Sequence record: MZ475895.1
Direction: 5' to 3' (one strand)
Length of the DNA stretch: 64,000 bases
The translations under genes and the position numbers were made by a program. This document shows positions 1 to 64,000 of the stretch, one piece after another. The notes beneath the pieces are model-generated. The model did no database searches, had not been told where the DNA came from, and worked only from the letters and a program-made list of their open reading frames with translations. Positions within the stretch are counted from its first letter, which is position 1; the number at the start of each line of letters is the position of its first letter.

Positions 1-4
1 CGAT

Positions 5-424
5 ATGCGTCAGCCCACAAAAGAGTTTCTTGCCGAGCTTGAGCTAATATGGAAACTCTACGGACCGTTCGATGCCATGTGCTTTGAGCGCTTCCAGTCT
101 CGTGGTCTTGGCGGCAACACCATTGAAGCTATCAGCCTCATGCTCGGTGTCATATCGTTCTTTGCGTTGAAGAAGAAATGCCCTCTTGATTTAATCACTG
201 CTAGTCAGTGGAAAAATGCTTTCAACCGCAGCATGGACCTTAAAGGCTATTATGCGGAATACAATCTGACGTCAAAGAAAAGCCAAAAAGCAATTCATGA
301 ATTTGATGCGAGCCTTATTGGCGTCTATACCTTTTATCGTCATTCAGAAATCAAACCGTTTGCAGGCTTCAATCGTATCATCGATGCGTATGTTCCACGA
401 TTCCTGGAAGCACCTGTTCTTTGA
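5..424 (+). CDS. RuvC-like Holliday junction resolvase (probably N-terminally cut by the window edge)
   Basis: Motifs CFERFQ (acidic strand), TIEAISLMLG, TASQWKNAF and HEFDASLIG follow the RuvC/RNase H pattern (E...G...p..wK...DA); the first catalytic Asp strand is absent, so the true start is likely upstream. Confidence 0.55.
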   Translation: MRQPTKEFLAELELIWKLYGPFDAMCFERFQSRGLGGNTIEAISLMLGVISFFALKKKCPLDLITASQWKNAFNRSMDLKGYYAEYNLTSKKSQKAIHEFDASLIGVYTFYRHSEIKPFAGFNRIIDAYVPRFLEAPVL

Positions 425-433
425 GGAAATGAA

Positions 434-769
434 ATGAACATTGAACTTGAAACCCGTGTAATGAACATGCTGGCAGGCATTAGCCGTCATCTGGTTAAGC
501 TTGGTAAAGGTGATGTGGCTGCCTACCAAGATCGTTTCTTCTACGAGCATTCATTCAGTACGCTGAACAAAGAAGACGACGAGACCGATGTGGTCGCTGT
601 GTTGCGCGAAAAGATTGTGGCAGAACTTGCCGTGCGCGACATTGCACTGACCGAAGATTATCAGCCTGTGCTTACCTACAGACCGATGATTTTGCATCCG
701 ACAAACGAAGGTGAGTTCGTGTCGATCGTGGTTGGTTTCCCACTCGACGCACCAGTGGTCCTGCCATAA
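434..769 (+). CDS. hypothetical protein (111 aa)
   Basis: ORF with GAGGA RBS, tightly packed. Confidence 0.75.
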   Translation: MNIELETRVMNMLAGISRHLVKLGKGDVAAYQDRFFYEHSFSTLNKEDDETDVVAVLREKIVAELAVRDIALTEDYQPVLTYRPMILHPTNEGEFVSIVVGFPLDAPVVLP

Positions 770-772
770 ATT

Positions 773-780
773 CTGTAAAT
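773..780 (+). promoter_or_regulatory. CTGTAAAT motif, candidate phage-sigma promoter element
   Basis: Intergenic, 33 nt before ATG 814; recurring motif. Confidence 0.5.
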
Positions 781-813
781 GATCTTACTTGGTTAACCTG
801 TAGGATATTTGCG

Positions 814-1473
814 ATGGCGAAGTCAGTGAAAGAACGAAAAGCGGTTACGAAGATCGCTAAAACAAAGAAGGGAAAAATTCCTATTCGCATTATCGAGGAC
901 ACGCGCCCAATAATCATTTGCCCCGAGATGGAAGACAAACCTCGTCCGTTTCGTTTTCGCGGTCAGTGCCCGATAACAACCTGCCAGTATTGCACACGCG
1001 AAACTGCAACTGGCTGCATGTCGTTAGATCGTAAAGAGTCTTCCGACCGTTCTATCTCTAACCGCGAGATTGCGTACTATAAGCGTAGCCTCTTTCCTGA
1101 ACTTAAAGAGATGGATCAGAAACAGTTGGACACGACTGTTCGACGGGCACAGACTCGTACCCGTACTGCTATCTGTCTCAATATGTTTATTGCCTCCGTT
1201 GATGATTCTGATTCTGATCGTTCATTTCAGTACGTGAAGGGCAGACACCCGTCAGTGGACAATGTGCATAACTACATGGTTCAAACCTTTACCGACTACA
1301 GACCTTGGATGCTTGCCTATCTTGATGATGAGCAGCGCTTCGAAGAACTGGTCGGTAAGATAGCAAATTCTGAATTTAATTTAGGTACAGCCTTGCGTCT
1401 TACGCCTCGTAAGTATCAGGTGTTCTGCAAAGCTCTAAACGACCTTAAACAATCTGGAGAAACCAATGAGTGA
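814..1473 (+). CDS. hypothetical protein with Cys cluster (CPITTCQYC...GC), possible Zn-binding regulator
   Basis: 219-aa ORF, basic N-terminus, Cys cluster. Confidence 0.7.
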   Translation: MAKSVKERKAVTKIAKTKKGKIPIRIIEDTRPIIICPEMEDKPRPFRFRGQCPITTCQYCTRETATGCMSLDRKESSDRSISNREIAYYKRSLFPELKEMDQKQLDTTVRRAQTRTRTAICLNMFIASVDDSDSDRSFQYVKGRHPSVDNVHNYMVQTFTDYRPWMLAYLDDEQRFEELVGKIANSEFNLGTALRLTPRKYQVFCKALNDLKQSGETNE

Positions 1474-3241
1474 TAACTTCATTACTCTTGAGCAATATCG
1501 CGCGATGATCGAACGCAACATCCTGACCGAACCCGCGATGTTAGTCAAGAACCAGACTCAGCCGCTTGGGCGAATCATCTTCCAAGCGCTGGGCGACAAC
1601 ATGCAGATGAAGGACATCATTGTTCCTGACTCTCGCAACGCGATTGACCTGACGCAGCAAGCGCCGCTGTCTAACCTGCTGGCCAGCTCGCAACTCAAGT
1701 CGCTGATTCAGCTTCGCCGTCTGGTAATCTTGAATCCGGATGATATGCCTGCACCAGAGCAAGGCATTAAGAAGCCTACTCTGTCGCAAGAGCCCGTTGC
1801 TGGCGCTACCTCGATCGATGGTACTACGATTCCAAACGCGACTGTTATCGTTGAGCAAAACGGTAACGTCTGGACTGGTACTTCGAACGGTAGCGGTGCT
1901 TTCACTGTTGACGTGTCCGGACTTGCAGAAGGTCCATTCAGCGTAACAGTTACAGCCGACAACTATGCGCCTTCGCGCTTCACTTACACCGCTGGTCCTC
2001 AGCCGTTGCAGCCGTACCCAGAACCTACTATTCATGCAGTCTTCAAAGAGACTCAGGTGACAGGTACTACTGTGGCTGACGCGAACATCGTCGTCGAATT
2101 CGGCGGCAAGTCGTTCACAGGTCAGGCTACTAACGCCGGGGACTTTACCGTACCAACTGACGCGCTGCCGTTCGATACCATCGTCGTCAAATTTGTCGCC
2201 GAAGGTTATCTGGATGCTCAGCGTAGCGTCAACACTTCATCCGTACCAGGCACTGCTACCATCAGCGATCTCAAGTACCTCGTTACTGAAATCAATGGTA
2301 CTGCAAGCCCTAGCGCTCAAGTCGAAGTGCTGGTGGATGGTCAGTCTAATCAGATCGTTAACGCGAACATCGACGGCCTGTGGACTGCAACCGTGCAGCC
2401 TGTCAAAGGCGATGTGAATATCCGCAGTCTGGAAGTTAGCGGTTACGACGAAGCGACTGCAACTGTCAAGCCGACCACCAACACCATGGGCGCAATCACT
2501 ATCGATAACGCAGACCAGTTCGGTGAGAACGAAACTGTCGTTACCGGTACTGTTGCAGGTCTGGATGAGAACGCGACCGACGTTGCTGTGACTGTTACTG
2601 TTCAGGCTGGCGTGTACGAAGGTACAGTCAATCTGTCTAACGGTACCTTCCGCGTTGAAGGCATCGATGCTAAAGCGGGTGTGGGTTCAAGTGGTGTCGT
2701 TGACATTACTTCGGCCTTCTACGAAGAAGCGTCCGAGTCGTTCACGATTCTGGAAGAGTTCTCTGTGCCGACTGTTACACAGGCACAGGACGGTGATACT
2801 TCAATCAAGGGTCAGACTTCAGGGTCTACCACTGTGAAGATCACTATGGGAAGTGAAACGAAGCAAGCATCTGCAACACCTCAGGGTGATTTTGAAGTTA
2901 CTGGCTTCACCAACGTTGCGCCTGGTGCACTCACTATCGAGCTGTCTAAGTCAGGCTACCTGACCAAAACTTCTCAAGTGACGCTGGTCGTTCAGGCGTA
3001 CGGCATTGCTGATGCAGCACCTAAGGTAGATGATACCACGGTGACTGGTCATGCAACGCAAGGTTCTACCGTTACCATTACTCAGGGTAGCGTAACTGGT
3101 GATGCACAAGCTGATGCGTCTACTGGTGAGTTCTCTGTAACTCTGTCTGGTCCGCTGACGGCAGGTGAGTTGCAATTCAAGGTGAGCCATGCTAACTACG
3201 TGGATTACACCGAAACTCTTACTGTGGCCGCTTCGGCCTAA
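1466..3241 (+). CDS. Ig-like (Big) repeat virion surface protein, 591 aa, about 6 Ig domains
   Basis: Six 70-85 aa T/V/G-rich repeats (T.i.GT...a.V.v..G......a...G.F.v......G.i.v......Y), preceded by an N-terminal module shared with the next gene. Confidence 0.8.
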   Translation: MSDNFITLEQYRAMIERNILTEPAMLVKNQTQPLGRIIFQALGDNMQMKDIIVPDSRNAIDLTQQAPLSNLLASSQLKSLIQLRRLVILNPDDMPAPEQGIKKPTLSQEPVAGATSIDGTTIPNATVIVEQNGNVWTGTSNGSGAFTVDVSGLAEGPFSVTVTADNYAPSRFTYTAGPQPLQPYPEPTIHAVFKETQVTGTTVADANIVVEFGGKSFTGQATNAGDFTVPTDALPFDTIVVKFVAEGYLDAQRSVNTSSVPGTATISDLKYLVTEINGTASPSAQVEVLVDGQSNQIVNANIDGLWTATVQPVKGDVNIRSLEVSGYDEATATVKPTTNTMGAITIDNADQFGENETVVTGTVAGLDENATDVAVTVTVQAGVYEGTVNLSNGTFRVEGIDAKAGVGSSGVVDITSAFYEEASESFTILEEFSVPTVTQAQDGDTSIKGQTSGSTTVKITMGSETKQASATPQGDFEVTGFTNVAPGALTIELSKSGYLTKTSQVTLVVQAYGIADAAPKVDDTTVTGHATQGSTVTITQGSVTGDAQADASTGEFSVTLSGPLTAGELQFKVSHANYVDYTETLTVAASA

Positions 3242-3244
3242 TGC

Positions 3245-3262
3245 AAGGGGCTTCGGCCCCTT
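3245..3262 (+). other. cUUCGg hairpin without U-tract (RNA stabiliser or weak terminator)
   Basis: AAGGGGC-TTCG-GCCCCTT directly after stop 3241. Confidence 0.6.
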
Positions 3263-3288
3263 AACAAAACAATTTCTGGAGAAAGACC

Positions 3289-3963
3289 ATGACAACCAAA
3301 GCCGCATCTTCGAGCAAAGTAAAGCCGATTACCCTGAACGCGTACAACGAACGCTACAAAGACGACTCCGTTGCTTCGCTGTATGTACTGAACCGTACTG
3401 AGCCGCGCGGTAACGTAGCATTCTCTGCTGTCAACGATCTGGGCCAGCCTATTGCCGTAGTAGTTCCAGCTACTTTCATTCCAATCGACCTGACCACTCA
3501 GGCGACTAAAGAAAGCCTGATGAAATCTACTCACTTCCGTCGTGCATTGAATCAGCGCCAGCTGGTCATTCTTGACAACGAAAGTGCAGAGAACTTCCTG
3601 CGCTCCAACCCTTTGGCTAAAACCGAAATGCGCAACCTGAGCCGCATCGACGGTCTGATTGCAAGCGATCTGAAAGAGATCGAAGGCTCTGATGATCTGG
3701 AAGAAATCGATCTGGGCGGTGGCGGCGGTCGTAAGAAGATTCGCCACTTCGAAGGCGATAACATCTCGTCTAACCAGTTCGTTAACGCATTCATCTCTCG
3801 CGCCGCAGAAGACAGTCAAGAGTCTGATGAGAACCTTGAGCGTGAATTCCTGAACAAAGGTCTGAGCCTGCCTGTTGAAGAACTGGAGCTGCTGCGCAAG
3901 CACATCACCCGTCCTGCAATCGTTGAGCTGATCGTTCAGGCGCTGGACGAAGCCGAAGCGTAA
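3289..3963 (+). CDS. hypothetical (possibly virion) protein, paralogous to the N-terminus of the Ig protein
   Basis: 224 aa, GGAGA RBS, alignable 70-aa module plus acidic C-terminal half. Confidence 0.8.
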   Translation: MTTKAASSSKVKPITLNAYNERYKDDSVASLYVLNRTEPRGNVAFSAVNDLGQPIAVVVPATFIPIDLTTQATKESLMKSTHFRRALNQRQLVILDNESAENFLRSNPLAKTEMRNLSRIDGLIASDLKEIEGSDDLEEIDLGGGGGRKKIRHFEGDNISSNQFVNAFISRAAEDSQESDENLEREFLNKGLSLPVEELELLRKHITRPAIVELIVQALDEAEA

Positions 3964-3986
3964 TCGTTCAAAAAAAGCATTTAGAC

Positions 3987-4026
3987 AAAAAAAAATGGGA
4001 GGCCCCGAAAGGAGTCTCCCATTTTT
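3987..4026. terminator. bidirectional intrinsic terminator
   Basis: A-run + ATGGGAG...GAAA...CTCCCAT + T-run between convergent genes. Confidence 0.85.
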
Positions 4027-4130
4027 GTTACAGCAACTTATTTTTCTGCTCTGCTCTAATAGCACGTTCTATGCGCGTATTGCCTAGATAACGAAAGTAA
4101 CTAAGTCTGATAGAAGTCTGGTGCTCACGT

Positions 4131-5237
4131 TCACGTAGGTCGGCGAGCGTGTGACTTTTGAACCTTCTTCTTGGCTTTAGCGCCATCTTTCTTTTCCTCT
4201 TTTATCGGACGTGCCCAGCCCAACTCTTTAGCAGGAACAAAACAGTTCTTGCCGTGAATCTCTCTGAGAAGTTCTTTGACTTCCTTGATGATCTGCATAC
4301 TCGCATTATCAGGGTCGAGCTTAATCAGCTTGCCGTCTTCATCGAACTCACGAGGTAATTTGAAATGCTTAACTTGCAGTGGTGAGTTACGATCAAACTC
4401 CGCTTTGATTTTGTTGCGGAGCATCTTACCTGCTGCATCGTTATCTGTCATCGTGTAGACAACGCTGATGCCTAACATCTCAATCGTTCTGCGTTTCGTT
4501 TCACCGAACTGCTCTGCACCCAGCACAGCGACTGCTGGAATGCCATACGACAATAGCGCAAGAGCATCACGCGGACCTTCAACGATCACAATGTACTTGA
4601 GTTTGTATTTCTTCAAACACTCTTTCGCTAACTGCAAGGGGAACAGGCCTTTATCCTTTGCCCAATCACCTTGCGAGTTTACATAGCTGGTGCCGTTCAT
4701 CTGCTTTCTCAGATACGCAGCGATACCACCTATGTACTTTGTTCCATGCTTACACGGAAAGAAACAAATGCTTGTGCCTGTGCGCTGTGCATTCAACAAA
4801 CCACCAGCAGCACGAACAAGCGCTCCAGGATATCCGCGCCATTCTTCATCGAGTGGCCAATCAAGATAGCTGTTACGACCGAGCGCTTTCATCAACAGAC
4901 CAACTGACGGGTAAGTACCAATCTTCTGACCTATCTGCTCATACGTTCTGAGCAACGCACTTAACGAGTTCGTGCCAGCATCTTTAATCGCCCAGCCTTT
5001 GATCTCTTGGAGCTTCGCGTGCTGTGCTAACTTGTTCCAGCCGCCTTTCTCTCCGCAACCAAAACAGTGGAAGAAACCTAGAGGTATCTCCATGCCCACA
5101 GAAGTGTAAATACCACAACTAGGAGTCTTATCACTGTGGAAGGGACAACACACCATGATAGTGTCGCCGTTATATTTCTTATCGCCGGGTATCTTGCCTA
5201 TTTCATCAAGAATTATCTGATGGACATCTTCTGCCAT
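4131..5237 (-). CDS. dnaG: DNA primase (DnaG-type, CHC2 zinc finger + TOPRIM)
   Basis: CCPFHSDKTPSC...FHCFGC zinc finger; IVEGPRDAL and MTDNDAAG TOPRIM motifs; start moved to ATG 5237 with GAGGA RBS. Confidence 0.92.
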   Translation of the reverse strand: MAEDVHQIILDEIGKIPGDKKYNGDTIMVCCPFHSDKTPSCGIYTSVGMEIPLGFFHCFGCGEKGGWNKLAQHAKLQEIKGWAIKDAGTNSLSALLRTYEQIGQKIGTYPSVGLLMKALGRNSYLDWPLDEEWRGYPGALVRAAGGLLNAQRTGTSICFFPCKHGTKYIGGIAAYLRKQMNGTSYVNSQGDWAKDKGLFPLQLAKECLKKYKLKYIVIVEGPRDALALLSYGIPAVAVLGAEQFGETKRRTIEMLGISVVYTMTDNDAAGKMLRNKIKAEFDRNSPLQVKHFKLPREFDEDGKLIKLDPDNASMQIIKEVKELLREIHGKNCFVPAKELGWARPIKEEKKDGAKAKKKVQKSHARRPT

Positions 5238-5277
5238 ACCATCCTCTACTTGCTTCGTAATTTGAGCATATACGCAC

Positions 5278-5285
5278 ATTTACAG
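5278..5285 (-). promoter_or_regulatory. CTGTAAAT motif upstream of primase
   Basis: Reads CTGTAAAT on the minus strand, 40 nt before primase ATG. Confidence 0.5.
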
Positions 5286-5299
5286 TTTCTGGAGCTATC

Positions 5300-5635
5300 A
5301 TGAGCAATCAGCATCGCTACGTTGCATCTGCGCAGCGCCGCTTCTATTCGAAGAACTGGTTGGAGTTTTGTGATCTTATTCGAGTAGAGCCGCAGAAGAT
5401 TGGCGCTTTCAACAAACAGGGTGATTTGATTGGTCTCCAGTTGCCTGTTGATTTTGACTACACGACTGCAACAAAAAGCCTGCGCCTGATGTACGCTGTC
5501 AAGGAAGAAGGTGTCGATATGCGCTGCTACCTGTTTGGTGCTCGCTACTACAAGTTCGTTTTCTTTGAAAAAACAATTGCCGTAAGCGAGGAAGAATATG
5601 AGATCGTTAGCCAACGTTCCAGCGCGAGTCAATGA
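5300..5635 (+). CDS. hypothetical protein (111 aa)
   Basis: GGAG RBS, divergent from primase. Confidence 0.75.
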   Translation: MSNQHRYVASAQRRFYSKNWLEFCDLIRVEPQKIGAFNKQGDLIGLQLPVDFDYTTATKSLRLMYAVKEEGVDMRCYLFGARYYKFVFFEKTIAVSEEEYEIVSQRSSASQ

Positions 5636-6683
5636 CACACGGAAGCTGTCACGCATCGGTAAGATGATCGACGCCGCACTTGACGTTAAGATTCAAGAGA
5701 AGCGTTGGCCAAAGAAGCGTGTTAGTCCGTCAATGTTCCCTATCTGTCCGATTCAGGAAACTGCCAAGCTCATCTATCAGAAACATAACAACGCAATGAC
5801 GGGTGAGTCTGGTACGCTGCTGAACATCTTTGCGAAAGCGGGTACGGGGATGCACGAAGCGATTCAGAATGCTCTGGGTCATAGTGGTCAGATGGTAGGC
5901 CACTGGAAGTGCACCAACGAAAAGTGTGAGGAGTACCCGAAGACTAAAGGCAAGATGGTCGATGGTAAATACAAGAAGGGCAAGTACACGCGCACTAAAA
6001 GCACGAACAACCGCTGCCCTTGTTGTGACCAGCCGATGGCCTATGCTGAACTCAAGGTGCTGTACAAAACTCTCAAGGGATATGTCGATGGACTTGTCGA
6101 TAACCTTGATGGCACGTACAGCCTGATCGATTTGAAGTCAACGATGATCACGAAAGCAGAGGACGGTACGTTCTTTGTCAAGTACCATCGCTTCCAGATT
6201 GCAACCTATGCCTATCTGCTCAAGAAGCGCTATGGATATAACATCGTTGACTACACTCTGGTATATGTTCCACGCGACAACCCTAAGAAGTTTGTCGAGA
6301 AGACCTTTGTGTTTGACGAAGAAGAAGCAAAACGCGCCAAAGACTTTATGATGGTGCAGATACGCGCTTGGGATGCTGCGGTAAAATCGGCTGCTACTGG
6401 TGACCTGATGCCTGCTATCAAACGCAAGCCATGCAAGAGCGCCGAGTATTATTGGGATGAGTTTCACGGCTACGACACTTGTCCGTTTGTAGATCATTGC
6501 TTTATTCAATCACACATGATCGACTTCATGAAGAAGTTAGAACAACGAATCATGGCTAACCCCGAACTGACGTACACGGAAATCATTACGACAGGTCGGA
6601 AAACTCAACAACAAGGATTGCTGCCGGACAAGAAACCGAAGTCAGGTCGTCCGAAGCATATCGTAAAAACATTTGAGCTATGA
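5598..6683 (+). CDS. Cas4/RecB-like PD-(D/E)XK exonuclease with Zn-ribbon insertion
   Basis: SPSMFPICP...GTGMHEAIQ; GYVDGLV...LIDLKS; FQIATYAYLL; C-terminal C..(x)..CPFVDHC cluster; insert CTNEKC...CPCC. Confidence 0.8.
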   Translation: MRSLANVPARVNDTRKLSRIGKMIDAALDVKIQEKRWPKKRVSPSMFPICPIQETAKLIYQKHNNAMTGESGTLLNIFAKAGTGMHEAIQNALGHSGQMVGHWKCTNEKCEEYPKTKGKMVDGKYKKGKYTRTKSTNNRCPCCDQPMAYAELKVLYKTLKGYVDGLVDNLDGTYSLIDLKSTMITKAEDGTFFVKYHRFQIATYAYLLKKRYGYNIVDYTLVYVPRDNPKKFVEKTFVFDEEEAKRAKDFMMVQIRAWDAAVKSAATGDLMPAIKRKPCKSAEYYWDEFHGYDTCPFVDHCFIQSHMIDFMKKLEQRIMANPELTYTEIITTGRKTQQQGLLPDKKPKSGRPKHIVKTFEL

Positions 6684-7090
6684 GCATCGAAAGAGACTAT
6701 GAACGTTCTGCGCGAAGACTTAAGGAGTCTGTCCGACGCATGGAACAACTCGGTTATGTTGTTCCCCATTGCGTTGTTTTAGTTCTGGCCAAGCTGCGGC
6801 CACCCAAAGAGGTGGTGTCGAGAAAGTACCTCGTTATTCTGATGTTGTTCAGTCAGACGTGTGAGACGCTGGGTGCTACCTTGACTATGCGTGAGCAGCT
6901 TGTGGTCAAACTGACTATCTTAGGCCGTAAGCATCCAACGCCAGAGATTGTGCGTAAGCAACAGCGCATTGATCAACTGGTAATATCGCAAGACAAGATC
7001 ATTGAGAGTAACCTCGACCTGCTTGCGTATCGTTCGGAGATACTGCTGGCAATTCTCAGGGGCGAAGATCCAAAATCACGATACATTTGA
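6680..7090 (+). CDS. hypothetical protein (136 aa)
   Basis: ATGA overlap with upstream stop. Confidence 0.7.
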   Translation: MSIERDYERSARRLKESVRRMEQLGYVVPHCVVLVLAKLRPPKEVVSRKYLVILMLFSQTCETLGATLTMREQLVVKLTILGRKHPTPEIVRKQQRIDQLVISQDKIIESNLDLLAYRSEILLAILRGEDPKSRYI

Positions 7091-7098
7091 GGTAATAT

Positions 7099-7563
7099 AT
7101 GACCATCGTTTATATCAGCCTGAGTCAAACGTCTTCGGATAAGAACCGAGACCGTGTCTCAAGCCCTGAGTCGAACACTGGACGTGTTGACGTGTCTGAA
7201 TACGCTTCTCTTGAGAAGAAATTGCGCCTCACAGAAGAAGCCAAGGACAAAGAGAAACTTGCACAGAAAGCTGGTGGCGGGGATTCTGTAAAGAATAAGA
7301 AAGCCAAGCCTAAAGCAGATGATGCAGGAGGAGATGATGATGCCAAGGATGATGACGCAAGTTTCGACGACTTCGATACTGGAGATGACGACGATGATGC
7401 AGATTCCGACGCTTCGAACGGAAAGAAATCTAACAAAGCCAAGGGCGGCAAAGACAAGTCAGAAGAAACTGACGGCGGAGAACCCTCAAGTGAAGATGGG
7501 GATGATTCTGCTGAAGGAGATGATGACGGCTCCGACGACGACTTTGAAGACGAAGACGCCTGA
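7099..7563 (+). CDS. low-complexity D/K-rich protein (154 aa)
   Basis: GAGG RBS; long Asp-rich tracts interleaved with Lys blocks. Confidence 0.7.
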   Translation: MTIVYISLSQTSSDKNRDRVSSPESNTGRVDVSEYASLEKKLRLTEEAKDKEKLAQKAGGGDSVKNKKAKPKADDAGGDDDAKDDDASFDDFDTGDDDDDADSDASNGKKSNKAKGGKDKSEETDGGEPSSEDGDDSAEGDDDGSDDDFEDEDA

Positions 7564-7579
7564 GGAAGCATACGAAGAA

Positions 7580-8038
7580 ATGCGTGATATACTGATCGCT
7601 ATTCAGTATATGTGTGTCAAGCGTATGGTCTTCCCGATTGTCACTGCCCGCATTGAGCAGAAGAATGGTTTCTTGGTAATGCACGCCATGCGTTTCAATG
7701 TCAGTCCCAAGAAATTCTTCGAAGCTATTAACGAGCGCAACGGTCAGATCAATTGTGTCTGGCTGCTGCGTGCATTTACTCGTACTGCAATCAGTTATGG
7801 CCTCAAGCCTGTGATCGTCGAGAAGCTGAATGAGTACCAAGCGTTCAGCTCTCGTTTCTTTGATCACTCGGATGTAGACCTGACTTATCGTCGTCAGTAC
7901 GATTACCGTGAACTGGCAATTCTGGCAGAGCATCCCAAACCTCGAATTTATACGCTGAATGGAGTTGATTACGATGGCGTACAAATCCCAAGCAAAGAAA
8001 CCCAAGAAGTCGAAAGCCGCGAAAGAAGCGGAAGTTAG
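7580..8038 (+). CDS. hypothetical protein (152 aa)
   Basis: Start reassigned from 7319 to ATG 7580 (upstream part is an off-frame reading of GAT/GAC repeats). Confidence 0.65.
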   Translation: MRDILIAIQYMCVKRMVFPIVTARIEQKNGFLVMHAMRFNVSPKKFFEAINERNGQINCVWLLRAFTRTAISYGLKPVIVEKLNEYQAFSSRFFDHSDVDLTYRRQYDYRELAILAEHPKPRIYTLNGVDYDGVQIPSKETQEVESRERSGS

Positions 8039-8630
8039 ACAGAAAGCGCACAAGCAAGCGCGTTCGGGTAAGCTCGGTAAAGCAGTAAAAACAATGAGTG
8101 CGGCGTCTGCAAAGAGTCGTCGTATGACCAAAGGCGAGAAGCGTGCTGTAATGCTTACGCCGTTCAAAGCACAGGTTGTTCCCCAGCCACCTAAAACTCC
8201 TCTGATGGATAAAGGTCTGTCGCTGAATGCTCTCATCAAGTCAACTCCACGACTGATGAAAGAGAATGCGATGGAGTGTTATGTGAACTCAGTCAAGCGT
8301 GGCAAGACACCGAAAGGTTTGCCTTTCATTCAAGCCAACGTTAGACACAAAGACCCACTGCGTCCTAACAAGACCGTGCGCATTCACAAGCCGATGATTG
8401 TTGGCCTTGACGATCCCTACAAGCCGATTTCAAAGCAGAAGCGCGTGCTGGTCAGTTGTCCGTGTGAGAACTTTGTGTTCATGTGGGAATACGCTGATGC
8501 CGAACACGGCGCTGCGCGTATCATCTACGGTAACGGCGAACCGCCTGACTTCACTAACCCCGGTCGTGCTCCAGGTCTGTGCAAACACCTGATGGCTTTA
8601 GCTGATCAAGTAAAACTGCACGGAGACTAA
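7974..8630 (+). CDS. SWIM zinc-finger protein with basic N-terminus
   Basis: VSCPCENF...GLCKHLMAL (CxC...CKH); GGAG RBS before ATG 7974. Confidence 0.75.
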   Translation: MAYKSQAKKPKKSKAAKEAEVRQKAHKQARSGKLGKAVKTMSAASAKSRRMTKGEKRAVMLTPFKAQVVPQPPKTPLMDKGLSLNALIKSTPRLMKENAMECYVNSVKRGKTPKGLPFIQANVRHKDPLRPNKTVRIHKPMIVGLDDPYKPISKQKRVLVSCPCENFVFMWEYADAEHGAARIIYGNGEPPDFTNPGRAPGLCKHLMALADQVKLHGD

Positions 8631-8632
8631 GT

Positions 8633-9166
8633 TTGGATATTTTCACCTCTGATACCCACTACGCATCACAGCGAACTCTGGAGTTTAGTCGTCGTCCATT
8701 TGCGAACGTATCTGAAATGGATAGAACAATGCTGGACCGTTGCAATGCTGTAGCAACGCGTGAAGACACGCTATATCATGTTGGCGACTTCGGTGCTTAC
8801 GAAATGGTGAAGTACATCAATGCGCCTGTCATTCTGATTTGCGGTAACTACGAAATCAATGACATGCACAAGCAGTTCAACTCGGACTTTGATGCGTTTC
8901 GTGATCACCTACGTCGTCTGGGATTCAAAGACGTTATCCGTGATAGTCTGGAAGTTGGGGATATGCACCTCAATCATTATCCTACTAAACGTAGCCGAAC
9001 GAAGTTCAGCCTGTTCGGTCACATTCACGGTTTGCAGATGGTCAAACGCGGAGCACTAAATGTCGGCGTTGACTGTCACCACTATGCGCCAGTAGATGCT
9101 GGTCGCCTTGCGTTCTTCCGTAACGCTATCGAAACGCATTACGACGAAGACGTGTTCGGACCTTAA
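8633..9166 (+). CDS. calcineurin-like metallophosphoesterase
   Basis: FTSDTH, YHVGDF, ICGNYE, HYP, FGHIH and NVGVD motifs. Confidence 0.88.
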   Translation: MDIFTSDTHYASQRTLEFSRRPFANVSEMDRTMLDRCNAVATREDTLYHVGDFGAYEMVKYINAPVILICGNYEINDMHKQFNSDFDAFRDHLRRLGFKDVIRDSLEVGDMHLNHYPTKRSRTKFSLFGHIHGLQMVKRGALNVGVDCHHYAPVDAGRLAFFRNAIETHYDEDVFGP

Positions 9167-9180
9167 CGGAGAGTAATACC

Positions 9181-9450
9181 ATGTTCTTTAAAAATCCTGT
9201 TGGCGGTATCATCCCCAACTTTCCTATTCAACATACCATCGTTGATATGGAGCGCAGAGTATCAGAGCTGTACGGCGAGTTACGCGCTGCTGGCTGCAAA
9301 GTCGTTCAGGAGCTTGACTGTTTGTACATCGAAGTTCCGCACGGCGTTAATGTTGACCCGATCATGAAGCGTCATGAGGAGATGTTCACCAGCATCACTT
9401 CAAAGCCTGGTCGTCTGAGTCTAGGAGATGAAGATGAAGAAGAAATTTAA
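9181..9450 (+). CDS. hypothetical protein (89 aa)
   Basis: GGAG RBS. Confidence 0.7.
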   Translation: MFFKNPVGGIIPNFPIQHTIVDMERRVSELYGELRAAGCKVVQELDCLYIEVPHGVNVDPIMKRHEEMFTSITSKPGRLSLGDEDEEEI

Positions 9451-9856
9451 TCCTGATACTCACAGCGTATCTCTCCACTTCGGTCCGCATATCGTTCACG
9501 GTCATGCGCAGGAGACAGCGTTCGGTGAGGTGATGCAGTCAATGCTGCTGCGTGAAATCAGTCGCAATGCTCATGAGTCATTTAGTAGCCTTGCTGTTGC
9601 CAAGCCTGCTCCAACCTTCGAAATTAAGGAGCAAGACGGCAGTTCCATCATTCGTGCTATTGAGCAATGGCGCCAGATGCTTGCTGATGCTCCTCAGCCT
9701 GAAGAGTTTACGCCGTGCAGTATTCCTGATTGGATGCGTCCTAGTTTGCGTGAGAGCGGTATGACTGACGCGCAGATTGATAGCATTCTGATCACAGGCG
9801 TCGAACCTAATCTAGGCGATGCGCCTGGCGTGACATTCAGGACAGTAACCATCTAA
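9434..9856 (+). CDS. hypothetical protein
   Basis: AGGAG RBS 6 nt before ATG 9434. Confidence 0.65.
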   Translation: MKKKFNPDTHSVSLHFGPHIVHGHAQETAFGEVMQSMLLREISRNAHESFSSLAVAKPAPTFEIKEQDGSSIIRAIEQWRQMLADAPQPEEFTPCSIPDWMRPSLRESGMTDAQIDSILITGVEPNLGDAPGVTFRTVTI

Positions 9857-10068
9857 TGGCTTGTGCTGGATGTGGCCGCCGTAGTTCGAAAATAAGCTAC
9901 GGCCGTTCTTCTGCTCCTCCGACTGTTGTCGAAGAGGACGATACTCTCAGTGCAGCAATGTTAACACCCCAAGGTTGGGTAAGCACTTGTGTTGTGTGCG
10001 GCGCTCAATCAACTCCGTCACCATTTGCAGACACGATTCAGAAAACGTGTGACTGCAAACCTCAATGA
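9856..10068 (+). CDS. small Cys-rich (Zn-binding) protein
   Basis: CAGC, CVVC and CDC motifs; TAATG coupling. Confidence 0.65.
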   Translation: MACAGCGRRSSKISYGRSSAPPTVVEEDDTLSAAMLTPQGWVSTCVVCGAQSTPSPFADTIQKTCDCKPQ

Positions 10069-10076
10069 GATAAGTT

Positions 10077-10778
10077 ATGAACACAGTCTACCTGCCGTCT
10101 TTGATTGATGCGCTCAACAACTGCCGCTTCTATGCAGCGAACATGATCAACATTCAGTTCAACATGCGTCTTGAGTCATGTCCTCCTGAGCATCCTGAAG
10201 TGCCAGAAGAAGATCATCAATTGCTGGTGGCTCGTATCGCTCAGGAGTTTGACAATGCTGTGAGTCGCACTGACCTGCGCTGGGATGCAAAGCCGCTGAT
10301 TCATCGCTTCCGCGCACTGCACTCTCAGTATCTTACTGCGGTTGGCGGTGAGTTGCAGTTCGACCGAATCCCGGAACTGTCTTATCCGATTCCGTTCCCG
10401 TTCACTGAGAACATCCCACCTGATCAAGAGATCGCGCGTCGTCATCTGCGTTACACTGGCGAACAGGTTCGCGCATATCAGTACATGGTGTGTTTGTCGC
10501 GCTACACGCACAAGGAGGAGACGTACTATCTGCCGTCTCCTCCTGACCAGTTTGAGATGCCTGACGTTGATGCAGCACTGCCTTTCGATAGCGCACAATC
10601 GCAGATCGCTGGTATCTTCCTCGAACATTATCAGCGCGTTGAGCCTCCTCGTTATCGTGAGCAGGCGCTCCTCGAAGAAGTGGGTCGTGAGAAAATGCTG
10701 CCTATGATTTCTCAGTGTCGTTTCTGGATCTACAAGGCATTCCCTACAGCTATCGAAAAGGTTGAAACAAATGACTGA
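10077..10778 (+). CDS. hypothetical protein (233 aa)
   Basis: Long ORF in operon. Confidence 0.75.
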   Translation: MNTVYLPSLIDALNNCRFYAANMINIQFNMRLESCPPEHPEVPEEDHQLLVARIAQEFDNAVSRTDLRWDAKPLIHRFRALHSQYLTAVGGELQFDRIPELSYPIPFPFTENIPPDQEIARRHLRYTGEQVRAYQYMVCLSRYTHKEETYYLPSPPDQFEMPDVDAALPFDSAQSQIAGIFLEHYQRVEPPRYREQALLEEVGREKMLPMISQCRFWIYKAFPTAIEKVETND

Positions 10779-11292
10779 TGTGGTTGTGTTCGACAAGCAA
10801 AGTGAGTGGGAAGACTTTGGTAGTGCAGTCTACGAAGAATTCCGACTAAACGTAATGACGGGCAGTAGCAGCGCATCTCAGATTCCTTCTGTTGTTGCGT
10901 CTGAGGATGTGAAGCACGTTCTCAACTATGCCAATAAAGGTCTGGACCAATCGCCTATCGTTGTGCTGGACGTTCTTATTCGTGAGATTGATCTGGCGGA
11001 AGGTGAATCGCGCAACTACGATGCAGACGGTCTGGACAGCGCTGTGCGTAAGATTGTTAACCTGTACAAAGCGCGTGCTGCTGATCTTGATTGTCACCTG
11101 ACAGGTAACTTCCTGAACACGGGTCATCAGGTTGATGGTGCGTTGCTGCGTATCTATCGCAATAGCGACTGGTCCTGCAAAGGTCACCCAGAAGTTCTCG
11201 TCGGCCCTATTGGCATGTATCACTGTGACAAGTGCGGTGAACTGCAAGTGGCCGGAACATTCCACTCAGTACCGGAGCAAGCGAATGTCTGA
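10771..11292 (+). CDS. hypothetical protein with C-terminal Zn finger (C.GH...HCDKC)
   Basis: Overlapping start, Cys/His motif. Confidence 0.7.
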   Translation: MTDVVVFDKQSEWEDFGSAVYEEFRLNVMTGSSSASQIPSVVASEDVKHVLNYANKGLDQSPIVVLDVLIREIDLAEGESRNYDADGLDSAVRKIVNLYKARAADLDCHLTGNFLNTGHQVDGALLRIYRNSDWSCKGHPEVLVGPIGMYHCDKCGELQVAGTFHSVPEQANV

Positions 11293-11755
11293 TAAAGGCG
11301 GTTTGTGGCGTGTCTTCCCTGACTACGACTCGGAAGAGATGATGATCAAACTCAACATGGCTATCGGCGTTGACCCTGACGATGATGGCGTGCCTGATGA
11401 GTTGCATGTTACTCTGGCGTATGACGAAACTAACCCTGACGTCGAGGCAGAAGTGAATCATCCGGGTGAGTTCTTTGCGACTGTCACAGGTGTTGAGCTG
11501 TTTGGTGAGGGTCAAGATAAGATTCTGGTGCTCGTGCTCGAATCGCCTGACCTGTGTGCAGAGCATGATCGCATTCACGCATGTGGTGCAGCCAAGTTCT
11601 CTCACTCTCCGTATCGTCCACACGTTACGCTGTTGAAGCGTGCGAAAGACAGTCAGGTTGAATATCTGAATCAGATCATTCAGCATCCAGGGCGTCCACC
11701 AATCACCCTGCGCTTCATCGATGAAGATCGCAAGATGTTGGACAAGCGTAGTTAA
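11285..11755 (+). CDS. acb1: 2H phosphoesterase, Acb1 / T4 gp57B-like (anti-CBASS candidate)
   Basis: Two HxT motifs (LHVTL, PHVTL); ILVLVLESPDLCAEH and GAAKFSHSPYRPHVTL parallel T4 57B LVLVLDSEYLRCRH and GATHDFDDYTPHITL (from memory); start reassigned to ATG 11285. Confidence 0.75.
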   Translation: MSDKGGLWRVFPDYDSEEMMIKLNMAIGVDPDDDGVPDELHVTLAYDETNPDVEAEVNHPGEFFATVTGVELFGEGQDKILVLVLESPDLCAEHDRIHACGAAKFSHSPYRPHVTLLKRAKDSQVEYLNQIIQHPGRPPITLRFIDEDRKMLDKRS

Positions 11756-11759
11756 AAAC

Positions 11760-11787
11760 AAGCGGTGGCCAATGTGCTGCCGCTTTT
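11760..11787 (+). terminator. intrinsic terminator
   Basis: AAGCGGTGGC...GCTGCCGCTTTT. Confidence 0.7.
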
Positions 11788-11807
11788 GTCATTCTGGAGG
11801 AATTTCG

Positions 11808-12131
11808 ATGGAAATGCTCGTAAGCCTTAGCCATGAGTTGCGTGTCGATGAGCAAGACGCACGCACGGCAGAAGAAGCACAGCCTCAGCAAAATCCTGAT
11901 CAAGCACGCGCCCTTGAGCTGCAAGAAAAGAAACGCATCGAAGACACTTACGGTGTTGAAGCCACTGATGAAGAAATCAAACGTGGCGAAGATGCAGAGG
12001 CCGAAAAGAAACAAGCAGAGGAAGAGTCTGCCAAGCCTGAGAAGGTTGAGAATCTCGGTCAGTTTAAGCCCCGTGAAGATCTGACTGCCTCACAGATACA
12101 AGATGCGCACGATAAGCCAATCAATCTGTGA
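11808..12131 (+). CDS. hypothetical E/Q-rich protein (107 aa)
   Basis: GGAGG RBS before ATG 11808. Confidence 0.7.
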   Translation: MEMLVSLSHELRVDEQDARTAEEAQPQQNPDQARALELQEKKRIEDTYGVEATDEEIKRGEDAEAEKKQAEEESAKPEKVENLGQFKPREDLTASQIQDAHDKPINL

Positions 12132-12135
12132 AAAT

Positions 12136-12143
12136 CTGTAAAT
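12136..12143 (+). promoter_or_regulatory. CTGTAAAT motif upstream of the sigma gene
   Basis: Intergenic, 33 nt before ATG 12177. Confidence 0.5.
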
Positions 12144-12176
12144 AAGAGTCAAAGCAACTGACAGGTGTATTTGACC

Positions 12177-13214
12177 ATGAATAACAAGTCTAACCTGACA
12201 GGCGGTCAAATCGAAAGCGTCATGGACACGATGCTTCACGACTGCCTGAGGGAGATTGTTGAGAATACGGATATATTCGATGTGCAGCTAACGTACCTGT
12301 TGGCTCTCATCACGTCGAACAAAAAGCGTAAGCCCTACAACGCTCAAACCCGTGACCGCGCGATCAGCCTTCTGATTCGTGCGCTTTCAGTTCCTCGTAA
12401 TCAGAAAATGATCTACATTCAGGAACTGAAAATGGAACGCAACTTTATCTATGTGTTCCTGGAAAATGTAATTAAGCGGTACTACGTTACTTATGTTGAT
12501 CTCTATCGCGCATTCATTTGCACGCAAGATGAGGTCAAGCGTAAAGCGTATGCGAATCGCCTGAACGTGTATGTCAAAATGTTCGGTGCCGATTCCCGCT
12601 CCAAACTGTTTGTTGCGCTGTGCCGCTTAAACGATCTGATGCCGCAGTTCATGGAATACTTCCATAGCGTTGTCGGTGACTTCTATCGTCTGAGCAGCAA
12701 GCAAACGAAATTTTATATTGATACCAATAAAGGCAAGCTATACGACAGCAAGGACGTGCGTCAAAACTTCCTGCGCAATATCATTATTGCTATCAATAAG
12801 TATGACTCGTCGCGAGGTGCGATAGTCAGCTACGTGAAGTGGTGGATTCTGAACGCTCAAACCTGTAGCAGCTCCGAGCATGAGTACGGTATTGCTTACA
12901 CGATACCTCAGACTCAGCGTAAGAAACTCGCAACAGGTGAAGACAACACTTCAATGAATTTCTCGGTTAGTCTCGATGCTCCAACGTCTGAATCTGATGA
13001 AGGGGCGGACGCGTCCTTGCATCAAAAGGTGAGTGACCATCATCACCTTGAAGATCACGTTGACAGCGAAAGACGTACTGAAAAACTGAGGCTGCTTATT
13101 AAGCGCGTTGACCCCTATGGAGTGGCCCGACTGACTATGGACGTCGGAGAGGAGTTCGATAAATTCGAGCTGGAAAAAATGCAGCGACATATGCAGCTTC
13201 AAGGGCTAGCCTAA
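12177..13214 (+). CDS. phage RNA polymerase sigma factor (sigma70-like region 2)
   Basis: DVRQNFLRNIIIAINKYDSSRGAIVSYVKWWILNA matches sigma70 regions 2.2-2.4 (A..kfD..rG..fstYa.WWI.qA); SVSLDAP resembles region 3. Confidence 0.8.
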   Translation: MNNKSNLTGGQIESVMDTMLHDCLREIVENTDIFDVQLTYLLALITSNKKRKPYNAQTRDRAISLLIRALSVPRNQKMIYIQELKMERNFIYVFLENVIKRYYVTYVDLYRAFICTQDEVKRKAYANRLNVYVKMFGADSRSKLFVALCRLNDLMPQFMEYFHSVVGDFYRLSSKQTKFYIDTNKGKLYDSKDVRQNFLRNIIIAINKYDSSRGAIVSYVKWWILNAQTCSSSEHEYGIAYTIPQTQRKKLATGEDNTSMNFSVSLDAPTSESDEGADASLHQKVSDHHHLEDHVDSERRTEKLRLLIKRVDPYGVARLTMDVGEEFDKFELEKMQRHMQLQGLA

Positions 13215-13216
13215 AA

Positions 13217-13224
13217 CTGTAAAC
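13217..13224 (+). promoter_or_regulatory. CTGTAAAC motif upstream of SSB
   Basis: Intergenic, 37 nt before ATG 13262. Confidence 0.5.
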
Positions 13225-13261
13225 ATTGCGTAACAGCAAAACTCAATATTGAGGATATACA

Positions 13262-14518
13262 ATGGGACGTGGATTTGGTGACATTCAGGACAACAGCAAA
13301 CGCGATAGCCTTCGCGAGTCCGAAATTTTTGAAATCTTCCCTTTAGCGAAGAAAGCAAACGGCGCGTGGGTATCGATTCGTCTGTTGGACCTTGACCTGC
13401 TTCCAATCAAGAAGCACTGGATTAAGATCATGGGCGGGAAAGATAAAGATAAGGAAATCAAAATCCCGCGTATGTGCGTCAGCTTCGACCCTGACAATCA
13501 GAACAAGCCGCTCAAAGGCATGAAGTGTCCGTACTGTGGTATTCAACACGGTAACGATGAGTCGGGCGCACCAGCGCAGTATGACTACAAGTGGTACGCG
13601 CAAGCAATCATCCGTGATGTGCAGGCCGGTGCTCCTCGCAAAATGCCGAGCATGACTAAGAAAGAACAAAAGTCAGGCAAGAAAGAAATGGGCAGCGAGT
13701 CTTGGACTCCTGTGCAGTGTATCGGTCTGTCAAACTCTCTGGCAAGTAAAATCCAGCAGCTGGGTGAGCGTAACATTCACACGGTCAAAGATAAGAAAAC
13801 CGGTAAGAAGTCTAAGCAGGCGTTCCAGGTTAACCATCCGAAGTATGGCTGTGATATTGAAATCAAATACAACGCCAAGAAATCTCCGGCTGAACGTTAC
13901 ACCCTCGAACGTGGCGATCATACTCCACTGACGAAAGATGAACAGGCGTATCTGACCTGGGACTTCGACAACTGGAACGAAATCTACGACCTGCTGGGCC
14001 GTCTGGACGAAGATGCTGCTATGGCAGACTTCAAAAAGATGGACGTTCTCGGCGGTGAGTCTCAAGTCGATGGAGACGACGATGAAGACGAAGACGATGA
14101 TGACGACATGGCGCTCGGCAAGAAAAAGAAAGGCGCCAAAGGCAAAGCGGACAAGAAAAATCGCCGCTCAATGGACGATGATGACGAAGACGACGACGAA
14201 GACGATGAAGATGATCGTCCGTCAAAATCTAAGAAGTCCAAGTCCAAGTCGAAGTCTCGTGCTCTGTTAGACGACGATGAAGACGATGAGGACGAAGACG
14301 ATAAGCCTAAGAAGAAAAAGAAATCTTCTAAGGACAAGCCGTCCAAGTCGTCTAAAGTGAAGTCCAAAAAGTCTAAGAAGTCAGATGATGACGACGAAGA
14401 CGAAGACGACGAAGATGATAAGCCGAAGAAGAAAAAGAAATCCTCTTCGGTGAAGTCGTCGTCTAAGAAAAAGTCTTCGAAGGACGATGAGCCTAAGAAG
14501 AAAAAGAAAAAGAAGTAA
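13262..14518 (+). CDS. single-stranded DNA-binding protein (gp32-like) with block-charged D/E-K tail
   Basis: Position between sigma and recA; IRLL, C..FDP...KCPYC and NHPKYGCDIEIK gp32-like motifs; about 150-aa low-complexity tail. Confidence 0.65.
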   Translation: MGRGFGDIQDNSKRDSLRESEIFEIFPLAKKANGAWVSIRLLDLDLLPIKKHWIKIMGGKDKDKEIKIPRMCVSFDPDNQNKPLKGMKCPYCGIQHGNDESGAPAQYDYKWYAQAIIRDVQAGAPRKMPSMTKKEQKSGKKEMGSESWTPVQCIGLSNSLASKIQQLGERNIHTVKDKKTGKKSKQAFQVNHPKYGCDIEIKYNAKKSPAERYTLERGDHTPLTKDEQAYLTWDFDNWNEIYDLLGRLDEDAAMADFKKMDVLGGESQVDGDDDEDEDDDDDMALGKKKKGAKGKADKKNRRSMDDDDEDDDEDDEDDRPSKSKKSKSKSKSRALLDDDEDDEDEDDKPKKKKKSSKDKPSKSSKVKSKKSKKSDDDDEDEDDEDDKPKKKKKSSSVKSSSKKKSSKDDEPKKKKKKK

Positions 14519-14526
14519 AATGAATC

Positions 14527-14554
14527 GGGGTGGCTAGCGCCGCCCCTTTCTTTT
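14527..14554 (+). terminator. intrinsic terminator
   Basis: GGGGTGGC-TAGC-GCCGCCCC-TTTCTTTT. Confidence 0.8.
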
Positions 14555-14577
14555 CTCCACTCAGGAATTATCTCTCA

Positions 14578-17079
14578 ATGGCAAAAGAGAAGAAGGCCAA
14601 AGCAAGCAAGAAAGCGAAAGCTGTTGCTTCTGATGACATTGGCGGGACCGTAGTAGAACTGTTTAGTCTGGGTAGCTACATGGACGACGTCCTCGATGCT
14701 ATCGAAAAGAAGACGAAAGTTAGTTCCGCTGATGCTGCCCGACATGCTCCTCGTATCTCGACCGGTGTGCTTGCTCTCGACATGTATCTGGATGGTGGTA
14801 TCGTGCCTGGTGGCTGGTACACGTTCAGCGGCGGTGAGCAATCATGTAAGTCAACCATGACCATGAGTATCATGGCCTCTCTTATTCGTCTCAAGTACAG
14901 CGGCATTAGCGTTGTGTTTGACTACGAAGGTTCCACCGATGCTGACTACGTTGCTGGTCAGCTCAAAACGTTCGGCGTTAAAGTCGATCCGAAAACTATC
15001 TTCGGTGTGCGTGATGAAGAAGGCGGCTGGATTATCAAGCCTACCATTCGCTACTACGCGCCTGACAACGGTGAGCGCTTCTTCGATTATATGTCGATGC
15101 TGCGTCGTCGTCTGCCTGACAAGATCGTTGAGAAAGACGGTTCAGCTTACTACCTCTTCGAGAACACCAAAGAGAACTCGAAGAAGCTGGCAGGCAAGTA
15201 CGATAAGAAGTGGTTCAGTCGTAACAACCAGTTCAAAGTTCCTGCGCCGGATGGCCACATGCAGGCTGCTGTTATCGTTGACTCATATCCGGCAATGCTG
15301 CCTGATCAGGTCGATGATGACGACGGTTCAAAAGCAATGGCTCTGCAAGCGCGTATGTTCTCCGATGGCATCAAACGTTTCCGTGGCGGTATGCGCCGTA
15401 AGATGATGACTATCGTGGGCGTTAACCAGTTGCGCCAGAAGCCTGCTGTAATGTTCGGTAGCCCTGAATATGAGCCAGGCGGTGATGCGCTCAAGTTCTA
15501 TTGCTTCGCTGATGACACGCGCATTCGTACCGACCACGGTGTGTTGACTGCACCTCAGATTAAAGCGCTGCTGGACGAAGGCAAAGAAGTTTGCGTTGAA
15601 TCGTTCGAAGGCTTCCAGAAGATTAACGGTGCGTGGAAAGTTGAAGACGCTCCTTATCCGATTGAAGTCAATGCTGGTGGCCATGTGTATATTGGCAGTG
15701 CTGAGCATCGCCAGTTCACCTTCATGCATGACACAACCGCAGAAGGTATGCGTGTACTTCGTCCTGAGTGGAACACGCTTAGCCAACTGGCTCAGTACCC
15801 TTCTGCGGAAGGTCAGTACGCTGCGATTCGTCTTGCGTCCGTCGAAGAACTCAAGCAGAACACGCCTGATCAATTCGATGCCTCCAGCAAGAACATCGAG
15901 CTGGTGCTTTCTAACTGCGGTCCTGAGAAGCGTGATATTAATATCCTCTCTCATGACGGCACAACGTACACAATGCCTGCTGTGCTGATCGACGCCGTTG
16001 GTCCTTACGATCACGTTGAAGACTTCGCGCATTACATTCAGGACTTCCTGAACATCGGTATCTATGCGTATGCAGACAACTCCGGTATCTGGATTCCTGG
16101 TCTGGTTGAAGCTGACCTGCACAACGCTGTTGCACGCGATGCAGACTCTGGTTATCAGGGCGTTGACTTCTACGCTACCTCGCGTCAGATCAGCTATCAG
16201 ATGATGGCAGTTATCTCTGACGTGTTCCCAGAGCTGACCCGCTTCGTTCTGGACTTCAATGCCAAGTACGCCGCAGAACAGGAAGACGTAGTTTATCTGG
16301 CGCCTGGCTTTGACATTGCCGAAGCTATGGACGGCATTCTGCACAAAGAGATCAGCGGCTACGACGACCAATACGATCTGCTGATGCAGCAACTGGCATA
16401 CGTTGAAGACTGGTTCAGTGTTGATGACCGTCTGCTGCCTGTACCGTTTACGCTGCGTGCGCTTGACAAGCAAGTTGAGTTCTGGGATGTTAACGTCGAT
16501 GAAACTTCCGTCGTTATCACCAACAACTTCGTTAGTCATAACAGTGACGTCCGCGTTCGTCTGGCCTCTCGCGCTGTGCCTGAAGGCTGGCCGAAACTCA
16601 AAGACGCGCCTGGCGTTGTCGGTGAGAAGTCTGTTTCTGTTGAAGGTGGTACTGACCGCTATCGCTTCATTGCAGCCAAGACCATCAAGAACAAGATGGG
16701 CGGTATCCCTAACCAGTTGACGTGGTTACGCCTGTGGGAAGCTGACGGTAACGGTGAAGCGCGTGGCTTTGACCCCGTGTTCGATACATGGCACTACGTC
16801 AAAACTCTCGGCCTCGTCAACGGTACGCGCAAGTCATTCAAACTGAAAGCACCGTGCCCTGTAGCATCCGAAGTTAAGATGGATTGGGATGACTTCCGTA
16901 CGCTGATCAACGGTAACAAAGAACAGATTGTTAGCGTGTGCAAAAAGCTGAAAGTCAAACCTGTATCTCTGCGTCTGTGGGCGTTCAAGTTCGTGCAGTC
17001 CCAGAAAGGCAAAGATATGTTGAAAGCGTCGATCAGTAAGTCCGTTAAGAACGTTAACGACGACGAAGACGACGATTAA
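14578..17079 (+). CDS. recA: RecA/UvsX recombinase precursor with intein (833 aa; about 486 aa spliced)
   Basis: ISTGVLALDMYL.GGIVPG, Walker A SGGEQSCKST, Walker B VIVDS, NQLRQK..VMFGSPE..PGGDALKFY|SDVRVRL. Confidence 0.93.
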   Translation: MAKEKKAKASKKAKAVASDDIGGTVVELFSLGSYMDDVLDAIEKKTKVSSADAARHAPRISTGVLALDMYLDGGIVPGGWYTFSGGEQSCKSTMTMSIMASLIRLKYSGISVVFDYEGSTDADYVAGQLKTFGVKVDPKTIFGVRDEEGGWIIKPTIRYYAPDNGERFFDYMSMLRRRLPDKIVEKDGSAYYLFENTKENSKKLAGKYDKKWFSRNNQFKVPAPDGHMQAAVIVDSYPAMLPDQVDDDDGSKAMALQARMFSDGIKRFRGGMRRKMMTIVGVNQLRQKPAVMFGSPEYEPGGDALKFYCFADDTRIRTDHGVLTAPQIKALLDEGKEVCVESFEGFQKINGAWKVEDAPYPIEVNAGGHVYIGSAEHRQFTFMHDTTAEGMRVLRPEWNTLSQLAQYPSAEGQYAAIRLASVEELKQNTPDQFDASSKNIELVLSNCGPEKRDINILSHDGTTYTMPAVLIDAVGPYDHVEDFAHYIQDFLNIGIYAYADNSGIWIPGLVEADLHNAVARDADSGYQGVDFYATSRQISYQMMAVISDVFPELTRFVLDFNAKYAAEQEDVVYLAPGFDIAEAMDGILHKEISGYDDQYDLLMQQLAYVEDWFSVDDRLLPVPFTLRALDKQVEFWDVNVDETSVVITNNFVSHNSDVRVRLASRAVPEGWPKLKDAPGVVGEKSVSVEGGTDRYRFIAAKTIKNKMGGIPNQLTWLRLWEADGNGEARGFDPVFDTWHYVKTLGLVNGTRKSFKLKAPCPVASEVKMDWDDFRTLINGNKEQIVSVCKKLKVKPVSLRLWAFKFVQSQKGKDMLKASISKSVKNVNDDEDDD
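15502..16542 (+). mobile_element. intein (347 aa) in recA
   Basis: Block A CFADDTRIRTDHG, block B GSAEHRQF, blocks F/G VEFWDVNVDETSVVITNNFVSHN, followed by Ser+1. Confidence 0.92.
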
Positions 17080-17123
17080 TTAACTCGCGGTCCTTCGGGG
17101 CCGCCCTCTACCCGGAGAAAGAG

Positions 17124-17507
17124 ATGCGTACTCTGATTCATACCGCAGACGTAACCAATCTGTCTGTGCTGGAACTGGAAGAAGGCTCTGTAGCAAAGCC
17201 TGTTACTCCAAATCTGATTTCTGATCTCAAAGAGCTGCTGTCACGCGAAAACCTGAGCCAGAACATTCGCCACGTTGTGTTCATCTCTGCTGATCAGGTC
17301 GGCGTATTCACCGAAGCTGAGATGATCAACTACTTCGACCCAATCGAGCAGGTGTCTGAAATCAACGCAGGCAATATCGGTACTGTGCTGGCTATGCAGG
17401 TTATTCGTGTCGATGACAAGACTAATCTGATCGCAGTGGCTGGTGTCACTGATGTGGAAGAAGGCGTTACTATCAACGAGTTCAACGCATCGCCTGTAAA
17501 TCTGTAA
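17124..17507 (+). CDS. hypothetical protein (127 aa)
   Basis: GGAGA RBS. Confidence 0.75.
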   Translation: MRTLIHTADVTNLSVLELEEGSVAKPVTPNLISDLKELLSRENLSQNIRHVVFISADQVGVFTEAEMINYFDPIEQVSEINAGNIGTVLAMQVIRVDDKTNLIAVAGVTDVEEGVTINEFNASPVNL

Positions 17508-17509
17508 AT
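17494..17509 (+). promoter_or_regulatory. tandem CTGTAAAT-CTGTAAAT
   Basis: Two adjacent copies; the second overlaps the TAA stop. Confidence 0.35.
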
Positions 17510-17577
17510 AAAACAAGTGAGGGCAATCGTGTCCTCACTTAACTCACTCTGATAGGGCATTGACCCAGGAGATAAAC

Positions 17578-18300
17578 ATGACAATCAAATTTGTCGAAGT
17601 ACCGAACATTAGTATGTTCGAGGGTCTGGTGCATGGCGCCAACCGACACGCACAAAACGCCAACATCGGCGGCAAGGCTCGTTACGCATTCTACGTGGAT
17701 GTGACAGAAGCTGCGGCAGAAGCTGCACTGTATTCAATGTTGCGCAAGAAGGCACACGCAGATGTTAGAGCTGTGGGCTACTCTGTTTCTCATACTGTTC
17801 GCGGTATGACTCAACCTAAAGAGATTCCTGTTTTCTTGTCGGACAATTTGTCTCACATATCATTGGATTCTTTGAAACAAAATTTATGTGAGTTGCTTCG
17901 TGCGCTGTGTCGTTCAGCCGCCAGCTCGGATAGCAATATCATTCTGTATTACCAAAAGGACATGGCTTTCATCAAAAGCAAAATGTTCGATTGGGTTCTT
18001 GAAAGCAAGTTAAGCAGACCTTCAAAAGTAGACTGCGAACTGTATGTTCGTTCCTCAAACATTGATCTTAACGTCCTTCTTAATATCGTTAGAGATCACG
18101 ATTATATCGGACACTTTGCATCTAGCATACCACAAGAGATTACAATAGGCTCTGATGCGAGTGCCATAGATGCCGTCAAGTTATGTGACACAGCCGACGT
18201 ACTGGCTGCTCAAGGCCGCAAAGTGCATCTGTGCAATGACATTTACCGCAAAGCGGTGTCTATCTCCTTTGCCGACGGTATTCCGCGTAATCAACTGTAA
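17578..18300 (+). CDS. hypothetical protein (240 aa)
   Basis: AGGAG RBS before ATG 17578. Confidence 0.75.
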   Translation: MTIKFVEVPNISMFEGLVHGANRHAQNANIGGKARYAFYVDVTEAAAEAALYSMLRKKAHADVRAVGYSVSHTVRGMTQPKEIPVFLSDNLSHISLDSLKQNLCELLRALCRSAASSDSNIILYYQKDMAFIKSKMFDWVLESKLSRPSKVDCELYVRSSNIDLNVLLNIVRDHDYIGHFASSIPQEITIGSDASAIDAVKLCDTADVLAAQGRKVHLCNDIYRKAVSISFADGIPRNQL

Positions 18301-18344
18301 ACCAAACACATTGCTGTGTGTAGTCTTTGGCCAAACTTAGGCTC

Positions 18345-18375
18345 GGGAGTCCAGGACGGGCTCCCATTTTTATTT
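18345..18375 (+). terminator. intrinsic terminator
   Basis: GGGAGTCC...GGGCTCCC-ATTTTTATTT. Confidence 0.65.
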
Positions 18376-18388
18376 CGGAGACAGAACA

Positions 18389-19453
18389 GTGACTGACATT
18401 AGAAGCAAAACAGCCTACGAATATCTGCACGACACCTATCTTGAAAACAATTTCTTTGTTGGCGTTCCTCGATCTAAACTCACAGCAAAGTTTCAAGAGT
18501 ACCTGAAGACAACTAACGGTAGGCTGCATCGTCACGGTCTTCCTCTCGCTGACTTTATGACGTGGGCCAACATGCGCCCTGAGATTAAAAAGGGCGAACA
18601 GCAATTTGATGCCGTCATGAGACTGCACAAACTTTCTTTTGATGCGGCCGCTGTGTACACACAATTCGTATGGTCGTTTACCAAAGGTGTGTTCAAGATC
18701 GATCAAGAGATATGGAAACATCTTGCAGAGGGTGAGCCACCCAAGATACTTCCCTCAGATACGCTCAAGCGTTTGCCTAACTGGTCACAGTGGTTAGATA
18801 CGTCATTGAGAATGGTCCGTCACGATAGCGCCAGTGACACGCTGTTTGCTTTGACCACTGAAGGCTTCTGGTCAACGTATTTGTGCTATGATCATCAAAA
18901 CAGAACGCACATGTTCCTCGTAGCGCCTACCGTTATGCAGATAGGCAAAGATAGTTTCATCGCAACCACTCTGGTTATGTTTGACATAACAAAAGACCAT
19001 GAGATGGAAGACAACATGGATTGGCAAATCACCGCCACATCAACTGACGGTCAAACTTCCGTACGCTTTACGAAAGAGCATGAAACGTACGGCAAGATAC
19101 TTGACGGTTTGGTTAGTGCTTGGATTGATTCTGCTGTCAATGCGTTGTTGTTCGTCGCTTCATCCGTTGATAACGTTTATAAAGGAGGTGTAAAGGGAAT
19201 CGTCCCACGCAAACAAGGTAAGACGTTCAAAGTTCTACCAATACGTGACGTGCGTGTATGGCATGTAGGTTCAGAGTTGCTTAACGAGATACGCCAGTAT
19301 GAATCTGATGTAGCCTCAGAGAGTTCTCAGAATCGCCGTGCTCACATTCGTCGTGGTCATTATCATAACTACTGGTATGGCCCGCGTGATGGTGAACGTG
19401 TTCTAAAAGCCAAATGGCTTCCACCGTGTGTCGTTCGAGGCACCGCAGAGTAA
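18389..19453 (+). CDS. AcrVA2/FinQ-family protein
   Basis: W..TKGVFKIDQEI, LKRLPNWSQWLD, EGFWSTY, WHVGSEL.NEIRQYES and RAHIRRGHYHNYWYG...KWLPP follow the AcrVA2 motif order (from memory). Confidence 0.7.
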   Translation: MTDIRSKTAYEYLHDTYLENNFFVGVPRSKLTAKFQEYLKTTNGRLHRHGLPLADFMTWANMRPEIKKGEQQFDAVMRLHKLSFDAAAVYTQFVWSFTKGVFKIDQEIWKHLAEGEPPKILPSDTLKRLPNWSQWLDTSLRMVRHDSASDTLFALTTEGFWSTYLCYDHQNRTHMFLVAPTVMQIGKDSFIATTLVMFDITKDHEMEDNMDWQITATSTDGQTSVRFTKEHETYGKILDGLVSAWIDSAVNALLFVASSVDNVYKGGVKGIVPRKQGKTFKVLPIRDVRVWHVGSELLNEIRQYESDVASESSQNRRAHIRRGHYHNYWYGPRDGERVLKAKWLPPCVVRGTAE

Positions 19454-19502
19454 TCACAATCAACCTTATCTTCCACAAAGGCGTTTAGCCTAGGAGAATC
19501 TT

Positions 19503-20261
19503 ATGTCCCGTGTACAAACGTTGTTCATCCCTGAAGTTGAACGTTTTGAAGCGTATGTTAAGTCGTTGCTGCACATGGCACGCACGCTAGATAACAGCGG
19601 TCGTCAATACAACCGCACGAAACATGTCGTCGTCGTTGGCTCAACAACTCGCATAGTCGAAGCCTACGTCAAAACAACAATCGGCTCTAACACAGTTCCA
19701 GATGGCGTTTTCTGCCTCGGACTGAACCAAGCGCCTGACCTCTATAAGAAGTATGACTTCGGCTCTGCTCATGTTGTACTGATGTTCGATCTGATGTATA
19801 CGTCGGAGAGCGCAATCAACTCACTCGCCCACAGACTGTTTGATATTATCCTGACGCTCAAGCAGCGACCAGAAGATAAAGAACTGAAAAACCTTCCGAT
19901 ACATATCGTCGGTCAGAACTGGAAGGTGTGGGATGCTATGATGGAGTCGGGTGCAGGCAATGCAGCAAACTACGAATGCTATTCTAAGGGATTGCAGTTT
20001 GCACCCAATCAAACTTTCGAAACAGCCTCATGCATCACGTTTGATCAGCTACTCACGCAGGACCCGAACACTTACGCCAAGCACGACATTTCGATTGGCC
20101 GAGAGTTCACCGTGATTGATCATGCTACGCTGATTCAAAAACTCCATAACATCAAATGGGTGTTGCAGTCAGGCCAGACACAACACAAACTCATCCTCGA
20201 CCACGCGTTTCAGCGCATTTTGTTCGAGCAATATCTCTGCTATGAGTTTCAGGGTCTTTAA
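19503..20261 (+). CDS. hypothetical protein (252 aa)
   Basis: AGGAG RBS. Confidence 0.8.
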   Translation: MSRVQTLFIPEVERFEAYVKSLLHMARTLDNSGRQYNRTKHVVVVGSTTRIVEAYVKTTIGSNTVPDGVFCLGLNQAPDLYKKYDFGSAHVVLMFDLMYTSESAINSLAHRLFDIILTLKQRPEDKELKNLPIHIVGQNWKVWDAMMESGAGNAANYECYSKGLQFAPNQTFETASCITFDQLLTQDPNTYAKHDISIGREFTVIDHATLIQKLHNIKWVLQSGQTQHKLILDHAFQRILFEQYLCYEFQGL

Positions 20262-20335
20262 GAATAATCTTAGTCCGCTAACTAATTTAAAAACGTTGGC
20301 AAGTAGTGCTGACGTCTAGTTATCGGAGACATAAC

Positions 20336-20599
20336 GTGTACGAACGTAGCCTCGTGCGATTGAAGTACCACGCCAGAGCAAACCTCTGGTATAATAATAC
20401 AGAACACGCTTGCAGTGAGCGGAAGGCTACTAATGTGCAATGTGAACAATTCTTGGAAGCAACCAAGAACTGTCGCTCTGTGCAGGAGTCGCCTAGTGTT
20501 GTTTCTTTCTACTCAGGAGCCGAGCTTGTTGGTCAAGCAATATGGCAGCATGATGCAGACAGTGACAGCACACTTCAATTCCGGCTTCTACTTGCGTAA
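20336..20599 (+). CDS. hypothetical protein (87 aa)
   Basis: GGAG RBS before GTG 20336. Confidence 0.55.
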   Translation: MYERSLVRLKYHARANLWYNNTEHACSERKATNVQCEQFLEATKNCRSVQESPSVVSFYSGAELVGQAIWQHDADSDSTLQFRLLLA

Positions 20600-20663
20600 C
20601 ATCCTAAAGGGCTTTCAGATACCTCTGGCGGCCCTTTATCATTTCAATACACGGAGAAAGCCA

Positions 20664-20930
20664 ATGTCTGTTCAGATTCAACTGTCCGAGAAAAACCTCG
20701 ACGATATTATGCAGCACTCCACCAGCCGCATCAGCCTGTCTGAGTTGAATGCGCGTCTGGCGCAAGATGAAATCATCATGCAGAACGTGCTGGTGGAACG
20801 CCCTGTAGGCGCCGGTGTGCCTATCACTGTCGTGCGTGATATTGTTGATCGCTATCTGGAGCTGATTCGCAATCCAGGTCCGATTGACGGTCAATGGCAG
20901 CCGCAAGAATACGCTATCGTGCAATACTGA
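20664..20930 (+). CDS. hypothetical protein (88 aa)
   Basis: GGAGA RBS before ATG 20664. Confidence 0.7.
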   Translation: MSVQIQLSEKNLDDIMQHSTSRISLSELNARLAQDEIIMQNVLVERPVGAGVPITVVRDIVDRYLELIRNPGPIDGQWQPQEYAIVQY

Positions 20931-21004
20931 TCTCATGGGTGCCTTAGGGCGCCCATATTCGTTTATATGCTAATTTCTACCTACATTCAACTAGGAGAGA
21001 CAGC

Positions 21005-21664
21005 ATGAAAATATTCGTTTCGCTGTCGGCCCCACAAAAACAAAAAGAACCGCCGATTGTAACTGAATCTGATCAAAAGAATCCTCGCGTAAACGATAAC
21101 AGCAAACTCGGTCAAGTGTTTGATGTGTTCGTGCTCCAGCAAATGTCCTATCTCGATATGAAAGAGATTCGTGGCTCTGCTGGTCCAAAATACGCGCAGG
21201 TTATTGCCGACTGGCTTAACAGCCAACGCAGTATCGACAATAAGTTCCGTGTGTCTAAGCGCAGTAAGATCTCTATTGCTGTCAAGAACACTCAACAGCT
21301 TGCCGCTCGCTATACGGACATTTACCTGTTGAGTCCTGAGAGCAATAAAGAGCGTTCGTGGTTGCTTAAAGGCGAAGGCCCACAAGGCAACAACAAGACG
21401 ATTGAGATTGGTCGTAATCTCTTATTAGACGTCCTATATGCTTCTGCTCTGACGTTGCTTGGTGCACACCTCGTAACAGAAGAATGGCCAGGCAACAGCA
21501 CGTATGATCAAGTGTTGTTTGAAATGGACAAGCGAAGCAAACGTGGTAAAAGGATTGGTAAGCGCTACCCACGCATTGCCAAAGAAAATGAAAACACACT
21601 AATCACGATGATGCAGGACGGGTTGTCTATTGCAGAAATCACCGATTGGGTTCTGAAACAGTAA
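21005..21664 (+). CDS. hypothetical protein (219 aa)
   Basis: AGGAG RBS. Confidence 0.8.
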   Translation: MKIFVSLSAPQKQKEPPIVTESDQKNPRVNDNSKLGQVFDVFVLQQMSYLDMKEIRGSAGPKYAQVIADWLNSQRSIDNKFRVSKRSKISIAVKNTQQLAARYTDIYLLSPESNKERSWLLKGEGPQGNNKTIEIGRNLLLDVLYASALTLLGAHLVTEEWPGNSTYDQVLFEMDKRSKRGKRIGKRYPRIAKENENTLITMMQDGLSIAEITDWVLKQ

Positions 21665-21673
21665 GAGGAATCT

Positions 21674-22486
21674 ATGTCACTCGTAAAACTTCAAGGCGTC
21701 CCGTCCTTGTCCGCGCCTACCAAGGCCCAGAAAGATGCAGCTATCTATATGTTTGGCTCTAAAGGCCATTCTATCGTTGCTGTGTTGGATAAATTCAGTC
21801 GTGCCAAAGAAGTGCGTGCACCGCATCTCGATGGCCTGTTGAAGCTGATGAAGGAAGGCGAAGATGATGAGATCATCAAATTCGTTTCATCTGCTGCTGG
21901 TAAGAAAGCTCTGGCTAACGCGAAAGCATTCGCCGTTGCAAAGACACTGACCGCAAGCATCAAAGCGCTTAAACTGATTCGCGTTCCGATGAAGTGGATC
22001 GACGGTCACTCGGATGTTGCTGCTGCACGCAACGAAGAAACCAAAGAGATTCGCGCACGCAAGACTGCTGGCAATCGTCCTGAAAAGCCTATCAAGCTCG
22101 ATAACCCGCAAGCGCCTGCGCCTGTTACTCCTAAGGCCAAGCCTGTTCACATCCCGTCTGGCAAGTCTGCTGATACGCTGGTGGATGAGATGGGCGATAT
22201 TCCTGCGCGTAAGATCTCAGGCAAGAGTATGCAACAGCGTGAGGAATATTTGAATGCTCTGGGCTTCGTTATCCAGCGCAATATTCCGCGTGCAAAAGTC
22301 AACGTCTCTGCTGACAGCGTTATGGTAACTAAAGGCTCCAAGATTTATACCATTGCACTGACGCCACAAGCGTGGACGCTGCAAGAAGGTGTGACTAAGA
22401 AGCCTAAGCGCATCGGCACAACGTTCGACGTTGTTTCCATACTGTCTGCGATTGATTCTTCCTTCGCGCCTGTACTGATGAAGTAA
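21674..22486 (+). CDS. hypothetical basic protein (270 aa)
   Basis: GAGGA RBS; K/A/P-rich linker. Confidence 0.8.
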   Translation: MSLVKLQGVPSLSAPTKAQKDAAIYMFGSKGHSIVAVLDKFSRAKEVRAPHLDGLLKLMKEGEDDEIIKFVSSAAGKKALANAKAFAVAKTLTASIKALKLIRVPMKWIDGHSDVAAARNEETKEIRARKTAGNRPEKPIKLDNPQAPAPVTPKAKPVHIPSGKSADTLVDEMGDIPARKISGKSMQQREEYLNALGFVIQRNIPRAKVNVSADSVMVTKGSKIYTIALTPQAWTLQEGVTKKPKRIGTTFDVVSILSAIDSSFAPVLMK

Positions 22487-22490
22487 CAAC

Positions 22491-22519
22491 AAAAGGGTGG
22501 CCTAAGGGTCGCCCTTTTT
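22491..22519 (+). terminator. intrinsic terminator
   Basis: AAAAGGGTGGCC-TAAG-GGTCGCCCTTTTT. Confidence 0.85.
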
Positions 22520-22741
22520 CGATCTATTTGCGTGCCAATCGTAAATAACCTTTCCTCTGCGTTGCCTCTCCTACTCCTGCCTCGACGCCCACACGCTGCA
22601 TACTCATTCCATTTGTCTCTACTAACTCTGGCTCTAACTCAAAACCTGCCTCAGTTTCCTGCTAACCTGATCGCTAATTCCTATCTGCAAGCCAAGTTCT
22701 TGCATACGCAAATTTGCTATTAGGTTAAGAGGAATATTCCC

Positions 22742-24580
22742 ATGATTGAAGTAAACTGTTTCGCAGATTTACGCACTACCGCTCCAGCAAAGGCTGGCGA
22801 CATGGCGTTACTGAAACGTTACTATGACAAAGACAGTTCGTTTCGTGGGGGCGGCTACTTCATCGGCTTTCCGCAGACAAAAGATCTGCCCGCAGATGAT
22901 GGTGGTATCACGGCAGTAGATGCAAACAAAAGTTTCTTCTGGAAGCGTGTTGTGAATGACCCAGAAGAGATTAACCTGTTCCACTTCGGTGGTCGCTGCG
23001 ACGGTAAGACAGATGACAGTGACGCGTTCCTGCGTAACTTCATGTGGACGTGTAAGTCTGCTGACGGTAACGACACTATAGGTGTGCGCTTCCCAACAGG
23101 CACAACGTTGATCAACCCTATCGATCTTACGCACTTGGGTGAGATACCTGTGTTCGCTATCTATGGTGACACACGTTCTGATAAGGGCTGGCGTCCTCGT
23201 GTCAAGCTGATCAGTAACCAAGGCGAAGCTACTGTATTCAAGTTCAATGCACGCCGCACTATTGTTCGTGGTCTGAACTGGAATGGTCAGTGCTATCCTG
23301 TGAAGGACGGCAAGAAGGTAGACGTGTCCACGATCGTGGGTGCTGTCATGCCTGAGCAGCGTTCAAACAATCAGATCTTCCTTGAGAACATCTGTACTAT
23401 GGGTCAGTACATTGGCGTACAGTGCTTCCGTGCTGAGAGCAACGGCGGATCTGCATTGAAGTTCCAAGACACCATCGATACTTCTATCACAGAGATCTAC
23501 GGCAGCAAGAGCTATGGTGCTGTGATTGAAGCCAAGTGGTCGAACACAGTGCAGGCCGGCTGGAACCACTCGACTGCTGTGCGCTTAGAGAACGGTAACT
23601 TCCAGTACGGCTACGGCCCTGCTGTGTTAGACATGCCGCGTATGACTCAGGCGTTCATGAAGAACGTCTGGATTGAACACACGCGCTTCCCAGGTAATAT
23701 GAACGATGGTCAATGGGTGCTTGAAGGTAACTCGATTGAGAGTTCTGACAACCCACTCAATCTGGCCAACACTCGTTGCGTGATCAATGGCTACTACTTC
23801 CAAGGCGTTGGTACAATGAACTTGGAACGTGCATCAAGCCCTGACAACTGGCTGAGTGGCTACGAGCGCGGCAGCATTCGTACTGAGACGTACGGTATCA
23901 TCATGACCGATTCCTGCTTCCGCGCAGGCTACTACACGGGTTATAAGATTACCAACAATACAGATCAGGACAAATGGTTCTATCTGGGCAGCTACTCATT
24001 CCCGAAAGTGAATCAAGTGTGGCAGATTGAACTGCTGGGTACTGCACCAAACGTTGTACCGAACACGAAGCTGCAACAGCCTACGCAGATGGACGGCATG
24101 GGTCGTCGTGTTATCACAATGCAACGCTGCATTTCACCGCAGAAGAAAGTGTATGCCGATATGCACATGGAAGGAACGGACGCAATCGCCGATGTTGTGT
24201 ACCAGCGCCTGTGGGAAGACTACGGCAAGGTGTGGGTTAAGCTGAAAGCCAACAGTGGTGATACTATCTTCAACCTGACCACCACTGGTCCAACTCGTTT
24301 CGAAGCAGGTGTTTGTACGTTGTTCAGCGACGGTCCAATTGAATGCGTGGATCCCGTTCTGACCGAGATGACCACCAGTGTCGAAAAGAATCAGAAGGAC
24401 TATGCGCGACCTCAGGCTCGTTTCAGTTTGCACAATGGCCTTGCAGGTGTAGGCGCAAACGAGCAGGGTCTCATCACTATTCAAACCAAAGACGCTACAG
24501 CACCGAAAGATACCACTAAGCCTGCTGGCTATGTGAGTGTCAATATCAACGGTGTTGATCGTCTCTTGCCTTACTACTAA
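22742..24580 (+). CDS. AmsF/WceF-like tailspike-fold (beta-helix) EPS-modifying protein, 612 aa
   Basis: FRGGGYF, WKRV, LFHFGGRCDGKTDDS, W.HSTA..L.N, WIEH..PG.M.DGQW, and C-terminal RFSLHNGLAGVGANEQG...KPAGYVSVNING..LPY match Erwinia AmsF as remembered; no Tat signal peptide. Confidence 0.8.
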   Translation: MIEVNCFADLRTTAPAKAGDMALLKRYYDKDSSFRGGGYFIGFPQTKDLPADDGGITAVDANKSFFWKRVVNDPEEINLFHFGGRCDGKTDDSDAFLRNFMWTCKSADGNDTIGVRFPTGTTLINPIDLTHLGEIPVFAIYGDTRSDKGWRPRVKLISNQGEATVFKFNARRTIVRGLNWNGQCYPVKDGKKVDVSTIVGAVMPEQRSNNQIFLENICTMGQYIGVQCFRAESNGGSALKFQDTIDTSITEIYGSKSYGAVIEAKWSNTVQAGWNHSTAVRLENGNFQYGYGPAVLDMPRMTQAFMKNVWIEHTRFPGNMNDGQWVLEGNSIESSDNPLNLANTRCVINGYYFQGVGTMNLERASSPDNWLSGYERGSIRTETYGIIMTDSCFRAGYYTGYKITNNTDQDKWFYLGSYSFPKVNQVWQIELLGTAPNVVPNTKLQQPTQMDGMGRRVITMQRCISPQKKVYADMHMEGTDAIADVVYQRLWEDYGKVWVKLKANSGDTIFNLTTTGPTRFEAGVCTLFSDGPIECVDPVLTEMTTSVEKNQKDYARPQARFSLHNGLAGVGANEQGLITIQTKDATAPKDTTKPAGYVSVNINGVDRLLPYY

Positions 24581-24675
24581 CAGACGAGGGGCGCAATGCC
24601 CCTCAACTAAGTCAAATCTCTGTACTCTCCCTAACTCAAATAAGATACGCCGCACAGCGTACTATGCACTAATAA

Positions 24676-24719
24676 GGTCAAAATGACCATTCTCTGCTAT
24701 ATGCTGCCTATGCTATAAT
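24676..24719 (+). promoter_or_regulatory. GGWCAAAAT-box promoter (copy 1)
   Basis: GGTCAAAAT 24676, TGC-TATAAT 24714. Confidence 0.7.
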
Positions 24720-24765
24720 AGTTGCGAGCGCATTGCTCAATACAATCATGCTGAGGAGCATAACA

Positions 24766-25107
24766 ATGAACGCATCTACTTTCGATTTTTCTATCATCTG
24801 CACCGAGAGCTTCAACATTAATGAGCTGAACAAAATCGCCGTTGAGCTGAACAAGCTGATCACTAACTCGCAGATCAAAATTGAAGCCGCAGAGCTTGAT
24901 GATGAAGGCACAGAGTGCATTCTTCTGGCTATCGGCCTCGATGAAGACGGCGAAGAGACTGGCGAGAACGGCTACTCCCTGCATCTGGACAACGGCGACT
25001 ATCAGATCGTATATCTCGGTGTGCCGCATCCTGACTTCGATAAGCACGAACTTGCGACCAGTGACTTCGAGTTGTTCATCAAATCAGTCAACGGCCTTGA
25101 GTTCTAA
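24766..25107 (+). CDS. small acidic early protein (113 aa)
   Basis: GAGGAG RBS; about 24 D/E vs 5 K and no R. Confidence 0.8.
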   Translation: MNASTFDFSIICTESFNINELNKIAVELNKLITNSQIKIEAAELDDEGTECILLAIGLDEDGEETGENGYSLHLDNGDYQIVYLGVPHPDFDKHELATSDFELFIKSVNGLEF

Positions 25108-25127
25108 TCACTAATCTGGAGTCCAGT

Positions 25128-25481
25128 ATGCGCCCTAACGCCGCAGCACATCTCGCCGCATCTCTTGCCTTGTTTGCGAAACGTAACCGTAGAGCAAAAT
25201 TCACTATCTCTACAAAATCGATAATTCAAGCGACTGATATGGGGACTGGTGCCTATATACCTGATCTATTCATTATGCAATTAGACCTAGAGTTGCGTCT
25301 ACGTGGTTACATCCTGATTAAACAGGAGGAGACAAACTACATGATAATGAAAGCTAGACCCCGCAATCATGGCCTTCGCATTTCTTCAAATCATATAGAT
25401 GAATATATGAACCTGCCTCTTGAAGTAGTCGATCTTCAACTCTCTGAGACGTTGGACACAGAAGACACAGAAGAAGACTAA
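25128..25481 (+). CDS. hypothetical protein (117 aa)
   Basis: GGAG RBS. Confidence 0.7.
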   Translation: MRPNAAAHLAASLALFAKRNRRAKFTISTKSIIQATDMGTGAYIPDLFIMQLDLELRLRGYILIKQEETNYMIMKARPRNHGLRISSNHIDEYMNLPLEVVDLQLSETLDTEDTEED

Positions 25482-25490
25482 CACTAATCT

Positions 25491-25533
25491 GGCAGAAATC
25501 GCCGTTGTGTTTAGACGCTCAACGGCATACTAT
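25491..25533 (+). promoter_or_regulatory. GGWCAAAAT-box promoter (copy 2)
   Basis: GGCAGAAAT 25491, TTGTGT-17-TACTAT 25528. Confidence 0.6.
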
Positions 25534-25582
25534 TATGTCTCTAGCGCAATGACGCGCTACAACAACGAAAGAGAGAAACAAC

Positions 25583-25837
25583 ATGAGCGAAGACGTTAAA
25601 GTAACAATCGATTTAGTAGCTGACTTTGTATCACGCACCGAAGTTGTGTTTGAAGATGGTCAATCATCTAATGACTGGCTCGCGCCGTATGATCTGCGCC
25701 TGAACGTAACTGAGCCGCAAGGGCCGAACGGCTACCCCGAAGTTGAAATCGTTGGCCAGCGCGATAACGTCTTGCGCTTCTTTGATGAGCAGATGCCTGA
25801 TAGCGACATTACAGAAGACTCGCTTGAATCTGCCTAA
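25583..25837 (+). CDS. small acidic early protein (84 aa)
   Basis: GAGAG RBS; about 20 D/E vs 5 K/R. Confidence 0.8.
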   Translation: MSEDVKVTIDLVADFVSRTEVVFEDGQSSNDWLAPYDLRLNVTEPQGPNGYPEVEIVGQRDNVLRFFDEQMPDSDITEDSLESA

Positions 25838-25852
25838 GCAACAAACAACACT

Positions 25853-25874
25853 GTGGCGTTACGGCGCCACTTTT
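25853..25874 (+). terminator. intrinsic terminator (UACG loop)
   Basis: GTGGCG-TTACGG-CGCCAC-TTTT. Confidence 0.75.
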
Positions 25875-25896
25875 CTATTTCTGATCTGAGGTCAAT

Positions 25897-26436
25897 ATGA
25901 AACAAAAATTCTTATTCTTGCGCATGAGCCGACACGAGCTGAATCAGCATTTGTTTTTACTTCGTGGCATGAGCCGTGAGCGTCTTGAATCATTCACTGG
26001 CATTATCGCCGTTGTCAAAGACGATACGACGATGGCGAACATCGATGATACTGACCTGTATTATTTCAGCGAAGTAACAGCCGAAGAGACAACATCAGAG
26101 ACGCAACAAACCTGGTGGAACCTGATTCATTACTACGACAATCAGATTGCTATCGGCTCACTCCCACGTATAGAGCCGCTGCTGCCTGACGATTTAGTTG
26201 AGCGCATCAAAACAACTCGCAGCAATCGCTTCTACTACGAGTTCGATACGCAAATGCCAGAAGTATTGGCCACTGTTGATCTTGACCTACACTTCTTACC
26301 GTCTGCCGCTCAGCCTCGTGTGAAGAAGCCTAAAGAAGAACAGCCAGAAGTTAATCCCCTGGCCGCATACACAGTCGAACAACTGTGTGCCGAACTACGT
26401 ACTCGCCTGAGTGCAAAAATCACTATCGAATTTTAA
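25897..26436 (+). CDS. hypothetical protein (179 aa)
   Basis: GAGG RBS; C-terminal LAAYTVEQLCAELRTR helix motif. Confidence 0.8.
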   Translation: MKQKFLFLRMSRHELNQHLFLLRGMSRERLESFTGIIAVVKDDTTMANIDDTDLYYFSEVTAEETTSETQQTWWNLIHYYDNQIAIGSLPRIEPLLPDDLVERIKTTRSNRFYYEFDTQMPEVLATVDLDLHFLPSAAQPRVKKPKEEQPEVNPLAAYTVEQLCAELRTRLSAKITIEF

Positions 26437-26477
26437 TCAACTAGCACAGGGAAGTGCCTCTAACTGAGATCAAAACT

Positions 26478-27083
26478 ATGTTCACCAAAGCATTCTTCTT
26501 CAAAACTAACTACTCTGTATTGGCCGAAGGTGAGTTCGCGCTGCCTGTTGACTCACTGACCTCTCTCGTCAACTCGCGTATTTTCATCTGCATCACAGAA
26601 GACAACCTGCGCTTCGCACTGACCAACATCACTGTGCAGCCGATTCGCAATGGCTTCTTGCGCGTTGGCTTCGAGCCGAAGACTGACGTGAATGCAATCA
26701 CTACTCCAATCATCACGCCTAAAACGATGTGGAGCGAGTATGATTTTGATGCGTGCAGTGTCGAAAACATTCCGTCATTCAATATCAGTACGCATGAAGA
26801 CAAGAACAACGAACAACTGATTGCACTGTCATATGACCTTCGTATGGCTCTCATGCATTATCGTGAAGGCATGTACTGCGTGACCGACATCGTTTTGCGT
26901 CTGCATGAACACGGCATTTTCGTTGTAGATATTGATCAGAATCTCAAGGTTGCTCTCTCGCCTATCGCCGTGCTTAGCGAACGACCTACACATGCGATTA
27001 GTCTGAGCAAAGACAACGGCGTGCTGTCCCGCATTGATGACTTCGAGCTGCCTGATCTCGCTAAACTGATCGTCCTACTGTAA
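26478..27083 (+). CDS. hypothetical protein (201 aa)
   Basis: ATG 26478 after GAGAT. Confidence 0.75.
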   Translation: MFTKAFFFKTNYSVLAEGEFALPVDSLTSLVNSRIFICITEDNLRFALTNITVQPIRNGFLRVGFEPKTDVNAITTPIITPKTMWSEYDFDACSVENIPSFNISTHEDKNNEQLIALSYDLRMALMHYREGMYCVTDIVLRLHEHGIFVVDIDQNLKVALSPIAVLSERPTHAISLSKDNGVLSRIDDFELPDLAKLIVLL

Positions 27084-27135
27084 ACAAACAACTCTAGCCT
27101 CGCATCGTGCGGGGCTTTCTGCTTTGGAGAATACC

Positions 27136-27396
27136 ATGTATCAATATGACCGCGATGAATTGAATGACCTGCCGCTTGACGTGCTGCATGGCGAAGCTGA
27201 AAAGCGTGGCTTGCTCGCTGACCTGGAAGACGATGATGATTGTCCTGACCGTGCAGTGCTGGTGGGCATGATCATTGATGATCAGAACGAGCGCAATGCC
27301 GAAAACGAAGAGGAAGAGCAGCGCCGTCAGATGCAAGATGACGCTGACGATCACCGTCGCATGTTAGACGAACGCGACGGCTCAGACGACTGCTAA
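27136..27396 (+). CDS. acidic protein with HeH/Rho-N-like module (86 aa)
   Basis: ELNDLPLDVLHGEAEKRGL...DRAVLVGMIID; GGAGA RBS. Confidence 0.7.
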   Translation: MYQYDRDELNDLPLDVLHGEAEKRGLLADLEDDDDCPDRAVLVGMIIDDQNERNAENEEEEQRRQMQDDADDHRRMLDERDGSDDC

Positions 27397-27397
27397 C

Positions 27398-27736
27398 ATG
27401 CTATACTCTGGGCAGCAATACGATACACTCAGTCCTGACCAGTTGAATGAGTGTTTCAATCTGATTGAAAGTTGCATGGTGGCCTCTGGCTGTCGTGGCT
27501 TTCAAATAGTGTTATCACCATCTGGTCATGGCGATTGTCGTAGCGTCGTCCACATTCAGCACCCACAGTATGCAGGTCACATTGAGTTCCCCTCAGTTGA
27601 CCGTGATACTTTTCGTGTGACTCTCGTCGCAACACGCGGTTGCTATGACAGCCGCACCGTGTTCGTACCAAATTCAGATACAGCCTATTCAGTGATAGGT
27701 CTGTATCTCTCAAACTTTATAGGGGCTACAAAATGA
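27398..27736 (+). CDS. hypothetical protein (112 aa)
   Basis: Coupled ORF. Confidence 0.65.
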   Translation: MLYSGQQYDTLSPDQLNECFNLIESCMVASGCRGFQIVLSPSGHGDCRSVVHIQHPQYAGHIEFPSVDRDTFRVTLVATRGCYDSRTVFVPNSDTAYSVIGLYLSNFIGATK

Positions 27737-28077
27737 AACGCCGCATTATTCGTATCGATCAGTCAGAGTTCAACGGTGAAGCGCTTGTCTTCCCACCATC
27801 ATTCAACATCACCGGCATTGACGTTGTGGTGCTTGTGACCGTGAAGCACGAAGATTTCGGTGGCTTGAAGTTTCAAGATACCTATCGTGTGAACGAACTA
27901 CGTGTAAGCGAACATACAAATCCCCTGCGTCAGGAGATTGAGATCGTAGAGTACAGCAAACTGCCGAACGATGAAGCAATCTTCACACGACTACTCGACG
28001 TTGATTATTTCGACGACGACATTGCAGAGCGTGACCTGCGTCTGTACGATGCACCGACCACAATCGTCACTGCGTAA
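27733..28077 (+). CDS. hypothetical protein (114 aa)
   Basis: AGGGG RBS, overlap with upstream stop. Confidence 0.7.
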   Translation: MKRRIIRIDQSEFNGEALVFPPSFNITGIDVVVLVTVKHEDFGGLKFQDTYRVNELRVSEHTNPLRQEIEIVEYSKLPNDEAIFTRLLDVDYFDDDIAERDLRLYDAPTTIVTA

Positions 28078-28085
28078 TAATCTTT

Positions 28086-28112
28086 AGGGCTGCCATCTTG
28101 GTGGCCCTTTTT
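28086..28112 (+). terminator. intrinsic terminator
   Basis: AGGGCTGCC...GGTGGCCCT-TTTT. Confidence 0.75.
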
Positions 28113-28117
28113 GTTTT

Positions 28118-28125
28118 CTGTAAAC
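28118..28125 (+). promoter_or_regulatory. CTGTAAAC motif
   Basis: Directly after terminator, 35 nt before ATG 28161. Confidence 0.5.
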
Positions 28126-28160
28126 TACACGCACAATCCCAACAATGCGAGAACGCACAG

Positions 28161-28535
28161 ATGCCAAAGCGCCGCTTTTATTTGATGTTCTTTATCAGTC
28201 AGGCAGAACTCGACGCCAAGACTTTCTATCAACACAACATGCGCATCCTGACAACGATACGCCGCACACGCTGCATTTTCCTTGTGGTAAGAGAGACTGG
28301 TGAAGTCTATGTGCCAGGCAGCGCCGTGTATCAGTCTGCAATCGAAGAAGATCTAACGCAGATGGTCTTTGACGATCTGCACAAGGCCACCGAGTCTGTG
28401 AATGCGGTTGAGTCCTTTGCTCAAGCCATCGCAGTAAACAAAAACGATAAGACAGTTCGCTACTGCGGCCGCAATCCAGAAGTGAGTGTCGTCTTCTTTG
28501 ATCGCATGTTCACGAAAGTGGAGGTTCATCTATGA
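28161..28535 (+). CDS. hypothetical protein (124 aa)
   Basis: GAGAA RBS before ATG 28161. Confidence 0.65.
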   Translation: MPKRRFYLMFFISQAELDAKTFYQHNMRILTTIRRTRCIFLVVRETGEVYVPGSAVYQSAIEEDLTQMVFDDLHKATESVNAVESFAQAIAVNKNDKTVRYCGRNPEVSVVFFDRMFTKVEVHL

Positions 28536-28807
28536 GTTACGATCCACCAAAGCCAACTACGTCTCTTGGCGCTTCTCTTGCTTCGCGTTGTGCTCATTCC
28601 ACCAGAGAGAAAGCGAACAAGACGCGCAAGAAATACCCCGCGACAAAGACTGTGGTTGCTACACTGACAGCACCTATGCACGCTGCTGTGCAACGTCTCG
28701 CTAACAGTCGCGGCCTGTCTATTCAGAAGTGTCTGGTGCGTATGCTTGAAGCCGAGTTGGCGAAAGAGGGTATCACTTACGCTAAAGAACAGGACGAAGA
28801 CGAATGA
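28532..28807 (+). CDS. ribbon-helix-helix DNA-binding protein
   Basis: TVVATLTAPMHAAVQRLANSRGLSIQKCLVRML fits the RHH strand-helix-G.S-helix pattern. Confidence 0.6.
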   Translation: MSYDPPKPTTSLGASLASRCAHSTREKANKTRKKYPATKTVVATLTAPMHAAVQRLANSRGLSIQKCLVRMLEAELAKEGITYAKEQDEDE

Positions 28808-29439
28808 AACGTTTAGGTACAGTCATGGCGTTAGGTCTAAAAGACAAAGCGCCAAAGAACACTGACCTCGACATTACGCCCGTTTCGAAAGATGCAGAAT
28901 GGGGCTCTTTGAGTCCCTTTCACTTGGGGCCATGTCGAAGCGCAGATGGTATTATGTTCCACAACTTCGAAAATCTCTGGCAGTATAGCAAGGTCTACGA
29001 AGAACATTTGGAGAACACAAACCTCATCCTCGCTGGAGAGATAAACGCTGATTGGTATCAGTGGCATCTTAAAGGTGCAAGATCAAAACAGGCGCATCGC
29101 TATCCTATGGGAAAAGGCCAGAAGGCTTTATTCTCCAAATGGGGCGACTTGCGCCTTTCGTACATTCCCGCACGTAAACAGATTTATGTTCCAGGCTATG
29201 CCGAGCTACTTCTGCCTCAAAAGAAATTCAAACAACTCCTTAAGCAATACAAGGACGGCGCCAACATAATCGTCAGGGACTACGACACCTACGATCTGCT
29301 GAAAGCCTATCCCAATTCTAATCGCATGTGGCTTGATGCTCTCAGTAACCCAAACGCCAAGTTCGGTCACAGTTTCGTGATCGCCCTTGCTCTCATACTG
29401 CACGACAGACCTCTATGGTACAATCAATGGGTGATATAA
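28804..29439 (+). CDS. DUF6939-like, possibly NADAR-fold protein
   Basis: DITPVS...LSPF, FENLWQYSKVY, YIPARKQIYVP.Y, IIVRDYDT and FGHSFV motifs. Confidence 0.5.
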   Translation: MKRLGTVMALGLKDKAPKNTDLDITPVSKDAEWGSLSPFHLGPCRSADGIMFHNFENLWQYSKVYEEHLENTNLILAGEINADWYQWHLKGARSKQAHRYPMGKGQKALFSKWGDLRLSYIPARKQIYVPGYAELLLPQKKFKQLLKQYKDGANIIVRDYDTYDLLKAYPNSNRMWLDALSNPNAKFGHSFVIALALILHDRPLWYNQWVI

Positions 29440-29738
29440 TCTACGAATGGGTCCACGACCTTGAAGGTAACGAAAGTCAGAATCTGCCTATCTTGCCTCC
29501 AGACATTTATGCGTATGTGCGCGATGCCGTCACTGGCGCACGTACCCCAATCAACTTTGAAGGCCGCACCGAGTTACAGCGTCAAGACAAGAAAGTCATA
29601 GGCGTTGTCTATTGGTCTAATCGAGCTAATCTGATTTCATGGACGGGCGTCGAGCGCTTTCGTTTTACGCTGTATGTAGTACGTGCCGCACATAAGTCAA
29701 ATGAGCAACATGAGGAAGCTCAAGTCTGCACTAATTAG
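29427..29738 (+). CDS. hypothetical protein
   Basis: Fills gap; start uncertain. Confidence 0.55.
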   Translation: MGDIIYEWVHDLEGNESQNLPILPPDIYAYVRDAVTGARTPINFEGRTELQRQDKKVIGVVYWSNRANLISWTGVERFRFTLYVVRAAHKSNEQHEEAQVCTN

Positions 29739-29780
29739 GCTGAAATAGCTATCGCGCATAATACGCTCCTGTGCTATACT
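29738..29780 (+). promoter_or_regulatory. GGWCAAAAT-box promoter (copy 3)
   Basis: GGCTGAAAT 29738, TGTGC-TATACT 29775. Confidence 0.65.
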
Positions 29781-29825
29781 CATAGACGAAGCAACACATA
29801 ATCTATTCACGCTAAGGAGCGTATT

Positions 29826-30257
29826 ATGACTATCAACAAGTTTGACTTTCAAACACTGACTACTCCAGAACAATGGTCTTCCGCTGCTTGGGGTTTCTAT
29901 CGTGACTTCGCAGATCGTTTGCGTGATACTATCGGCCGCGATGATCTTTACTTCGACATTGAAGTTGATGGTGGCAGCGATAGCGACCAAGTTGCCGAAG
30001 AGATGGTCGATGATGGTGTGATTCATTTACTCATCTCGTACAAAAACGAAGATGAAGATTTCATTAACGCCAAAGGCGTCTGGCTGTTCCAAGTCACTTA
30101 CCCAACAGAAAGTGATATTGACGGTGAGTGGTCTAACCGCTTCGTGGTCGATGTGCAGACCGTTGATATGGAAATCTTAGAGCTGGTGGACTTTGATAAC
30201 GGCCACCCACGTTTGCTTGAAGATATTGCAGCGCGGGTTAATCACTGGTTAGTGTAA
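29826..30257 (+). CDS. acidic early protein (143 aa)
   Basis: AAGGAG RBS; about 32 D/E vs 10 K/R. Confidence 0.8.
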   Translation: MTINKFDFQTLTTPEQWSSAAWGFYRDFADRLRDTIGRDDLYFDIEVDGGSDSDQVAEEMVDDGVIHLLISYKNEDEDFINAKGVWLFQVTYPTESDIDGEWSNRFVVDVQTVDMEILELVDFDNGHPRLLEDIAARVNHWLV

Positions 30258-30322
30258 TTGCTTGCGGGTCTTTTACGAAGGGCCCGTCGTCAACAACACA
30301 AACCTGTTCTAAGGAGAACAAC

Positions 30323-30640
30323 ATGTCATCATTAGTTAAACTGCAATTCATCTTTCCAGAACTGACCTCAGTTACTGTAACTGTTTCTGATTCTGACATT
30401 CCTCGCTATCTCAATATTGCAGCGGGCGCAGAAGTAACATACGAAGGCGAGACGGCGCTGGAGCGTATTACTGACGTAAACCTGCTGCGCAATCTTCTCG
30501 TGGTTGATCGTAAAATCCTAGAGATGTTGCTTGAGCGTCACAACAGCGCAAACGTTTCTAGTGAAATCGCTCACGCTGTAGACCAGATCAAGTTTGTGCC
30601 TAATCGAGGCCTAAAGTTAATCGTCAATCGTTACCGCTGA
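30323..30640 (+). CDS. hypothetical protein, tandem paralogue A (105 aa)
   Basis: AAGGAG RBS; MSS...F.FIFPE.T...VTV...GETA shared with next gene. Confidence 0.8.
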   Translation: MSSLVKLQFIFPELTSVTVTVSDSDIPRYLNIAAGAEVTYEGETALERITDVNLLRNLLVVDRKILEMLLERHNSANVSSEIAHAVDQIKFVPNRGLKLIVNRYR

Positions 30641-30678
30641 GATTTGTGAAGGGCATTTGCGAGTGCTCTTTGAAAATC
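30633..30678 (+). repeat. intergenic repeat copy 1 (hairpin cassette)
   Basis: ACCGCTGAGATTTGTGAAGGGCATT-TGCG-AGTGCTCTTTGAAAATC. Confidence 0.85.
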
Positions 30679-30704
30679 CTAAACCCTAAGCTGAGGAGCT
30701 TAAC

Positions 30705-31022
30705 ATGTCATCATCTACTGAATTTCATTTCATCTTTCCAGAGTCAACCACTCTTATCGTTACTGTGGGTAACGGCATCGTCCCTGAGTATATGGGCATC
30801 CCTGCTAATCAAGAAACCCACCTGACGGGTGAGACTGCATTCAACTTTATGCAGAACTCTAACATCGTGGGCGTTATGAATCGTTTTGATCAGTCGCTTC
30901 TCAATCTGCTTATTGATCGCCATGAGCAGAACGAAGAAGAGGAGAGTGCGTTGCGTCAAGCACACATGCAGAAGCACACGAAGAACTTCGGCGTGTATCT
31001 GCTGATTAAACATCACCGCTAA
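30705..31022 (+). CDS. hypothetical protein, tandem paralogue B (105 aa)
   Basis: GAGGAG RBS; same length and motifs as 30323-30640. Confidence 0.8.
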   Translation: MSSSTEFHFIFPESTTLIVTVGNGIVPEYMGIPANQETHLTGETAFNFMQNSNIVGVMNRFDQSLLNLLIDRHEQNEEEESALRQAHMQKHTKNFGVYLLIKHHR

Positions 31023-31064
31023 GATTTGTGAAGGGCATTCGTTGCTGAGTGCTCTTTGAAAATC
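31015..31064 (+). repeat. intergenic repeat copy 2 (hairpin cassette)
   Basis: ACCGCTAAGATTTGTGAAGGGCATT-CGTTGCTG-AGTGCTCTTTGAAAATC. Confidence 0.85.
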
Positions 31065-31087
31065 AACCCTGTTCTGAGGAGAACAAT

Positions 31088-31498
31088 ATGAAACATGCAC
31101 AACCTGGCTCTGTATACACCCTGCGTGAAATGTTGACTGAACTGAGTCTGCGCGACACGCCGAATCTTGGCTTCACTCCTGTTTCTGTGCGCTATCCAGA
31201 AACGAAGGAGATTCGCCAGCAGACGGTTCAGGATTCGCATCTGACCGAAGAAGAAATGCTCGCTCTTCCTGGCTGGGCAGAAACGAAGTGGCGCTACATT
31301 CGTGAAACCCATGAGTGGATCCCTGTGTTCGTCGCTGTTGACAATGCAGAGATTGAAGCGCTGTGTGTTATCGAACCCTACACGGACCGCTACTTCCGTA
31401 ATGAGGGTATCATGCACGTTTACCCACGCGGCGTTGAGCGTGCGCAGCATAAAGCGTATGACCCAGAAACGCACGGCACACTGGTTAAAGTGGCCTAA
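31088..31498 (+). CDS. hypothetical protein (136 aa)
   Basis: GAGGAG RBS before ATG 31088. Confidence 0.8.
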   Translation: MKHAQPGSVYTLREMLTELSLRDTPNLGFTPVSVRYPETKEIRQQTVQDSHLTEEEMLALPGWAETKWRYIRETHEWIPVFVAVDNAEIEALCVIEPYTDRYFRNEGIMHVYPRGVERAQHKAYDPETHGTLVKVA

Positions 31499-31512
31499 GC
31501 ACAAACTACCTC

Positions 31513-31534
31513 AAGCGGCTTACGGGCCGCTTTT
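31513..31534 (+). terminator. intrinsic terminator (UACG loop)
   Basis: AAGCGGC-TTACGG-GCCGCTTTT. Confidence 0.8.
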
Positions 31535-31555
31535 CTTAAACATCAGGAGTCTATC

Positions 31556-32077
31556 ATGAAAACCACCGACGTAGTTCATATCGCTCATCACCTCATGACC
31601 CATCTCGCATCAGCTCGTCTCATCAGTGCATTGACTTTCATCGGTCAGGACGCTGTGCGTTTCAAAGTTGGTTCGCAGACGTTTGACGTTCGTGGTCGTC
31701 ACCCAAGCTTCATCGTTCATCAAGTTGAAGGTGGCTGCTTATGTGCAGACGCAGACTCTGCCGAGATCGAAGCGCAGTTGAACGGTGACCCAATATCTAG
31801 TATGCGTGATCAACTGCCTCATCCTGAGAACGTGCAATCTGCCATCATCGATCACGTCAACTCCATGCCAGACAAAGACGTGCAGAACTTTAGCGAGCAT
31901 CAGGGTGGCCCAGACATGGACACGATGTTTGAGCAGCGTCTGTGGTTGAAGAACTGGTTGATTAGTCGTTCAATCGTACTCGCCGACATGCTCGACATTG
32001 TTGCGTTTCTTGAAGGCACTGAGCGCCGTAACTCACTGGCTATGGCAATTGAACTCAACAAAGGGAAACGCGCATGA
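31556..32077 (+). CDS. hypothetical protein (173 aa)
   Basis: AGGAG RBS. Confidence 0.8.
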   Translation: MKTTDVVHIAHHLMTHLASARLISALTFIGQDAVRFKVGSQTFDVRGRHPSFIVHQVEGGCLCADADSAEIEAQLNGDPISSMRDQLPHPENVQSAIIDHVNSMPDKDVQNFSEHQGGPDMDTMFEQRLWLKNWLISRSIVLADMLDIVAFLEGTERRNSLAMAIELNKGKRA

Positions 32078-32574
32078 ACTTTGTACGCAGACTTAAAGCA
32101 ATCGACCAGTTGCCGTTAATCACTGGTCAGTATTACAATGCGCAAGCCATGGCAGAACAATCAGCATTCGGCTCGTGTGCGTTTCATATAACTGATCGTG
32201 TGGAGCTTGACGGCATCTCGATGTATATTCGTTTCCGCGCCAATCAGCAACGTCTGTGGATGCATCCTGTTTTGATACTCGCATCAATCGACATTGAACA
32301 TCAGGGCTGCGGTATCTTCACTGAACTTCTCGCAGAAGCCCAACGCGTATGTCGTGAGAACAAGTGGGTGCTGCAAATTGAGAACGTGCTTGAGCAACGC
32401 TTCCGCCGTTTCCTGTTTGATCGTTCATTCGAAACTATCGGCGTTGATAAAGATTGTGCGCACGGTAGCATGTTCTGGTTCTTTGATGAGAAGATCAAAG
32501 AGAGCGCAACGCAGTTCCAAGCGATGGAAGAAAACATCCGAGAACGCGCCGCAGCACAGAAGGCAACAACATGA
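32074..32574 (+). CDS. GNAT-family acetyltransferase-like protein
   Basis: LASIDIEHQGCGIFTELL (acetyl-CoA loop Q..G.G-like), LQIENV, FLFDRSF. Confidence 0.6.
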   Translation: MNFVRRLKAIDQLPLITGQYYNAQAMAEQSAFGSCAFHITDRVELDGISMYIRFRANQQRLWMHPVLILASIDIEHQGCGIFTELLAEAQRVCRENKWVLQIENVLEQRFRRFLFDRSFETIGVDKDCAHGSMFWFFDEKIKESATQFQAMEENIRERAAAQKATT

Positions 32575-33038
32575 ACATTCCATGGTACATGATGTTTGCC
32601 ATTGGCTGTGTGCCTCTTTTCTTCTGCTATGTGACTATGCCGTGGTTTCGCGCTGCTGTCAAAAGACGGTTGCTGTTTAAACCTCGTGACTACGATTCGG
32701 TGCAGGAGATCTTAGACACAGGCATACCACCTGAGATCTCTATCGAATGCTTGCAGGCTAGCTATCGCAGCAACATGCCTGCCAAGTACGCGCAGCACAT
32801 CGACTTCTATCCGCACAAGGAAGGCATCGTGTGTTGTCGCATGAAGTACGACGAGCAATTCCCAATCGCTCGCATATTTAATGGTGTACTCGTCGCAAAC
32901 ATCGGACTGCTTGCTCTGCCTAGCAAGAAGATGCCGCGCATCACCATTAACTATTCCACTTATCAAGTCACGGACTTTGATAGTGATAATGAGTACCTGC
33001 ACATTTATCTTCAACATAAGGAAGGCAAGCATGAATAA
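32571..33038 (+). CDS. hypothetical protein with N-terminal hydrophobic anchor (155 aa)
   Basis: Coupled ORF, hydrophobic first 25 aa. Confidence 0.7.
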   Translation: MNIPWYMMFAIGCVPLFFCYVTMPWFRAAVKRRLLFKPRDYDSVQEILDTGIPPEISIECLQASYRSNMPAKYAQHIDFYPHKEGIVCCRMKYDEQFPIARIFNGVLVANIGLLALPSKKMPRITINYSTYQVTDFDSDNEYLHIYLQHKEGKHE

Positions 33039-34083
33039 CGAATCTGCAATGATCGACGAAGACGTTCTCGAATGGCTCGAAGACCTGACCCGTCATAAGT
33101 TGCTGGACGTGATTGGCTTAATCAACAATCTGATTTTCGTCCATCGTCCTGTTCTCGATCTGCCGACGCTCGGTACAGACGAAGATGTAGCTGCACTGTC
33201 GCACGCTGACCTGACAACGTTGTTCCGTCTGGTTGCACCTGAATGCTCTGTTGATACAAACACGCTGAGCAATCTACAACTGCTTGGGCTTATGCTCAAT
33301 CAGAAAGGCGTTGTTGTGTTCTCGCTGCCAAACAACAACAGCCCTATTCTAACTGCCCGTACGTTCAACGTGCCTAATAAGCCGCAGCGCTTGAACCCAG
33401 CCTCTTCTAAGGGTGAGATTGCTACTGCTGTTAGCGCGTGGCTGTTCGGACTGTTCCCGCTTGAGCTGCGTTCTGATCAAAACGACATGCCGCGGGAGAA
33501 CGGCCTGTACCTTGCCAAAGACGAGCATGAGCAGATTCGTTTCGGGCGTTTGTTCCGTAACGGCGCAGAAGGTGATGGCTGGACTTTCTGCGAAAGCTAT
33601 TCTGATGCTACAGCTACTTACTGGCATCACAGCGATTCACCTGTGGACGACGAACTGCCTATGAGTTTGCTGCATAGCTGGCTGCAAGTCTCCGCAACAA
33701 CTTCACCAAACGAAGTGCATAACGAAAACGTCAGTGTGCTGGTAACTGACTCGCAGCGCATCTTTGCTTTCCTGCGTAGCCTGAGTCAACACGTTAAAGC
33801 TGAGCTGGTGGCCAACTTTGATGGTGTGCTTAATTCAACACATACCAGTGTTGAATCCATCGGGCGTCTGACGCGTGCTGACTGGACAGCCGCTGCCGTA
33901 GCAGTAGCAGATGATAAAGACATGAAGGACGGACTTGGCTCATGGGAAGAGCACAGCGCGTGGGATTGTTTCGTGGCTACGCTACAAAGTCTACGCTTCA
34001 ATTTTGATACACGGGAATTCGACCCGATGTATGACTATGGGAAACACGACAATGAGACCGATATTGATCGAGGAGACGAATAA
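33031..34083 (+). CDS. hypothetical protein (350 aa)
   Basis: Start reassigned to ATG 33031 after AGGAAGG. Confidence 0.8.
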   Translation: MNNESAMIDEDVLEWLEDLTRHKLLDVIGLINNLIFVHRPVLDLPTLGTDEDVAALSHADLTTLFRLVAPECSVDTNTLSNLQLLGLMLNQKGVVVFSLPNNNSPILTARTFNVPNKPQRLNPASSKGEIATAVSAWLFGLFPLELRSDQNDMPRENGLYLAKDEHEQIRFGRLFRNGAEGDGWTFCESYSDATATYWHHSDSPVDDELPMSLLHSWLQVSATTSPNEVHNENVSVLVTDSQRIFAFLRSLSQHVKAELVANFDGVLNSTHTSVESIGRLTRADWTAAAVAVADDKDMKDGLGSWEEHSAWDCFVATLQSLRFNFDTREFDPMYDYGKHDNETDIDRGDE

Positions 34084-34090
34084 ACTAAGG

Positions 34091-34270
34091 ATGGCCTACG
34101 CACTGACTGCAATATTTCTATCTTGGCTTGAGCTGAGCATTGCAGTTCGGTATCTCGACTATACACAGATTTTTGATGCGCTGATCATTCTGGTTAGCGG
34201 TGTGAATCTGGTGATTGCTTTTATCTCGTCACTTGATGAGGTAGACCATATCTTTTCGTGGGAAGATTAA
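34091..34270 (+). CDS. small 2-TM membrane protein (59 aa)
   Basis: Hydrophobic helices. Confidence 0.55.
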   Translation: MAYALTAIFLSWLELSIAVRYLDYTQIFDALIILVSGVNLVIAFISSLDEVDHIFSWED

Positions 34271-34271
34271 A

Positions 34272-34478
34272 ATGAAAGACATTGTGCTACACACAGCCCT
34301 TTTATTGACCATGATCGTTGTTAGCTTTTTGACTCTCCACTACATTCGCTTCCTGAGTCTGGGCTACTATATGCTGATCACTATGACAGCATTCGTACTG
34401 GCAGTCTATGCGTGCAAACGTCTCGCATCTGTCGTATCTAAAAATCGTTTTAACAAAGTGAGAATCAATCGTGGCTAA
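34272..34478 (+). CDS. small 2-TM membrane protein (68 aa)
   Basis: Two hydrophobic segments, basic C-terminus. Confidence 0.6.
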   Translation: MKDIVLHTALLLTMIVVSFLTLHYIRFLSLGYYMLITMTAFVLAVYACKRLASVVSKNRFNKVRINRG

Positions 34479-35016
34479 ATCTTTCGGTGTGTACCTGACG
34501 TTCATTCTGCGCCATCGCCCGCAAGACATTGGCCTTGCAATGGACACTCAGGGTTGGGTATCAGTTCCTGACTTGCTCGAACGTGCTCAATATAAGAAGC
34601 AGCCAATCACGTTAGAGATGTTGCGTGAAGAAGTTGCTACTGACGGTAAAGGCCGCTTCCAGTTCAACGCTGCCCACTCTCGCATTCGTTGTGTGCAGGG
34701 ACATTCAGTTGAGCATGTGATTCTTAACCTCAAGCCGTACACGAATCACAATGACCCGCTGTATCACGGAACGGCCAGCAAGAACGTTGCGTCTATTCTT
34801 GCGCAGGGAATTCTTCGCGGTAAACGTAAACACGTCCACATCGCAACCAACACCGCTACTGCTAAGCAAGTTGGTCAGCGTCACGGTGAACCTGTTGTAT
34901 TTGAGATCGACACGTATGCCATGATTACTCACGGCTACAAGTTCGAACAAGCCGAGAACGGTGTGATTCTTATCGAGCACGTCCCATCCCGATATCTAAG
35001 GTTGGTAGAGTTATGA
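34471..35016 (+). CDS. kptA: RNA 2'-phosphotransferase (Tpt1/KptA)
   Basis: LTFILRH.P..IGL.MD.QGWV, DGKGRF, RIRCVQGHS, LYHGT, RKHVH, VGQRHGEPVVFEID, NGV.L...VP..YL. Confidence 0.93.
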   Translation: MAKSFGVYLTFILRHRPQDIGLAMDTQGWVSVPDLLERAQYKKQPITLEMLREEVATDGKGRFQFNAAHSRIRCVQGHSVEHVILNLKPYTNHNDPLYHGTASKNVASILAQGILRGKRKHVHIATNTATAKQVGQRHGEPVVFEIDTYAMITHGYKFEQAENGVILIEHVPSRYLRLVEL

Positions 35017-35420
35017 CTGAACAACGAATGAGTTATTGCGGTTCACGTTACATCCGTACATCTTCCGGCAGGTGGTATTTGCTTTTCGAACGAGCGGCCT
35101 GCTTGTGCATCAATCGTCATGGTACCCAGTACTGGCGAGCAGGTACGCAAGTGTGGAAAGATGTGTCCATCTCAACTCGCGCCACTTTGGAAAACGAGTT
35201 TATCAGTCGTACCTGCAAAGATTTCAGGGAGTCGAAGTCTGCGTACAACAGATGGGGCAAGGTGATTCGTACACTCATTCTAGGTGCAGGTACTAACGAG
35301 CATCTCCACGATTTAGCGTCTATTCTTGAGTCACTGAGACAGACGCATATAGGGCGCAAGCAACAGCAACTGCGCACTACATTGGATGAAATAGCTATTC
35401 AGTCAAGAACCACCCTATGA
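35013..35420 (+). CDS. hypothetical protein (135 aa)
   Basis: ATGA overlap. Confidence 0.7.
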   Translation: MTEQRMSYCGSRYIRTSSGRWYLLFERAACLCINRHGTQYWRAGTQVWKDVSISTRATLENEFISRTCKDFRESKSAYNRWGKVIRTLILGAGTNEHLHDLASILESLRQTHIGRKQQQLRTTLDEIAIQSRTTL

Positions 35421-35426
35421 TATAAT
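35384..35426 (+). promoter_or_regulatory. GGWCAAAAT-box promoter (copy 4)
   Basis: GGATGAAAT 35384, TATGA-TATAAT 35421. Confidence 0.65.
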
Positions 35427-35477
35427 AGCAGCGAACGCTAAACAGTCTCGTTTAGCTACTTACATGAGGATATGTAC

Positions 35478-35579
35478 ATGAATACCAACTACTGCCCGTT
35501 TCGCGCTGTGATGTACCACGCTTCAATCATCCTTCTCGCCATTTGCTCTGGCGTTGTTTTAGCCCATGCACATTTCTGA
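35478..35579 (+). CDS. 33-aa hydrophobic peptide (not in ORF track)
   Basis: GAGGA RBS; MNTNYCPFRAVMYHASIILLAICSGVVLAHAHF*. Confidence 0.6.
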   Translation: MNTNYCPFRAVMYHASIILLAICSGVVLAHAHF

Positions 35580-35590
35580 GGAGAAAGATT

Positions 35591-35827
35591 ATGTCAGACC
35601 CAAAACCAAAACCAGAAGTAACAAAAGCTGATCTCCAACATCTGCTGCACGTAGCAGGTGCGTATGAAGGCAACGACCGCCATCGCTGGTACGCAATGTT
35701 CGTCGTGCTCAAACTGAAACGTCAGATGGACGGTCAGAGCCTGCCGCGCTCTTGTGCCAACATTACGCATGAGAGCCAAGACTACGAGATCGAAGAGGCT
35801 TGCTACAAGCTGGGGTATTTATCATGA
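35591..35827 (+). CDS. hypothetical protein (78 aa)
   Basis: GAGGAG RBS before ATG 35591. Confidence 0.75.
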   Translation: MSDPKPKPEVTKADLQHLLHVAGAYEGNDRHRWYAMFVVLKLKRQMDGQSLPRSCANITHESQDYEIEEACYKLGYLS

Positions 35828-36189
35828 AAGAGCGCCGTAACTATTACTGGGATAGCCCGTTCTATTACGGGCTGATACTCTGGCGTAAGCGTATGCGCAA
35901 TGTCGTGCTGTTTCTGATTGCTATCTTAATCTATCATGGCACGCACGCACCTGCCGTTGAGAACATGTGGATGTGGACAGGCACTATCTTCGGCATTCTC
36001 TTTCTCGTCTGCTATATCAAGATGTGGGAATACGAGCGCATGATTCTCGAAGCTATGGGGCCGCTGAATAATAACTGCGTTATCGGTGCTCTTAACTTTG
36101 AGAGTCTTGAGCGCCGCCATGCTGTTTGGTATCGGAAGAAATTTAAATCCGAACCACCTAAGACTAACACGTATTCGAGGGAAAACTAA
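35824..36189 (+). CDS. membrane protein, 2 TM (121 aa)
   Basis: Hydrophobic segments; ATGA overlap. Confidence 0.7.
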   Translation: MKERRNYYWDSPFYYGLILWRKRMRNVVLFLIAILIYHGTHAPAVENMWMWTGTIFGILFLVCYIKMWEYERMILEAMGPLNNNCVIGALNFESLERRHAVWYRKKFKSEPPKTNTYSREN

Positions 36190-36551
36190 TGCCACGTATG
36201 TTCACACAAACTCATCGCAACAAATATAAACTGACCGAAGCTGATGCAGACTATCACGGTGATGCCTGCGAAGCTGTCTACCTTGAAGGTATGGAGTTAC
36301 TCAAAGAGCTTCACTATCTGAAAGGGCTTCTGCATGATCGTCACATTGCAGAAAAGCCGATGCCCATTCCTCCTGAGTCTAAGCGTTGGTCAAAGTGGAT
36401 GGCTTGCACGAAAATGTCACAGCTTGATGTGCGCTCCACTGACCGTCTGCGCAAGCGCTATCGTCGTGTCATGGAAGAACTCAAGATTGCCCGCGTGTCT
36501 TATACGTTGCTGCACACGGCACGACATGCACCGGCGGTCGAGGTTAAGTAA
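36189..36551 (+). CDS. hypothetical protein (120 aa)
   Basis: TAATG coupling. Confidence 0.7.
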   Translation: MPRMFTQTHRNKYKLTEADADYHGDACEAVYLEGMELLKELHYLKGLLHDRHIAEKPMPIPPESKRWSKWMACTKMSQLDVRSTDRLRKRYRRVMEELKIARVSYTLLHTARHAPAVEVK

Positions 36552-36832
36552 TGCAGTTTACTTCAAAAGAAGAAATAGACGAAACGTATGCAATGGTTGT
36601 TCATGCCATGCTGGCCGCCCTTGTGCCTGACGATACTCGCACAAAAGACCAACGCGTTCTCGACTACGTGGCGAAGCACTTAGCGCCCAATAACATTTTT
36701 GACAGGGATCTGTTTAGCATTACATTTGAACATCGGTTCAAGTTTCAAACAACACACAGGATGATGCGCAATGCTAAAGTGAGCGGCGCACCTTTTCTAT
36801 ATCTAAAGCAGGCTCATAGCCTAAAGAATTGA
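36551..36832 (+). CDS. hypothetical protein (93 aa)
   Basis: TAATG coupling. Confidence 0.7.
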   Translation: MQFTSKEEIDETYAMVVHAMLAALVPDDTRTKDQRVLDYVAKHLAPNNIFDRDLFSITFEHRFKFQTTHRMMRNAKVSGAPFLYLKQAHSLKN

Positions 36833-36842
36833 GGTTAGTATC

Positions 36843-37106
36843 ATGGCAGTAGGTTTCGCCAAAGATGATGACGTGTCCAACACCGTCGAAACAAACGTGC
36901 TGAATGAAATCGACCGCGCTCGTTCTGAGTTGCGTGGCGCTGGTAGTTCGCATTGTATCAACCCTGACTGTGGTGCAGAGATTCCACTCATGCGCCGCGT
37001 AGCAATGCCGAACGCTCGCTACTGCGTTAGCTGTCAAGCACACCACGACGGTACGCCGACTGCTGGCTACAATCGTCGTGGTTCCAAAGATTCTCAACTG
37101 AGGTAG
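36843..37106 (+). CDS. ybiI: DksA/TraR-family C4 zinc-finger protein, YbiI-like
   Basis: CINPDC..IP..RR.AMP.ARYCVSCQ; N-terminal MA.G.A.DD.V and C-terminal GYNRRGSKDSQLR as remembered for E. coli YbiI. Confidence 0.85.
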   Translation: MAVGFAKDDDVSNTVETNVLNEIDRARSELRGAGSSHCINPDCGAEIPLMRRVAMPNARYCVSCQAHHDGTPTAGYNRRGSKDSQLR

Positions 37107-37111
37107 AAACT

Positions 37112-37420
37112 ATGTTAAGCAAACTTTGGGCTGCCTTAGGGATAACTTATCCGTCAGTCGATAGCGCCCTACTCAAGAATGCAAAGTGTGTGCGTATAGG
37201 TCAGGACGGCTACTGCATTCGCTCTGCTTCTGGTTTTGCAGAAGCACTTACCCATCATATGGCCCGAGACTATGTTACTTTGGCCTCTGACACTGAGGCT
37301 AGAAAGAAGATTGTTGACCGAGCACAGTCTTTGACATACCCATGCGTTGTTTGGTTCACTGGTCATGATTTTAATTCTATGTCTGTGGGTGATCCAAACA
37401 TGGCCTACCCGGTACAATAG
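37112..37420 (+). CDS. hypothetical protein (102 aa)
   Basis: GAGG RBS. Confidence 0.7.
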   Translation: MLSKLWAALGITYPSVDSALLKNAKCVRIGQDGYCIRSASGFAEALTHHMARDYVTLASDTEARKKIVDRAQSLTYPCVVWFTGHDFNSMSVGDPNMAYPVQ

Positions 37421-37439
37421 AAAACACGTGGAGAATAAA

Positions 37440-37580
37440 ATGTCCGAACCAGACAGAGAGAGTGAAGTACCTTGTGCGCGATGCACTAAGCCCACACCTG
37501 TTGTTGATTTGGGTGGGCCTTACGGTGATCTGTGTGATGACTGTGTAACGCTGATGCGTGAAGAACAGGAGGAAGAATGA
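37440..37580 (+). CDS. small zinc-finger protein (46 aa)
   Basis: CARC...CDDC; GGAGA RBS. Confidence 0.6.
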   Translation: MSEPDRESEVPCARCTKPTPVVDLGGPYGDLCDDCVTLMREEQEEE

Positions 37581-37759
37581 AACTGTCCGAATCTGAGTTA
37601 GAGTCTTTGCGTTTTCGTATGCGTCTGCGTGAGCAACCCAAGCCGATGCCTGACACGCACAAAATGCCAGACAAGAAGTTTGACAGTCATAAGCTGGACA
37701 AGTCCACTGATATGACGCTCGGCGATGTTCGCCACCACTTCCCTCCAAAAGGAAATTGA
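37577..37759 (+). CDS. hypothetical protein (60 aa)
   Basis: GGAGG RBS. Confidence 0.6.
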   Translation: MKLSESELESLRFRMRLREQPKPMPDTHKMPDKKFDSHKLDKSTDMTLGDVRHHFPPKGN

Positions 37760-37760
37760 A

Positions 37761-38093
37761 ATGGAAGAGATTCTTGATGTTGACAGCAAGATGTATGCTG
37801 TCTATGACGGTCACGTTGTTACCAACTATCATCATGAAGGTAGCGGCGTGATGTACATCGAAGACAGCTTCTGGCTCAGCTTGAATCTGCGCGATGATCT
37901 TTTCCCTGCGCCTGCAACTCGTTTGGCGCATTACAAAAACATACACACTCGTTCTATTGATCGCGTCCGTGTTAGCACCCTTCAGGATATACGCGAATCC
38001 TTGTATAAGGTTCGTCACTATATTCGTTGGTTCGAGTATATCTCCGAAGATAAGCTGCAAGGTTTGCAGCACCTGTTCCGCGAACCTGATTAA
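37761..38093 (+). CDS. hypothetical protein (110 aa)
   Basis: AAGGA RBS before ATG 37761. Confidence 0.7.
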   Translation: MEEILDVDSKMYAVYDGHVVTNYHHEGSGVMYIEDSFWLSLNLRDDLFPAPATRLAHYKNIHTRSIDRVRVSTLQDIRESLYKVRHYIRWFEYISEDKLQGLQHLFREPD

Positions 38094-38151
38094 AGGTAAC
38101 GCTCATGTGTTTGCTAGTCAATTTCCTCAAGGACGAGGGTACGATGCGTAT

Positions 38152-38159
38152 CTGTAAAC
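38152..38159 (+). promoter_or_regulatory. CTGTAAAC motif
   Basis: Intergenic, 31 nt before ATG 38191. Confidence 0.5.
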
Positions 38160-38190
38160 GTATACAACAACCCAACTAAAGGTAGCGATC

Positions 38191-38556
38191 ATGATTTCTC
38201 GAATCAGTAATCTCCTCTTTGCCGAATCAATGTCCGTTGAGCAGTTAGCGCAGGCATTGCGTATTGAAAACTTCAACGCGACTGTTCGTGGTGAGTTCAA
38301 GTTGGTTGCTGGCACTAACTCCAGTGGCTATATTACTTCTGCACTGTCAGGCCCTGTCGAAGTGCTGCGCGACCTGAAAGGCGTTCAGACTTTGAAAGAT
38401 GCAGGATTCTCTGACCCTGACATTGCACTCGCTCTCGGCATCGACCGTTTGCGTCTCAAGAAAGTTTATAACGAGGCACGCAAGAGCAACAAGAAGCCTG
38501 TTGAGCCGGCTCCAGTGCAGCGTACCTCTAAAGCAATTTCACTCGACGATCTGTAA
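38191..38556 (+). CDS. putative HTH protein (121 aa)
   Basis: MSVEQLAQALRI and AGFSDPDIALALGIDRLRLKKV HTH-like segments. Confidence 0.55.
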   Translation: MISRISNLLFAESMSVEQLAQALRIENFNATVRGEFKLVAGTNSSGYITSALSGPVEVLRDLKGVQTLKDAGFSDPDIALALGIDRLRLKKVYNEARKSNKKPVEPAPVQRTSKAISLDDL

Positions 38557-38566
38557 GGAAACAATC

Positions 38567-39271
38567 ATGACAAGTAAATTTGAAAAGTCGGATGCATCTA
38601 CTCGCCGCGCCGAACTGCTGGTACTGATGTGTGAGATCTACACGTCATTGCGTGACCAGTCGTTGTCTGAGTCAGAGACAAAAGCCTTTGCGTTGTTCAA
38701 AGACATTATGGATTTGGCTGACGTGCGCACAGTCGATGCCGTGTTTTCTGAAATCGAACACGAACTGGATCCTAAAGTTGAAGGTCTGCTGAATTATGTC
38801 CACAGAACGTTTATGCTGCATGACACTCTGTGCAAAGCTGAGGCAGAAGCCGCAGCAAAACTCAAAGCTGAGGAGGCGCGTGAGCATGTACGCAAACACA
38901 CGTACAAGCCTCCTGTGGAAAAGCTCATTAGTAAAGAGCAGATAACCGAACTGTGTGCAGGCCTGACTGCATACGTTGAACGCGAAGATGTTCGACCTAA
39001 AGTCAACGTCGATCTTATCGATGATATCCTCGAATCGTTGGACAAGAACTACACGTTCATCGACACGCTCGACCTGTCCAATCACCTTGAAGGTGAAGAT
39101 CTGAAAACTGCCGTCAAGCTGATTGAAGACGCAGTGACCGAGAGCCACCAACCACTGAAAGAAGTCATGGACACTATCTGGTGCCACATGGCTAAACGCG
39201 ATTTGCCTGCCGTTGACTTCTTTGACCAATACGGCAATGCCGAAGATGAGAACTATGCACTTGCACCTTAA
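38567..39271 (+). CDS. hypothetical helical protein (234 aa)
   Basis: AAGGA RBS before ATG 38567. Confidence 0.75.
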   Translation: MTSKFEKSDASTRRAELLVLMCEIYTSLRDQSLSESETKAFALFKDIMDLADVRTVDAVFSEIEHELDPKVEGLLNYVHRTFMLHDTLCKAEAEAAAKLKAEEAREHVRKHTYKPPVEKLISKEQITELCAGLTAYVEREDVRPKVNVDLIDDILESLDKNYTFIDTLDLSNHLEGEDLKTAVKLIEDAVTESHQPLKEVMDTIWCHMAKRDLPAVDFFDQYGNAEDENYALAP

Positions 39272-39452
39272 ACGTTATTGGCGGGCACTCATTGTGTTGC
39301 TCGTCGTTTTCATCATTAGTTGTTTGCTGCCCATTCTTGAAGTGCGCAACCCAACACTGACTCTTATCGTGGTCGTGATTGTTGCCTGCTACTTCATTGC
39401 AGTCTGGGCATACAAACCTGTTAAAGCAATTAAGGAAGAGTTGGATGACTAG
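39255..39452 (+). CDS. small 2-TM membrane protein (65 aa)
   Basis: Two strongly hydrophobic segments. Confidence 0.6.
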   Translation: MHLHLKRYWRALIVLLVVFIISCLLPILEVRNPTLTLIVVVIVACYFIAVWAYKPVKAIKEELDD

Positions 39453-40002
39453 TCGTAAGAACGAGGTCAAGTTGACTGACGCTGAGATAGCCGCAGGCGC
39501 ACGGCAGATACTTGAGATGCTGGTTAGTATGCGTCTCAGTGCGCATCATCAGGATGTCGGCTATGAAACGCTGTACACCGATTCTTTGGGTGAGACGCAG
39601 GGCGGTTGGTACGTAGCATTCGACAGCATGAGCCGTACTCGACTCAAAGAATCCAAAGCTGTATCGTGGCGCAACGTTGGCATGGTCTCTGGTGATTCGC
39701 TCGAAGATGTTCTCACAACGCTACGAACGCTCCGCCGCGATATGTCCAATCGCGTACATGCGCCCACACCAGAAGAACGTGAGCGCGTACTCAACTTGCG
39801 TGATAGCAACATACGCAACGCACTGACTAAGTTCCACAAGGGTGAGTCGCTGTCTGATGGTGAACTCAACCTGAGCATTAAGCATTTTCAGTCGTTAGAG
39901 AATGCGCTTCGCGTAGATGAGTTGTTGCAACTTGCAGCACCCTACATTACTCAGAATCTCAACGTGCTCTTAGGATATAAAGAAGCACGCCGTCGCAAAT
40001 AA
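39445..40002 (+). CDS. hypothetical protein (185 aa)
   Basis: AGGAAG RBS before ATG 39445. Confidence 0.75.
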   Translation: MTSRKNEVKLTDAEIAAGARQILEMLVSMRLSAHHQDVGYETLYTDSLGETQGGWYVAFDSMSRTRLKESKAVSWRNVGMVSGDSLEDVLTTLRTLRRDMSNRVHAPTPEERERVLNLRDSNIRNALTKFHKGESLSDGELNLSIKHFQSLENALRVDELLQLAAPYITQNLNVLLGYKEARRRK

Positions 40003-40007
40003 CAATC

Positions 40008-40038
40008 GGGAGATCCCTAACAAGGGGTTTCCCTTTTT
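40008..40038 (+). terminator. intrinsic terminator
   Basis: GGGAGATCCC...GGGGTTTCCC-TTTTT. Confidence 0.8.
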
Positions 40039-40058
40039 GCATTTCTGGAGCAAATTTT

Positions 40059-41039
40059 ATGCGTTTTGGTTTCGCCTGCAAACTGCTTGATGACAACGGT
40101 AAACAACCGTACACGAACAAGAGCCTGAGCTATGCTCACTTCTCCAAGCTGTCTCAGACAGAGCAGCAAGAAAAGCTGGTGCTCGTCGTCACACACAATC
40201 TGACCTCGTTACTTGAGATGATCAGACACGTTGGTCGTCTGCGTACAGACTTGCGCATGTTTCGAATCACAAGCGAGCTACTTCCGCTGTTCACGCACCC
40301 GATGGTCACACGCATGTATCTCCAAACACACATGACCAAACTGACAGACACGATGTTGGCAACATGTGGTGCAGCGGCTAGACGTCTTGGTGTTCGACTG
40401 TCATTCCACCCTGGTCAGTTTACCGTGCTTGCGTCTGACCGACCCGACGTTATGCTCAACTCGATTAACGAAATGGAATATCACGCCTACTGTGCGCAGG
40501 CTATGGGCTACGGTCGTAAGTTCCAAGATTTCAAAATCAACATTCATTTGAGTGGTCGTCGTGGTGCCACAGGTTTCAGAGACGCCTACTCTCGTCTAAG
40601 CGATCATTGTCGCAAGATGATCACGGTAGAGAATGACGAGTACACTTCCTCGATCGAGGATTGTCTTGAGCTTGCCGACATTTGTCCTGTTGTTCTCGAC
40701 ATTCACCATCACTGGGTAATGACTAACGAATACATTCAGCCGACCGATGATCGTGTTCAACGTGTCATTGACTCGTGGCGAGGCGTTCGCCCTGTTGCGC
40801 ATTACTCTGTGTCACGCCCAGAGTTCATACCGTCTACAGGTCTGCCTGATCAGAACAAGCTAGAAGCAAAGTCTGCCTCGCTGCGTGCTCATTCTGACTA
40901 CTACCACAATGACAGCGTAAACGAGTGGGCCCTCAGCTTCGAGCAATTCGACCTGATGTGCGAGTCTAAAGCGAAGAATCTAGCACGCACGAAACTAGCC
41001 CTTTTTAAGGGCAACTCTGCACAAATATGGTCAAAATAA
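40059..41039 (+). CDS. uvsE: UV damage endonuclease (UVDE/UvsE)
   Basis: RFGFACK, MFRITSELLP, RLSFHPGQFTVLAS.RPDV..NSI.E..YHA, INIH, TVENDE, PVVLDIHHH. Confidence 0.93.
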   Translation: MRFGFACKLLDDNGKQPYTNKSLSYAHFSKLSQTEQQEKLVLVVTHNLTSLLEMIRHVGRLRTDLRMFRITSELLPLFTHPMVTRMYLQTHMTKLTDTMLATCGAAARRLGVRLSFHPGQFTVLASDRPDVMLNSINEMEYHAYCAQAMGYGRKFQDFKINIHLSGRRGATGFRDAYSRLSDHCRKMITVENDEYTSSIEDCLELADICPVVLDIHHHWVMTNEYIQPTDDRVQRVIDSWRGVRPVAHYSVSRPEFIPSTGLPDQNKLEAKSASLRAHSDYYHNDSVNEWALSFEQFDLMCESKAKNLARTKLALFKGNSAQIWSK

Positions 41040-41072
41040 GGCTTGTTTTAGAAGGTGCCCCTATGATACACT
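41029..41072 (+). promoter_or_regulatory. GGWCAAAAT-box promoter (copy 5)
   Basis: GGTCAAAAT 41029, TATGA-TACACT 41067. Confidence 0.7.
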
Positions 41073-41123
41073 GATTACGAGCACTGTATGCTCGTTTCTA
41101 CTGATTCAAGAGGATAAGACAAT

Positions 41124-41420
41124 ATGTTCATTACAACTCTAAACGCAAACACTGCGAAACCTGCACCGAAAGCAATCAACCACATGAACCTCGACCTTGC
41201 ACCTTCTGGTCGCATTTCTTGTGTCTGGCCTGGCGCACTCGATGTTCCTGCGAACATCAAACGTTTCTGCCGTGCTTGTGAAATCATTACCGACCTTGAC
41301 CCATGTATGCGTCTTCGTTTCAAAGGTCGTCGCTCTGACGTTCTGGCGCTCATTACCAAGATCGCTCCTGACAACCCTGACCTCGCAGCGCGAATTGCGG
41401 GCACTATCACTGAGGCTTAA
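41124..41420 (+). CDS. hypothetical protein (98 aa)
   Basis: GAGGA RBS. Confidence 0.75.
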   Translation: MFITTLNANTAKPAPKAINHMNLDLAPSGRISCVWPGALDVPANIKRFCRACEIITDLDPCMRLRFKGRRSDVLALITKIAPDNPDLAARIAGTITEA

Positions 41421-41421
41421 A

Positions 41422-41685
41422 ATGAAAATCCCCTGTCTGAATGCTGTGTATGGTATTACGAACACCAATACTCCACTCGTGGATAAACGCGGCTTTCGTT
41501 GTATTGAATCGAAATATGTTGACGGAACGGAGGTTAGATTACAACGACAAGCCCATGACATTCATGAACGTGTGGTAGTGGCCTATGACCAGTATGGTCG
41601 TGCAGTGTATGGAACACTGACTCCGCCCGCATCGTTCGAAGTGCGTGACAGCAAGGAAAGCGACCAATATAACAAGGCGCCCTAG
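41422..41685 (+). CDS. hypothetical protein (87 aa)
   Basis: GAGG RBS before ATG 41422. Confidence 0.65.
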   Translation: MKIPCLNAVYGITNTNTPLVDKRGFRCIESKYVDGTEVRLQRQAHDIHERVVVAYDQYGRAVYGTLTPPASFEVRDSKESDQYNKAP

Positions 41686-41763
41686 CAAGCTCACAACGAA
41701 GCCATAGAATGAATACTAAGAAGTCTAACAATTCATGCGCTGACCTACTCGTGGGGTGTCAAA

Positions 41764-42141
41764 ATGATCGTAGTATGTAACTCTTCAAAGGAATTTTCTG
41801 TTGAACGTTTGAAACACGGGGACGCATTTGTATTCGGCAAGACGCGAATGCTTCTGCGAGCGGACTATCTGATACTAACAGATAAGCACAATGCTTTTTA
41901 CGTGGTTCGCAAATCTGATGTTGTTTGGGCTCCCGAATTAACTGGCGCTACGCACATGATTAAGATCAGGGCGTATGCCCAGATTAAGCCGTTCGAACTC
42001 CATGCAGCATGTCCACAGTTCAATGGTCGTGTTTACGGAACAATCGCTTTCCGTAACCCACACTTTGAACATAGAATGAATACACTTCGTTATAGTGAGA
42101 CAATCTTTGGAGGTCAACATGGCACGGTATCATGTGTTTAG
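41764..42141 (+). CDS. hypothetical protein (125 aa)
   Basis: GGGGT RBS. Confidence 0.65.
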   Translation: MIVVCNSSKEFSVERLKHGDAFVFGKTRMLLRADYLILTDKHNAFYVVRKSDVVWAPELTGATHMIKIRAYAQIKPFELHAACPQFNGRVYGTIAFRNPHFEHRMNTLRYSETIFGGQHGTVSCV

Positions 42142-42367
42142 TGCAGAAAGCAAATACTACGGCGAAGCATACGAGGGAACGCACTTAAAAGCGATTGACC
42201 TCGGGTACCCAGTTACCCACGCCGAGTTTAAAAATTTCGAGAGTGCTAAGGAATGCGCAGATAAGTTACATGAGGTTTGCGATATGGGCTGGATTGTATA
42301 CAACGCTTTTTCAGAAGTACCTGTATACGACAGCCGCACTATTGAAGGTGAGTCTGTAAATAACTAA
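42119..42367 (+). CDS. hypothetical protein (82 aa)
   Basis: GGAGG RBS before ATG 42119. Confidence 0.7.
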   Translation: MARYHVFSAESKYYGEAYEGTHLKAIDLGYPVTHAEFKNFESAKECADKLHEVCDMGWIVYNAFSEVPVYDSRTIEGESVNN

Positions 42368-42438
42368 CAGACGACCTTGCATCTTCCGTGTGATGCTTAC
42401 GGGCGTCACGCACATTCACTGTGATAATGAGGTTCAAA

Positions 42439-42954
42439 ATGAAATACGCTTCAATCGTTCTTGCTACTCTGCTTGCCACTTCTTTCGCTGCGTCTGCCGC
42501 TAACTATAAAGCACCAGCGCCTGTTAAGGGTATGCAGTCTAGCGGTATGCACATCGATGATCAACTGGACGATAGCTGCCAGACCAAACTGTCTCAAGCC
42601 ATCGACTTGCGCGACTCTGTTGTTGACTTCACTGTTAGTCGCAATCAGATTGATACTGTGGCCGCTTGGCCGCTTGTGTGTTCCCCAACAGTCGAAGCAA
42701 AGACTGTTAGTGTTGAGCGTATGGGTTCTGACCTGACGATCACTTACGTTAACAACGACGACACGCTGCACCCGCTGACTCTGACATTGCAGCGTGTTGA
42801 ATCTGAATCCGAAGATGACGCACCAGCGTATCAGATCGTCCAAGTAGGCGACATGAACGCAATGGGTTATCAAGAGCAGGCTGACGTTAAAGATTGGCTG
42901 CTGGACTGTTACGCTGCTACGTTGCAGACTGGCATTCCACTGAGCATGAACTAA
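42439..42954 (+). CDS. exported (Sec signal peptide) protein, 171 aa
   Basis: MKYASIVLATLLATSFAASA|AN classic A-x-A cleavage; GAGG RBS. Confidence 0.8.
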   Translation: MKYASIVLATLLATSFAASAANYKAPAPVKGMQSSGMHIDDQLDDSCQTKLSQAIDLRDSVVDFTVSRNQIDTVAAWPLVCSPTVEAKTVSVERMGSDLTITYVNNDDTLHPLTLTLQRVESESEDDAPAYQIVQVGDMNAMGYQEQADVKDWLLDCYAATLQTGIPLSMN

Positions 42955-43232
42955 TGCAGCACCGTCGTAAAGTAAAGGCCGAGTCAAAGCAACGTTCAAT
43001 ACCCGAAGACTGGCCTGTATTCAAAGACATGTTGCTGACGTTGCGCATCGCTGTACTCACGGACGAGAAACCTCACGCTAAACTGCGTGCGCTTGCTCTC
43101 CAATGGTATACAGATGGGAAGTATCGTAACCCTGTCTGTGATTCTGTTCTGCTTAGGTTGACCGCTGAGAAACGACCTAAGCAAACTCTTGATCAATTGA
43201 TCACTCTCTATAACTTTCTTGAGGAAGAATAA
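42954..43232 (+). CDS. hypothetical protein (92 aa)
   Basis: TAATG coupling. Confidence 0.65.
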   Translation: MQHRRKVKAESKQRSIPEDWPVFKDMLLTLRIAVLTDEKPHAKLRALALQWYTDGKYRNPVCDSVLLRLTAEKRPKQTLDQLITLYNFLEEE

Positions 43233-43234
43233 AA

Positions 43235-44446
43235 ATGGCTATCATTTCCGCAGAAGAACAAGCGCGTCTGGACTCACTTGCTGCTATCGTAGCTAAGATG
43301 TGGGCACAAGGCGGCCCTGCTGTGCGTGATGCTCTGCGCTACGTTGCTAACCAAATGCTGAGCGACGAGCATTCATTCCTGTACGAAGAAGTGCCTGGTG
43401 TAACGCCTGACATTGAATCTGTCTACCACCATCTGAGCGATTTGCCACTGACGGGTATGACCCGCATCGTGCGCAATCCTGACTTGATCAGCTCGCTTGA
43501 AGATCTGATGAACAAAAACGAGCGTGAGATCTTCGGCTCTGCCGTACGTAACAGCGCGTACACTATGTTCAAACTTTTACCGCAGAATGAAACCTCGGTG
43601 TTCTGCCATCCAGGTAAAGGTGCTACCTCTCGCACCCAGCCGCGTCAGGTCGCTGAAAGACTGCATCGCGGTTTAAGCTACATGTTGTCCGTGCGCGGTC
43701 TGGACGCGTATATCAAAAAGGCTGATAATCAGATTCGCTCTTACGGGCATACTCGCCTAGCCTCTCTGGTAATCGCAGTCGCAGTCAAAGGCGAACGCAG
43801 TGTTGCTACTCGCATCGTACCTCTGTGGCGTATGGACGATCACACGGAAGAGGTAGGCACGATTGAACTTGATCAGGATATCCCGAACGATCAGCCCGCT
43901 TACTCAACTGCGGTAGAAACCGATAGTCAGGTTTGGCAGAAGTTCGATGCAGAACACCTTATCGCTATCCTGCTCAAGCATGAGAATCATAGCGCGTCTA
44001 AGTTACGTGGCATGGACCGCGAAGAATTAGACGATACCTATGAAGCCTTCGTTGATGACTATCTTGACGACAACCAAGATGAGGAAGAAGATGAAGGGTG
44101 GGACGAAGAAGAGGATGAAGACGAAGAAGATGCCTTCTGTCCTGAAATCCCTTCGCGCCTAGCTCTGCCTATTGAACTGCCTATTGTTAATCTCGAACGT
44201 CCGAAGTTGGACATTCGTCCAGGTATGCGTTTGAAGACCAAAAAGCCTAAACAGTCTCATATTCAGAATATTCTGATTGATCCAGTTTGGCACGCAGTTG
44301 ACCTACAAGACGAGAACAATATTCATTATTTCAGTGTGTCTATTGTTGCCCGTGATACTGTCGGTCATAAGGCTATTTCAGCTTCGCCGCTTGAAGCACT
44401 GACTATCTCCAACGTGCTGATGCAGATCGCTGAAACTAACACTTAA
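43235..44446 (+). CDS. hypothetical protein with acidic tract (403 aa)
   Basis: GAGGA RBS; DDNQDEEEDEGWDEEEDEDEED. Confidence 0.8.
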   Translation: MAIISAEEQARLDSLAAIVAKMWAQGGPAVRDALRYVANQMLSDEHSFLYEEVPGVTPDIESVYHHLSDLPLTGMTRIVRNPDLISSLEDLMNKNEREIFGSAVRNSAYTMFKLLPQNETSVFCHPGKGATSRTQPRQVAERLHRGLSYMLSVRGLDAYIKKADNQIRSYGHTRLASLVIAVAVKGERSVATRIVPLWRMDDHTEEVGTIELDQDIPNDQPAYSTAVETDSQVWQKFDAEHLIAILLKHENHSASKLRGMDREELDDTYEAFVDDYLDDNQDEEEDEGWDEEEDEDEEDAFCPEIPSRLALPIELPIVNLERPKLDIRPGMRLKTKKPKQSHIQNILIDPVWHAVDLQDENNIHYFSVSIVARDTVGHKAISASPLEALTISNVLMQIAETNT

Positions 44447-44448
44447 CT

Positions 44449-44491
44449 GGACAAAACAGCGCTTCTTAACGAGGCGCTTTTCTGCTATAAT
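44449..44491 (+). promoter_or_regulatory. GGWCAAAAT-box promoter (copy 6)
   Basis: GGACAAAAC 44449, TGC-TATAAT 44486. Confidence 0.7.
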
Positions 44492-44557
44492 AGCAGCTAG
44501 AGCATAAGCTCTCACGTTTGCATTTACTATACGTTAAATACGGGAACCTCACATATT

Positions 44558-44860
44558 ATGGCACGTAACATTTCACGCAAGAAAGCGCTCGACCTGATGG
44601 CAAAAACTTACAACGAAAAACATCCAGAGTATTTGCCGCGCCTCATGAAAGAGGACATGAATGCGAAAGACCTGTTCGAATTCCGTGAAGATGTTGTAGC
44701 TCAAATTCAGGCAGGTTTGAATCCTGCGAAAGTTGTTGATGATATGATCGACAACGCAATACGCGTCACCACGATGCGCCGCCGTATGAGCAATGATTAT
44801 AATCCGAAAATCTCCGACGTTCTTACCGATGAACTGCGTGAGGAACTTCGTAAACTCTAA
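44558..44860 (+). CDS. hypothetical protein (100 aa)
   Basis: First gene after promoter. Confidence 0.75.
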   Translation: MARNISRKKALDLMAKTYNEKHPEYLPRLMKEDMNAKDLFEFREDVVAQIQAGLNPAKVVDDMIDNAIRVTTMRRRMSNDYNPKISDVLTDELREELRKL

Positions 44861-44869
44861 GGAATAAAA

Positions 44870-45430
44870 ATGAAAAACTACGGTTACTTCTTTATCCTGA
44901 ATCACATCGCACTCGCCGTAGATAGCGCCAGCAAGGAAGCTGGCTTTAAAGATTTGGTTGAGCTGGACATGTTCAATCGCGCTTCTGTTTTAGTTGTAGC
45001 TGACGCCGAGCCAAGGGGACGTCAGATTGCAAACGATTTGACCGCTGCACTTTATCCACGAGCGGCTGATTGTGTGCCAACAGTTGAGCAACGCATGATG
45101 TTAGTGCAAGCTCTGCATGATGCCGAAATCGAAAAGATTCTTGGCAACATCCGCTTCTTCGTACCGCACGCTCACACGCGAGAAGATTTGATTTCGCGTT
45201 TCGGCTTTTACGTGGAGAACGATCAGCCTGCGCTGTTTATGCCGTACTACATGCGAAAGCATATTCTCAGTGATACCGCTGTGTTCTGCGAGGGGCGTCT
45301 GACTTCATTCAGAGACGCTTGCTCTAACGGAACTGTCACTGAGAACATCCGTGACTACGGCCTATTGACTGCGCAAGCGTACGGAAAAGACAACGTGCCT
45401 GAAATGTATCAGGACCTGCCTTTGTTTTAA
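44870..45430 (+). CDS. hypothetical protein (186 aa)
   Basis: AAGGA RBS. Confidence 0.8.
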   Translation: MKNYGYFFILNHIALAVDSASKEAGFKDLVELDMFNRASVLVVADAEPRGRQIANDLTAALYPRAADCVPTVEQRMMLVQALHDAEIEKILGNIRFFVPHAHTREDLISRFGFYVENDQPALFMPYYMRKHILSDTAVFCEGRLTSFRDACSNGTVTENIRDYGLLTAQAYGKDNVPEMYQDLPLF

Positions 45431-45441
45431 GGAGACACCTC

Positions 45442-45909
45442 ATGGGTGTAGTTAACGGTATCAGTTCAACTAAGTTCCCGCGTCGAGGGCGGGACGAAGG
45501 TCTGACAGTCATTCTTCGTCGTCGCTGGGGATTGTACCCAGCGGTTATTGTTCGTCAAGATCACGGCGAACCCAACAACACGATTCATCGCATCGAGGCT
45601 AAAGCGCTACCCAAGCGCTTCTTTGATGGCAGTCATGAACTCTATGTTGCTGAGTATTATCAAACGAACTTCCCTAAAGACACTCCCATCTGCGCTGCTG
45701 GTGAAGTTGAAGGTCTGTTCGTTGAGATTGTATTCGACCATGACGTTCGCAACAAGTGCGAAGGCATCTGTGTGACCGATCGCGGTATGCAGAAAATCTT
45801 TTTGATCACGACAGGTCAACACGAAGGTCGTTACGTCACTGAGGCCGAGTGTGATTACAAAGTCAAACCTAAACTTGTAAAGGATAATAGAGATGACAGT
45901 AACATCTGA
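45442..45909 (+). CDS. hypothetical protein (155 aa)
   Basis: AAGGAG RBS. Confidence 0.8.
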   Translation: MGVVNGISSTKFPRRGRDEGLTVILRRRWGLYPAVIVRQDHGEPNNTIHRIEAKALPKRFFDGSHELYVAEYYQTNFPKDTPICAAGEVEGLFVEIVFDHDVRNKCEGICVTDRGMQKIFLITTGQHEGRYVTEAECDYKVKPKLVKDNRDDSNI

Positions 45910-46198
45910 ACACTCAACAACATCTAGCTGCAAGCGTGCGACTACAGGTCTGGGTCGTTTGACTAGCGGTGATCAGTTCTTCCTGTCGCTGGCCATCACT
46001 GGTTCTAAGACAGGCGAAGATGCAGGCTTCATTGATTCCGTTCGTGATCTGCACAAGCACATCGCTGCGTTTGCAGCAAAGCATGAGGTTACGCAAGTGA
46101 CCGCGTTTCTTGGACATAACGTTATGTCCGACGCCGAGTACACGTTAGAGTTCAACGTGTCTCAAGTATTCACACTCAAAAAAGAAAGGACGTATTAA
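45893..46198 (+). CDS. hypothetical protein (101 aa)
   Basis: Overlapping start. Confidence 0.65.
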   Translation: MTVTSEHSTTSSCKRATTGLGRLTSGDQFFLSLAITGSKTGEDAGFIDSVRDLHKHIAAFAAKHEVTQVTAFLGHNVMSDAEYTLEFNVSQVFTLKKERTY

Positions 46199-46743
46199 TG
46201 GAATTTCAAATTAAGCCAGACTTGCAGACCTACCCAAATTTCATTCTGCCCAAGCGCGGCTCTGCTCAGGCGGCGGGCCTCGACCTGTTTGCGCAGGAAG
46301 ATATGATCTTCACTGAAACCACTGAGCTGTTTAATCTGGGCTTCCGCGCCGCTGTGCCTGAAGGCTACGTTGCCTTAATCGTACCGCGCTCTGGCTTGGG
46401 TGCTAAGTTCAACATGCAACTGTCAAACACGATGGGCGTTATCGATAGCGACTATCGCGGTGATTGGATGGCAGCTTTCCATCTGGGCGGTAAAGGCACT
46501 CAAGCTGATACGCTGCCGCCATACGGTCAGTATCAGAAAGAGTTCTATCATCACGGCAGTGAGCTGTGGGAAAAAGCGAATCAAAACGAAGCGCCTATGC
46601 TCCTAGTTCCTAAAGGTGATGCGTTTGCACAGGTGCTGTTCTTTGAAGTACCGTTGATGCAAGTGACTCTGGTCGACGAGCTGCCTGAAACAGAGCGTGG
46701 TGAAGGTGGTTTCGGTTCTACCACTAAGTCGCAAAGTGCCTGA
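46198..46743 (+). CDS. dut: trimeric dUTPase with about 30-aa insertion
   Basis: AAGLDL, IVPRSGLG, GVIDSDYRG, KGDAFAQ and RGEGGFGST motifs I-V. Confidence 0.95.
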   Translation: MEFQIKPDLQTYPNFILPKRGSAQAAGLDLFAQEDMIFTETTELFNLGFRAAVPEGYVALIVPRSGLGAKFNMQLSNTMGVIDSDYRGDWMAAFHLGGKGTQADTLPPYGQYQKEFYHHGSELWEKANQNEAPMLLVPKGDAFAQVLFFEVPLMQVTLVDELPETERGEGGFGSTTKSQSA

Positions 46744-46951
46744 TTACCTTATCTTCATCTTGATCGCCTACTACATTGTAGGCTTCATGCAGTTTATGCG
46801 TGAAGTGTTCAGTTCTAAACTGAGTGAGAGCGAACGCTTGGCTGTCATTAAAGAAGATGAGGACACTCCAACGTCCGTAGTTTGGGCGCAGGCATTTAAG
46901 CTGATGTTATACGTTCTGTTCATTCACATACCAATGTGGATATTCAGATAA
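46736..46951 (+). CDS. small membrane protein (71 aa)
   Basis: GTG overlap; two hydrophobic segments. Confidence 0.55.
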   Translation: MPDYLIFILIAYYIVGFMQFMREVFSSKLSESERLAVIKEDEDTPTSVVWAQAFKLMLYVLFIHIPMWIFR

Positions 46952-46961
46952 CGTCAATCGT

Positions 46962-46985
46962 TAGGTCCTTGCGGGGACCTATTTT
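46962..46985 (+). terminator. intrinsic terminator (UGCG loop)
   Basis: TAGGTCCT-TGCG-GGGACCTA-TTTT. Confidence 0.75.
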
Positions 46986-47002
46986 ATCGTAATATAAACA
47001 CT

Positions 47003-47323
47003 ATGAGCAAAAAGAAACCGCAGTACATTCTGCCTCGTGAGCGTCCTACGCGCTTGCCAAATCTGCGTGCTTATCTGATGCATCTGGCACGCAACCCAAA
47101 CAAACATCGTGCCGTCCTTGAGATGCATTGCAATGCAGCGCTGGCCCAGCTGCGTAAAGATCGTTTCTTTCTTGGCAGACTGTTTGCTCATAAGGTGTAT
47201 ACGAAGTCGAGCAAGGTCGCATACACAATAGTATGGATTGACCCGTACAACTACGATTGCCTTGTTCTAAATCATATAAAAAGGAGAGTAGAGTTTAAAA
47301 ACCTTTACGGCCTGATTCTTTGA
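47003..47323 (+). CDS. hypothetical basic protein (106 aa)
   Basis: ORF after terminator. Confidence 0.65.
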   Translation: MSKKKPQYILPRERPTRLPNLRAYLMHLARNPNKHRAVLEMHCNAALAQLRKDRFFLGRLFAHKVYTKSSKVAYTIVWIDPYNYDCLVLNHIKRRVEFKNLYGLIL

Positions 47324-47356
47324 TTAGGTCCTAGCGCCTTCACACTAGGAGACACA

Positions 47357-48037
47357 ATGACTATTCTTATTTCTAACCGCACCGACGAGGTGATTCGCCA
47401 ACTCAACGTAGCTATCTGGTCAAGCGTTCTATTCGGACTCATTGTACTTGCATCAATTCTGGTGCAGCCGAATGCAACAGCCAGCGTCTCTACGGGCCCT
47501 GATAACGTTATCGATATGTCCTCAACAACTTCACTCGATCCCTCCAATCGTGTGGCAAGAGAATACAAGGAGATTGCAAAGACGCTAGTTGTGCAAGACG
47601 AGCGAAGGCCCTCGCGTTCTGTTACGAGAGAGCGCCTCCGACAATTGTACTCGCATCTACCGCACCCCAATGATTTAGGCAGGCAGATTGATTTGGCCGC
47701 TGCAAAGTATGCAGTGGACGCAAAGCTGATTCTTTCCATTTGCGTTTCCGAGTCGCATCTTCGTGCTAAAGTCAGAAACAAGTCTGGTGCAACAGGTATC
47801 TGCCAAGTAATGGCTAAGATGCATGGGCATTCAGCAAAAGACCTCCTCGATTATCGTATCAACATTGATGCGGCAACGAAGATAATTGCAGATCTTAATA
47901 AACAGTGTCGTGGTCGTACTGCTTGTGTTATTCAAGCGTACAACACAGGCTGGGGAGCATATTCGAAGGGTGCCCGTGCACCGCAATACTTGGCTAAAGT
48001 TAGATCAGAGATGCGCAAGCACCCATCATCATCCTAA
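47357..48037 (+). CDS. lytic transglycosylase (SLT domain) with N-terminal membrane anchor
   Basis: AAKYAVDAKLILSICVSES, SGATGICQVM, NIDAATKII and AYNTG SLT motifs; hydrophobic residues 17-37. Confidence 0.88.
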   Translation: MTILISNRTDEVIRQLNVAIWSSVLFGLIVLASILVQPNATASVSTGPDNVIDMSSTTSLDPSNRVAREYKEIAKTLVVQDERRPSRSVTRERLRQLYSHLPHPNDLGRQIDLAAAKYAVDAKLILSICVSESHLRAKVRNKSGATGICQVMAKMHGHSAKDLLDYRINIDAATKIIADLNKQCRGRTACVIQAYNTGWGAYSKGARAPQYLAKVRSEMRKHPSSS

Positions 48038-48050
48038 AGAGGACATAATA

Positions 48051-48704
48051 ATGAGCACCGCCAACATCGCAGACTTGTACAAAATGCAGTTCCAGATTCT
48101 CAAACCACTTTCGCCTCGCCAAGAGTACGCACTGATTGTGCTACATGCTTCCGCGACCGAAGATGACGTTCGTGGTCTGGCCGAAGTTGTTGTTCGTGAT
48201 TACCCGCACGTTGCGCGTCTGTATGATGCGTTTGCTGCTGCGACTGAGTACGGTGATAACTCTGTACCGTTCATCATTCCAGTATCAAACAGTGAGCACG
48301 TCACCGAAGAGATTTACGCTATCGTTGATCACTCACTCGTCGTTGCGCCAAGTCTGCGCCAACTTTTGGAGCAAGCCCTTGAGCGTGTTCAATACATGCC
48401 AGAGACTGCTGACGAAAGACGTTTCGTAATTGAACGCGAACCCCTGACTATGGGCTGGTTCATTGATTGTGTCCTTGACGCGTACAACTGTGGTCAACTG
48501 CCTATGGCTGTTCGTCCATCGAAAGCGCAACAAGAAATGCGTAACGAAAACCTGCTGTCGTTCAATCAGCTCCGTGATGCTGATATGTTCAGCGGCGAGA
48601 TCGACTACACGCAAGCCTTACAGCCAAGTATGCAAGCGCGTCACATTGCAGCTAAGCTGATCGCACGTCTGCAAAACAGCAAGCGTGCCGTAACTGTTAA
48701 CTAA
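48051..48704 (+). CDS. hypothetical protein (217 aa)
   Basis: GAGGA RBS before ATG 48051. Confidence 0.8.
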   Translation: MSTANIADLYKMQFQILKPLSPRQEYALIVLHASATEDDVRGLAEVVVRDYPHVARLYDAFAAATEYGDNSVPFIIPVSNSEHVTEEIYAIVDHSLVVAPSLRQLLEQALERVQYMPETADERRFVIEREPLTMGWFIDCVLDAYNCGQLPMAVRPSKAQQEMRNENLLSFNQLRDADMFSGEIDYTQALQPSMQARHIAAKLIARLQNSKRAVTVN

Positions 48705-48710
48705 CAACTC

Positions 48711-48737
48711 GGGAGACCTTAACTGGTTTCCCTTTTT
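48711..48737 (+). terminator. intrinsic terminator
   Basis: GGGAGACC...GGTTTCCC-TTTTT. Confidence 0.8.
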
Positions 48738-48768
48738 ACTTTCTCGCTGAATTTTTAAGGAAATTCCA

Positions 48769-49914
48769 ATGACTAATTCATCTCTGCCTTTCGTTTCTTG
48801 GTTCGAACGTGACAACTACTTTGATGACATGATTGAGCGTCTCGACCTCAAACGTCTCTGGGGCTATGTTGAAAAGAACAACGTGGTCAACAAGACTAAA
48901 TACAATCTGCCTAACCTCACTGCCTACCACACCACCGAGCACATGAAAGAAGTTGCGTGCATTGCGTCCTCTCTACTGCACCGCGAGTCGAACCACGACT
49001 GGCAGATTCGTCTGATGGAATATCCGTTAGTCGTCGCGTGCCTTTTCCACGATATGAATCACAGTCTGGGTAAATATACTGATGACGTGAACATCAACCA
49101 TGCGCTCGTTGCGTTTAATGACTATCTTAATACCAAAGATGAGAATCAGGGCAACGACAAGCTGCTGTTTGAATATCGCGATCAGATCTGTGCACTGATT
49201 CGTTGCACCCAATTCCCGTTCCATGACTCACGCAAGCCAACTAACCTGATGGAACGCTGCATTCGTGATGCGGACATTTTATACGGCCTGCAGGATGACG
49301 CAATGCCTGCTGTTGTGATTGGTCTACTGGATGAAGTGAACGTTCGTTTGGCTCCAGAAAGCAAATACTCCACCGCACAGTGGGTGGCAGGTCGCATTGA
49401 GTTCCTGTTGTCGTGCGAGATGTTCACCGAAACTGCTAACAAAATCTTCTGCGATGCTCTTAGCACCAACAGCCCGAACTATCACGGTAATGTGCTGCAA
49501 TCTTTCCTTGAGATGAAAGTGCGGCTGATCGATGTTCGTGCAGATAAGCTACGTGGTGGTGATGTTATCTGGACAGACACAGAGAACGACTCAGCCTATC
49601 GTCCACGCCAAATCAGAAACATCGGCAACGAAGCGCTGCCAGACGTTAACGTGTATTTCACTGACGGTCAGGCTTGCGGCTATCGTAGCGGGGAGACCGT
49701 TCAGTTGCTGCCTAACACTGAGATGGTGAAGCTCGAAGACATTGTAGTTGGCGACATTATTCTTGAGCCTGCACAGGGTGAAGTGAAGCGCGATCTGCAT
49801 CGCATCGTAAACATCGCTAACGGTGGCCTGCATGAAAGCGTGCTCTATCTCGAAAATGGCGGTGTGTTTACGTCAGCGCCCAAAGGCCGTGTCTGTCGTG
49901 TAGTCAGCAAATAA
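48769..49914 (+). CDS. HD-domain phosphohydrolase (PDEase-like) with two C-terminal beta repeats
   Basis: YHTTEH, CLFHDMNH, IRDADI; repeats VRADKLRGGDVI...VYFTDG and VKLEDIVVGDII...LYLENG. Confidence 0.75.
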   Translation: MTNSSLPFVSWFERDNYFDDMIERLDLKRLWGYVEKNNVVNKTKYNLPNLTAYHTTEHMKEVACIASSLLHRESNHDWQIRLMEYPLVVACLFHDMNHSLGKYTDDVNINHALVAFNDYLNTKDENQGNDKLLFEYRDQICALIRCTQFPFHDSRKPTNLMERCIRDADILYGLQDDAMPAVVIGLLDEVNVRLAPESKYSTAQWVAGRIEFLLSCEMFTETANKIFCDALSTNSPNYHGNVLQSFLEMKVRLIDVRADKLRGGDVIWTDTENDSAYRPRQIRNIGNEALPDVNVYFTDGQACGYRSGETVQLLPNTEMVKLEDIVVGDIILEPAQGEVKRDLHRIVNIANGGLHESVLYLENGGVFTSAPKGRVCRVVSK

Positions 49915-49916
49915 CT

Positions 49917-49959
49917 GGACGAAATAAGGCTACTCTGCTTAGGCTGCTTATGCTATAAT
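49917..49959 (+). promoter_or_regulatory. GGWCAAAAT-box promoter (copy 7)
   Basis: GGACGAAAT 49917, TATGC-TATAAT 49954. Confidence 0.7.
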
Positions 49960-50001
49960 ATGCGTGAGCAGTCATTTATCATATTCTCAAGGGAGAAACG
50001 T

Positions 50002-50676
50002 ATGTACAGATCATTCAATCCAGATATGACAGGCAAGTTTTTCGTAATCGAACACAGCTTTAAAATTCAAAACATCTTTTGGATGGGCTTCAAAACGATT
50101 GATGGCAGAGAAATCATTTTGCCTATTCCTGCACGTGACGCACAGAGTGGTTATCGTGTTGGCCGAGAAGCGGCCTTCCCTGTAATTCGCTCCAACATTA
50201 ATACGAACGCTGACCCAGATTCAGACGTCTTGTTCGAACATACGGTAGGCATCTTGCATATGCGAGCACGCCGTTTCGAAACTCAGATCATGACGCGCAC
50301 TGCCGTCTCTTATACTGGCTTGCTGCCTGACGTCCGTATGGCAAAAGAGGGCGAGCGCTATGTTACGCCTCTTAATTCGTTTGAAGGTCCTCTTATTCCT
50401 GCACTGAGTCGTCGTCTTACTCATTTCTGCGAAGAAACGCCGATGCTGCACAGTTCTTTCCTTGAGACGTTCTCTGACGAAGAGTGGTCGAAACTGAAAG
50501 CCGCACCTGTATCAATCAATGATTGGCATAGTGTTTCTAACTCTATTCGTGAGGGTAAGCTAAAGCCTACAGTTAATATCCCAGACTTCTATCTGTCTAC
50601 CCGTAAAGAAGATACGACAATACCGTCAGACGTTATCGAATATTACGCCGAAGCTAACGCACGAGGTGACATATAG
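50002..50676 (+). CDS. hypothetical protein (224 aa)
   Basis: GGGAG RBS before ATG 50002. Confidence 0.8.
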   Translation: MYRSFNPDMTGKFFVIEHSFKIQNIFWMGFKTIDGREIILPIPARDAQSGYRVGREAAFPVIRSNINTNADPDSDVLFEHTVGILHMRARRFETQIMTRTAVSYTGLLPDVRMAKEGERYVTPLNSFEGPLIPALSRRLTHFCEETPMLHSSFLETFSDEEWSKLKAAPVSINDWHSVSNSIREGKLKPTVNIPDFYLSTRKEDTTIPSDVIEYYAEANARGDI

Positions 50677-50909
50677 TGAGCAACGTCATACATCAAACGT
50701 CCGAGACTGTCTTCTACGTTCTTGGTGCTGTAACCCTTCTTGCTCACCTTGTGGGCTTCGTTAAGAACTGGCTCAAGATTCATGAGATGCGCCAGAAGCG
50801 CCGCGATAGACTCGCAAAAGCTAAAACTCCGCACGAAAAGATGCAACGCCGTCTGGGTAAAGCTCGGCGCGATGCTCTGCTTTATAAACCTCGCAAAGTA
50901 AGGAATTGA
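50676..50909 (+). CDS. small membrane-anchored basic protein (77 aa)
   Basis: GAGG RBS, one TM segment. Confidence 0.65.
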   Translation: MSNVIHQTSETVFYVLGAVTLLAHLVGFVKNWLKIHEMRQKRRDRLAKAKTPHEKMQRRLGKARRDALLYKPRKVRN

Positions 50910-50911
50910 TT

Positions 50912-51214
50912 ATGTCTTCTGATTTACGCCGCAAGCTCATGGCTGTGCTTGACAAGATGTTTGAGCACAAGTCTGAAAACAATCTCGCAGACGACACGGC
51001 CTACTCCGTACCTCGTTCTGAGTTCTCTATGATTGCACCTGAGAGTGCTGCTGAGAAATGCGCGGTCATTACAGAGATTCTGCGTGACGGCCACATCATC
51101 AATCTGTACGGTCCGTATGCCGTTACTGTTAGTCGTGATAGTGAAGGCCAACAGGTGTTTGTGTTCGTCCGCGTTCCAGACTATCAAGACATTGTTGCTG
51201 TGGAGAAACTGTGA
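50912..51214 (+). CDS. hypothetical protein (100 aa)
   Basis: AAGGA RBS. Confidence 0.7.
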   Translation: MSSDLRRKLMAVLDKMFEHKSENNLADDTAYSVPRSEFSMIAPESAAEKCAVITEILRDGHIINLYGPYAVTVSRDSEGQQVFVFVRVPDYQDIVAVEKL

Positions 51215-51762
51215 TGGAACAGATCGACATGTTCTACCAAGATCAGCCTCAGCAAACAACAACGCGTGCTGAATACTATAACCCGCACATCTCAGAAGAA
51301 GATCGTCTTCGCCAGTGGCGTTATGTGCAAGCTGCATTCGGTGGCGGTCCTGCAGGTAGTCCTATTCGTGTTGAGAAGATGCCGAAAGACATTACCAACA
51401 TTCATGAGTTCATCATTGTGCCTAACGAGAAACAGCGTAAGGAAATGAATGAACTCATGGGAGATCCCCAAGACCCGTCCGACCAGAAGTATCTGACGAT
51501 GCTGTACACGTACACGACAAAAGTCGGTATGATGGTACGCTCGTTCCAAGAGCTGGCTGAACGTGGTGGCCCTATGGGTTGTCTCAACGTGTTCACTACA
51601 ACGAACATCTATGAGTCTCGCCTGCTTGTGTTCTGGAATAAGAACCCTCTCGAAGATCAAGAGGAGTACACACAGTGGCTTGACCACATTCGCGGAAACT
51701 TCAACAAGAAGTCCCGACGCTTCTATGAGATTTCCTCAGAGCGTGAACTTTACTCAGCATAA
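51214..51762 (+). CDS. hypothetical protein (182 aa)
   Basis: TGATG coupling. Confidence 0.75.
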   Translation: MEQIDMFYQDQPQQTTTRAEYYNPHISEEDRLRQWRYVQAAFGGGPAGSPIRVEKMPKDITNIHEFIIVPNEKQRKEMNELMGDPQDPSDQKYLTMLYTYTTKVGMMVRSFQELAERGGPMGCLNVFTTTNIYESRLLVFWNKNPLEDQEEYTQWLDHIRGNFNKKSRRFYEISSERELYSA

Positions 51763-51799
51763 TTCATTTTGGCCTTGCGGGGCCAATTAGGAGAACATC

Positions 51800-53191
51800 A
51801 TGATTTTCGATCTGCGCAAAAGTTTGGCCATGGTTCGTACCGTAATCGATGACCAAGTAATCTATAACTTCTACAACATGATTGGCCGCGATATGCAACT
51901 GCCCGGTACTACTCTCAAAGAGATTATCGACGTGCAGCGTAAGGGCGAACTGTGCACCAACATCATGTGGGGTACTCAGAAGATGGAGTATCGCACACTC
52001 AGATTCGATGAGCGTGGTGATCTTCTCTTAGACGTGACCGTTGGTCCGCATTGCTACGCACGGCTCTCTTACGATCAGATTGAACACTATGGGCGCAAAG
52101 AGTTTAAGGCTATTAACTGCATCGAGATCGATAGCTACCTCGCCCGTGACATTAGAGCGCATCTTCGCGCAGTGGGCCAAACTGAGCCTAAGCTCGAATG
52201 GTATGACAACGTGTCGGATGATGAACTGAAGGACGCTCTACTTTCAGTTGGTCACATGGGACCTCTGGCTTATGAAGGTAAATCTCGTAACCAGTTAGAG
52301 GACATGTTTGAGAAATTCCAGCGTAAGCACGATGCAGAATACAAGTACACGCACGCGCATATTGGCTTAGACCCAGACGAAAAGCTGCCTGCTGATTTGT
52401 ATGAAGATGAGGCACGCTCAATCACTCGTCGTTCTTTTGCTCCTCAGAAGACTGTCGATATGATGATCACTGAGATCTCAAACGTGATGCGCATGTTCGA
52501 TATCTGGGATTCAGCGCCGACATCCGAGACGCATGAGTGGTCAATGCAGGAGGCGTACATGGCCTTCTATAACAGCTTAGTGATTGATAGCGATGGCAGC
52601 CGTCTGCGTGAACTGAAAGATAATCCACAGTTCGCTATCAACTTCATCTACGGCATGGCGGCAGACCTGAATTGGATTCACATCAACGAGATGACCGAAG
52701 ACTATCGTGGCTCGGTTGTGAATCGCATCCTGCAGGAGATTGCTGTTGAGATCAGCACCTCTGATGATTACTGCACGACGGAGCACGGCATCGCTCTTAT
52801 TAAGAAAGAAGAAGAGACAGAAGAAGAGGAGGAGGATGCTTCTGAGCCCGTCTCCATCGAAAAGAAAAAGAAGAAAGGCTTCCCGGATATTCGCTCAGTA
52901 GAAGAGGTGAACTATGACGCACTGCATATCATCGAGATTACATACAAACTGCCCAAGCAGCCTAAGCTGCGCACTAAGCTAGACGTACTGCAATCTCGTG
53001 AGTGCTATCTTGAGCACTTCTTCGGTTGTTTGAAAGAAAATGATTGGCATAGATTAGACAATATCACTAATCTTGACCTGCGCCGTATTGTTGGTGCTGT
53101 TACTAAATCTAATGGTGGTAGATTCAGCCACAACGCCCTGTTAAACATAATTAAACGTGCAGCTAAGAAACTGGCTGCCACTGAGTTCTAA
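51800..53191 (+). CDS. hypothetical protein (463 aa)
   Basis: AGGAG RBS; internal EEETEEEEED/KKKKK block. Confidence 0.85.
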   Translation: MIFDLRKSLAMVRTVIDDQVIYNFYNMIGRDMQLPGTTLKEIIDVQRKGELCTNIMWGTQKMEYRTLRFDERGDLLLDVTVGPHCYARLSYDQIEHYGRKEFKAINCIEIDSYLARDIRAHLRAVGQTEPKLEWYDNVSDDELKDALLSVGHMGPLAYEGKSRNQLEDMFEKFQRKHDAEYKYTHAHIGLDPDEKLPADLYEDEARSITRRSFAPQKTVDMMITEISNVMRMFDIWDSAPTSETHEWSMQEAYMAFYNSLVIDSDGSRLRELKDNPQFAINFIYGMAADLNWIHINEMTEDYRGSVVNRILQEIAVEISTSDDYCTTEHGIALIKKEEETEEEEEDASEPVSIEKKKKKGFPDIRSVEEVNYDALHIIEITYKLPKQPKLRTKLDVLQSRECYLEHFFGCLKENDWHRLDNITNLDLRRIVGAVTKSNGGRFSHNALLNIIKRAAKKLAATEF

Positions 53192-53224
53192 CCGCTATTA
53201 TACCTAACATTGTAGGGAACCAAA

Positions 53225-53647
53225 ATGAATTTCAATCCAAACATCATTGTTGTTGATCGTGTTGTTGTCATGGCCACCAAAGAGACCACAGACAAGTGGG
53301 CTGTTGCTGCAAAGCAAGATCGTGACAACGCACAGTTCGGTATGGCTTTATTGCACGCGGAGCTTCAACGCAAAATCAGTAGCACGCTGCGTAACGCCAA
53401 CCCTGAATCGATGTTCCGTCCAGAGATATTCTGGGCGGACTACGGCCCGCTCTCCGTTAGCGGCTTCATGTATATTGAGAGCAGTGCGGACGAAGAAGTG
53501 TTGAATCAGGCAGATGACCGCGATTACCTGTGCCATCTTGAAGCGATCAAAAACATCGCCGCATCTATGGGACACACCGTTGTTATTCAGCGTGTGAAAG
53601 CCCAGTTCCCTATTGTTGATACTCGCGTACCTGTTGCTTATGCCTAA
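53225..53647 (+). CDS. hypothetical protein (140 aa)
   Basis: AGGGA RBS. Confidence 0.75.
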   Translation: MNFNPNIIVVDRVVVMATKETTDKWAVAAKQDRDNAQFGMALLHAELQRKISSTLRNANPESMFRPEIFWADYGPLSVSGFMYIESSADEEVLNQADDRDYLCHLEAIKNIAASMGHTVVIQRVKAQFPIVDTRVPVAYA

Positions 53648-53657
53648 GAGGTGACCT

Positions 53658-53954
53658 ATGTCTGAACAAACTCAATTGCCTGGCCAAGTCGTTATCGTTT
53701 GTGTTATGCAGGAATCTGATTCTTTCATGGGTCAGAAGTTTGATGGCTATGTGTACTTGCTTAATCCAGAACACAAAGAGATGTTTGAACGTCACCTGCA
53801 GGCGCACAAAAGTCGTGAGAACTATTCACACATTATCAGCCACGCTAATCACTATATAACTAGCACGGGCTTCGATGCGCTTCATGCTGCTATACGCAAA
53901 GATGCAAACAGACCCTGGCTGTGGTCAGATACTGATTACACGATAACTGCATAA
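53658..53954 (+). CDS. hypothetical protein (98 aa)
   Basis: GAGGT RBS. Confidence 0.75.
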   Translation: MSEQTQLPGQVVIVCVMQESDSFMGQKFDGYVYLLNPEHKEMFERHLQAHKSRENYSHIISHANHYITSTGFDALHAAIRKDANRPWLWSDTDYTITA

Positions 53955-53958
53955 ATCT

Positions 53959-54001
53959 GGACAAAATAGAGGTAGCTAGAAAAAGCTGCCCCTGATATAC
54001 T
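53959..54001 (+). promoter_or_regulatory. GGWCAAAAT-box promoter (copy 8)
   Basis: GGACAAAAT 53959, TGA-TATACT 53996. Confidence 0.72.
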
Positions 54002-54054
54002 AAAAGCGTAGCTTGTGCTGCGCTTTTTTACTTTCTGTCTGAGGAGACAACAAA

Positions 54055-54510
54055 ATGAAACCAATCAAAGCAACTGAGGCTGATAAAGCGCTTCAAAACG
54101 AATGTATGGACGCTGTTGCTCAGTGTATTATCCTGAACACACCCGACTGGCGCGATGTAGCGATTGCAGGTTTGCGCCTGTATCTGGTTGCAGCAAAGAT
54201 GAGCGGCGCGGAAATCCCGTGTATGCAATTCGAACATAACGGCAAGCCGTGCCGTTTGTCGTTCAAGATGAACCTTGTTGATGAAGGCGAAGAGTTCACT
54301 CCGAACGAAGTGAACCAAGCGCACCAGCAAGAAATGATCGAATGCATTCTTGCTAAGACCGAAGCGCTCGGCGGTTACAGTTACTTTGATTTGTTCGTTT
54401 GCTCAGGCCGCCTATTTATGATTGGCTTCGACGGTATGGCCGACACCGTTCCTGCTCTGATGTTCCGCTCAGACAAAAAGAACTACCGCGTTAACTTGAT
54501 CAACGGATAA
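54055..54510 (+). CDS. hypothetical protein (151 aa)
   Basis: GAGGAG RBS. Confidence 0.8.
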   Translation: MKPIKATEADKALQNECMDAVAQCIILNTPDWRDVAIAGLRLYLVAAKMSGAEIPCMQFEHNGKPCRLSFKMNLVDEGEEFTPNEVNQAHQQEMIECILAKTEALGGYSYFDLFVCSGRLFMIGFDGMADTVPALMFRSDKKNYRVNLING

Positions 54511-54513
54511 GCT

Positions 54514-54696
54514 GTGAAGACCACCAACGACCTGATTAAAGAATTAAAGCAACATCGTGTTATCATCATTGAAGAACACGACAAGCATATTCTGCCTGAC
54601 CTGACATTCGCCCTGAGTTGCTTATGCATCGATCATACTAAGCGTGTGGTCGAAACAAAGCGTAGTGCTCAGGCAACCAAAATCAAACTCGCATGA
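54514..54696 (+). CDS. hypothetical protein (60 aa)
   Basis: GTG start, fills gap. Confidence 0.5.
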   Translation: MKTTNDLIKELKQHRVIIIEEHDKHILPDLTFALSCLCIDHTKRVVETKRSAQATKIKLA

Positions 54697-54703
54697 GGTT
54701 ACT

Positions 54704-55141
54704 ATGAAATTTGATCAAGCACCAACGAAAGCACAACTCGTGCTGCTGGCCCTCGCTCTCGAATCCGTTCTCCTCTCTATGGAGAAAACGTTTATCAACC
54801 GTAATCTGCTGGAGCAGTTACTTGCGAAGTACGGCATCTCGTTTAACGATCTGAAAGAGTTGCGAGAGTACGGCGAAAAGCATTCCGCCATCGGTACCAG
54901 CGTTGCTCAAGTTATGGAGATAGCTGCCTTGCATGTGGCTCATCTGAAAACAGAACCTGTGCCTGAATACAGTCAAGACGACCTTGATCTAATTCGCGTA
55001 GAATACGAGCCAATCGATACGTCTGTCCTACGCCAGGGCGCTGTGAATGATGGGGTTATCACAGTGCAGCAAGCAGCCACTTTTGAGCGCGATCAGATAC
55101 TGACTGCTATTCTTGAGTACCGACTGCGCTCAGAAGCATAA
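54704..55141 (+). CDS. hypothetical protein (145 aa)
   Basis: GAGGT RBS before ATG 54704. Confidence 0.75.
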   Translation: MKFDQAPTKAQLVLLALALESVLLSMEKTFINRNLLEQLLAKYGISFNDLKELREYGEKHSAIGTSVAQVMEIAALHVAHLKTEPVPEYSQDDLDLIRVEYEPIDTSVLRQGAVNDGVITVQQAATFERDQILTAILEYRLRSEA

Positions 55142-55145
55142 ATCT

Positions 55146-55188
55146 GGACAAAATCGTGGTTGTAGCAAAAACCGTCCTATGTTATAAT
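55146..55188 (+). promoter_or_regulatory. GGWCAAAAT-box promoter (copy 9)
   Basis: GGACAAAAT 55146, TTGTAG-17-TATAAT 55183. Confidence 0.75.
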
Positions 55189-55194
55189 AGAGAT

Positions 55195-55279
55195 GTAGCG
55201 TAGACGTGAGGTATGCGCTATAAATTGAATGACGCGTTTTTGCTTGACTGTAAGGTAGCGGTATCTTACAGTCCTTTTT
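55195..55279 (+). ncRNA. candidate small RNA / leader attenuator (about 85 nt)
   Basis: Promoter, 5' hairpin, then GACTGTAAG-loop-CTTACAGTC-CTTTTT; no ORF. Confidence 0.4.
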
Positions 55280-55397
55280 CAAGTGGCTTCGAAGTTTGAG
55301 GCTTCTTGCGAAAGGTCAAATGTACCTTTGAGCGTTTTCGGATTTACGCGGTTTTCACCGACTGCGCTCTCACTTTAAACCGCAAAGGAAATACATC

Positions 55398-56219
55398 ATG
55401 CCAGAAGCACGCAAACCTCGCCCAGCTGATCGTTTCGCTAAAGCCCGTGCAGAGAAAAACTCACCGGAGCGTCAAGATGCGGCAGCCCAGCGCACGTATA
55501 AAGACACTCCGCCTAAATCTGTTCAGGTGAAACTTGATGCTGTGGCAGCTTCTAAGAAGAAAGTTTCTCGCGGCCCCAAGGCCTCTCGTCCACGTCAGTC
55601 GCCTGCTGTTGACGCAGCACCAAAGCCTCGCATTCGTGATGAGGAACGTGTGTACAATCTCGTACACATGATTCTCTCTGCGTGGAAAGCCGATGCAGAA
55701 AACGCGGCAGCAAGTGTGGGAATCATTAAAGTGTCTCGTCGTAAGATTGAGGGTGCGTTACGCGATCTCAAGAATACGCGCTTCACTAAAATCCCAGGCT
55801 TAATCAATGACGTGCTTGTCTACAATGAACTGGTAGCTGAGTTCGGACAGTGGGTGTACGTCGAGCACGACAGTCCTGATTGGATTTTTGTGCGCCTGCC
55901 TGAAAACAGCACGCCTGTGATTCGCGCTGACATTAGCTATGCCAAGACGGGTGAAACTTCCACGTCTGTTTCGACTTCTAGTGAAGTTCTGCTGAAAGAT
56001 CTTAGCGAAGACGAAGAAGATGAGATCCCCGAGAATGTCGAGTACGACGATGCGGACGAGACTGACGAAGACGAAGAGGAGCCGTATGACTACAGCGCTT
56101 GGTCTCTGCGTGACCTGCAGGAGTATGCGAAGCGCTATGACTTCTTGCAGCCCGACACTGAGGGGTTTGATGATCGCGAGAAGTTGATAGCAGCCATCGA
56201 GCTGGGGGAACAGCACTAA
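55398..56219 (+). CDS. basic-N / acidic-C protein with terminal HeH-like module (273 aa)
   Basis: AAGGA RBS; R/K/P-rich N-terminus; EDEEDE...DYSAWSLRDLQEYAKRYDF...DREKLIAAIE. Confidence 0.8.
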   Translation: MPEARKPRPADRFAKARAEKNSPERQDAAAQRTYKDTPPKSVQVKLDAVAASKKKVSRGPKASRPRQSPAVDAAPKPRIRDEERVYNLVHMILSAWKADAENAAASVGIIKVSRRKIEGALRDLKNTRFTKIPGLINDVLVYNELVAEFGQWVYVEHDSPDWIFVRLPENSTPVIRADISYAKTGETSTSVSTSSEVLLKDLSEDEEDEIPENVEYDDADETDEDEEEPYDYSAWSLRDLQEYAKRYDFLQPDTEGFDDREKLIAAIELGEQH

Positions 56220-56229
56220 GCACAAATAT

Positions 56230-56273
56230 GGACAAAATAGTGGTAGCATCTAAAGCATGACCTGTGCTACACT
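56230..56273 (+). promoter_or_regulatory. GGWCAAAAT-box promoter (copy 10)
   Basis: GGACAAAAT 56230, TGTGC-TACACT 56268. Confidence 0.7.
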
Positions 56274-56279
56274 ATAGAT

Positions 56280-56334
56280 CGAATGCCTTGTAGTTTTTTG
56301 ACTGTGAGTTACTTTCCGGCTCACAGTCCTTTTT
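56280..56334 (+). ncRNA. candidate stand-alone small RNA (about 55 nt)
   Basis: Promoter copy 10 followed by GACTGTGAG-loop-CTCACAGTC-CTTTTT; the next gene has its own promoter. Confidence 0.45.
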
Positions 56335-56402
56335 AAAGTGCTCTCCCAAGAACGCTTTAAAAAGCACAGACTGCCTGCGCTTTTGATAGACAGCATAAAT
56401 CT

Positions 56403-56445
56403 GGACAAAATCATGGTTGTATCAGAATGCTGCCTGTCATACACT
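56403..56445 (+). promoter_or_regulatory. GGWCAAAAT-box promoter (copy 11)
   Basis: GGACAAAAT 56403, TTGTAT-17-TACACT 56440. Confidence 0.72.
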
Positions 56446-56506
56446 TTAATGAGTCGAGCAATAGTGCTCGCAACAAACTAAATCCCAATACTGAGGAGTA
56501 TTACAC

Positions 56507-58096
56507 ATGGCACGTTTCGAAACTAACACTAACCTGGTTGGCAAAACTATCGTCCTGCTGAACGGCACCAAAGCGAAGATTGAAGACGCTATCGTTTCTG
56601 GCTACAAAGTGAAAGGCCAGACCAAGCGCATCGCAACCCGTGACGTTATCAAAGAGGGTGCGCACTTTAAAGAAATCGAGCGCACGCCGCTGAGCCAGCT
56701 GGAAGATACTGGTGAAGGTTATGTGAAGTTGAAAGAAGCCAAAGCTGCTTCTAAGAAAGCGCCTGCGAAAGACGCTAAAGCTACTGGCAAAAAAGCTGCG
56801 GCAAAAGACAAGCCTGCTAAGACCAGCAAAAAAGCTGCCGCTAAAGATAAGCCAGCGAAAGAGCAAGAGCCGAAAGTTCGCCGTAAGTCTGCGAAAGAGC
56901 AGGGCAACGATTATCAGGAACTCGCGCAGGCTATCATCAAAGGCGGTCGCCGTGCAGCGCCAGTTGAAATTGACAGCGTAGACGAAGCGCTGACCGATGC
57001 AATCGCTAAGCGTCTGACCGCTGTTGTCGAATCGTCTGAGATTGCGAAACTCGCCGCTGATAACAAAACGCCGATCGCTAACGCACTGACCGTAACTTAC
57101 GGTGCTGAGTTTGCGACTGATGCAAACGTTGTGCAGATTACGCTGAACCTGCAATACGCTAAGCCGACTGCTGTTGAGTCTGCCGCTCCTACTCTGGAGA
57201 ATGCCGAAGCAATCGCAATGCGTGCTGCTAAAATGGCCGCGCCGAAAGTGAGCGCTAAACTCAAGAAGGCAGTGCGTGAAGCATTCGATATTGAAACAGA
57301 CCTTGAGCTGGGTACTGTGATTATGTCAGGCGATGATCAATTCGCTTACTACGGCGAAAGCGCGAAGCACGCTGGCAAAGCGCTGCTGTATGTTGTCGAA
57401 ACTGACAAGTTCAAATCTGTCTTGGCCTCTACTCTGACCGACTACGAACTGCCTGCTGATGAAGAAGCTGAGGCAGAAGAAGAGGAGGAAGAAGAAGAGG
57501 AGGAAGAAGAACCCGCTGATGACTTCGACGACGAAGAGGAAGAAGATGCGGACGATGCAGATGATGCCGACGATGCTGATGGCGACGACGACGAATTCCA
57601 GTACGTTGCTGTAGGCGATGAACACTTTGCTCTGGTCAACAAAAAGATCACAGCCAAGTATCACGATGCACTGGCTGAGCAATTCGGCGTTAGCACCGAA
57701 GCGCTGGTCCCAGGCTTAGTGTTGACCAACGGCGAGATCACTTTCGCTTATCTGGGCAACGATAGCAAAGGCGGCCTGCTCGTTATCGACCTCGACGACG
57801 ATGCGGACGAAGACGACAACGTTCTGGTCTACCCGAAAGCCGACGTTAAATCTCTGACCGACTTCTCTCCTGTGCTGGGTGATGCAGATGAAGAAGACGC
57901 AGACGATGCAGAAGAGACCGACGAAGAAGACGAAGATCAGGACGACGACTTCGAATTTGACGATGCGCCGACTGCCGACCTCGAAGATCTGTCCGACGAT
58001 GAGCTGCGTGACCGCGCTGTTGAGATGGGCCTGACCACTGTACGCAAAGCTGACAAAATGAACGCCAAGCAACTGCGTGCGCTGCTGTCTGAATAA
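56507..58096 (+). CDS. modular protein: shared N-domain, histone-H1-like AK repeats, acidic tracts, C-terminal HeH-like module (529 aa)
   Basis: GAGGAG RBS; KKAAAKDKPAK x2; poly-E/D; DLEDLSDDELRDRAVEMGL. Confidence 0.85.
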   Translation: MARFETNTNLVGKTIVLLNGTKAKIEDAIVSGYKVKGQTKRIATRDVIKEGAHFKEIERTPLSQLEDTGEGYVKLKEAKAASKKAPAKDAKATGKKAAAKDKPAKTSKKAAAKDKPAKEQEPKVRRKSAKEQGNDYQELAQAIIKGGRRAAPVEIDSVDEALTDAIAKRLTAVVESSEIAKLAADNKTPIANALTVTYGAEFATDANVVQITLNLQYAKPTAVESAAPTLENAEAIAMRAAKMAAPKVSAKLKKAVREAFDIETDLELGTVIMSGDDQFAYYGESAKHAGKALLYVVETDKFKSVLASTLTDYELPADEEAEAEEEEEEEEEEEEPADDFDDEEEEDADDADDADDADGDDDEFQYVAVGDEHFALVNKKITAKYHDALAEQFGVSTEALVPGLVLTNGEITFAYLGNDSKGGLLVIDLDDDADEDDNVLVYPKADVKSLTDFSPVLGDADEEDADDAEETDEEDEDQDDDFEFDDAPTADLEDLSDDELRDRAVEMGLTTVRKADKMNAKQLRALLSE

Positions 58097-58171
58097 GTAA
58101 CCTGTAGTTCTGAATACATGCGGCTCGAAAGGGCCGCACACTGACAACAAAGTTGATTGAGGAATCACATT

Positions 58172-59458
58172 ATGTCAAACGCAAACAAAATTCTGCTTAA
58201 CGCTCGTGTACGCCGCTTAGACGGTACTGTTACTTACATCAACAAAGTGAATGCTAACGGTTATAGCACCGATGCGAAAGGCCCGCAGATTCCTGTCAAG
58301 CGCATTGTGTTTGCAGGCAAGATGCTGAAAGAGATTGAACAGCCCTTTGAGAAAGGCGAGCACGTCATTGTGCAGGGCGTTGCAGTGAAGCTGAACAAGC
58401 GCCAGCAACGTGAGCTTGCTGATGGCACTCTCGATGAGAAAGCGCTGCGTCCTGAGTTCGGTAAGCTGGCAGTGATTGACCCTGATACAGGCAAAGCAAC
58501 TGACGGCAAGAAAGTGAAGCCAACCAAGTCTGATGCTAAAGCCCCGAAAGCTGGCGCGAAAGCAAGTCTGAAAGCAACGCGTGAGCACAACAAAGAGCCG
58601 AAGCGCAGTCGCAAACAGCACAAAGCTGAAACGAACGATCTCAAAGACAGTCTGGACATTATCGACGAACGCAAATCACCGAAAGCGTCTCTGATTGAAC
58701 GTCTGGATGCAGCAATCGCCGAAGCGAAAACGAAAGCACGCCGTAAGCTGTTAGCCGAAACGTTCGACATGGACTGGGCTGATATTAAAAAGCATGGCGG
58801 TGCAGGTATCGTTAAGCAGCACGGCCGCAAGAACGCCCAGAAGTTTATTGATCGTCAGACAGTGCAGGTCGATAGCACAACGTTCATCAAACAAATGCCA
58901 GCGCCGCTCAAGCGTCTTATTCAGGACACTGAGTTGCGTCTCAATCAAAAGCAGATTGAGCAAGTGCTTGGTGCGCTGGGGCTTGATACGCAATTCTACG
59001 CAGTCGCCGTGCAGGAGCTGCTGGGCAAACTCAAACTGTCCATAGGCGGTCGCGTGATCGAAGGCGAAGTTGTTCGAAAGGAGAACACGCCGAAGCCAAA
59101 AAGGTTCGTACACGCTGAGGCGCTATATGCAGACAAGAAAGAAGCGAAACGCCGCGTAAGCAAAATGAAATATGCGCTGCTGATTCCGCCTACGAAAGGT
59201 CTGCCTGCGTTACGCATCCATCAGGCAGAGGCAAAGCAGTCACTCGCCGTTCTGCTGCACCTGAAGCCTGGGAACATCAAGCGTGGTCTGCTTGCGTATG
59301 ACAACAAAGGCCGTGAGTATATGTATGTCGCTTGCGATATGACGGGCCCTGTGTTCATCGATAAAGATAGCAACGAACTGGCGTTCACGTATGCCAATCT
59401 GATCGATAACTTCAAACTCAAAGCGCAGCCTGTGTCTGAACTGGACGTGGCCGTATGA
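58172..59458 (+). CDS. basic paralogue of 56507 protein (428 aa)
   Basis: GAGGA RBS; N-terminal L.GT...I...GY...I...G...KEIE shared. Confidence 0.8.
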   Translation: MSNANKILLNARVRRLDGTVTYINKVNANGYSTDAKGPQIPVKRIVFAGKMLKEIEQPFEKGEHVIVQGVAVKLNKRQQRELADGTLDEKALRPEFGKLAVIDPDTGKATDGKKVKPTKSDAKAPKAGAKASLKATREHNKEPKRSRKQHKAETNDLKDSLDIIDERKSPKASLIERLDAAIAEAKTKARRKLLAETFDMDWADIKKHGGAGIVKQHGRKNAQKFIDRQTVQVDSTTFIKQMPAPLKRLIQDTELRLNQKQIEQVLGALGLDTQFYAVAVQELLGKLKLSIGGRVIEGEVVRKENTPKPKRFVHAEALYADKKEAKRRVSKMKYALLIPPTKGLPALRIHQAEAKQSLAVLLHLKPGNIKRGLLAYDNKGREYMYVACDMTGPVFIDKDSNELAFTYANLIDNFKLKAQPVSELDVAV

Positions 59459-59841
59459 GAACTGAAATCATCGTAGCGGGAGTTCTCTCTCAACTTTACA
59501 CGCGGCTGATTACGGCCGCTATAATGAAAGCGCATGTGTATTACTCAGACCTTGCGCCGGTGGTATTCGGTGTGCAGCTTACCAAAGTCGGTAAGTCGCA
59601 GTATCAAGCGCTGTGGGATTTAGTAGCGCTGACGATGCAGATGGACCACGCACACGGCCGACCGCCTGTTGCTGCTCTGTATGTGTCTCGCGCTAATGCA
59701 TCAAAACGACCGCCGCAAGCATTCTTCGCTGAATACGAGCGGCTAACTGGTAAGCGACTCAATGACGACGACTGGGAAGAGTTAGTCGATGAAGTATGGG
59801 CAGCTTACTCTCCACCAGAAATCTGTCAGGAGCCGACATGA
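59455..59841 (+). CDS. hypothetical protein (128 aa)
   Basis: ATGA overlap; YYSDLA...GRPPVAAL..S...P..AFF pattern. Confidence 0.7.
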   Translation: MRTEIIVAGVLSQLYTRLITAAIMKAHVYYSDLAPVVFGVQLTKVGKSQYQALWDLVALTMQMDHAHGRPPVAALYVSRANASKRPPQAFFAEYERLTGKRLNDDDWEELVDEVWAAYSPPEICQEPT

Positions 59842-60296
59842 AGAAGTTGAAAGCCGTAAAGGTTAAAATTAGCCGCGGTGGTTATAAGCCTTCTTCTAAG
59901 GAAGAGGCAAAGAAGCTGGTGGCAGAGTTTCTGCTCGGCACCATCGGCATTAGCCCAACGCAAGTCAGTCAACAACTGCTGTTGAATATCACGAACTACA
60001 ACTATTTGACCTCTGTTGCGTATTCTGGACGTTCTACAGATTACAGCCAGGCGGCAGCGCACAAAACTGTAAAAGAACTAAATGAATTTTGTCGAAAGCA
60101 TAAAATTCAACTGGGCTTGCTAATTATGCCCCACACGTCGGCGTCTGAATATGATGGTGACGTAATTGTTGCAATCCCGTGGGAGCATGTTAAGAACAAT
60201 CCGCAAATCCAGTCTGCCGTTAATTCTCTGTTTGAATCGGTTGAAGCAGACGGCTACCCACAGTATGTGACTGATGCTAAAACAGTAGAGGGATAA
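59838..60296 (+). CDS. hypothetical protein (152 aa)
   Basis: AGGAG RBS before ATG 59838. Confidence 0.75.
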   Translation: MKKLKAVKVKISRGGYKPSSKEEAKKLVAEFLLGTIGISPTQVSQQLLLNITNYNYLTSVAYSGRSTDYSQAAAHKTVKELNEFCRKHKIQLGLLIMPHTSASEYDGDVIVAIPWEHVKNNPQIQSAVNSLFESVEADGYPQYVTDAKTVEG

Positions 60297-60297
60297 G

Positions 60298-61578
60298 ATG
60301 TTCTACGACTATGTATTCAACTTCGACGAGCGCCAGACGCTACTGTCGTTAGCGGAATCCAAGTATCTTCTTAAACGGGACATTCCCGAGTATCTTAAAA
60401 AGTCCAAACACGCAATTGAGATTCGTCACACTGTGACCAATCGTGGACGCGAGCGCCGCTCAGGAACAATAACAACTCCTATCGTGCCGCGTATTCACAC
60501 CCGTGATGTTATGCGCTTGCTTGATGATATTCGTGACAACGCGACTTACAGCTCCTGCCAAAGTCTCGCTGAACTGTTTGAATTGGGCTTGGGCGTTCCG
60601 CGCCAGAAAGATATTGCTACTTACCTTCATGCTTATTCGCGTGAGCACGATAAGAAAGGTATCGGTATCAAGTATATCCGCAAGCTGGTGGTTGATTATC
60701 ATCGTAAGCACCGTCGTAGTATGGCGGGCAGTCGCTGGTTAATGCCTGCTGCTTACACGGCCAATCTGCTGAACATGCAGAACTTCATTCATCTGAAAGA
60801 AGACGGCTACAAGGGTAAAGTCAAAACGCCAGACGGCATCCCTGTAGTCTTGATTTACCAGAGCACTGAATACGCGACTGGCGAGTTTACTCTGTGTGAC
60901 GCATTCATGATTAGTCCGATGGGATATCCAATGCCGTTCGCACAGATTGCGCTGCGTCCCGAGTTCAAGGCTGTGCCTAAAACGTTTTGCTCCCAAGCTC
61001 TGCGTGGCAAAGGCATGTACTCAATGGTTCTCGGTATGATTTACTGGGAGAAAGGTGATTCAGTCGAATTGACACGCGAAGTCATGGAGATTGATGACAA
61101 CCAGTATCTCACGTTGCTCGATGATGAACGTTATGCTGACCGCCGCTCTGATGAATATTCAGCGATGCTGGTCAAGCGTGAAGAGTTCCGTCGCAATCGT
61201 GACAAGTGGCAGTCAGTGATTGATAAGTACGGCCAGACAGTTCGAACCCTCAAGCCTGAGATTAGCGCTCGTCTTGATCGTGCTCGTCAGTTCTTCTACG
61301 ACCGCTCCGAGTTCCTGAAAGAGTTCGAGTCTCAGGAGAAGCGTGAGAACACCCGCGCATCAAAACGTTTTGCTGTAGCGTCTGCGATGTTTGCTGCGAT
61401 TGACTGTGGGACAATTGCTGATCGTCAGACCTACCTTGCAGTGAGCACAAAGATTGATAAAGTGCATGACATTCTCGGTAAGTGGGGATTCAACACTGTA
61501 AAATCTGTTAATGCTAGTTTGAAGAAGTCTCTTTTAACCTATGACGAATCAGGCGTATCTCGCGTCTGGTCACTATAA
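60298..61578 (+). CDS. hypothetical protein with one Sel1-like repeat (426 aa)
   Basis: CQSLAELFELGLGVPRQKDIA resembles the Sel1 consensus LG..Y..G.GV..D...A. Confidence 0.7.
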   Translation: MFYDYVFNFDERQTLLSLAESKYLLKRDIPEYLKKSKHAIEIRHTVTNRGRERRSGTITTPIVPRIHTRDVMRLLDDIRDNATYSSCQSLAELFELGLGVPRQKDIATYLHAYSREHDKKGIGIKYIRKLVVDYHRKHRRSMAGSRWLMPAAYTANLLNMQNFIHLKEDGYKGKVKTPDGIPVVLIYQSTEYATGEFTLCDAFMISPMGYPMPFAQIALRPEFKAVPKTFCSQALRGKGMYSMVLGMIYWEKGDSVELTREVMEIDDNQYLTLLDDERYADRRSDEYSAMLVKREEFRRNRDKWQSVIDKYGQTVRTLKPEISARLDRARQFFYDRSEFLKEFESQEKRENTRASKRFAVASAMFAAIDCGTIADRQTYLAVSTKIDKVHDILGKWGFNTVKSVNASLKKSLLTYDESGVSRVWSL

Positions 61579-61599
61579 CCCTTATCTGAGGAGATAAAC

Positions 61600-64000
61600 A
61601 TGTCCGAGAACAATCAAAGCGGAGCTACTCGCTTCGGCACAGAAGTGCAGGCCGGCATCGCAGAAGCGCAACGCCGTGCTAACTCTGCTGAGAGTGGCAA
61701 GCTGAACAAATGCACGATCATCGTGCTGACTTCGATTGACGCCAACCAGCGTTACTCTTATCTGTCCGCAGACGAACAACTGCGCGAAGAACTGGTGCGT
61801 GGTAAAGTAATCAATCGTCTGCCTGATCTGTTAGAGCGTGCTGGTGGTAATACCGCTGCTGACAATAACAGCGCGTTCCACATCCTGCATCCAAACAACG
61901 GTGTGCCTACCTCGATCGATGCTCGCATCAAAGTGGGCGAAGGCAATGCGGTCATTCTGTCATATACTGTAAACAAAGCAGTGACAGAGATGCACGGTAG
62001 CTTATCGCTTGCTCTGTTTGCATCTGGCGCCGAAGACTTAAATGATCTGGCCGCTGATTTCGGTATTCACGCAATTGCGATTGTTGAAGAATCGAAAGCC
62101 GCTGAGTTCATCAAAGGACTTGAAGCTCAGGTGGAAGCGTTGAATATTGTAAATCTCACTAGCATTGATGATTCTAACGATTCGTTAGACCTGCCAGTGA
62201 TTGACTTCGCTGCATTAGCGGGCAATCCTACAACAGTGCTTACGGGCGCTGTGCGTACCTTCATCATGCAATCAATCAGCGGCGAAGTCTTCGCTGCAAT
62301 CCCTAATAACGGAGAACTGAACGTGAAAAACGATAACGTGGCTCAGCCTGCTGACCTGGAAGAAGACTTCGACAACAATGATGAGATTGTTGATCAGAAC
62401 GGCGGCGAAGGCGAAGTTACTGGCGAAGAGCTGCTGGGCTACAAAGCAGAAAATCTTTCGCTTGACCAAATGCGTAGTGCGCTTGAAGCGATCAACTACG
62501 ACCTGTCTGAAATGACGGAAGAAGCAATCCGTGAAGCGTTCGAAACTGAACAGAACCTTTACCTGGGTGGCGGCGATGATGAATCTTCCGAAGAAGAGGA
62601 AGATGAAGACGCCACTGATGTTGACAGCGACGAAGAAGAAGAGGAAGAAGACGAGGAGTTCGATGCTCCTGCGTATCTGGCTCAAGCGCTCGCTGCTGAA
62701 AACTTTAGCCGTAGCGATCTGAAACTGCTGGTCAAGTCGCAAGACCTGAAAGTGATGAAGAACGACACTCCTGAAACTCTGGTGCAGAAGCTGCTGGACC
62801 TGGTGCAGGACGCATCGTCTGATGAAGTGTTCGAACTGATCACTGTGTTCGTTGAACTGCTGGACGAGCACGGCGTTGAGTGTGACGCGCTGCGTGCTAC
62901 CATCGCTGAGGATGAAAGCGATGAAGACGAAGAAGAGGACGGCGAAGACGAAGACGCCGATGAAGATGGCGACGACGAAGAAGAGGAAGATGAAGAGGAG
63001 TCTGATGAAGACGAATCTGAAACCGAATCTGACGACGAACCTGCAACGCTGTTTTCTGCCTCTGACGTTACTGATCCTCTCGACTACTTCCAGTTCGAAG
63101 GTGGTGACCTGACTCACGAACAACGCGCCGCTGCCGTACAGGCGATGGGTTCAAGCACTGTTGGTCTGAACATCGTTCAGGTCATGAAAGCGTTCAATCA
63201 AATCCGTTCACAGTCTAACGCGATTGACATTGCCGCTGATGAAGCCGACTCTGCGCTGTACGACATGCTGACTGCGCTGCCGTATGCAACGCTGCTGAGC
63301 TTCGCTCAAGAGATTGAGCTGGACGTTGACGGCGAAGAGTCTGCCGAAGATCTCGTCACTTTGCTGATGGACGAATCTACTGCCGACAGCGATACGCTGA
63401 AAGCGCTGGCGTATGTGTTTGAAACCTACGGCGGCCTGGGTGTTGAAGCAGATGATATCCTGCTGATGGACTGGCATGAAGCGCTGGCGCTGGTTATTCC
63501 TGTGTATGCATCGTCAGACGAAGTTGAGTCCGATGCAGAAGAAGACGAAGACGAAGACGTTATCGCTGATGAAGATTCGTCTAACGCTAACCTGAAGTTC
63601 CTGAAATCTGTTGACGTCAACAACCCTGTCGGCCCGATGCTCGAAGTTGATATGGACCGCACTCTGGTTATCAACTACACCTTCACTGACGGTAACACTT
63701 ACCGCGATGTGCAAGATGAGCTGGCTGATATCGGTGGCGTTAACTACCGCTTCCCGTTCAATCTGGGCAAAGCTGGTAAAGCAAACAAGAGCAGCGCGCC
63801 TGGTAGCCTGATTGCTCCTGCTGAACATCTGATCGCAATGTTAGACCGCGCTGGTACTACTCGCTTCTTAGCTGACCCGAACACCTTCGATGTTGGTGTG
63901 TGGGCAGAATCTCTGGAGCGTATGCTGAACGCAGAAATCGCTAACAATCTGTATGCTGGTCGCATTGAAGACGGCGCTGACCCGCAGCAAGCTGGCATCG
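61600..64000 (+). CDS. very large acidic multi-module protein (at least 800 aa, runs off window; missing from ORF track)
   Basis: GAGGAG RBS, ATG 61600, frame read manually with no stop to 63999; poly-D/E tracts alternate with HeH-like helical modules. Confidence 0.88.
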   Translation, partial: MSENNQSGATRFGTEVQAGIAEAQRRANSAESGKLNKCTIIVLTSIDANQRYSYLSADEQLREELVRGKVINRLPDLLERAGGNTAADNNSAFHILHPNNGVPTSIDARIKVGEGNAVILSYTVNKAVTEMHGSLSLALFASGAEDLNDLAADFGIHAIAIVEESKAAEFIKGLEAQVEALNIVNLTSIDDSNDSLDLPVIDFAALAGNPTTVLTGAVRTFIMQSISGEVFAAIPNNGELNVKNDNVAQPADLEEDFDNNDEIVDQNGGEGEVTGEELLGYKAENLSLDQMRSALEAINYDLSEMTEEAIREAFETEQNLYLGGGDDESSEEEEDEDATDVDSDEEEEEEDEEFDAPAYLAQALAAENFSRSDLKLLVKSQDLKVMKNDTPETLVQKLLDLVQDASSDEVFELITVFVELLDEHGVECDALRATIAEDESDEDEEEDGEDEDADEDGDDEEEEDEEESDEDESETESDDEPATLFSASDVTDPLDYFQFEGGDLTHEQRAAAVQAMGSSTVGLNIVQVMKAFNQIRSQSNAIDIAADEADSALYDMLTALPYATLLSFAQEIELDVDGEESAEDLVTLLMDESTADSDTLKALAYVFETYGGLGVEADDILLMDWHEALALVIPVYASSDEVESDAEEDEDEDVIADEDSSNANLKFLKSVDVNNPVGPMLEVDMDRTLVINYTFTDGNTYRDVQDELADIGGVNYRFPFNLGKAGKANKSSAPGSLIAPAEHLIAMLDRAGTTRFLADPNTFDVGVWAESLERMLNAEIANNLYAGRIEDGADPQQAGI

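Follow-up and report, generated by a model that had tools for sequence, protein, structure and literature searches.

Phage promoter systems related to CTGTAAAY

The late promoters of T4 (TATAAATA) are read by gp55 together with gp33 and the sliding clamp, and its middle promoters combine a MotA box with a sigma-70 −10 element under AsiA sigma appropriation. In SPO1 (gp28, then gp33/34) and phiEco32 (gp36), phage sigma-70-family proteins reprogram the host RNA polymerase (RNAP) stepwise, and phage promoters of an earlier stage transcribe the sigma genes of a later stage. In the usual cascade the late sigma is encoded by a gene of the middle class (T4 gene 55, SPO1 genes 33/34). For sigma-70, the key positions of the −10 element are T−12, A−11 and T−7.

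We analyzed a window of 64,000 nt (positions 186001-250000 of the Erwinia jumbo phage pEa_SNUABM_14), in which a sequence-only reading had proposed CTGTAAAY as the cognate element of the phage sigma encoded at 12177, whose gene would then be autoregulated. This motif, here denoted class M, is already predicted as a "putative middle/late promoter" in the GenBank record of Lu11 (JQ768459 / NC_017972), a phage of the same lineage whose sigma is 36% identical to the 12177 sigma. The Lu11 record holds 20 such features, all database-record predictions, and their annotated 16-mers begin with CTGTAAAT, with a core identical to class M. They precede orthologs of class-M genes (PolA, clamp loader, recombination endonuclease, SSB and DNA polymerase), and two of them head the operon holding the Lu11 sigma gene. 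The Lu11 features differ in including a downstream GTA, which is only faint in class M here, and the record lumps middle and late promoters whereas here the virion genes have a separate TAATTT motif.

T4 late promoters, like class M, consist of a single 8-bp element at the −10 position with no −35 element, TGTAAATA matching 7 of the 8 positions, and in T4 as in our proposal a phage-encoded sigma-family protein redirects the host core RNAP. The likeness to T4 late promoters drawn in the earlier reading holds for the element, since the TGTAAATA form is one base off TATAAATA, but not for the regulon, which comprises replication, recombination and nucleotide metabolism genes plus sigma rather than late virion genes. 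Class M further differs in an invariant G at position 2 and an extra C/G before the element. The 12177 sigma is not of the small gp55 type: it has 345 aa and a canonical region 2, its family carries no sigma-70 region other than 2, and similarity to T4 gp55 is undetectable. The Y3 and Lu11 RefSeq annotations examined name no gp33-type co-activator among their products. T4 middle promoters resemble class M in serving replication and recombination genes and the gene for the next-stage sigma, but they carry a −30 box and TAnnnT, whereas class M has one element at −10 with an A at −7 that is unsuited to host sigma-70. When checked by name, the RefSeq annotations hold no product called MotA or AsiA. 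The phiEco32 promoters are also −10-only, but the SPO1 and phiEco32 consensus sequences are unlike class M; one sigma is clear here and a second is suggested, and a SWIM zinc-finger partner is conserved beside the sigma gene.

Genome-wide distribution of CTGTAAAY

The window contains 12 exact copies of CTGTAAAY (11 on the + strand and one on the − strand, at 5278), a modest enrichment over the 4.2 expected (at least 12 in 1 of 100 shuffles). Enrichment was borne out across the full 264,285 bp of the pEa_SNUABM_14 genome, where 43 copies are found versus 13.9 expected under a third-order Markov model. Seventeen of the 43 are fully intergenic, compared with a 6.5% intergenic share of the genome (p = 6e-10), and all 43 have the same orientation as the local genes, the sense to antisense ratio of CTGTAAA being effectively 55:2. 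A start codon follows 24/43 copies at 20-55 nt (4.9% expected, p = 1e-20). Among 7-mers in the windows from −80 to −10 upstream of genes, none is as enriched as CTGTAAA (30/363 versus 4.7 expected, p = 3e-15), and no one-mismatch variant of CTGTAAAY is similarly enriched in this genome. A terminator directly precedes 5/28 class-M sites versus 17/363 control positions. Some class-M copies lie upstream of terminators or deep in CDSs and are probably inactive.

CTGTAAAY sites in the window

Six intergenic copies had been reported at 33, 40, 33, 37, 35 and 31 nt before start codons, and these distances (counted between the last motif base and the annotated start codon) and every coordinate proved exact. 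The motif changes strand along with the primase, as had been noticed, and does so likewise in Lu11. The copies at 17502, 18295 and 27078 do lie on CTG-TAA gene ends and those at 42354 and 61967 inside CDSs; the earlier list was right for every copy that it gave and overlooked one, at 17494, in tandem with 17502.

773..780, + strand: putative class-M promoter core CTGTAAAT, 33 nt before gene 814-1473; predicted start near 788; CTGTAAA retained at the Y3 ortholog
5278..5285, − strand: putative class-M promoter core CTGTAAAT, 40 nt before the primase gene (4131-5237, −); retained at the Y3 and Lu11 primase orthologs
12136..12143, + strand: putative class-M promoter core CTGTAAAT, 33 nt before the sigma start at 12177; predicted start near 12151
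13217..13224, + strand: putative class-M promoter core CTGTAAAC, 37 nt before the SSB gene 13262-14518; conserved in Y3, Lu11 (a promoter feature there) and Vibrio phage GR7B
28086-28108: stem of the terminator reported ahead of 28118, followed by a T run
28118..28125, + strand: putative class-M promoter core CTGTAAAC, right behind this terminator and 35 nt before gene 28161-28535; conserved in Y3
38152..38159, + strand: putative class-M promoter core CTGTAAAC, 31 nt before gene 38191-38556; conserved in Y3
17494..17509, + strand: tandem CTGTAAAT-CTGTAAAT, running across the stop of gene 17124-17507; gene 17578 follows at 68-76 nt
42354..42361, + strand: CTGTAAAT within a CDS, at its 3' end; gene 42439 follows at 77 nt
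27078..27085, + strand: CTGTAAAC overlapping a CTG-TAA stop, with a terminator at 27096-27116 immediately after; retained in Y3
18295..18302, + strand: CTGTAAAC at a gene end; next gene 86 nt away; not among the Y3 near-start sites
61967..61974, + strand: CTGTAAAC deep within a 3-kb CDS; next start codon 2.7 kb off

The tandem at 17494..17509 is a possible promoter with a long leader, and Y3 has an equivalent CTGTAAA at the matching place, 73 nt before gp245. The copy at 42354..42361 is also a possible promoter, its orthologous position in Y3 being identical at 77 nt before gp292. A promoter at 27078..27085 is doubtful, and the retention of this copy in Y3 could come from conserved Leu-stop codons. 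The copies at 18295..18302 and 61967..61974 are probably there by chance.

Conservation in related phages

CTGTAAA is also the top upstream 7-mer in phage Y3 (33/350 windows versus 4.9 expected, p = 2e-17), with 58 sense and 4 antisense copies. In pooled loci with 70-76%, 44% and 33-41% sigma identity, which were retrieved via the sigma gene so that co-occurrence of motif and sigma is partly built in, CTGTAAA or TGTAAAT ranked first or second. Vibrio phage GR7B, with 26% sigma identity, has TGTAAAT in 24/248 windows versus 3.2 expected (p = 5e-14), and CTGTAAA or TGTAAAT takes first or second rank there as well. Besides Y3, Lu11 and GR7B, the signal recurs in dozens of relatives from metagenomes; GC contents span 35-57%. 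At the level of individual sites, 25 of 27 orthologous class-M sites are retained in Y3, versus a background of 30/285, and 5-6 of 11 are retained in Lu11. Upstream of the sigma gene the motif is the sole conserved island in relatives down to 44% sigma identity, and a CTGTAAAA copy is found there in a locus with 33% sigma identity (L061). One element would drive matching genes in jumbo phages of the Lu11/PaBG/Y3 type and as far away as a Vibrio phage.

Proposed promoter architecture and regulon

The full consensus is A-A-W-CTGTAAA-T-A with an invariant core of TGTAAAT. There is no sequence information upstream of the A/T triplet and no second conserved element at promoter spacing, and hence no −35 element. 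The earlier description of CTGTAAAY as behaving like a single-element promoter core at a fixed short distance ahead of genes held up. Across 173 pooled sites there is an A at +1, and +8 is A-rich and C-poor; an A-rich site at this distance is what a −10-like TAAAYA would give if transcription started about 7 nt beyond it. We infer promoter function, start site and reader protein from motif statistics, position, orientation, conservation and regulon, and we hold with considerable confidence that CTGTAAAY is a promoter. It would be the −10-like core of a phage-specific, −35-less promoter class, whose bases at −12, −11 and −7 are T, A and A. The transcript would begin at a purine about 7 nt downstream to give leaders of roughly 20-35 nt, and the host core RNAP would use these promoters under a phage-encoded specificity factor. 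The A at −7 implies that a non-host specificity is needed, and host sigma-70 is an unlikely reader of class M.

Named from the Y3 and Lu11 RefSeq products of the downstream genes and from GR7B orthologs, the class-M regulon includes PolA, a second DNA polymerase, clamp loader, NAD ligase, recombination endonuclease, primase, SSB, a ParB-like protein and the sigma gene. It is very likely that a phage-specific promoter with CTGTAAAY as its core turns on DNA-replication genes and the sigma gene, here and in distant relatives. Class M would express a DNA-metabolism or "middle" regulon, where the timing is presumed. A different motif, (C/G)TAATTT (class L), precedes virion and lysis genes (major head, tail sheath, portal, PAAR and endolysin), and on re-analysis TAATTT is also found ahead of the Lu11 virion genes. 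Class L retains T−12, A−11 and T−7, and by these positions could be read by host sigma-70 with an activator. Clusters of small early genes are preceded by host-type extended −10 promoters (TGnTATAAT).

The sigma factor at 12177 and the reading of class M

5257..5263, + strand: class-L motif GTAATTT, 36 nt before gene 5300 and heading the p218-containing operon; conserved in Y3 for gene 5300
7974..8630, + strand: p218, SWIM-type zinc-finger protein of 218 aa; conserved, syntenic partner of the sigma gene clade-wide
11760..11785, + strand: intrinsic terminator upstream of the unit of gene 11808-12131, sigma and SSB
12177..13214, + strand: phage sigma factor of 345 aa with sigma-70 region 2 only; class-M regulon member
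14527..14546, + strand: intrinsic terminator closing the sigma-SSB unit
20970..20976, + strand: class-L motif CTAATTT, 28 nt before gene 21005

The 12177 protein, assigned to PHROG 17569, is the sole clearly recognisable phage sigma in the genome. Pfam Sigma70_r2 is matched by 25 of the 32 members of its family and Pfam r3 or r4 by none, the family profile aligns to SigA regions 2.1-2.4, and the top Foldseek matches of an AF2 model (pLDDT 80) are all sigma-70. Region 2.4 contains an invariant N226 and T229, equivalents of sigma-70 Q437 and T440, which suggests a fixed −12 readout. The sigma gene is served by its CTGTAAAT promoter only: no sigma-70-type promoter was found near it, and terminators lie on both sides, in the 44% relatives as well. 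This insulation behind a class-M promoter poses a bootstrap problem for pure autoregulation and fits the usual cascade, in which the late sigma comes from a middle gene.

We propose a three-step cascade in which class M makes the 12177 sigma and this sigma then would read class L, and a further conserved phage factor would read class M, with the PaBG-gp112 family (gene 342 of pEa_SNUABM_14) as the best candidate; p218 is a candidate cofactor. For the class-M middle promoter and the cascade taken as a whole we lean slightly in favor, and we give about even odds to the 12177 sigma reading class L, and lower odds to its reading class M. Sigma-70-type extended −10 promoters are present in the intergenic region upstream of the operon of gene 342. 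Sigma factors are 6 of the top 7 Foldseek matches of a gp112-family model (pLDDT 91.8), all at E 0.19 or worse, and hhalign aligns the family collinearly with the sigma profile across regions 2.1-3.0 (E = 0.016). The gp112 family is weakly sigma-like at a level that is statistically insignificant in this analysis; an HHpred value of 97% has been reported for PaBG gene 112 (PMC7412058). The nearest recognisable motif upstream of the operon of the Lu11 homolog is GTAATTT, before gp181, a poor fit to an early gene.

Counting against the cascade is the resemblance of TGTAAATA to the T4 late element, itself read by a phage sigma. So do the bases at −12, −11 and −7: class L could suit host sigma-70 plus an activator, class M calls for a non-host specificity, and the 12177 protein is the one phage sigma that can be clearly recognised.

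Alternative explanations

The 12177 sigma may itself recognise CTGTAAAY, giving positive autoregulation and control of the replication regulon, with class L left to host sigma-70 plus a phage activator or to another factor. We rate this tentatively, as a real but minority prospect. In its favor are the status of the 12177 protein as the single clearly recognisable sigma, the occurrence of motif and sigma together from Erwinia to Vibrio phages, and an A rather than T at −7 in class M, which makes host sigma-70 an unlikely reader, with class L being TAnnnT-like; the match of the TAAATA core to a T4 element read by a phage sigma and the invariant N226 and T229 point the same way. The bootstrap problem weighs against it, the sigma unit having no other promoter and terminators upstream here and in the 44% relatives, and known cascades generally make their stage regulators one stage earlier. 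The co-occurrence is partly a product of retrieval via the sigma gene, and phyletic patterns cannot tell the candidates apart, since the SWIM protein, the gp112 family and class L are all just as widespread in the clade.

It is improbable that CTGTAAAY is, instead of a sigma-read −10 element, the site of a phage DNA-binding regulator that recruits or blocks host sigma-70 holoenzyme. The SWIM protein, a conserved zinc-finger protein with a basic N-terminus that is sigma-linked in all loci, would be an example, and the conserved stretch of 11-12 bp exceeds a plain −10 hexamer. However, a second conserved element at promoter spacing is absent, the 27-41 nt to the start codon, ribosome site included, leave scant space for a separate −10 and leader, and the T-A at the −12/−11 equivalents and the purine 7 nt past the element fit direct sigma-type recognition.

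Strict strand specificity, co-orientation with genes and the short distance to start codons would also be expected of a processing site or translational operator in RNA 5' leaders, but we regard this as very improbable. Several copies lie right behind intrinsic terminators, where upstream transcript would be scarce; no conserved secondary structure was found (fold z = −0.55 for the sigma leader), no Rfam family matches, and the spacing between motif and start codon ranges over 27-54 nt, without a constant register relative to the ribosome site.

An origin by chance, or as a side effect of CTG-TAA (Leu-stop) gene ends and of the composition of coding strands, has five stop-overlapping copies genome-wide and the weak enrichment in the window alone on its side, but is effectively refuted by the genome-wide enrichment and orientation, the lack of enrichment among one-mismatch variants, and the replication of the signal in Y3, Lu11, the pooled sigma loci with their dozens of metagenomic relatives, and GR7B.

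Distribution of CTGTAAAY in the pEa_SNUABM_14 genome

CTGTAAAY occurs 43 times in the 264,285-bp genome of pEa_SNUABM_14, where ~14 copies are expected, and all 43 copies are co-oriented with transcription. The sequence-only reading of the window had reported this motif 31-40 nt ahead of core genes; a recount in the window and the deposited annotation returned all of its coordinates and distances unchanged and added an overlooked tandem copy at 17494. Taken alone, the window is suggestive at most (12 copies, 4.2 expected). Across the whole genome, 17 of the 43 copies are intergenic, in 6.5% of the genome, and 24 are located 20-55 nt 5′ of a start codon (p ~1e-20), which bears out the anticipated enrichment in intergenic over coding DNA and ahead of genes. 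An unsupervised scan of the −80 to −10 windows of 363 genes revealed CTGTAAA as the top 7-mer (30 windows vs 4.7, p = 3e-15), with a sense:antisense ratio of effectively 55:2, and none of its 21 single-mismatch variants behaves in the same way. Restricting attention to purely intergenic copies proved too strict, because several functional-looking copies lie within the final codons of the preceding gene. The pattern is genuine, and its strength goes well beyond what the window could show. Sequence statistics together with deep conservation give good support to interpreting the motif, denoted class M, as a putative promoter core.

Genes are encoded on the plus strand at 1-46 kb and beyond 186 kb, and on the minus strand in the virion and replication block at 46-186 kb; the sole exception past 186 kb is a primase-like gene (window 4131-5237). 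Megablast of window 12000-20000 matched Erwinia phage pEa_SNUABM_14 (MZ475895.1) at 100%, the window corresponding to genome positions 186001-250000, and returned as close relatives pEa_SNUABM_7 (Snuvirus), Y3 and Dickeya phage AD1; gene functions were named from RefSeq annotations of pEa_SNUABM_7 and of syntenic Y3. Our gene calls were ~85-90% concordant with the deposited annotation, and single sites were compared with deposited coordinates. The window contains no Rfam families or tRNAs.

The copy at 17494 belongs to a perfect tandem:

Window 17494-17509, plus strand: CTGTAAAT-CTGTAAAT perfect tandem spanning the stop codon of gene 17124-17507

This tandem is separated from the next gene by a hairpin. 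Pseudomonas phage Lu11 carries two tandem copies, 78 nt apart, before its sigma-containing operon. Outside the window, the virion block of pEa_SNUABM_14 includes a 1.3-kb stretch that is gene-free in the annotation (genome 86605-87921; fetched locus L003:36605-37921), with one CTGTAAAT at its upstream edge (genome 87902, minus strand).

Anatomy of class-M sites

Aligned class-M sites yield the consensus A-A-(T/A)-CTGTAAA-(T/C)-A with no information content further upstream, and class M therefore lacks a −35 element. We pooled 173 sites from 25 phages. Eight bases past the motif, the sites are enriched for A (53%) and depleted of C (6%). The 16-nt promoter features annotated in Lu11 include a downstream GTA; the pooled sites display no more than a slight preference for A at +8 and a shortage of C at +6 and +8. 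If standard sigma-70-family geometry is assumed, TAAA(T/C)A would form the −12 to −7 hexamer, with T at −12, A at −11 and a predicted purine start 7 nt after the hexamer. On this geometry the predicted starts fall near window 788, 5270 (minus strand), 12151, 13232, 28133 and 38167. Host sigma-70 promoters combine a −35 TTGACA with a −10 TAnnnT, and the T at −7 is required. At the base following the motif, which corresponds to −7, 68% of the pooled sites have A, not T, and with no −35 information we reject class M as a host sigma-70 promoter. Five of 28 class-M sites directly follow terminator hairpins, vs 17 of 363 control positions.

Regulon and putative promoter classes

In both pEa_SNUABM_14 and Y3, class M precedes genes for NAD-dependent ligase, DNA polymerase, PolA, recombination endonuclease, clamp loader, primase, the sigma factor, SSB, a ParB-like protein and a macro-domain protein, and it heads one operon with a repair helicase and one with SbcC. 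A DNA methyltransferase additionally lies downstream of class M in Y3, and some small genes of no assigned function are also preceded by it. None of the major virion genes has the motif in front. The sequence-only reading had set the motif beside T4 late promoters, a timing that does not agree with a set of replication genes.

The second enriched motif, (C/G)TAATTT (class L), is found upstream of virion and lysis genes at a distance of 27-42 nt. In pEa_SNUABM_14 it stands before the tail sheath gene, the PAAR/baseplate operon and a small gene located 5′ of the portal gene; in Y3, where it is kept for 15/16 orthologs, endolysin and the head-tail connector operon have it as well. In Lu11, our re-analysis finds TAATTT before the major head, tail sheath(s) and endolysin genes; the counterpart in Vibrio phage GR7B, (G/C)TAAT(A/T), precedes the major capsid and sheath orthologs. 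Class L fits TAnnnT with C/G at −13 and is likely the late promoter class. The third class consists of canonical extended −10 sites (TGnTATAAT) ahead of small-gene clusters at 20-57 kb of the window, often with AAATAG ~20 nt upstream and "cta" directly before. They lie 37-66 nt before most of these clusters, those at 41064 and 55180 being farther from the next called gene. These promoters are probably the early class, and are perhaps the "first motif" of the sequence-only reading.

Class-L motif copies and host-type promoter sites in pEa_SNUABM_14
Window 5257-5263 and 20970-20976, plus strand: class-L motif
L004:5356-5362 (fetched locus of the same genome), minus strand: class-L motif before the tail sheath gene
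Window 20387, 24711, 29772, 35418 and 41064, plus strand: host-type extended −10 (TGnTATAAT/TGnTAYACT)
Window 44483, 49951, 53993, 55180 and 56265, plus strand: host-type extended −10 (TGnTATAAT/TGnTAYACT)

The simplest reading is that host-type promoters are early, CTGTAAAT is middle and (C/G)TAATTT is late, a timing inferred from gene content only.

Conservation across relatives

Y3 provides an independent replication, with CTGTAAA in 33 of 350 upstream windows vs 4.9 expected (p = 2e-17), and the motif is kept there for 25/27 orthologous genes (background 30/285). Sigma homologs on viral contigs supplied 54 loci for comparison. Where the flanking sequence of a lineage has diverged completely, CTGTAAAT is the sole conserved island upstream of sigma, and two lineages at 44% sigma identity keep it, there following a terminator. 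When loci were pooled at 70-76%, 44% and 33-41% sigma identity, CTGTAAA or TGTAAAT ranked first or second among enriched upstream 7-mers, over a GC range of 35-57%. Some lineages replace the motif with GTGTAAAT, and at the loci L040, L041 and L051 its first position changes from C to G (GTGTAAA), a change found in too few independent lineages to relate it to sigma residues by covariation. In GR7B, whose sigma is 26% identical, TGTAAAT is the top 7-mer and lies ahead of the PolA, DNA polymerase, ligase and SSB orthologs.

Many Erwinia and Dickeya phages of interest for biocontrol belong to the Lu11/PaBG/Y3 lineage. As this 8-11-bp element is kept from Erwinia to Pseudomonas to Vibrio phages at 35-57% GC, it is a useful marker for annotating replication operons in metagenomic jumbo-phage contigs. 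Given an identified reader, class M could also become a compact orthogonal promoter part.

Relation to known promoter systems

The GenBank record of Lu11, whose sigma is 36% identical, lists 20 "putative middle/late promoter" features. Three of these, read in sequence, are 16-mers starting CTGTAAAT, and the other positions compared coincide with CTGTAAA. They precede PolA, clamp loader, endonuclease, SSB, DNA polymerase and the operon ending in the sigma gene. As in Lu11, a co-oriented CTGTAAAT core lies before the orthologous replication genes of pEa_SNUABM_14, the common targets being SSB, clamp loader, recombination endonuclease, DNA polymerase, primase and PolA. Given this annotation, the motif is not new as a prediction, and class M joins a promoter class that the Lu11 record had predicted; added here are its clade-wide reach, its regulon, its separation from a distinct late class and a likely −10 geometry. 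The literature searched contained no experimental transcription or promoter work on Y3, AD1, the pEa_SNUABM phages, Lu11 or PaBG, and no relevant match to the motif string. One Lu11 feature (NC_017972.1 / JQ768459.1, at 107991) is recorded as 107991..280538, evidently a coordinate error for a 16-nt site, which makes all later regions seem to overlap a promoter.

The T4 late promoter, TATAAATA at −10, is alike in lacking a −35 element and agrees with class M at 7/8 positions. Unlike it, class M has an invariant G at position 2 (pEa_SNUABM_14 and CTGTAAA sites) and serves replication genes, whereas T4 late promoters serve virion genes; on these two grounds we reject class M as a T4-type late promoter.

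The sigma factor encoded at 12177-13214

The Pfam domain Sigma70_r2 matches 25 of 32 members of the family of the protein encoded at 12177-13214 (best E = 2.4e-7), and the 345-aa window protein itself has no Pfam match at E <= 1. Aligned with SigA, the family profile covers regions 2.1-2.4 and with them the Y..WW melting motif (E = 0.02-0.27), all four matches of a profile search against PDB are sigma factors, and the invariant N226 and T229 are positioned at Q437 and T440 of sigma-70. Top Foldseek matches of an AF2 model (pLDDT 80) are all sigma-70 domain 2 (E = 2e-4, TM 0.4-0.48). By its region 2 the protein is a sigma-70 family member, with core RNA polymerase binding and promoter specificity as putative functions. 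Region 4, which serves −35 recognition and beta-flap binding, is lacking: no family member matches Sigma70_r4, r4_2 or r3, residues 231-287 are disordered in the model, and the C-terminal 55 aa form three helices of no assigned type. A region-2-only sigma fits promoters with no −35, as in both phage-specific classes.

The sequence-only reading had likened this protein to the small T4 sigma gp55, to which we find no detectable relation. Queried as a single sequence and hence with low sensitivity, gp55 gave an hhalign probability of 0.3% against the sigma family profile and, by phmmer, nothing below E = 0.69 in the whole phage proteome. T4 gp55 is about 185 aa, little more than half as long as the window protein. 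The family HMM returned sigma alone from the whole proteome, with no paralog, and 19 further proteins, chosen as neighbours or candidates, gave no sigma or transcription factor match in Pfam or PHROG.

Two terminators bracket the sigma unit:

Window 11760-11785: terminator
Window 14527-14546: terminator

The sigma leader (window 12144-12176, plus strand) is near-identical in pEa_SNUABM_14, AD1 and Y3, although the genomes are only ~80% identical. Within it an inverted repeat (GTCAAA...TTTGAC) runs up to the start codon; its hairpin fold is thermodynamically non-significant (z = −0.55). Between the upstream terminator and the sigma promoter lies a gene for a 107-aa protein (window 11808-12131, plus strand) that lacks its own promoter and weakly matches the Csm6 HEPN domain (PF09670, E = 0.0036).

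Candidate readers of the promoter classes

A jumbo phage without an RNA polymerase of its own has to reprogram that of its host. In known phage cascades the late sigma gene belongs to the middle genes, and we consider it an even bet that the window sigma reads the late class, as in such a cascade. The idea that sigma itself reads CTGTAAAT, and so autoregulates as first proposed, gains from the rejection of class M as a host sigma-70 promoter and from the lack of any other clear sigma; moreover, class L keeps TAnnnT, so host sigma-70 might read class L instead. However, a consensus scan found no sigma-70-type site near the sigma gene (canonical TGnTATAAT promoters lie elsewhere in the window), and with only a class-M promoter recognisable in a unit closed off by terminators on both sides, a purely self-dependent sigma gene could not start. 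The 44% relatives, with a terminator immediately before the motif, and the middle-gene status of late sigma genes weigh against it further. We regard autoregulation as rather doubtful, and the original late, gp55-like, autoregulatory framing as correct only in part.

The Lu11 transcriptional regulators gp021, gp024 and gp142 are dismissed as readers, having no homolog in pEa_SNUABM_14. The two phages share 73 proteins by blastp, almost none in the early region, and this comparison yielded no conserved early activator.

Two further proteins are candidate factors. The SWIM protein (window 7974-8630, plus strand; 218 aa) has a basic, K/R-rich N-terminus and a CxC...CKH signature of the metal-binding SWIM zinc-finger type (CxC...CxH). 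All 27 sequences compared share C162, C164 and C203, and nearly all share K204-H205; PF04434 weakly matches 9/27 homologs (best E = 0.013). Almost every one of the 54 loci, and GR7B too, encodes a homolog 0.05-4 kb 5′ of sigma in the same orientation. Conservation among these homologs exceeds that of sigma, and in several lineages the late-type motif precedes the gene. The SWIM protein is likely a functional partner of sigma, as a cofactor, anti-sigma or DNA-binding subunit.

The other candidate is the PaBG gp112 family; the PaBG authors suggested that gp112 might be a second sigma (HHpred 97%; PMC7412058):

Genome 262695-263834 (L007:12695-13834), plus strand, outside the window: gene 342, PaBG gp112 family

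These all-helical proteins of ~375 aa, also found in Y3, Lu11 and GR7B, have ~450 representatives in public data. Their profile is collinear with sigma regions 2.1-3.0 (hhalign E = 0.016, probability 2.8%), with no Pfam match and no PDB sequence match. For a model of the homolog P0122, 85% identical to the pEa_SNUABM_14 protein (pLDDT 91.8), sigma factors are 6/7 top Foldseek matches, all at E of 0.19 or worse and low TM. The family is weakly sigma-like.

The whole clade, GR7B included, carries sigma, SWIM, the gp112 family and the two motifs, so phyletic patterns cannot assign readers. We offer as a speculative scheme, improbable in its full form, a clade-wide three-tier cascade. Transcription would begin at TGnTATAAT via host sigma-70; the highly divergent, sigma-like gp112 family would then read TGTAAAT, switching on the replication genes and the RpoD-like sigma; and this region-4-less sigma, with its universally linked SWIM partner, would recognise (C/G)TAATTT in front of virion genes. 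The analysis as a whole yields a testable map of three promoter classes with regulons and predicted starts, and of three conserved candidate factors (sigma, SWIM and the gp112 family). The intergenic region 5′ of the gene 342 operon contains host-type extended −10 promoters and one CTGTAAAT in both pEa_SNUABM_14 and Y3.

Follow-up and report, generated by a model that had tools for sequence, protein, structure and literature searches.

The window, meaning the whole 64,000-nt stretch analysed from record MZ475895.1, derives from the Erwinia amylovora jumbo phage pEa_SNUABM_14/_7 (Snuvirus; genome about 265 kb), which encodes a sigma70-family factor and no RNA polymerase subunits; group-2 jumbo phages are believed to rely on the core enzyme of the host (PMC7824862, PMC7412058). 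It holds eleven copies of a promoter-like unit, each an upstream block followed at a fixed distance by a hexamer, together with the associated features listed here.

12165..13214, plus strand: phage sigma70-family factor, gp244 homologue (phrog_17569; homologues carry PF04542)
24666..24719, plus strand: putative promoter copy 1, GCACTAATAA-GGTCAAAAT ... CCTATGC-TATAAT, hexamer 24714-24719, PWM score 47.1; upstream of the gene starting at 24766; orthologues at AD1 L008:4330, Alexandra L009:6283 and Y3 L010:2811
25481..25533, plus strand: putative promoter copy 2, ACACTAATCT-GGCAGAAAT ... TACTAT, hexamer 25528-25533, PWM 24.9; weakest -10 of the set, without TGn; upstream of ORF 25583..25837
29728..29780, plus strand: putative promoter copy 3, GCACTAATTA-GGCTGAAAT ... 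CCTGTGC-TATACT, hexamer 29775-29780, PWM 41.2; upstream of ORF 29826..30257
35374..35426, plus strand: putative promoter copy 4, GCACTACATT-GGATGAAAT ... CCTATGA-TATAAT, hexamer 35421-35426, PWM 43.4
36843..37106, plus strand: DksA/TraR-type zinc-finger protein in the operon of promoter 4 (PF01258, 2.3e-10; phrog_54)
41019..41072, plus strand: putative promoter copy 5, GCACAAATAT-GGTCAAAAT-AAGGC-TTGTTT ... CCTATGA-TACACT, hexamer 41067-41072, PWM 49.6; directly 3' of a UvsE-like endonuclease gene; in the five-genus alignment A1; 5' stem-loop downstream at about 41077-41095
44439..44491, plus strand: putative promoter copy 6, ACACTTAACT-GGACAAAAC ... TTTCTGC-TATAAT, hexamer 44486-44491, PWM 42.4
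49907..49959, plus strand: putative promoter copy 7, GCAAATAACT-GGACGAAAT ... CTTATGC-TATAAT, hexamer 49954-49959, PWM 52.2; upstream of the gene starting at 50002
53949..54001, plus strand: putative promoter copy 8, GCATAAATCT-GGACAAAAT ... CCCCTGA-TATACT, hexamer 53996-54001, PWM 50.1; alignment A2
54002..54033, plus strand: 5' stem-loop AAAAGCGTAGC-TTGT-GCTGCGCTTTT followed by a T-run, directly 3' of promoter 8; same or almost same in AD1, Alexandra and Y3
55136..55188, plus strand: putative promoter copy 9, GCATAAATCT-GGACAAAAT-CGTGG-TTGTAG ... CCTATGT-TATAAT, hexamer 55183-55188, PWM 52.5, the best match
55246..55279, plus strand: strong intrinsic terminator GACTGTAAGG..CTTACAGTC + T5 (fold z -3.1), about 50-85 nt 3' of promoter 9
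56220..56273, plus strand: putative promoter copy 10, GCACAAATAT-GGACAAAAT ... CCTGTGC-TACACT, hexamer 56268-56273, PWM 50.9
56300..56333, plus strand: paralogous terminator GACTGTGAG..CTCACAGTC + T5 (fold z -3.4)
56393..56445, plus strand: putative promoter copy 11, GCATAAATCT-GGACAAAAT-CATGG-TTGTAT ... CCTGTCA-TACACT, hexamer 56440-56445, PWM 48.6; upstream of a 529-aa gene, 56507..58096

A sequence-only reading of the window had reported eleven boxes, each 37 or 38 nt from a TAYAMT-like hexamer, and all were present at these positions (distances for copies 1-11: 38, 37, 37, 37, 38, 37, 37, 37, 37, 38 and 37 nt). The exact string GGWCAAAAT matched 6 times against 0.79 expected, a count reached in 0 of 100 shuffles, and the composite CAAAAT-N24-27-TGNTAYAMT matched 5 times against 0.00 expected. 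A two-block PWM was run across the complete genome (265,635 bp) of pEa_SNUABM_7, a relative with 100% identity; it recovered the window's 11 sites (scores 25-52) and 2 variant sites beyond the window (GCACTAAG-N-TGGACAGA..., scores 26-27), with no other site scoring at least 12 and a shuffle maximum of 7.6-10.6. The eleven sites are thus real and occur at a frequency far above chance. All 13 sites lie on the plus strand, co-directional with the genes, within a single 50-kb segment (record positions 210.7-261.1 kb). They occupy gene boundaries, as claimed, and lie on the coding strand, the box of copy 4 overlapping the preceding ORF (35013..35420) at its 3' end, but the downstream genes are not uniformly small, their products ranging from 33 to 529 aa.

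The consensus GG(A/T)CAAAAT describes 6 of the 11 boxes, the others being GGCAGAAAT, GGCTGAAAT, GGATGAAAT, GGACAAAAC and GGACGAAAT, and the conserved unit is longer than the box originally drawn, reaching about 17 nt further upstream (AA-N-T-N2-GCA-Y-A-W-A-N2-T). With the -10 hexamer placed at -12..-7, the upstream consensus reads AA (-65/-64), GCA-A-W-A (-59..-53) and T-GG-N-C-R-AAA-T (-50..-41), and the core consists of T-W-G at -35..-33, a 17-bp spacer, T-R-TG-N and TAYAMT, followed by a 5' stem-loop. Among 57 sites pooled from 6 phages, C-58, A-57, G-49 and A-43 of the block from -65 to -41 were found in 100% and A-44/A-42 in 98%; G recurs at -59, -49 and -39, a 10-bp period. The -35 element had been described as not conserved, and indeed no copy passes a canonical -35/-10 scan; nevertheless T(-35) is present in 11 of 11 copies ahead of the 17-bp spacer, and the pooled sites retain a vestigial element of T(-35) (98%), W(-34) (89%) and G(-33) (67%). 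Across the pooled sites the -10 region corresponds to the sigma70 optimum (T-12 79%, A-11 82%, T-7 84%, frequencies blurred by the alternation between 37 and 38 nt); the extended -10 shows T-15 (70%), G-14 (65%) and T-17 (63%), and the discriminator is A+T-rich. Of the motifs said to precede the -10, TRTGN was found in 7 and TGN in 9 of the 11 copies, while GCTGCC(T/C) was restricted to 3. Elsewhere, nearly all sites likewise have the hexamer 37 or 38 nt from the box, with one site at 36 nt.

Sequence directly 3' of the -10 has a much stronger fold than its shuffled versions (mean z -2.5, with 77% of sites scoring under -1.5), and hairpins also occur in some spacers, such as GCCGTTG..CAACGGC in copy 2 and the terminator-like AGCGCTTC..GAGGCGCT + TTTTCT at 44458-44478 in copy 6. 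Such structures would suit RNA-level signals for processing or termination on read-through transcripts instead of promoters, a reading that we regard as exceedingly improbable: a fixed 37/38-nt gap separating two blocks that are not complementary, a TGnTATAAT consensus and a T-W-G set off by a 17-bp spacer are features of DNA and polymerase, folding of the upstream block is not significant (mean z -0.3), and Rfam gave no match. Downstream of promoter 9, the terminator at 55246..55279, which carries compensatory changes in AD1, Alexandra and Y3, would give rise to a short, terminated RNA or to an attenuated leader ahead of gene 55398..56219; no ORF lies between copies 10 (box 56230) and 11, and the terminator at 56300..56333 ends a predicted transcript of ~55 nt starting at promoter 10.

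Sites in orthologous positions, likewise spaced by 37-38 nt, were found in Alexandravirus, Sasquatchvirus, Yoloswagvirus, Salmondvirus and the distant phage NCTB, the box class being conserved across at least five phage genera plus NCTB. Alignments of orthologous intergenic regions are most conserved at the box, at TTG and TGnTAnACT, and at the 5' hairpin and SD, and they diverge in the spacer. NCTB retains the proximal half of the block as G..C-AAAA, along with T(-35), TTTTGC-TATAAT and a distance of 37 nt; its distal half is a T-tract (CTTTTTTATC) lacking GCAYAAAT, so that conservation in this half is limited to A/T-richness, which is what contacts by alpha-CTD or through curvature would lead one to expect. 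This conservation also bears on the idea that the copies resemble one another mainly as duplicated or mobile cassettes, similar to the composite early-promoter/stem-loop repeats called PeSLs (PMC4122927), spread by recombination with a box that has no function itself. The copies do recur within a block of small variable genes, and the last three (55146, 56230 and 56403) with their terminators resemble local duplications. However, ten sites are positional orthologues with similar inter-site spacing in Snuvirus, Alexandravirus (two species) and Sasquatchvirus, and are therefore old, stable and not mobile; moreover, spacers differ entirely between copies beside invariant box positions, which indicates selection on the box and argues against homogenisation. 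We consider a cassette origin very improbable.

The proposal of one promoter-like class is borne out: its members pair an extended -10 of host type with a poor -35, carry a conserved upstream element at fixed helical distance, and are preserved as positional orthologues. We judge the chances about even that the sites are jumbo-phage early promoters read by the host sigma70 holoenzyme; host sigma70 use, alpha-CTD contact and early timing are inferred from the sequence. The extended -10 (T-R-TG-N-TAYAMT) would be contacted by sigma regions 2 and 3, the vestigial -35 (T-W-G, 17-bp spacer) would contribute little, and the 20-25 bp upstream block would compensate for it, its A-tracts centred near -43, -54 and -64/-65 sharing one helix face and coinciding with the positions contacted by two alpha C-terminal domains at UP elements. 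The predicted outcome is a set of T4-style 'uber' promoters capturing host polymerase immediately after injection, each driving an operon of ~1-9 kb, with mostly small genes, within the 50-kb block. A stable 5' stem-loop would open most transcripts, probably protecting the mRNA, and in some copies the functionally free spacer may house the terminator of the upstream operon.

Against a host-only UP reading, the upstream block is more informative than typical UP elements. The UP consensus of Estrem et al. 1998 reportedly has T where the block has the invariant C-58, G-49 and G-48; only about 9 of 15 specified positions agree. The sequence is compatible with either reader of the box, a phage protein or the alpha-CTD of the host polymerase. 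A possible but doubtful alternative is that the box is an operator for a phage-encoded or virion-injected DNA-binding protein. Acting from about -45/-55 in the manner of a class I activator, this protein would bring in host sigma70 polymerase, or it would mediate later shut-off; in that case the promoters would form a delayed-early/middle regulon under phage control and not an immediate-early set dependent on the host only. The high information content, the invariant non-A/T positions C-58, G-49 and G-48 and the 10-bp period of G at -59, -49 and -39 speak for an operator, as do the limitation to one genome segment and the precedent of T4, where a phage factor replaces the -35 at middle promoters (PMC2988021). 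Concerted variants, namely GTCC in 6 of 6 JA13 sites, GGTC in 9 of 10 Yoloswag sites and GGCT in most Y3 sites, track phage phylogeny, not host; Dickeya phage JA13 has T at -48 in 6 of 6 sites whereas AD1, which infects the same host strain, retains G, and this concerted, lineage-specific change is more easily explained if a phage-encoded protein reads the box. On the other hand, no candidate DNA-binding protein emerged, with no HTH matches among the proteins tested; the distal half is not sequence-conserved in NCTB; position and A-tract pattern match alpha-CTD sites; and the canonical -35/-10 scan of the region gave matches at or below chance, and no other host-type promoter class was seen that could make the activator first. 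The same confinement to one 50-kb segment is regulon-like and counts against host-only recognition.

Recognition by the phage's own sigma70-family factor on host core polymerase had also been entertained. The protein (12165..13214) is a genuine family member, with a profile match to SigA region 2 (E 1e-3) and a predicted structure (pLDDT 81) matching E. coli sigma70 chains; the aromatic Y..WW motif of region 2.3/2.4, which the profile alignment shows to be retained, could allow it to read a -10 that contains TA. Even so, the -10/TGn consensus is the host sigma70 optimum, the box lies 28 nt from the hexamer, beyond the -35 reach of sigma region 4, and the factor is conserved in Pseudomonas phage Lu11, yet a 100-kb sample of that phage gave no box site. 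Better candidates are two sense-strand-specific motifs: CTGTAAAT, in sense orientation in 56 of 58 cases and preceding sigma, SSB-region and clamp-loader genes, and (G)CTAATTT, preceding structural genes. CTGTAAAT is common to Lu11, where it is annotated 'putative middle/late promoter', and the source phage; its presence in a Lu11 sample free of box sites fits a host-dependent box class beside a phage-sigma-dependent CTGTAAAT class. It is more likely that the phage sigma reads the CTGTAAAT and CTAATTT motifs than the box class, for which we find its use improbable; for the box promoters it is context and a candidate reader of other motif classes.

No published description or annotation of this class was found in the literature and records searched, but calling it an undescribed regulatory system was an overstatement, because the architecture parallels T4 early promoters, described as UP/-35/TGn/-10 plus additional conserved positions (PMC2988021). 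The box class is best regarded as a lineage-specific variant of T4-like strong early promoters, not a new kind of system. T4 early promoters, served by unmodified or Alt-modified host sigma70 RNAP, likewise involve no phage polymerase and stand in many copies before small early genes, with a host-type -10 and TGn, conserved A/T-rich positions between -40 and -60 and extra positions beyond the canonical ones (PMC2988021); here, by contrast, the -35 has shrunk to T-W-G, the upstream block has its own consensus with invariant C-58, G-49 and G-48, the 5' stem-loop belongs to the unit, and no convincing Alt-like enzyme was confirmed. UP elements (e.g. rrnB P1), bound by alpha C-terminal domains, share the -60 to -40 location, A-tracts near -43 and -54 and a constant helical phasing with the core promoter, whereas the present block has GG at -49/-48 in place of a T-tract and far higher information content. 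As in E. coli extended -10 (TGn) and Gram-positive TRTGn '-16 region' promoters, TG at -15/-14 and T at -17 accompany a good -10 and a poor -35 missed by a canonical scan, but here they are coupled to a long upstream element at fixed distance and repeated 13 times per genome. The MotA comparison drawn earlier did not survive: T4 middle promoters (MotA box plus AsiA) also combine a phage-specific box with a host -10, often TGn, and no consensus -35, but the MotA box, with its centre at -30, takes the place of the -35, whereas this box is centred at -45 (-45/-50) with the vestigial T-W-G still present; the box sequences are unrelated, and no MotA or AsiA homologue is annotated here. PeSL cassettes of T4-type phages are similarly repeated units of sigma70 early promoter and stem-loop, interspersed among the small genes of variable regions (PMC4122927, PMC2839356), yet in them the stem-loop precedes the promoter and the units mark indel/recombination sites, while here the consistent stem-loop follows the promoter, at the 5' end of the transcript, the sites persist as stable positional orthologues in different genera, and only some copies have a terminator within the spacer.

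A further point against the host-sigma70 early-promoter reading is that the annotated 'RNA polymerase ADP-ribosylase', which would complete the T4-like picture, is weakly supported: its profile match covers only the C-terminal 150 of 1480 profile positions, and it has no Pfam match. The DksA/TraR-type protein at 36843..37106 is a possible modulator of host RNA polymerase.

Megablast searches with 20 kb of the window returned the Erwinia amylovora jumbo phages pEa_SNUABM_14 and pEa_SNUABM_7 (genus Snuvirus, genomes of 264-266 kb) at 100% identity, and other Erwinia phages and Dickeya phage AD1 at ~75% identity. In the RefSeq annotation of pEa_SNUABM_7 (NC_061451.1) no gene is named as an RNA polymerase subunit, but one, at window positions 12165-13214, is named 'RNA polymerase sigma factor'. 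Since the literature characterises the clade (PaBG, Lu11, NCTB, AD1, Alexandra, Y3 and Yoloswag) as polymerase-less jumbo phages with a sigma70-like factor (PMC7412058; group 2.2, PMC7824862), reliance on the host RNA polymerase is expected. Outside the window, gp209 (NC_061451.1 174379-174930, minus strand) is annotated as 'RNA polymerase ADP-ribosylase'; its match covers just the last 150 of the 1480 positions of PHROG 832, single-sequence searches gave no Pfam match above threshold and, in the PDB, matches to helical-repeat proteins, and we regard the label as doubtful.

The eleven boxes described in the sequence-only reading, GG(A/T)CAAAAT-like elements followed 37 or 38 nt downstream by a TAYAMT-type -10 hexamer, were all recovered at the positions given there. 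Six are exact copies of GGWCAAAAT, compared with 0.79 expected by chance, and the remaining five deviate by one or two bases; the composite CAAAAT-N24-27-TGNTAYAMT occurs five times and was found in none of 100 shuffles. The genome-wide motif scan that the reading had proposed was conducted on both strands of the whole pEa_SNUABM_7 genome using a two-block weight matrix trained on 31 sites from three phages; it returned the 11 sites (scores 25-52) and two variants, with nothing else above 12, and the maximum in shuffled genomes was 7.6-10.6. The two variants, which lie past the end of the window and precede topoisomerase II genes, have the form GCACTAAG-N-TGGACAGA... with a perfect TATGnTATAAT/TATACT; an initial single-block matrix was overfitted and missed them, and they were recovered by listing TGnTATAAT occurrences and by the two-block matrix. 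All 13 sites are on the plus strand, in the same direction as the genes, between 210.7 and 261.1 kb of the record. Taken together, the matrix scan, the shuffles and the distribution by strand and position reveal a real, non-random class of elements limited to one genome segment. Analysis of k-mer over-representation under a maximal-order Markov model was uninformative on the box and revealed a different motif (TTTACAGAT/CTGTAAA), and Rfam and tRNA scans of the window gave no match. Clade isolates aside, an exact-pattern scan of IMG/VR identified a single true relative, a 268-kb metagenomic contig, with ~50 single matches attributable to chance; no IMG/VR relatives were found for the 529-aa protein downstream of copy 11. 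We found no description of the class in the literature or in record annotation and no papers on the promoters of these phages, while an earlier mention may exist in the Y3 or Lu11 genome papers.

To define the conserved unit, we aligned 57 sites from six phages, numbering the hexamer as -12 to -7. The nine-base box of the sequence-only reading is present in this alignment, but the conserved unit is much longer. It begins with far-upstream positions A-65 (67%), A-64 (79%) and T-62 (74%), followed by a distal block of G-59 (79%), C-58 (100%), A-57 (100%), A-55 (91%), W-54 (100%) and A-53 (74%), and a proximal block of T-50 (72%), G-49 (100%), G-48 (89%), C-46 (65%), R-45 (100%), AAA at -44 to -42 (98-100%) and T-41 (81%); G-39 and G-37 reach ~65% each. 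The reading had seen no conserved -35, and indeed no copy passes a canonical scan and none of the 11 window copies passes a 4-of-6 test for the -35; the first three -35 positions are nevertheless kept (T-35 98%, W-34 89%, G-33 67%) at the optimal 17-bp spacer. T-17, T-15 and G-14 precede the hexamer, and an A+T-rich discriminator follows it. The hexamers of the window copies, which end at 24719, 25533, 29780, 35426, 41072, 44491, 49959, 54001, 55188, 56273 and 56445, are all of TAnnnT type (TATAAT five times, TATACT twice, TACACT three times and TACTAT once), and T-12, A-11 and T-7 are present at 79%, 82% and 84% of the 57 sites, respectively. TG at -15/-14 occurs in nine of the 11 window copies, with T-15 at 70% and G-14 at 65% of the 57 sites despite the blurring by the 37/38-nt register. 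Of the elements claimed earlier to precede the hexamer, TRTGN is found in seven of the 11 window copies (TGN in nine) and GCTGCC(T/C), said to be frequent, in just three. Downstream of promoter 7, the longest open reading frame starts at window position 49960, upstream of the predicted transcription start at ~49966; the RefSeq start codon at 50002 suits the promoter better than the ATG at 49960.

Comparison with known promoter types placed these sites closest to phage early promoters. A canonical -35/-10 scan detected none of the 11 sites, with totals at or below shuffle expectation, and they are thus not ordinary -35/-10 promoters. The defining bases of the sigma70 extended -10 (TGn/-10) class, namely T-12, A-11 and T-7 of the hexamer and TG at -15/-14, are both present, and a TGn/-10 type that would not rely on a consensus -35 and would start transcription 6-8 nt past the hexamer is the best-supported assignment from these bases. 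In bacterial sigma54 promoters, GG at -24 and GC at -12 lie 10 nt apart and transcription starts ~12 nt downstream; that class was rejected, as the GG of the box lacks a GC at that distance and the TGnTATAAT 37 nt downstream would be unexplained. A MotA-type middle promoter was likewise rejected: the T4 MotA box has a TGCTT core, its centre falls at -30 and 11-13 bp separate it from the -10, whereas the present box has its centre at -45 and a distance of 28 nt to the hexamer, contains no TGCTT core and is accompanied by a vestigial -35. No MotA or AsiA homologue was found among the NC_061451.1 annotations, and a comparison by eye with Fis, IHF, CRP, DnaA and PhoP sites gave no convincing match to the box. 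In the model favoured below, the box class would follow the logic of the T4 early promoters, described as 'UP/-35/TGn/-10' (PMC2988021), and would resemble extended -10 promoters with UP elements. The PeSL cassette, a repeated early sigma70 promoter with a stem-loop, is similar in that the box class has 13 copies with a stem-loop at 77% of the 57 sites. In PeSL, however, the stem-loop or terminator is just upstream of the promoter, whereas the box-class hairpin is downstream or, in a minority, in the spacer; PeSL elements also mark mobile indel and shuffling junctions, whereas the box-class sites are stable syntenic orthologues at similar intervals in four genera (PMC4122927). On this comparison, the box class is best taken as a variant, particular to this clade, of an already known type of phage early promoter.

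The sites are conserved across several relatives. AD1 and Alexandra (Alexandravirus) and Y3 (Sasquatchvirus) carry 10 syntenic sites each at similar inter-site distances, Yoloswag carries 10 and the Salmondvirus JA13 six, with a box-hexamer distance of 37 nt in nearly all. In two orthologous intergenic regions compared over five genera, conservation peaks at the box, TTG, TGnTAnACT, the 5' hairpin and the Shine-Dalgarno sequence, and the spacer varies. We give little weight to pure cassette duplication as the source of the similarity among boxes. In the distant phage NCTB (UvsE 41% identical, 42% G+C), six sites have the form CTTTTTTATC-NN-G-GTACAAAA(T/C)-N5-TATA...TTTTGC-TATAAT, again at 37 nt. 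Clade-wide conservation extends to G..C-AAAA in the proximal half, T(-35), TGn and the hexamer; in the distal half it is confined to A/T-richness. No box-class site was found in 100 of the 280 kb of the Pseudomonas phage Lu11.

The earlier observation stands and is extended, while its interpretation, a distinct class read by host sigma70 with a phage activator or UP contact or by a phage sigma, is supported only in part. Box-class promoters with a host sigma70 optimum at the -10/TGn make the host holoenzyme their most plausible reader. UP elements are A/T-rich between -40 and -60, as is the box class (A-rich at -57 to -52 and -45 to -41, plus AA at -65/-64). The UP consensus reads nnAAAWWTWTTTTnnAAAAnnn from -59 to -38; the majority bases of the sites agree with it at ~9 of 15 specified positions and differ at -49 to -47 (GG-N) and -41 (T), and the distal half in NCTB is a T-tract. 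In the best-supported model, host sigma70 RNA polymerase would use these sites as early promoters of the TGn/-10 type, a vestigial -35 being supplemented by an upstream element at -65 to -41 in which A-tracts near -43, -54 and -64 share one helical face and would correspond to the UP-element positions of the alpha C-terminal domain. We consider this host-only, UP-like model about evenly poised between right and wrong. That the spacing is held rigidly at 37/38 nt points to a protein bound in register with the polymerase, and the A+T-rich discriminators, together with a DksA/TraR-type zinc-finger protein encoded in one operon (window 36843-37106, early block; PF01258, 2e-10), would fit a shift of the host polymerase to phage promoters.

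The bases at which the element departs from an UP sequence bear on a different reader, a phage-encoded or injected protein that would act on the box as an activator or a shut-off repressor. Three features are hard to reconcile with an UP element read by the host alone: the invariant G/C positions C-58, G-49 and G-48, the high information content of the upstream element, and position -48, where the six JA13 sites have all exchanged G for T in concert whereas AD1, on the same host strain, retains G. They speak for a phage reader, which we judge rather unlikely. The form of the box tracks phage lineage: Snuvirus and Alexandravirus have GGAC, GGTC or GGCT, Y3 has GGCT, Yoloswag GGTC and JA13 GTCC. 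In its specific form, GCA-A-W-A-N3-T-GG-N-C-R-AAA-T (-59 to -41) would be the site of a clade-conserved candidate protein, possibly delivered with the DNA, that docks host sigma70 polymerase at -35-less promoters; we hold this to be unlikely. If true, it would constitute a takeover distinct from T4 MotA/AsiA, acting from the UP-element position, and the JA13 change would represent co-evolution of protein and site.

The transcribed side of the unit is structured. The 32 nt after the hexamer fold far more stably than shuffled controls (mean z -2.5; 77% of the 57 sites below -1.5) with stems that vary among copies (GAGC..GCTC, AGCG..CGCT and others), indicating that a 5' stem-loop is part of the unit; we give little weight to the possibility that the elements as a whole are RNA-level signals instead of promoters, and the upstream block itself showed no fold (z -0.3). 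Support for a universal hairpin between box and hexamer was weak (37% of sites, mean z ~-0.9), and such a hairpin is real in a subset only. At some sites a terminator-like hairpin with a T-run lies within the promoter spacer, an arrangement permitted by the lack of constraint on the spacer and on most of the -35. Hairpins and terminators were located as follows.

Hairpins and terminators associated with the promoters
Window 44458-44478: terminator-like hairpin in promoter spacer (example)
AD1 27069, Alexandra 29941, Yoloswag 39077, JA13 38881: terminator-like hairpins in promoter spacers (examples)
Window 55195-55282 and 56280-56336: regions with strong paralogous intrinsic terminators GACTGTRAG..CTYACAGTC + T5, within 50-85 nt of promoters 9 and 10
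NC_061451.1 19069, 35930, 106462, 124483, 135294 and 146637 (outside the window): GGGTGGCTTCGGC(T/C)GCCC terminators

In AD1, Alexandra and Y3, the stem of the terminators after promoters 9 and 10 has undergone compensatory changes, and the 120 nt from the first of them to the gene at 55398 are conserved in AD1 too; the regions gave no Rfam match. From this arrangement one would expect either short conserved RNAs, ~55-85 nt long (window 55196-55280 and 56281-56335), or an attenuated leader. A near-identical terminator hairpin, GGGTGGCTTCGGC(T/C)GCCC with a T-run, is reused at least six times in both gene blocks and often stands immediately before a CTGTAAA motif.

Two further motif classes were identified, at the positions listed here.

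Other promoter-like motifs
Window 770, 7283, 13214, 17499, 38149, 42351 and 60064, plus strand: CTGTAAA-class motif
Window 12123-12142, plus strand: two CTGTAAA-class copies right before the sigma gene
Window 5279-5288, minus strand: CTGTAAA-class motif
NC_061451.1 structural block, minus strand, outside the window: (G)CTAATTT, e.g. upstream of gp157, gp143, gp122, gp191, gp192 and gp149

The genome holds 58 copies of the motif (A/T)(A/T)(A/T)CTGTAAA(T/C)A, of which 56 run in the sense of the local genes, often directly after a terminator and 30-50 nt ahead of a start codon. Copies stand in front of the sigma gene, the clamp loader and the SSB/UvsX region. The Lu11 RefSeq record labels an identical CTGTAAA(T/C)A sequence 'putative middle/late promoter', and the motif is likely a phage-specific (middle/late) promoter. 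(G)CTAATTT lies 25-40 nt before many structural-gene start codons, in the sense orientation in 19 of 21 cases, and may be a late promoter. The sigma protein itself gave nothing in single-sequence Pfam and PDB searches; its homologues carry Pfam Sigma70_r2, its profile matches SigA region 2 and its AlphaFold model (pLDDT 81) matches E. coli sigma70 chains, so that, as judged solely from profile and modelled fold, it is a genuine sigma70-family protein. The sigma and the CTGTAAAT motif (the CTGTAAA class) are shared with Lu11, whereas the 100 kb of Lu11 scanned gave no box-class site; one of the other motifs is thus the most plausible target of the phage sigma, to which we give little weight as the reader of the box.

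For a jumbo-phage clade that has hardly been studied (Snuvirus, Alexandravirus, Sasquatchvirus, Yoloswagvirus, Salmondvirus and NCTB), and several members of which are under development against fire blight and soft rot, these data provide the first transcription map at the level of sequence. The map comprises ~13 predicted early operons and a suggested three-class programme (box/TGn-10, CTGTAAAT and CTAATTT), and its predicted start sites correct some gene starts, as at promoter 7. The 57 natural variants of one fixed-position upstream element form a test bed for the replacement of the -35 by alpha-CTD contacts or a phage factor, and interest would be higher if a phage protein reads the box. 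The units, each combining promoter, 5' stabiliser and Shine-Dalgarno sequence, are compact and probably strong, and are possible parts for Enterobacterales.

Several neighbouring genes were also examined. Upstream of the early block, window 5598-6683 encodes a PD-(D/E)XK (Cas4-like) nuclease labelled 'CRISPR/Cas system associated' in the record. A 273-aa protein (window 55398-56219) has a basic N-terminus and a very acidic C-terminal half, with a weak SAP/HeH-like motif at residues 232-266 that falls short of the Pfam cut-off (Ish1, E 0.009). Snuvirus and Alexandravirus have this protein, and it is missing at the matching position in Y3. The 'endonuclease' adjoining promoter 5 (window 40059-41039) is, judged from relatives, a UvsE-type UV-damage endonuclease.

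Follow-up and report, generated by a model that had tools for sequence, protein, structure and literature searches.

Several orphan proteins of the Erwinia jumbo phage pEa_SNUABM_14 (Alexandravirus-like, 264-265 kb genome), to which the window belongs (the whole stretch of 64,000 nucleotides that was analysed), are found here to carry a recurring SAP/Rho-N-like module on an acidic tether. The data establish that the modules form a conserved family, and also the fold predicted for them, their tethered architecture and the synteny of their genes; furthermore, we consider it somewhat probable (about 0.55) that these are clade-specific modules that spread by duplication and swapping, and that they act as tethered docking or anchoring units.

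A small module at the end of acidic tracts

On the basis of ortholog profiles, profile-profile comparison and AlphaFold2 (AF2), the module is a conserved unit of fixed length (~40 residues; helix, extended loop, helix), each copy either terminating a long disordered D/E tract or separating two of them. Within the 56507 family the modules measure 39-41 aa and the flanking D/E tracts 21 to 148 aa. Dense D/E tracts are confined to 7 ORFs genome-wide, three of which harbor modules. The carriers within the window, together with a basic neighbour, are as follows:

27136..27396, + strand: 86-aa acidic protein (group-2 module at ~27157-27276, very acidic loop, then acidic tail)
54995..55123, + strand: weak group-1 candidate, C-terminal in a 165-aa ORF (54644-55141)
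55398..56219, + strand: 273-aa protein (a disordered, basic N-terminal region, followed by a conserved core, an acidic tract and the module)
56001-56087, + strand: acidic tract of 55398
56088-56210, + strand: Ish1-like group-2 module of 55398
56507..58096, + strand: 529-aa protein, beta-barrel first and group-1 module last
56738-56908: Lys/Ala/Pro-rich basic tract of 56507, after the beta-barrel
Between this basic tract and the first acidic tract: alpha/beta domain plus barrel of 56507
57458-57589: first acidic tract of 56507, then a third domain
57869-57970: second acidic tract of 56507
57965-58093: group-1 module of 56507
58157..59458, + strand: 433-aa strongly basic protein (K+R 19%), without acidic tract and without module
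61600..64000, + strand: very acidic protein, first 800 of 1003 aa in the window (N-domain, four modules, start of C-domain)
62431-62556 and 63085-63210: type A modules (group 1) of 61600
62665-62919 and 63241-63519: type B modules (group 2) of 61600, with two-helix cores at 62683-62805 and 63262-63375
62572-62655, 62920-63057 and 63523-63579: acidic linkers separating the modules of 61600

By sequence, the copies fall into group 1 (56507 C-terminus, 61600 residues 283-323 and 497-536, and three or more copies just beyond the end of the window) and group 2 (27136, 55398 C-terminus, 61600 residues 366-401 and 558-590). Past the window's end, gene 00330 has two modules and gene 00333 a candidate copy; these, like 61600 residues 497-536, had been overlooked by the initial annotation. 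The strings which it quoted were all (11/11) located at the genes given for them, and an HMM built from the six quoted segments matched nothing else in the genome and missed the omitted segment in leave-one-out runs. An iterated HMM gathered 14 copies from five phages (E 1e-12 to 1e-20), the 00330-like proteins having two copies each. The ‘weaker versions’ reported at 25897 and 43235 were rejected as family members, since no profile matches either. The module of 27136 was recovered by the C2 HMM (iE 1.2e-4, with the 27136 segment itself among the profile seeds), and the ortholog in phage Y3 retains both helices. The candidate at 54995..55123 (C1 HMM, iE 0.016-0.064, not significant) is a lead only.

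Comparison of ortholog profiles by hhalign (P >= 0.017 in all reversed-target controls that were run) linked copies within the groups: 61600 residues 278-322 with 494-536 (P 1e-7), 61600 residues 362-402 with 554-592 (P 2e-4), 27136 with 61600 residues 554-592 (P 6e-4), and the C-terminus of 55398 with 27136 (P 1e-3). The C-terminal type of 56507 aligned with alternative C-terminal ends seen in the 55398 family (P 4e-7), and the modules of distant 56507 relatives bridged the 56507 type (P 5e-12) and 61600 residues 278-322 (P 3e-6). In distant metagenomic relatives of 56507 the acidic tracts are retained, and so are one or two modules. Between group 1 and group 2 the values were about 0.006-0.03, and merging the groups did not raise their similarity. 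Thus, of the single shared family that had been proposed, the modules are real and conserved, and by sequence they split into two groups that are weakly joined and not demonstrably homologous (P 0.006-0.03).

The 57 homologues of 55398 end in one of three module versions, or in none. Ish1-like and SAP-like versions interchange at the same C-terminal site of orthologous proteins, which supports a module family. It also speaks against the possibility that group 2 and some of group 1 represent ordinary pairs of amphipathic helices, produced by chance or convergence in acidic helix-rich proteins without common function, so that only the clear paralogues (56507 C-terminus, 00330 and the internal repeats of 61600) would be related. 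Moreover, the alignments between subtypes are full-length and in register, whereas those of the controls are not, and the 9-13-residue loops suit HeH better than tight hairpins; we therefore regard such a coincidence as unlikely.

Predicted fold and distance to Pfam models

In every modelled copy AF2 placed a loop of 9-13 residues between a first helix of 10 residues and a second one (pLDDT 85-93, the modules being modelled within longer chains), with helices at 497-506 and 520-528 in 56507, and at 288-297/307-323, 371-380/391-401, 506-515/525-559 and 562-571/582-590 in 61600. These models conform to the SAP type (two ~10-residue helices, an extended loop, roughly 35-40 residues). Structural matches comprised SAP and Rho-N domains as well as a single TFIID chain, and the model of 61600 residues 548-641 came closest to SAP domains, namely those of FAN1, Siz1 and PIAS1. 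Taken together with sub-threshold Ish1, SAP and LEM hits, the models are in line with the HeH/SAP/Rho-N-like fold that had been suggested earlier.

In the corresponding Pfam check (Rho_N, HeH, SAP) no model of the HeH clan reached its cut-off. The isolated 56507 module scored 19.0 bits against SAP (PF02037; cut-off 23.9, E 0.0011, model positions 1-21 of 37); this model matched 1/13 of the 56507-type modules and gave no hit with whole proteins. LEM (PF03020) weakly matched 3/13 of them (E 0.03-0.05). The isolated 55398 module reached E 3.7e-4 against Ish1 (21.2 bits, cut-off 26.6, positions 1-33 of 37), and three of ten relatives also showed sub-threshold Ish1 scores (14.7-16.4 bits). Genome-wide Rho_N and HeH searches were run on G001, which is near-identical to the source phage (93% word identity): Rho_N (PF07498) yielded no match at E <= 10, as compared to 12/14 control genomes that matched, and HeH (PF12949) had no meaningful match (one 11-position hit, E 0.097, elsewhere in the genome). 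Rho_N did not match the isolated segments either. Whole-protein Pfam scans of both families returned unrelated weak matches only. Searched against PDB sequences, the profiles of modules and families brought up neither SAP nor Rho, and the ESM Atlas gave no usable matches.

Gene context, charge and possible roles

The module gene cluster is syntenic in all four relatives compared (from three named genera, plus a Yersinia phage that is unclassified), and the clade possessing it includes Alexandra-, Yoloswag-, Salmond- and Sasquatch-viruses together with a Yersinia phage. The host of pEa_SNUABM_14 is the fire-blight bacterium. The cluster lies within a long same-strand block, has topoisomerase II genes (GyrB- and GyrA-like) just downstream and a phosphohydrolase as a further neighbour, and does not lie among recognised structural genes. 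In this group of jumbo phages about 70% of genes are without assigned function. A PHROGs search matched families of unknown function only, and literature searches on these proteins found nothing.

The barrel matches were within the tool's stated noise range, and Foldseek of 56507 against the PDB gave nothing below E 0.25. A related-locus search with 56507 found no relatives, and the context of one distant relative showed no annotated neighbours. In BFVD the 56507 model matched the folds of two proteins, one from Yoloswag (359 aa) and one from JA13 (308 aa), whose lengths agree with the gene adjoining the Yoloswag and JA29 orthologues of 56507; judging by length and position, 58157 is likely paralogous to 56507.

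Only copies of the 56507 type have a basic loop (3.8 K/R on average, net +2.6), the loops of the 61600 modules having 0-1.6 K/R and a net acidic or neutral charge. We argue that the modules may be docking or anchoring units, and that the acidic tracts may provide flexible, length-tolerant tethers as well as negative charge. The 56507/00330 type, with a conserved basic loop as in DNA-binding SAP domains, would probably contact nucleic acid or a nucleic-acid-bound partner. DNA binding by the 61600 and 27136 copies is argued against because they are mostly acidic, and for the mostly acidic copies (61600, 27136, 55398) protein partners appear more likely. All of these partners, and the biological role, are what we infer: modules and basic disordered tracts of the cluster could together make up multivalent, charge-patterned proteins that act on phage or host DNA-protein assemblies.

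Alternatively, the proteins could be virion-internal, scaffold or ejected ones, whose terminal helix-loop-helix docks to capsid or portal and whose acidic tracts are either packaged as polyanions or cut off by the prohead protease. The scaffolding protein of P22 docks by a C-terminal helix-loop-helix, and acidic, proteolytically processed proteins are commonly packaged in large myophages. A tethered terminal module does resemble a targeting signal, another very acidic ORF (706 aa) is found elsewhere in the genome, and virion proteins of phage PaBG are proteolytically processed (PMC7412058). However, no link to these families emerged for any of the 14 PaBG virion proteins (the family profiles matched PaBG only through an acidic tract, in an AAA-ATPase-like gene), and the cluster sits beside topoisomerase II and phosphohydrolase genes rather than recognised structural ones, which renders a virion role improbable. 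Equally doubtful is a scaffold for nucleoid or RNAP takeover or for compartment assembly, as the initial annotation had envisaged. In such a takeover D/E tracts would mimic DNA and sequester host nucleoid proteins or RNAP, with HeH modules as devices targeting the nucleoid or Rho/RNAP, or else a replication compartment or condensate would be built: the noise-level barrel matches lend it no weight, the annotated stretch showed neither a chimallin-type shell nor any related context, and promoter scans gave no timing information. Quite unlikely, in our view, is a chromatin-like or condensate-forming system (58157, 56507, 61600, 00330 and neighbours), in which disordered, multivalent proteins of opposite charge (58157 basic, 56507 polyampholyte, 61600/00330 hyper-acidic) would be held on DNA by SAP-like modules, so organising a zone of replication or packaging in a jumbo lineage that lacks the known protein-shell nucleus.

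Should the modules indeed anchor the proteins to DNA or to partners, the cluster would be a testable candidate for the means by which non-nucleus-forming jumbo phages organise DNA or disarm host DNA-binding proteins. If they are not, the shuffling of a small module among neighbouring phage genes still holds, as do the domain maps obtained for three orphan proteins.

Comparison with known systems

As compared to SAP domains (PF02037; PIAS1, Siz1, FAN1, SLX4, Hcc-1), the phage modules score below the cut-off, with the first helix alone covered, and most copies are net acidic, unlike the DNA-binding SAP domains, and carried on long D/E tethers. The N-terminal HeH subdomain of Rho (PF07498; PDB 1a62 residues 1-40) is followed by an OB-fold and ATPase that the phage proteins lack, and nothing ties them to termination, the Rho_N model finding nothing in the genome. 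The likeness to Ish1 (PF10281) concerns the 55398 C-terminus and 3/10 of its relatives (nearly the whole model, E 4e-4 to 0.04); in contrast to the nuclear-envelope Ish1, Man1-Src1 HeH and LEM proteins (PF10281, PF12949, PF03020), these bacterial-virus proteins have no membrane anchor, and all scores are sub-cut-off. Phage proteins annotated as ‘Rho termination factor-like N-terminal domain-containing’, such as A0A0K0NL92 of Gordonia phage GMA6, likewise have HeH-type modules, and the GMA6 protein is a weak BFVD match to the 61600 model (E 0.089, fold only); unlike these, the Erwinia-clade copies are multi-copy, acidic-tethered and gathered in one syntenic cluster. Among eukaryotic chromatin proteins, DEK and HMGB1 combine acidic tracts with a small module that binds DNA, and the phage proteins may be likened to them, by analogy, in having a small helical module, long D/E stretches and basic tails.

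Recurrence and grouping of the modules

Every sequence string quoted in the initial annotation, which had proposed a dispersed family of acidic-tract proteins carrying helix/extended-loop/helix (HeH) or Rho-N-like modules, was recovered at the position assigned to it (genes and proteins of the window are named here by their start coordinate). A profile HMM built from the six quoted segments matched nothing else in the genome (the next hit had E 1.5) and, in leave-one-out runs, ranked the omitted segment 25th or lower; the Pfam Rho_N and HeH models likewise gave no useful genome-wide match (genome-wide searches used the near-identical phage pEa_SNUABM_7, in which the window corresponds to 186041-251392). 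Scanned in isolation against Pfam, the 55398 C-terminus matched Ish1 (E 3.7e-4) and the 56507 C-terminus SAP (E 1.1e-3) and LEM (E 0.03), all sub-threshold, and the remaining four segments yielded zero matches. The ‘weaker versions’ ascribed to 25897 and 43235 were matched by none of the module profiles, and both were rejected as members.

Profile-profile comparisons (hhalign) were run on ortholog sub-alignments of the modules, with reversed-target controls giving P of at least 0.017 in every controlled comparison.

Module pairs compared by hhalign
56507 type and 55398-family version ii: P 4e-7
55398-family versions ii and iii: P 3e-8
61600 residues 278-322 and 494-536 (the latter absent from the initial annotation): P 1e-7
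61600 residues 362-402 and 554-592: P 2e-4
27136 and 61600 residues 554-592: P 6e-4
55398 Ish1-like and 27136: P 1e-3

Modules of distant 56507 relatives formed a bridge between the 56507 type (P 5e-12) and 61600 residues 278-322 (P 3e-6; 7e-6 without the one sequence picked via that profile). Group 1 comprised the 56507 C-terminus, both copies in gene 00330, versions ii and iii of the 55398 family and the two type A modules of 61600; the Ish1-like 55398 C-terminus, 27136 and the two type B modules of 61600 made up group 2. Between the groups P reached only 0.006-0.03, in full-length, in-register alignments. Taken together, the recurrence is real, with more copies than initially proposed, internal repeats and module swapping, but it comprises two sequence groups and not one proven family.

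AlphaFold2 with family alignments predicted the modules confidently (pLDDT 85-93) as two helices, the first of 10 residues, joined by a loop of 9-13 residues (type B running on into further helices), and the acidic tracts as unstructured (pLDDT below 40). On these models an HeH/SAP/Rho-N-like fold is a plausible assignment. Against the PDB, death-fold bundles matched 61600 residues 352-443 at similar Z, which we treated as generic.

Module-bearing proteins in and beyond the window

The C-terminal module of 56507 is conserved in the orthologues of Alexandra, Yoloswag, JA29 and the Yersinia phage, while the acidic tract preceding it changes in length and sequence: module length is constant (39-41 aa), and tract lengths vary (21-53, 34-62 and 24-148 aa). 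The 56507-module HMM detected a copy in gene 00330 (iE 1.3e-4), about 2.3 kb beyond the window end, and upon iteration recruited 14 copies (E 1e-12 to 1e-20), namely the 56507 orthologues of the window’s phage and four fetched relatives, two per complete 00330-like protein, one each in two loci cut short, and one in Alexandra gp317. Gene 00333 and ORF 54644-55141 are weak candidates (iE 0.016-0.8).

Genes past the window end (pEa_SNUABM_14, locus L001)
L001:27281-28075: gene 00330, 264 aa, two 56507-type modules and two long D/E tracts
L001:29365-30135: gene 00333, candidate 56507-type module near residues 165-198 (iE about 0.6)
L001:30276-32300: gene 00334, GyrB-like topoisomerase II, directly downstream of the module cluster
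L001:33035-34696: gene 00338, GyrA-like topoisomerase II subunit, following 00334

The 00330 product (basic N-terminus, module, acidic tract, second module, acidic tail and little else) shows the 56507-type family in its clearest minimal form. In gp317 (L017:3531-5147) the module lies at residues 413-444, and a shorter gene at the corresponding position (window 51800-53191) was matched by no module profile, which looks like module gain or loss between close relatives. An exhaustive profile search of 1.84 billion proteins with the 56507 family returned only 36 representative clusters (E <= 1e-3), the distant relatives retaining acidic tracts and one or two modules. The 56507 protein further contains three small beta-barrels, whose weak matches are Tudor/KOW/CarD-like, together with a basic tract rich in Lys, Ala and Pro. 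Directly downstream, the strongly basic 58157 (58157-59458, plus strand; K+R 19%) shares the N-terminal barrel and basic disordered tract and is devoid of acidic tract and module; it is likely a paralogue.

In homologues of 55398, four different endings can follow the conserved core and acidic tract: Ish1-like (12 examined sequences, including 55398), 56507-like (version ii, 14 sequences), a third module version (iii, 8 sequences) or nothing. Ish1 was the only Pfam match to repeat: of the 10 Ish1-like relatives scanned, 3 matched it below threshold, as did 55398 itself.

Orthologue comparison of 61600 (1003 aa; L015:8992-12000) revealed a central region in which four helical modules are conserved and the acidic linkers between them vary. 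Fold-level relatives of the 56507 and 61600 models (PaBG and two BFVD entries) are all uncharacterised proteins. The best BFVD fold relatives of 61600 outside the close clade (one from PaBG) span only 356-420 aa, so the central module/acidic array may have been inserted into a two-domain protein of greater age.

Of all ORFs in the 265-kb genome, only seven contain a dense D/E tract, set at 12 or more of 15 residues, and 56507, 61600 and 00330 are three of these. Our profiles matched no module in the remaining four, which are 43235, two minus-strand ORFs and an SSB-like protein bearing a zinc-ribbon motif; 55398 and 27136 have milder tracts. A 421-aa protein (window 13253-14515, plus strand) combines a Cys-x2-Cys zinc-ribbon motif with a tail alternating pure D/E and K/S runs, and is possibly SSB-like with an unusual block-charged tail. 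Outside the window, a 706-aa ORF (108888-111005 of pEa_SNUABM_7, minus strand) has four long stretches rich in D/E, organised around a D-L-D type repeat, with no module detected.

Gene order and relatives

Relatives were found in Alexandravirus, Yoloswagvirus, Salmondvirus (Dickeya JA29), Sasquatchvirus Y3, Dickeya AD1 and Yersinia phage fHe-Yen9-02; these have been placed together with PaBG and Lu11 (PMC7412058). The order 55398, 56507, a gene of ~430 aa, two small genes, one of ~426 aa and the ~1000-aa 61600 gene recurs in Alexandra, Yoloswag, JA29 and the Yersinia phage, and the module cluster is part of one long plus-strand block. The long gaps that precede 55398 and 56507 each contain a GC-poor hairpin with a T run after it (window 55246-55273 and 56300-56328, plus strand); the two hairpins are nearly identical, and each gene may thus own a terminator or regulatory hairpin.

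Loop charge and predicted role

A conserved basic loop is confined to 56507-type modules (mean 3.8 K/R, net +2.6), the loops of the 61600 modules having 0-1.6 K/R and being net acidic or neutral. The record of the Erwinia amylovora jumbo phage pEa_SNUABM_14 (MZ475895, 264 kb), which the window matches at 100% across the 7 kb compared, carries only ‘hypothetical protein’ annotations there, and our search of annotation, literature, RNA runs and virion proteomes found nothing bearing on the role of the module proteins. The best reading of the sequence data is that the modules would serve as tethered docking or anchoring units, the 56507 type contacting nucleic acid and the acidic types binding protein. 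We regard as unlikely that these are virion-internal or scaffold proteins; a takeover by DNA mimicry seems about as improbable, and we give equally little weight to the modules having no function in common. The modules themselves represent a new, clade-specific version of an already known sort of small module.
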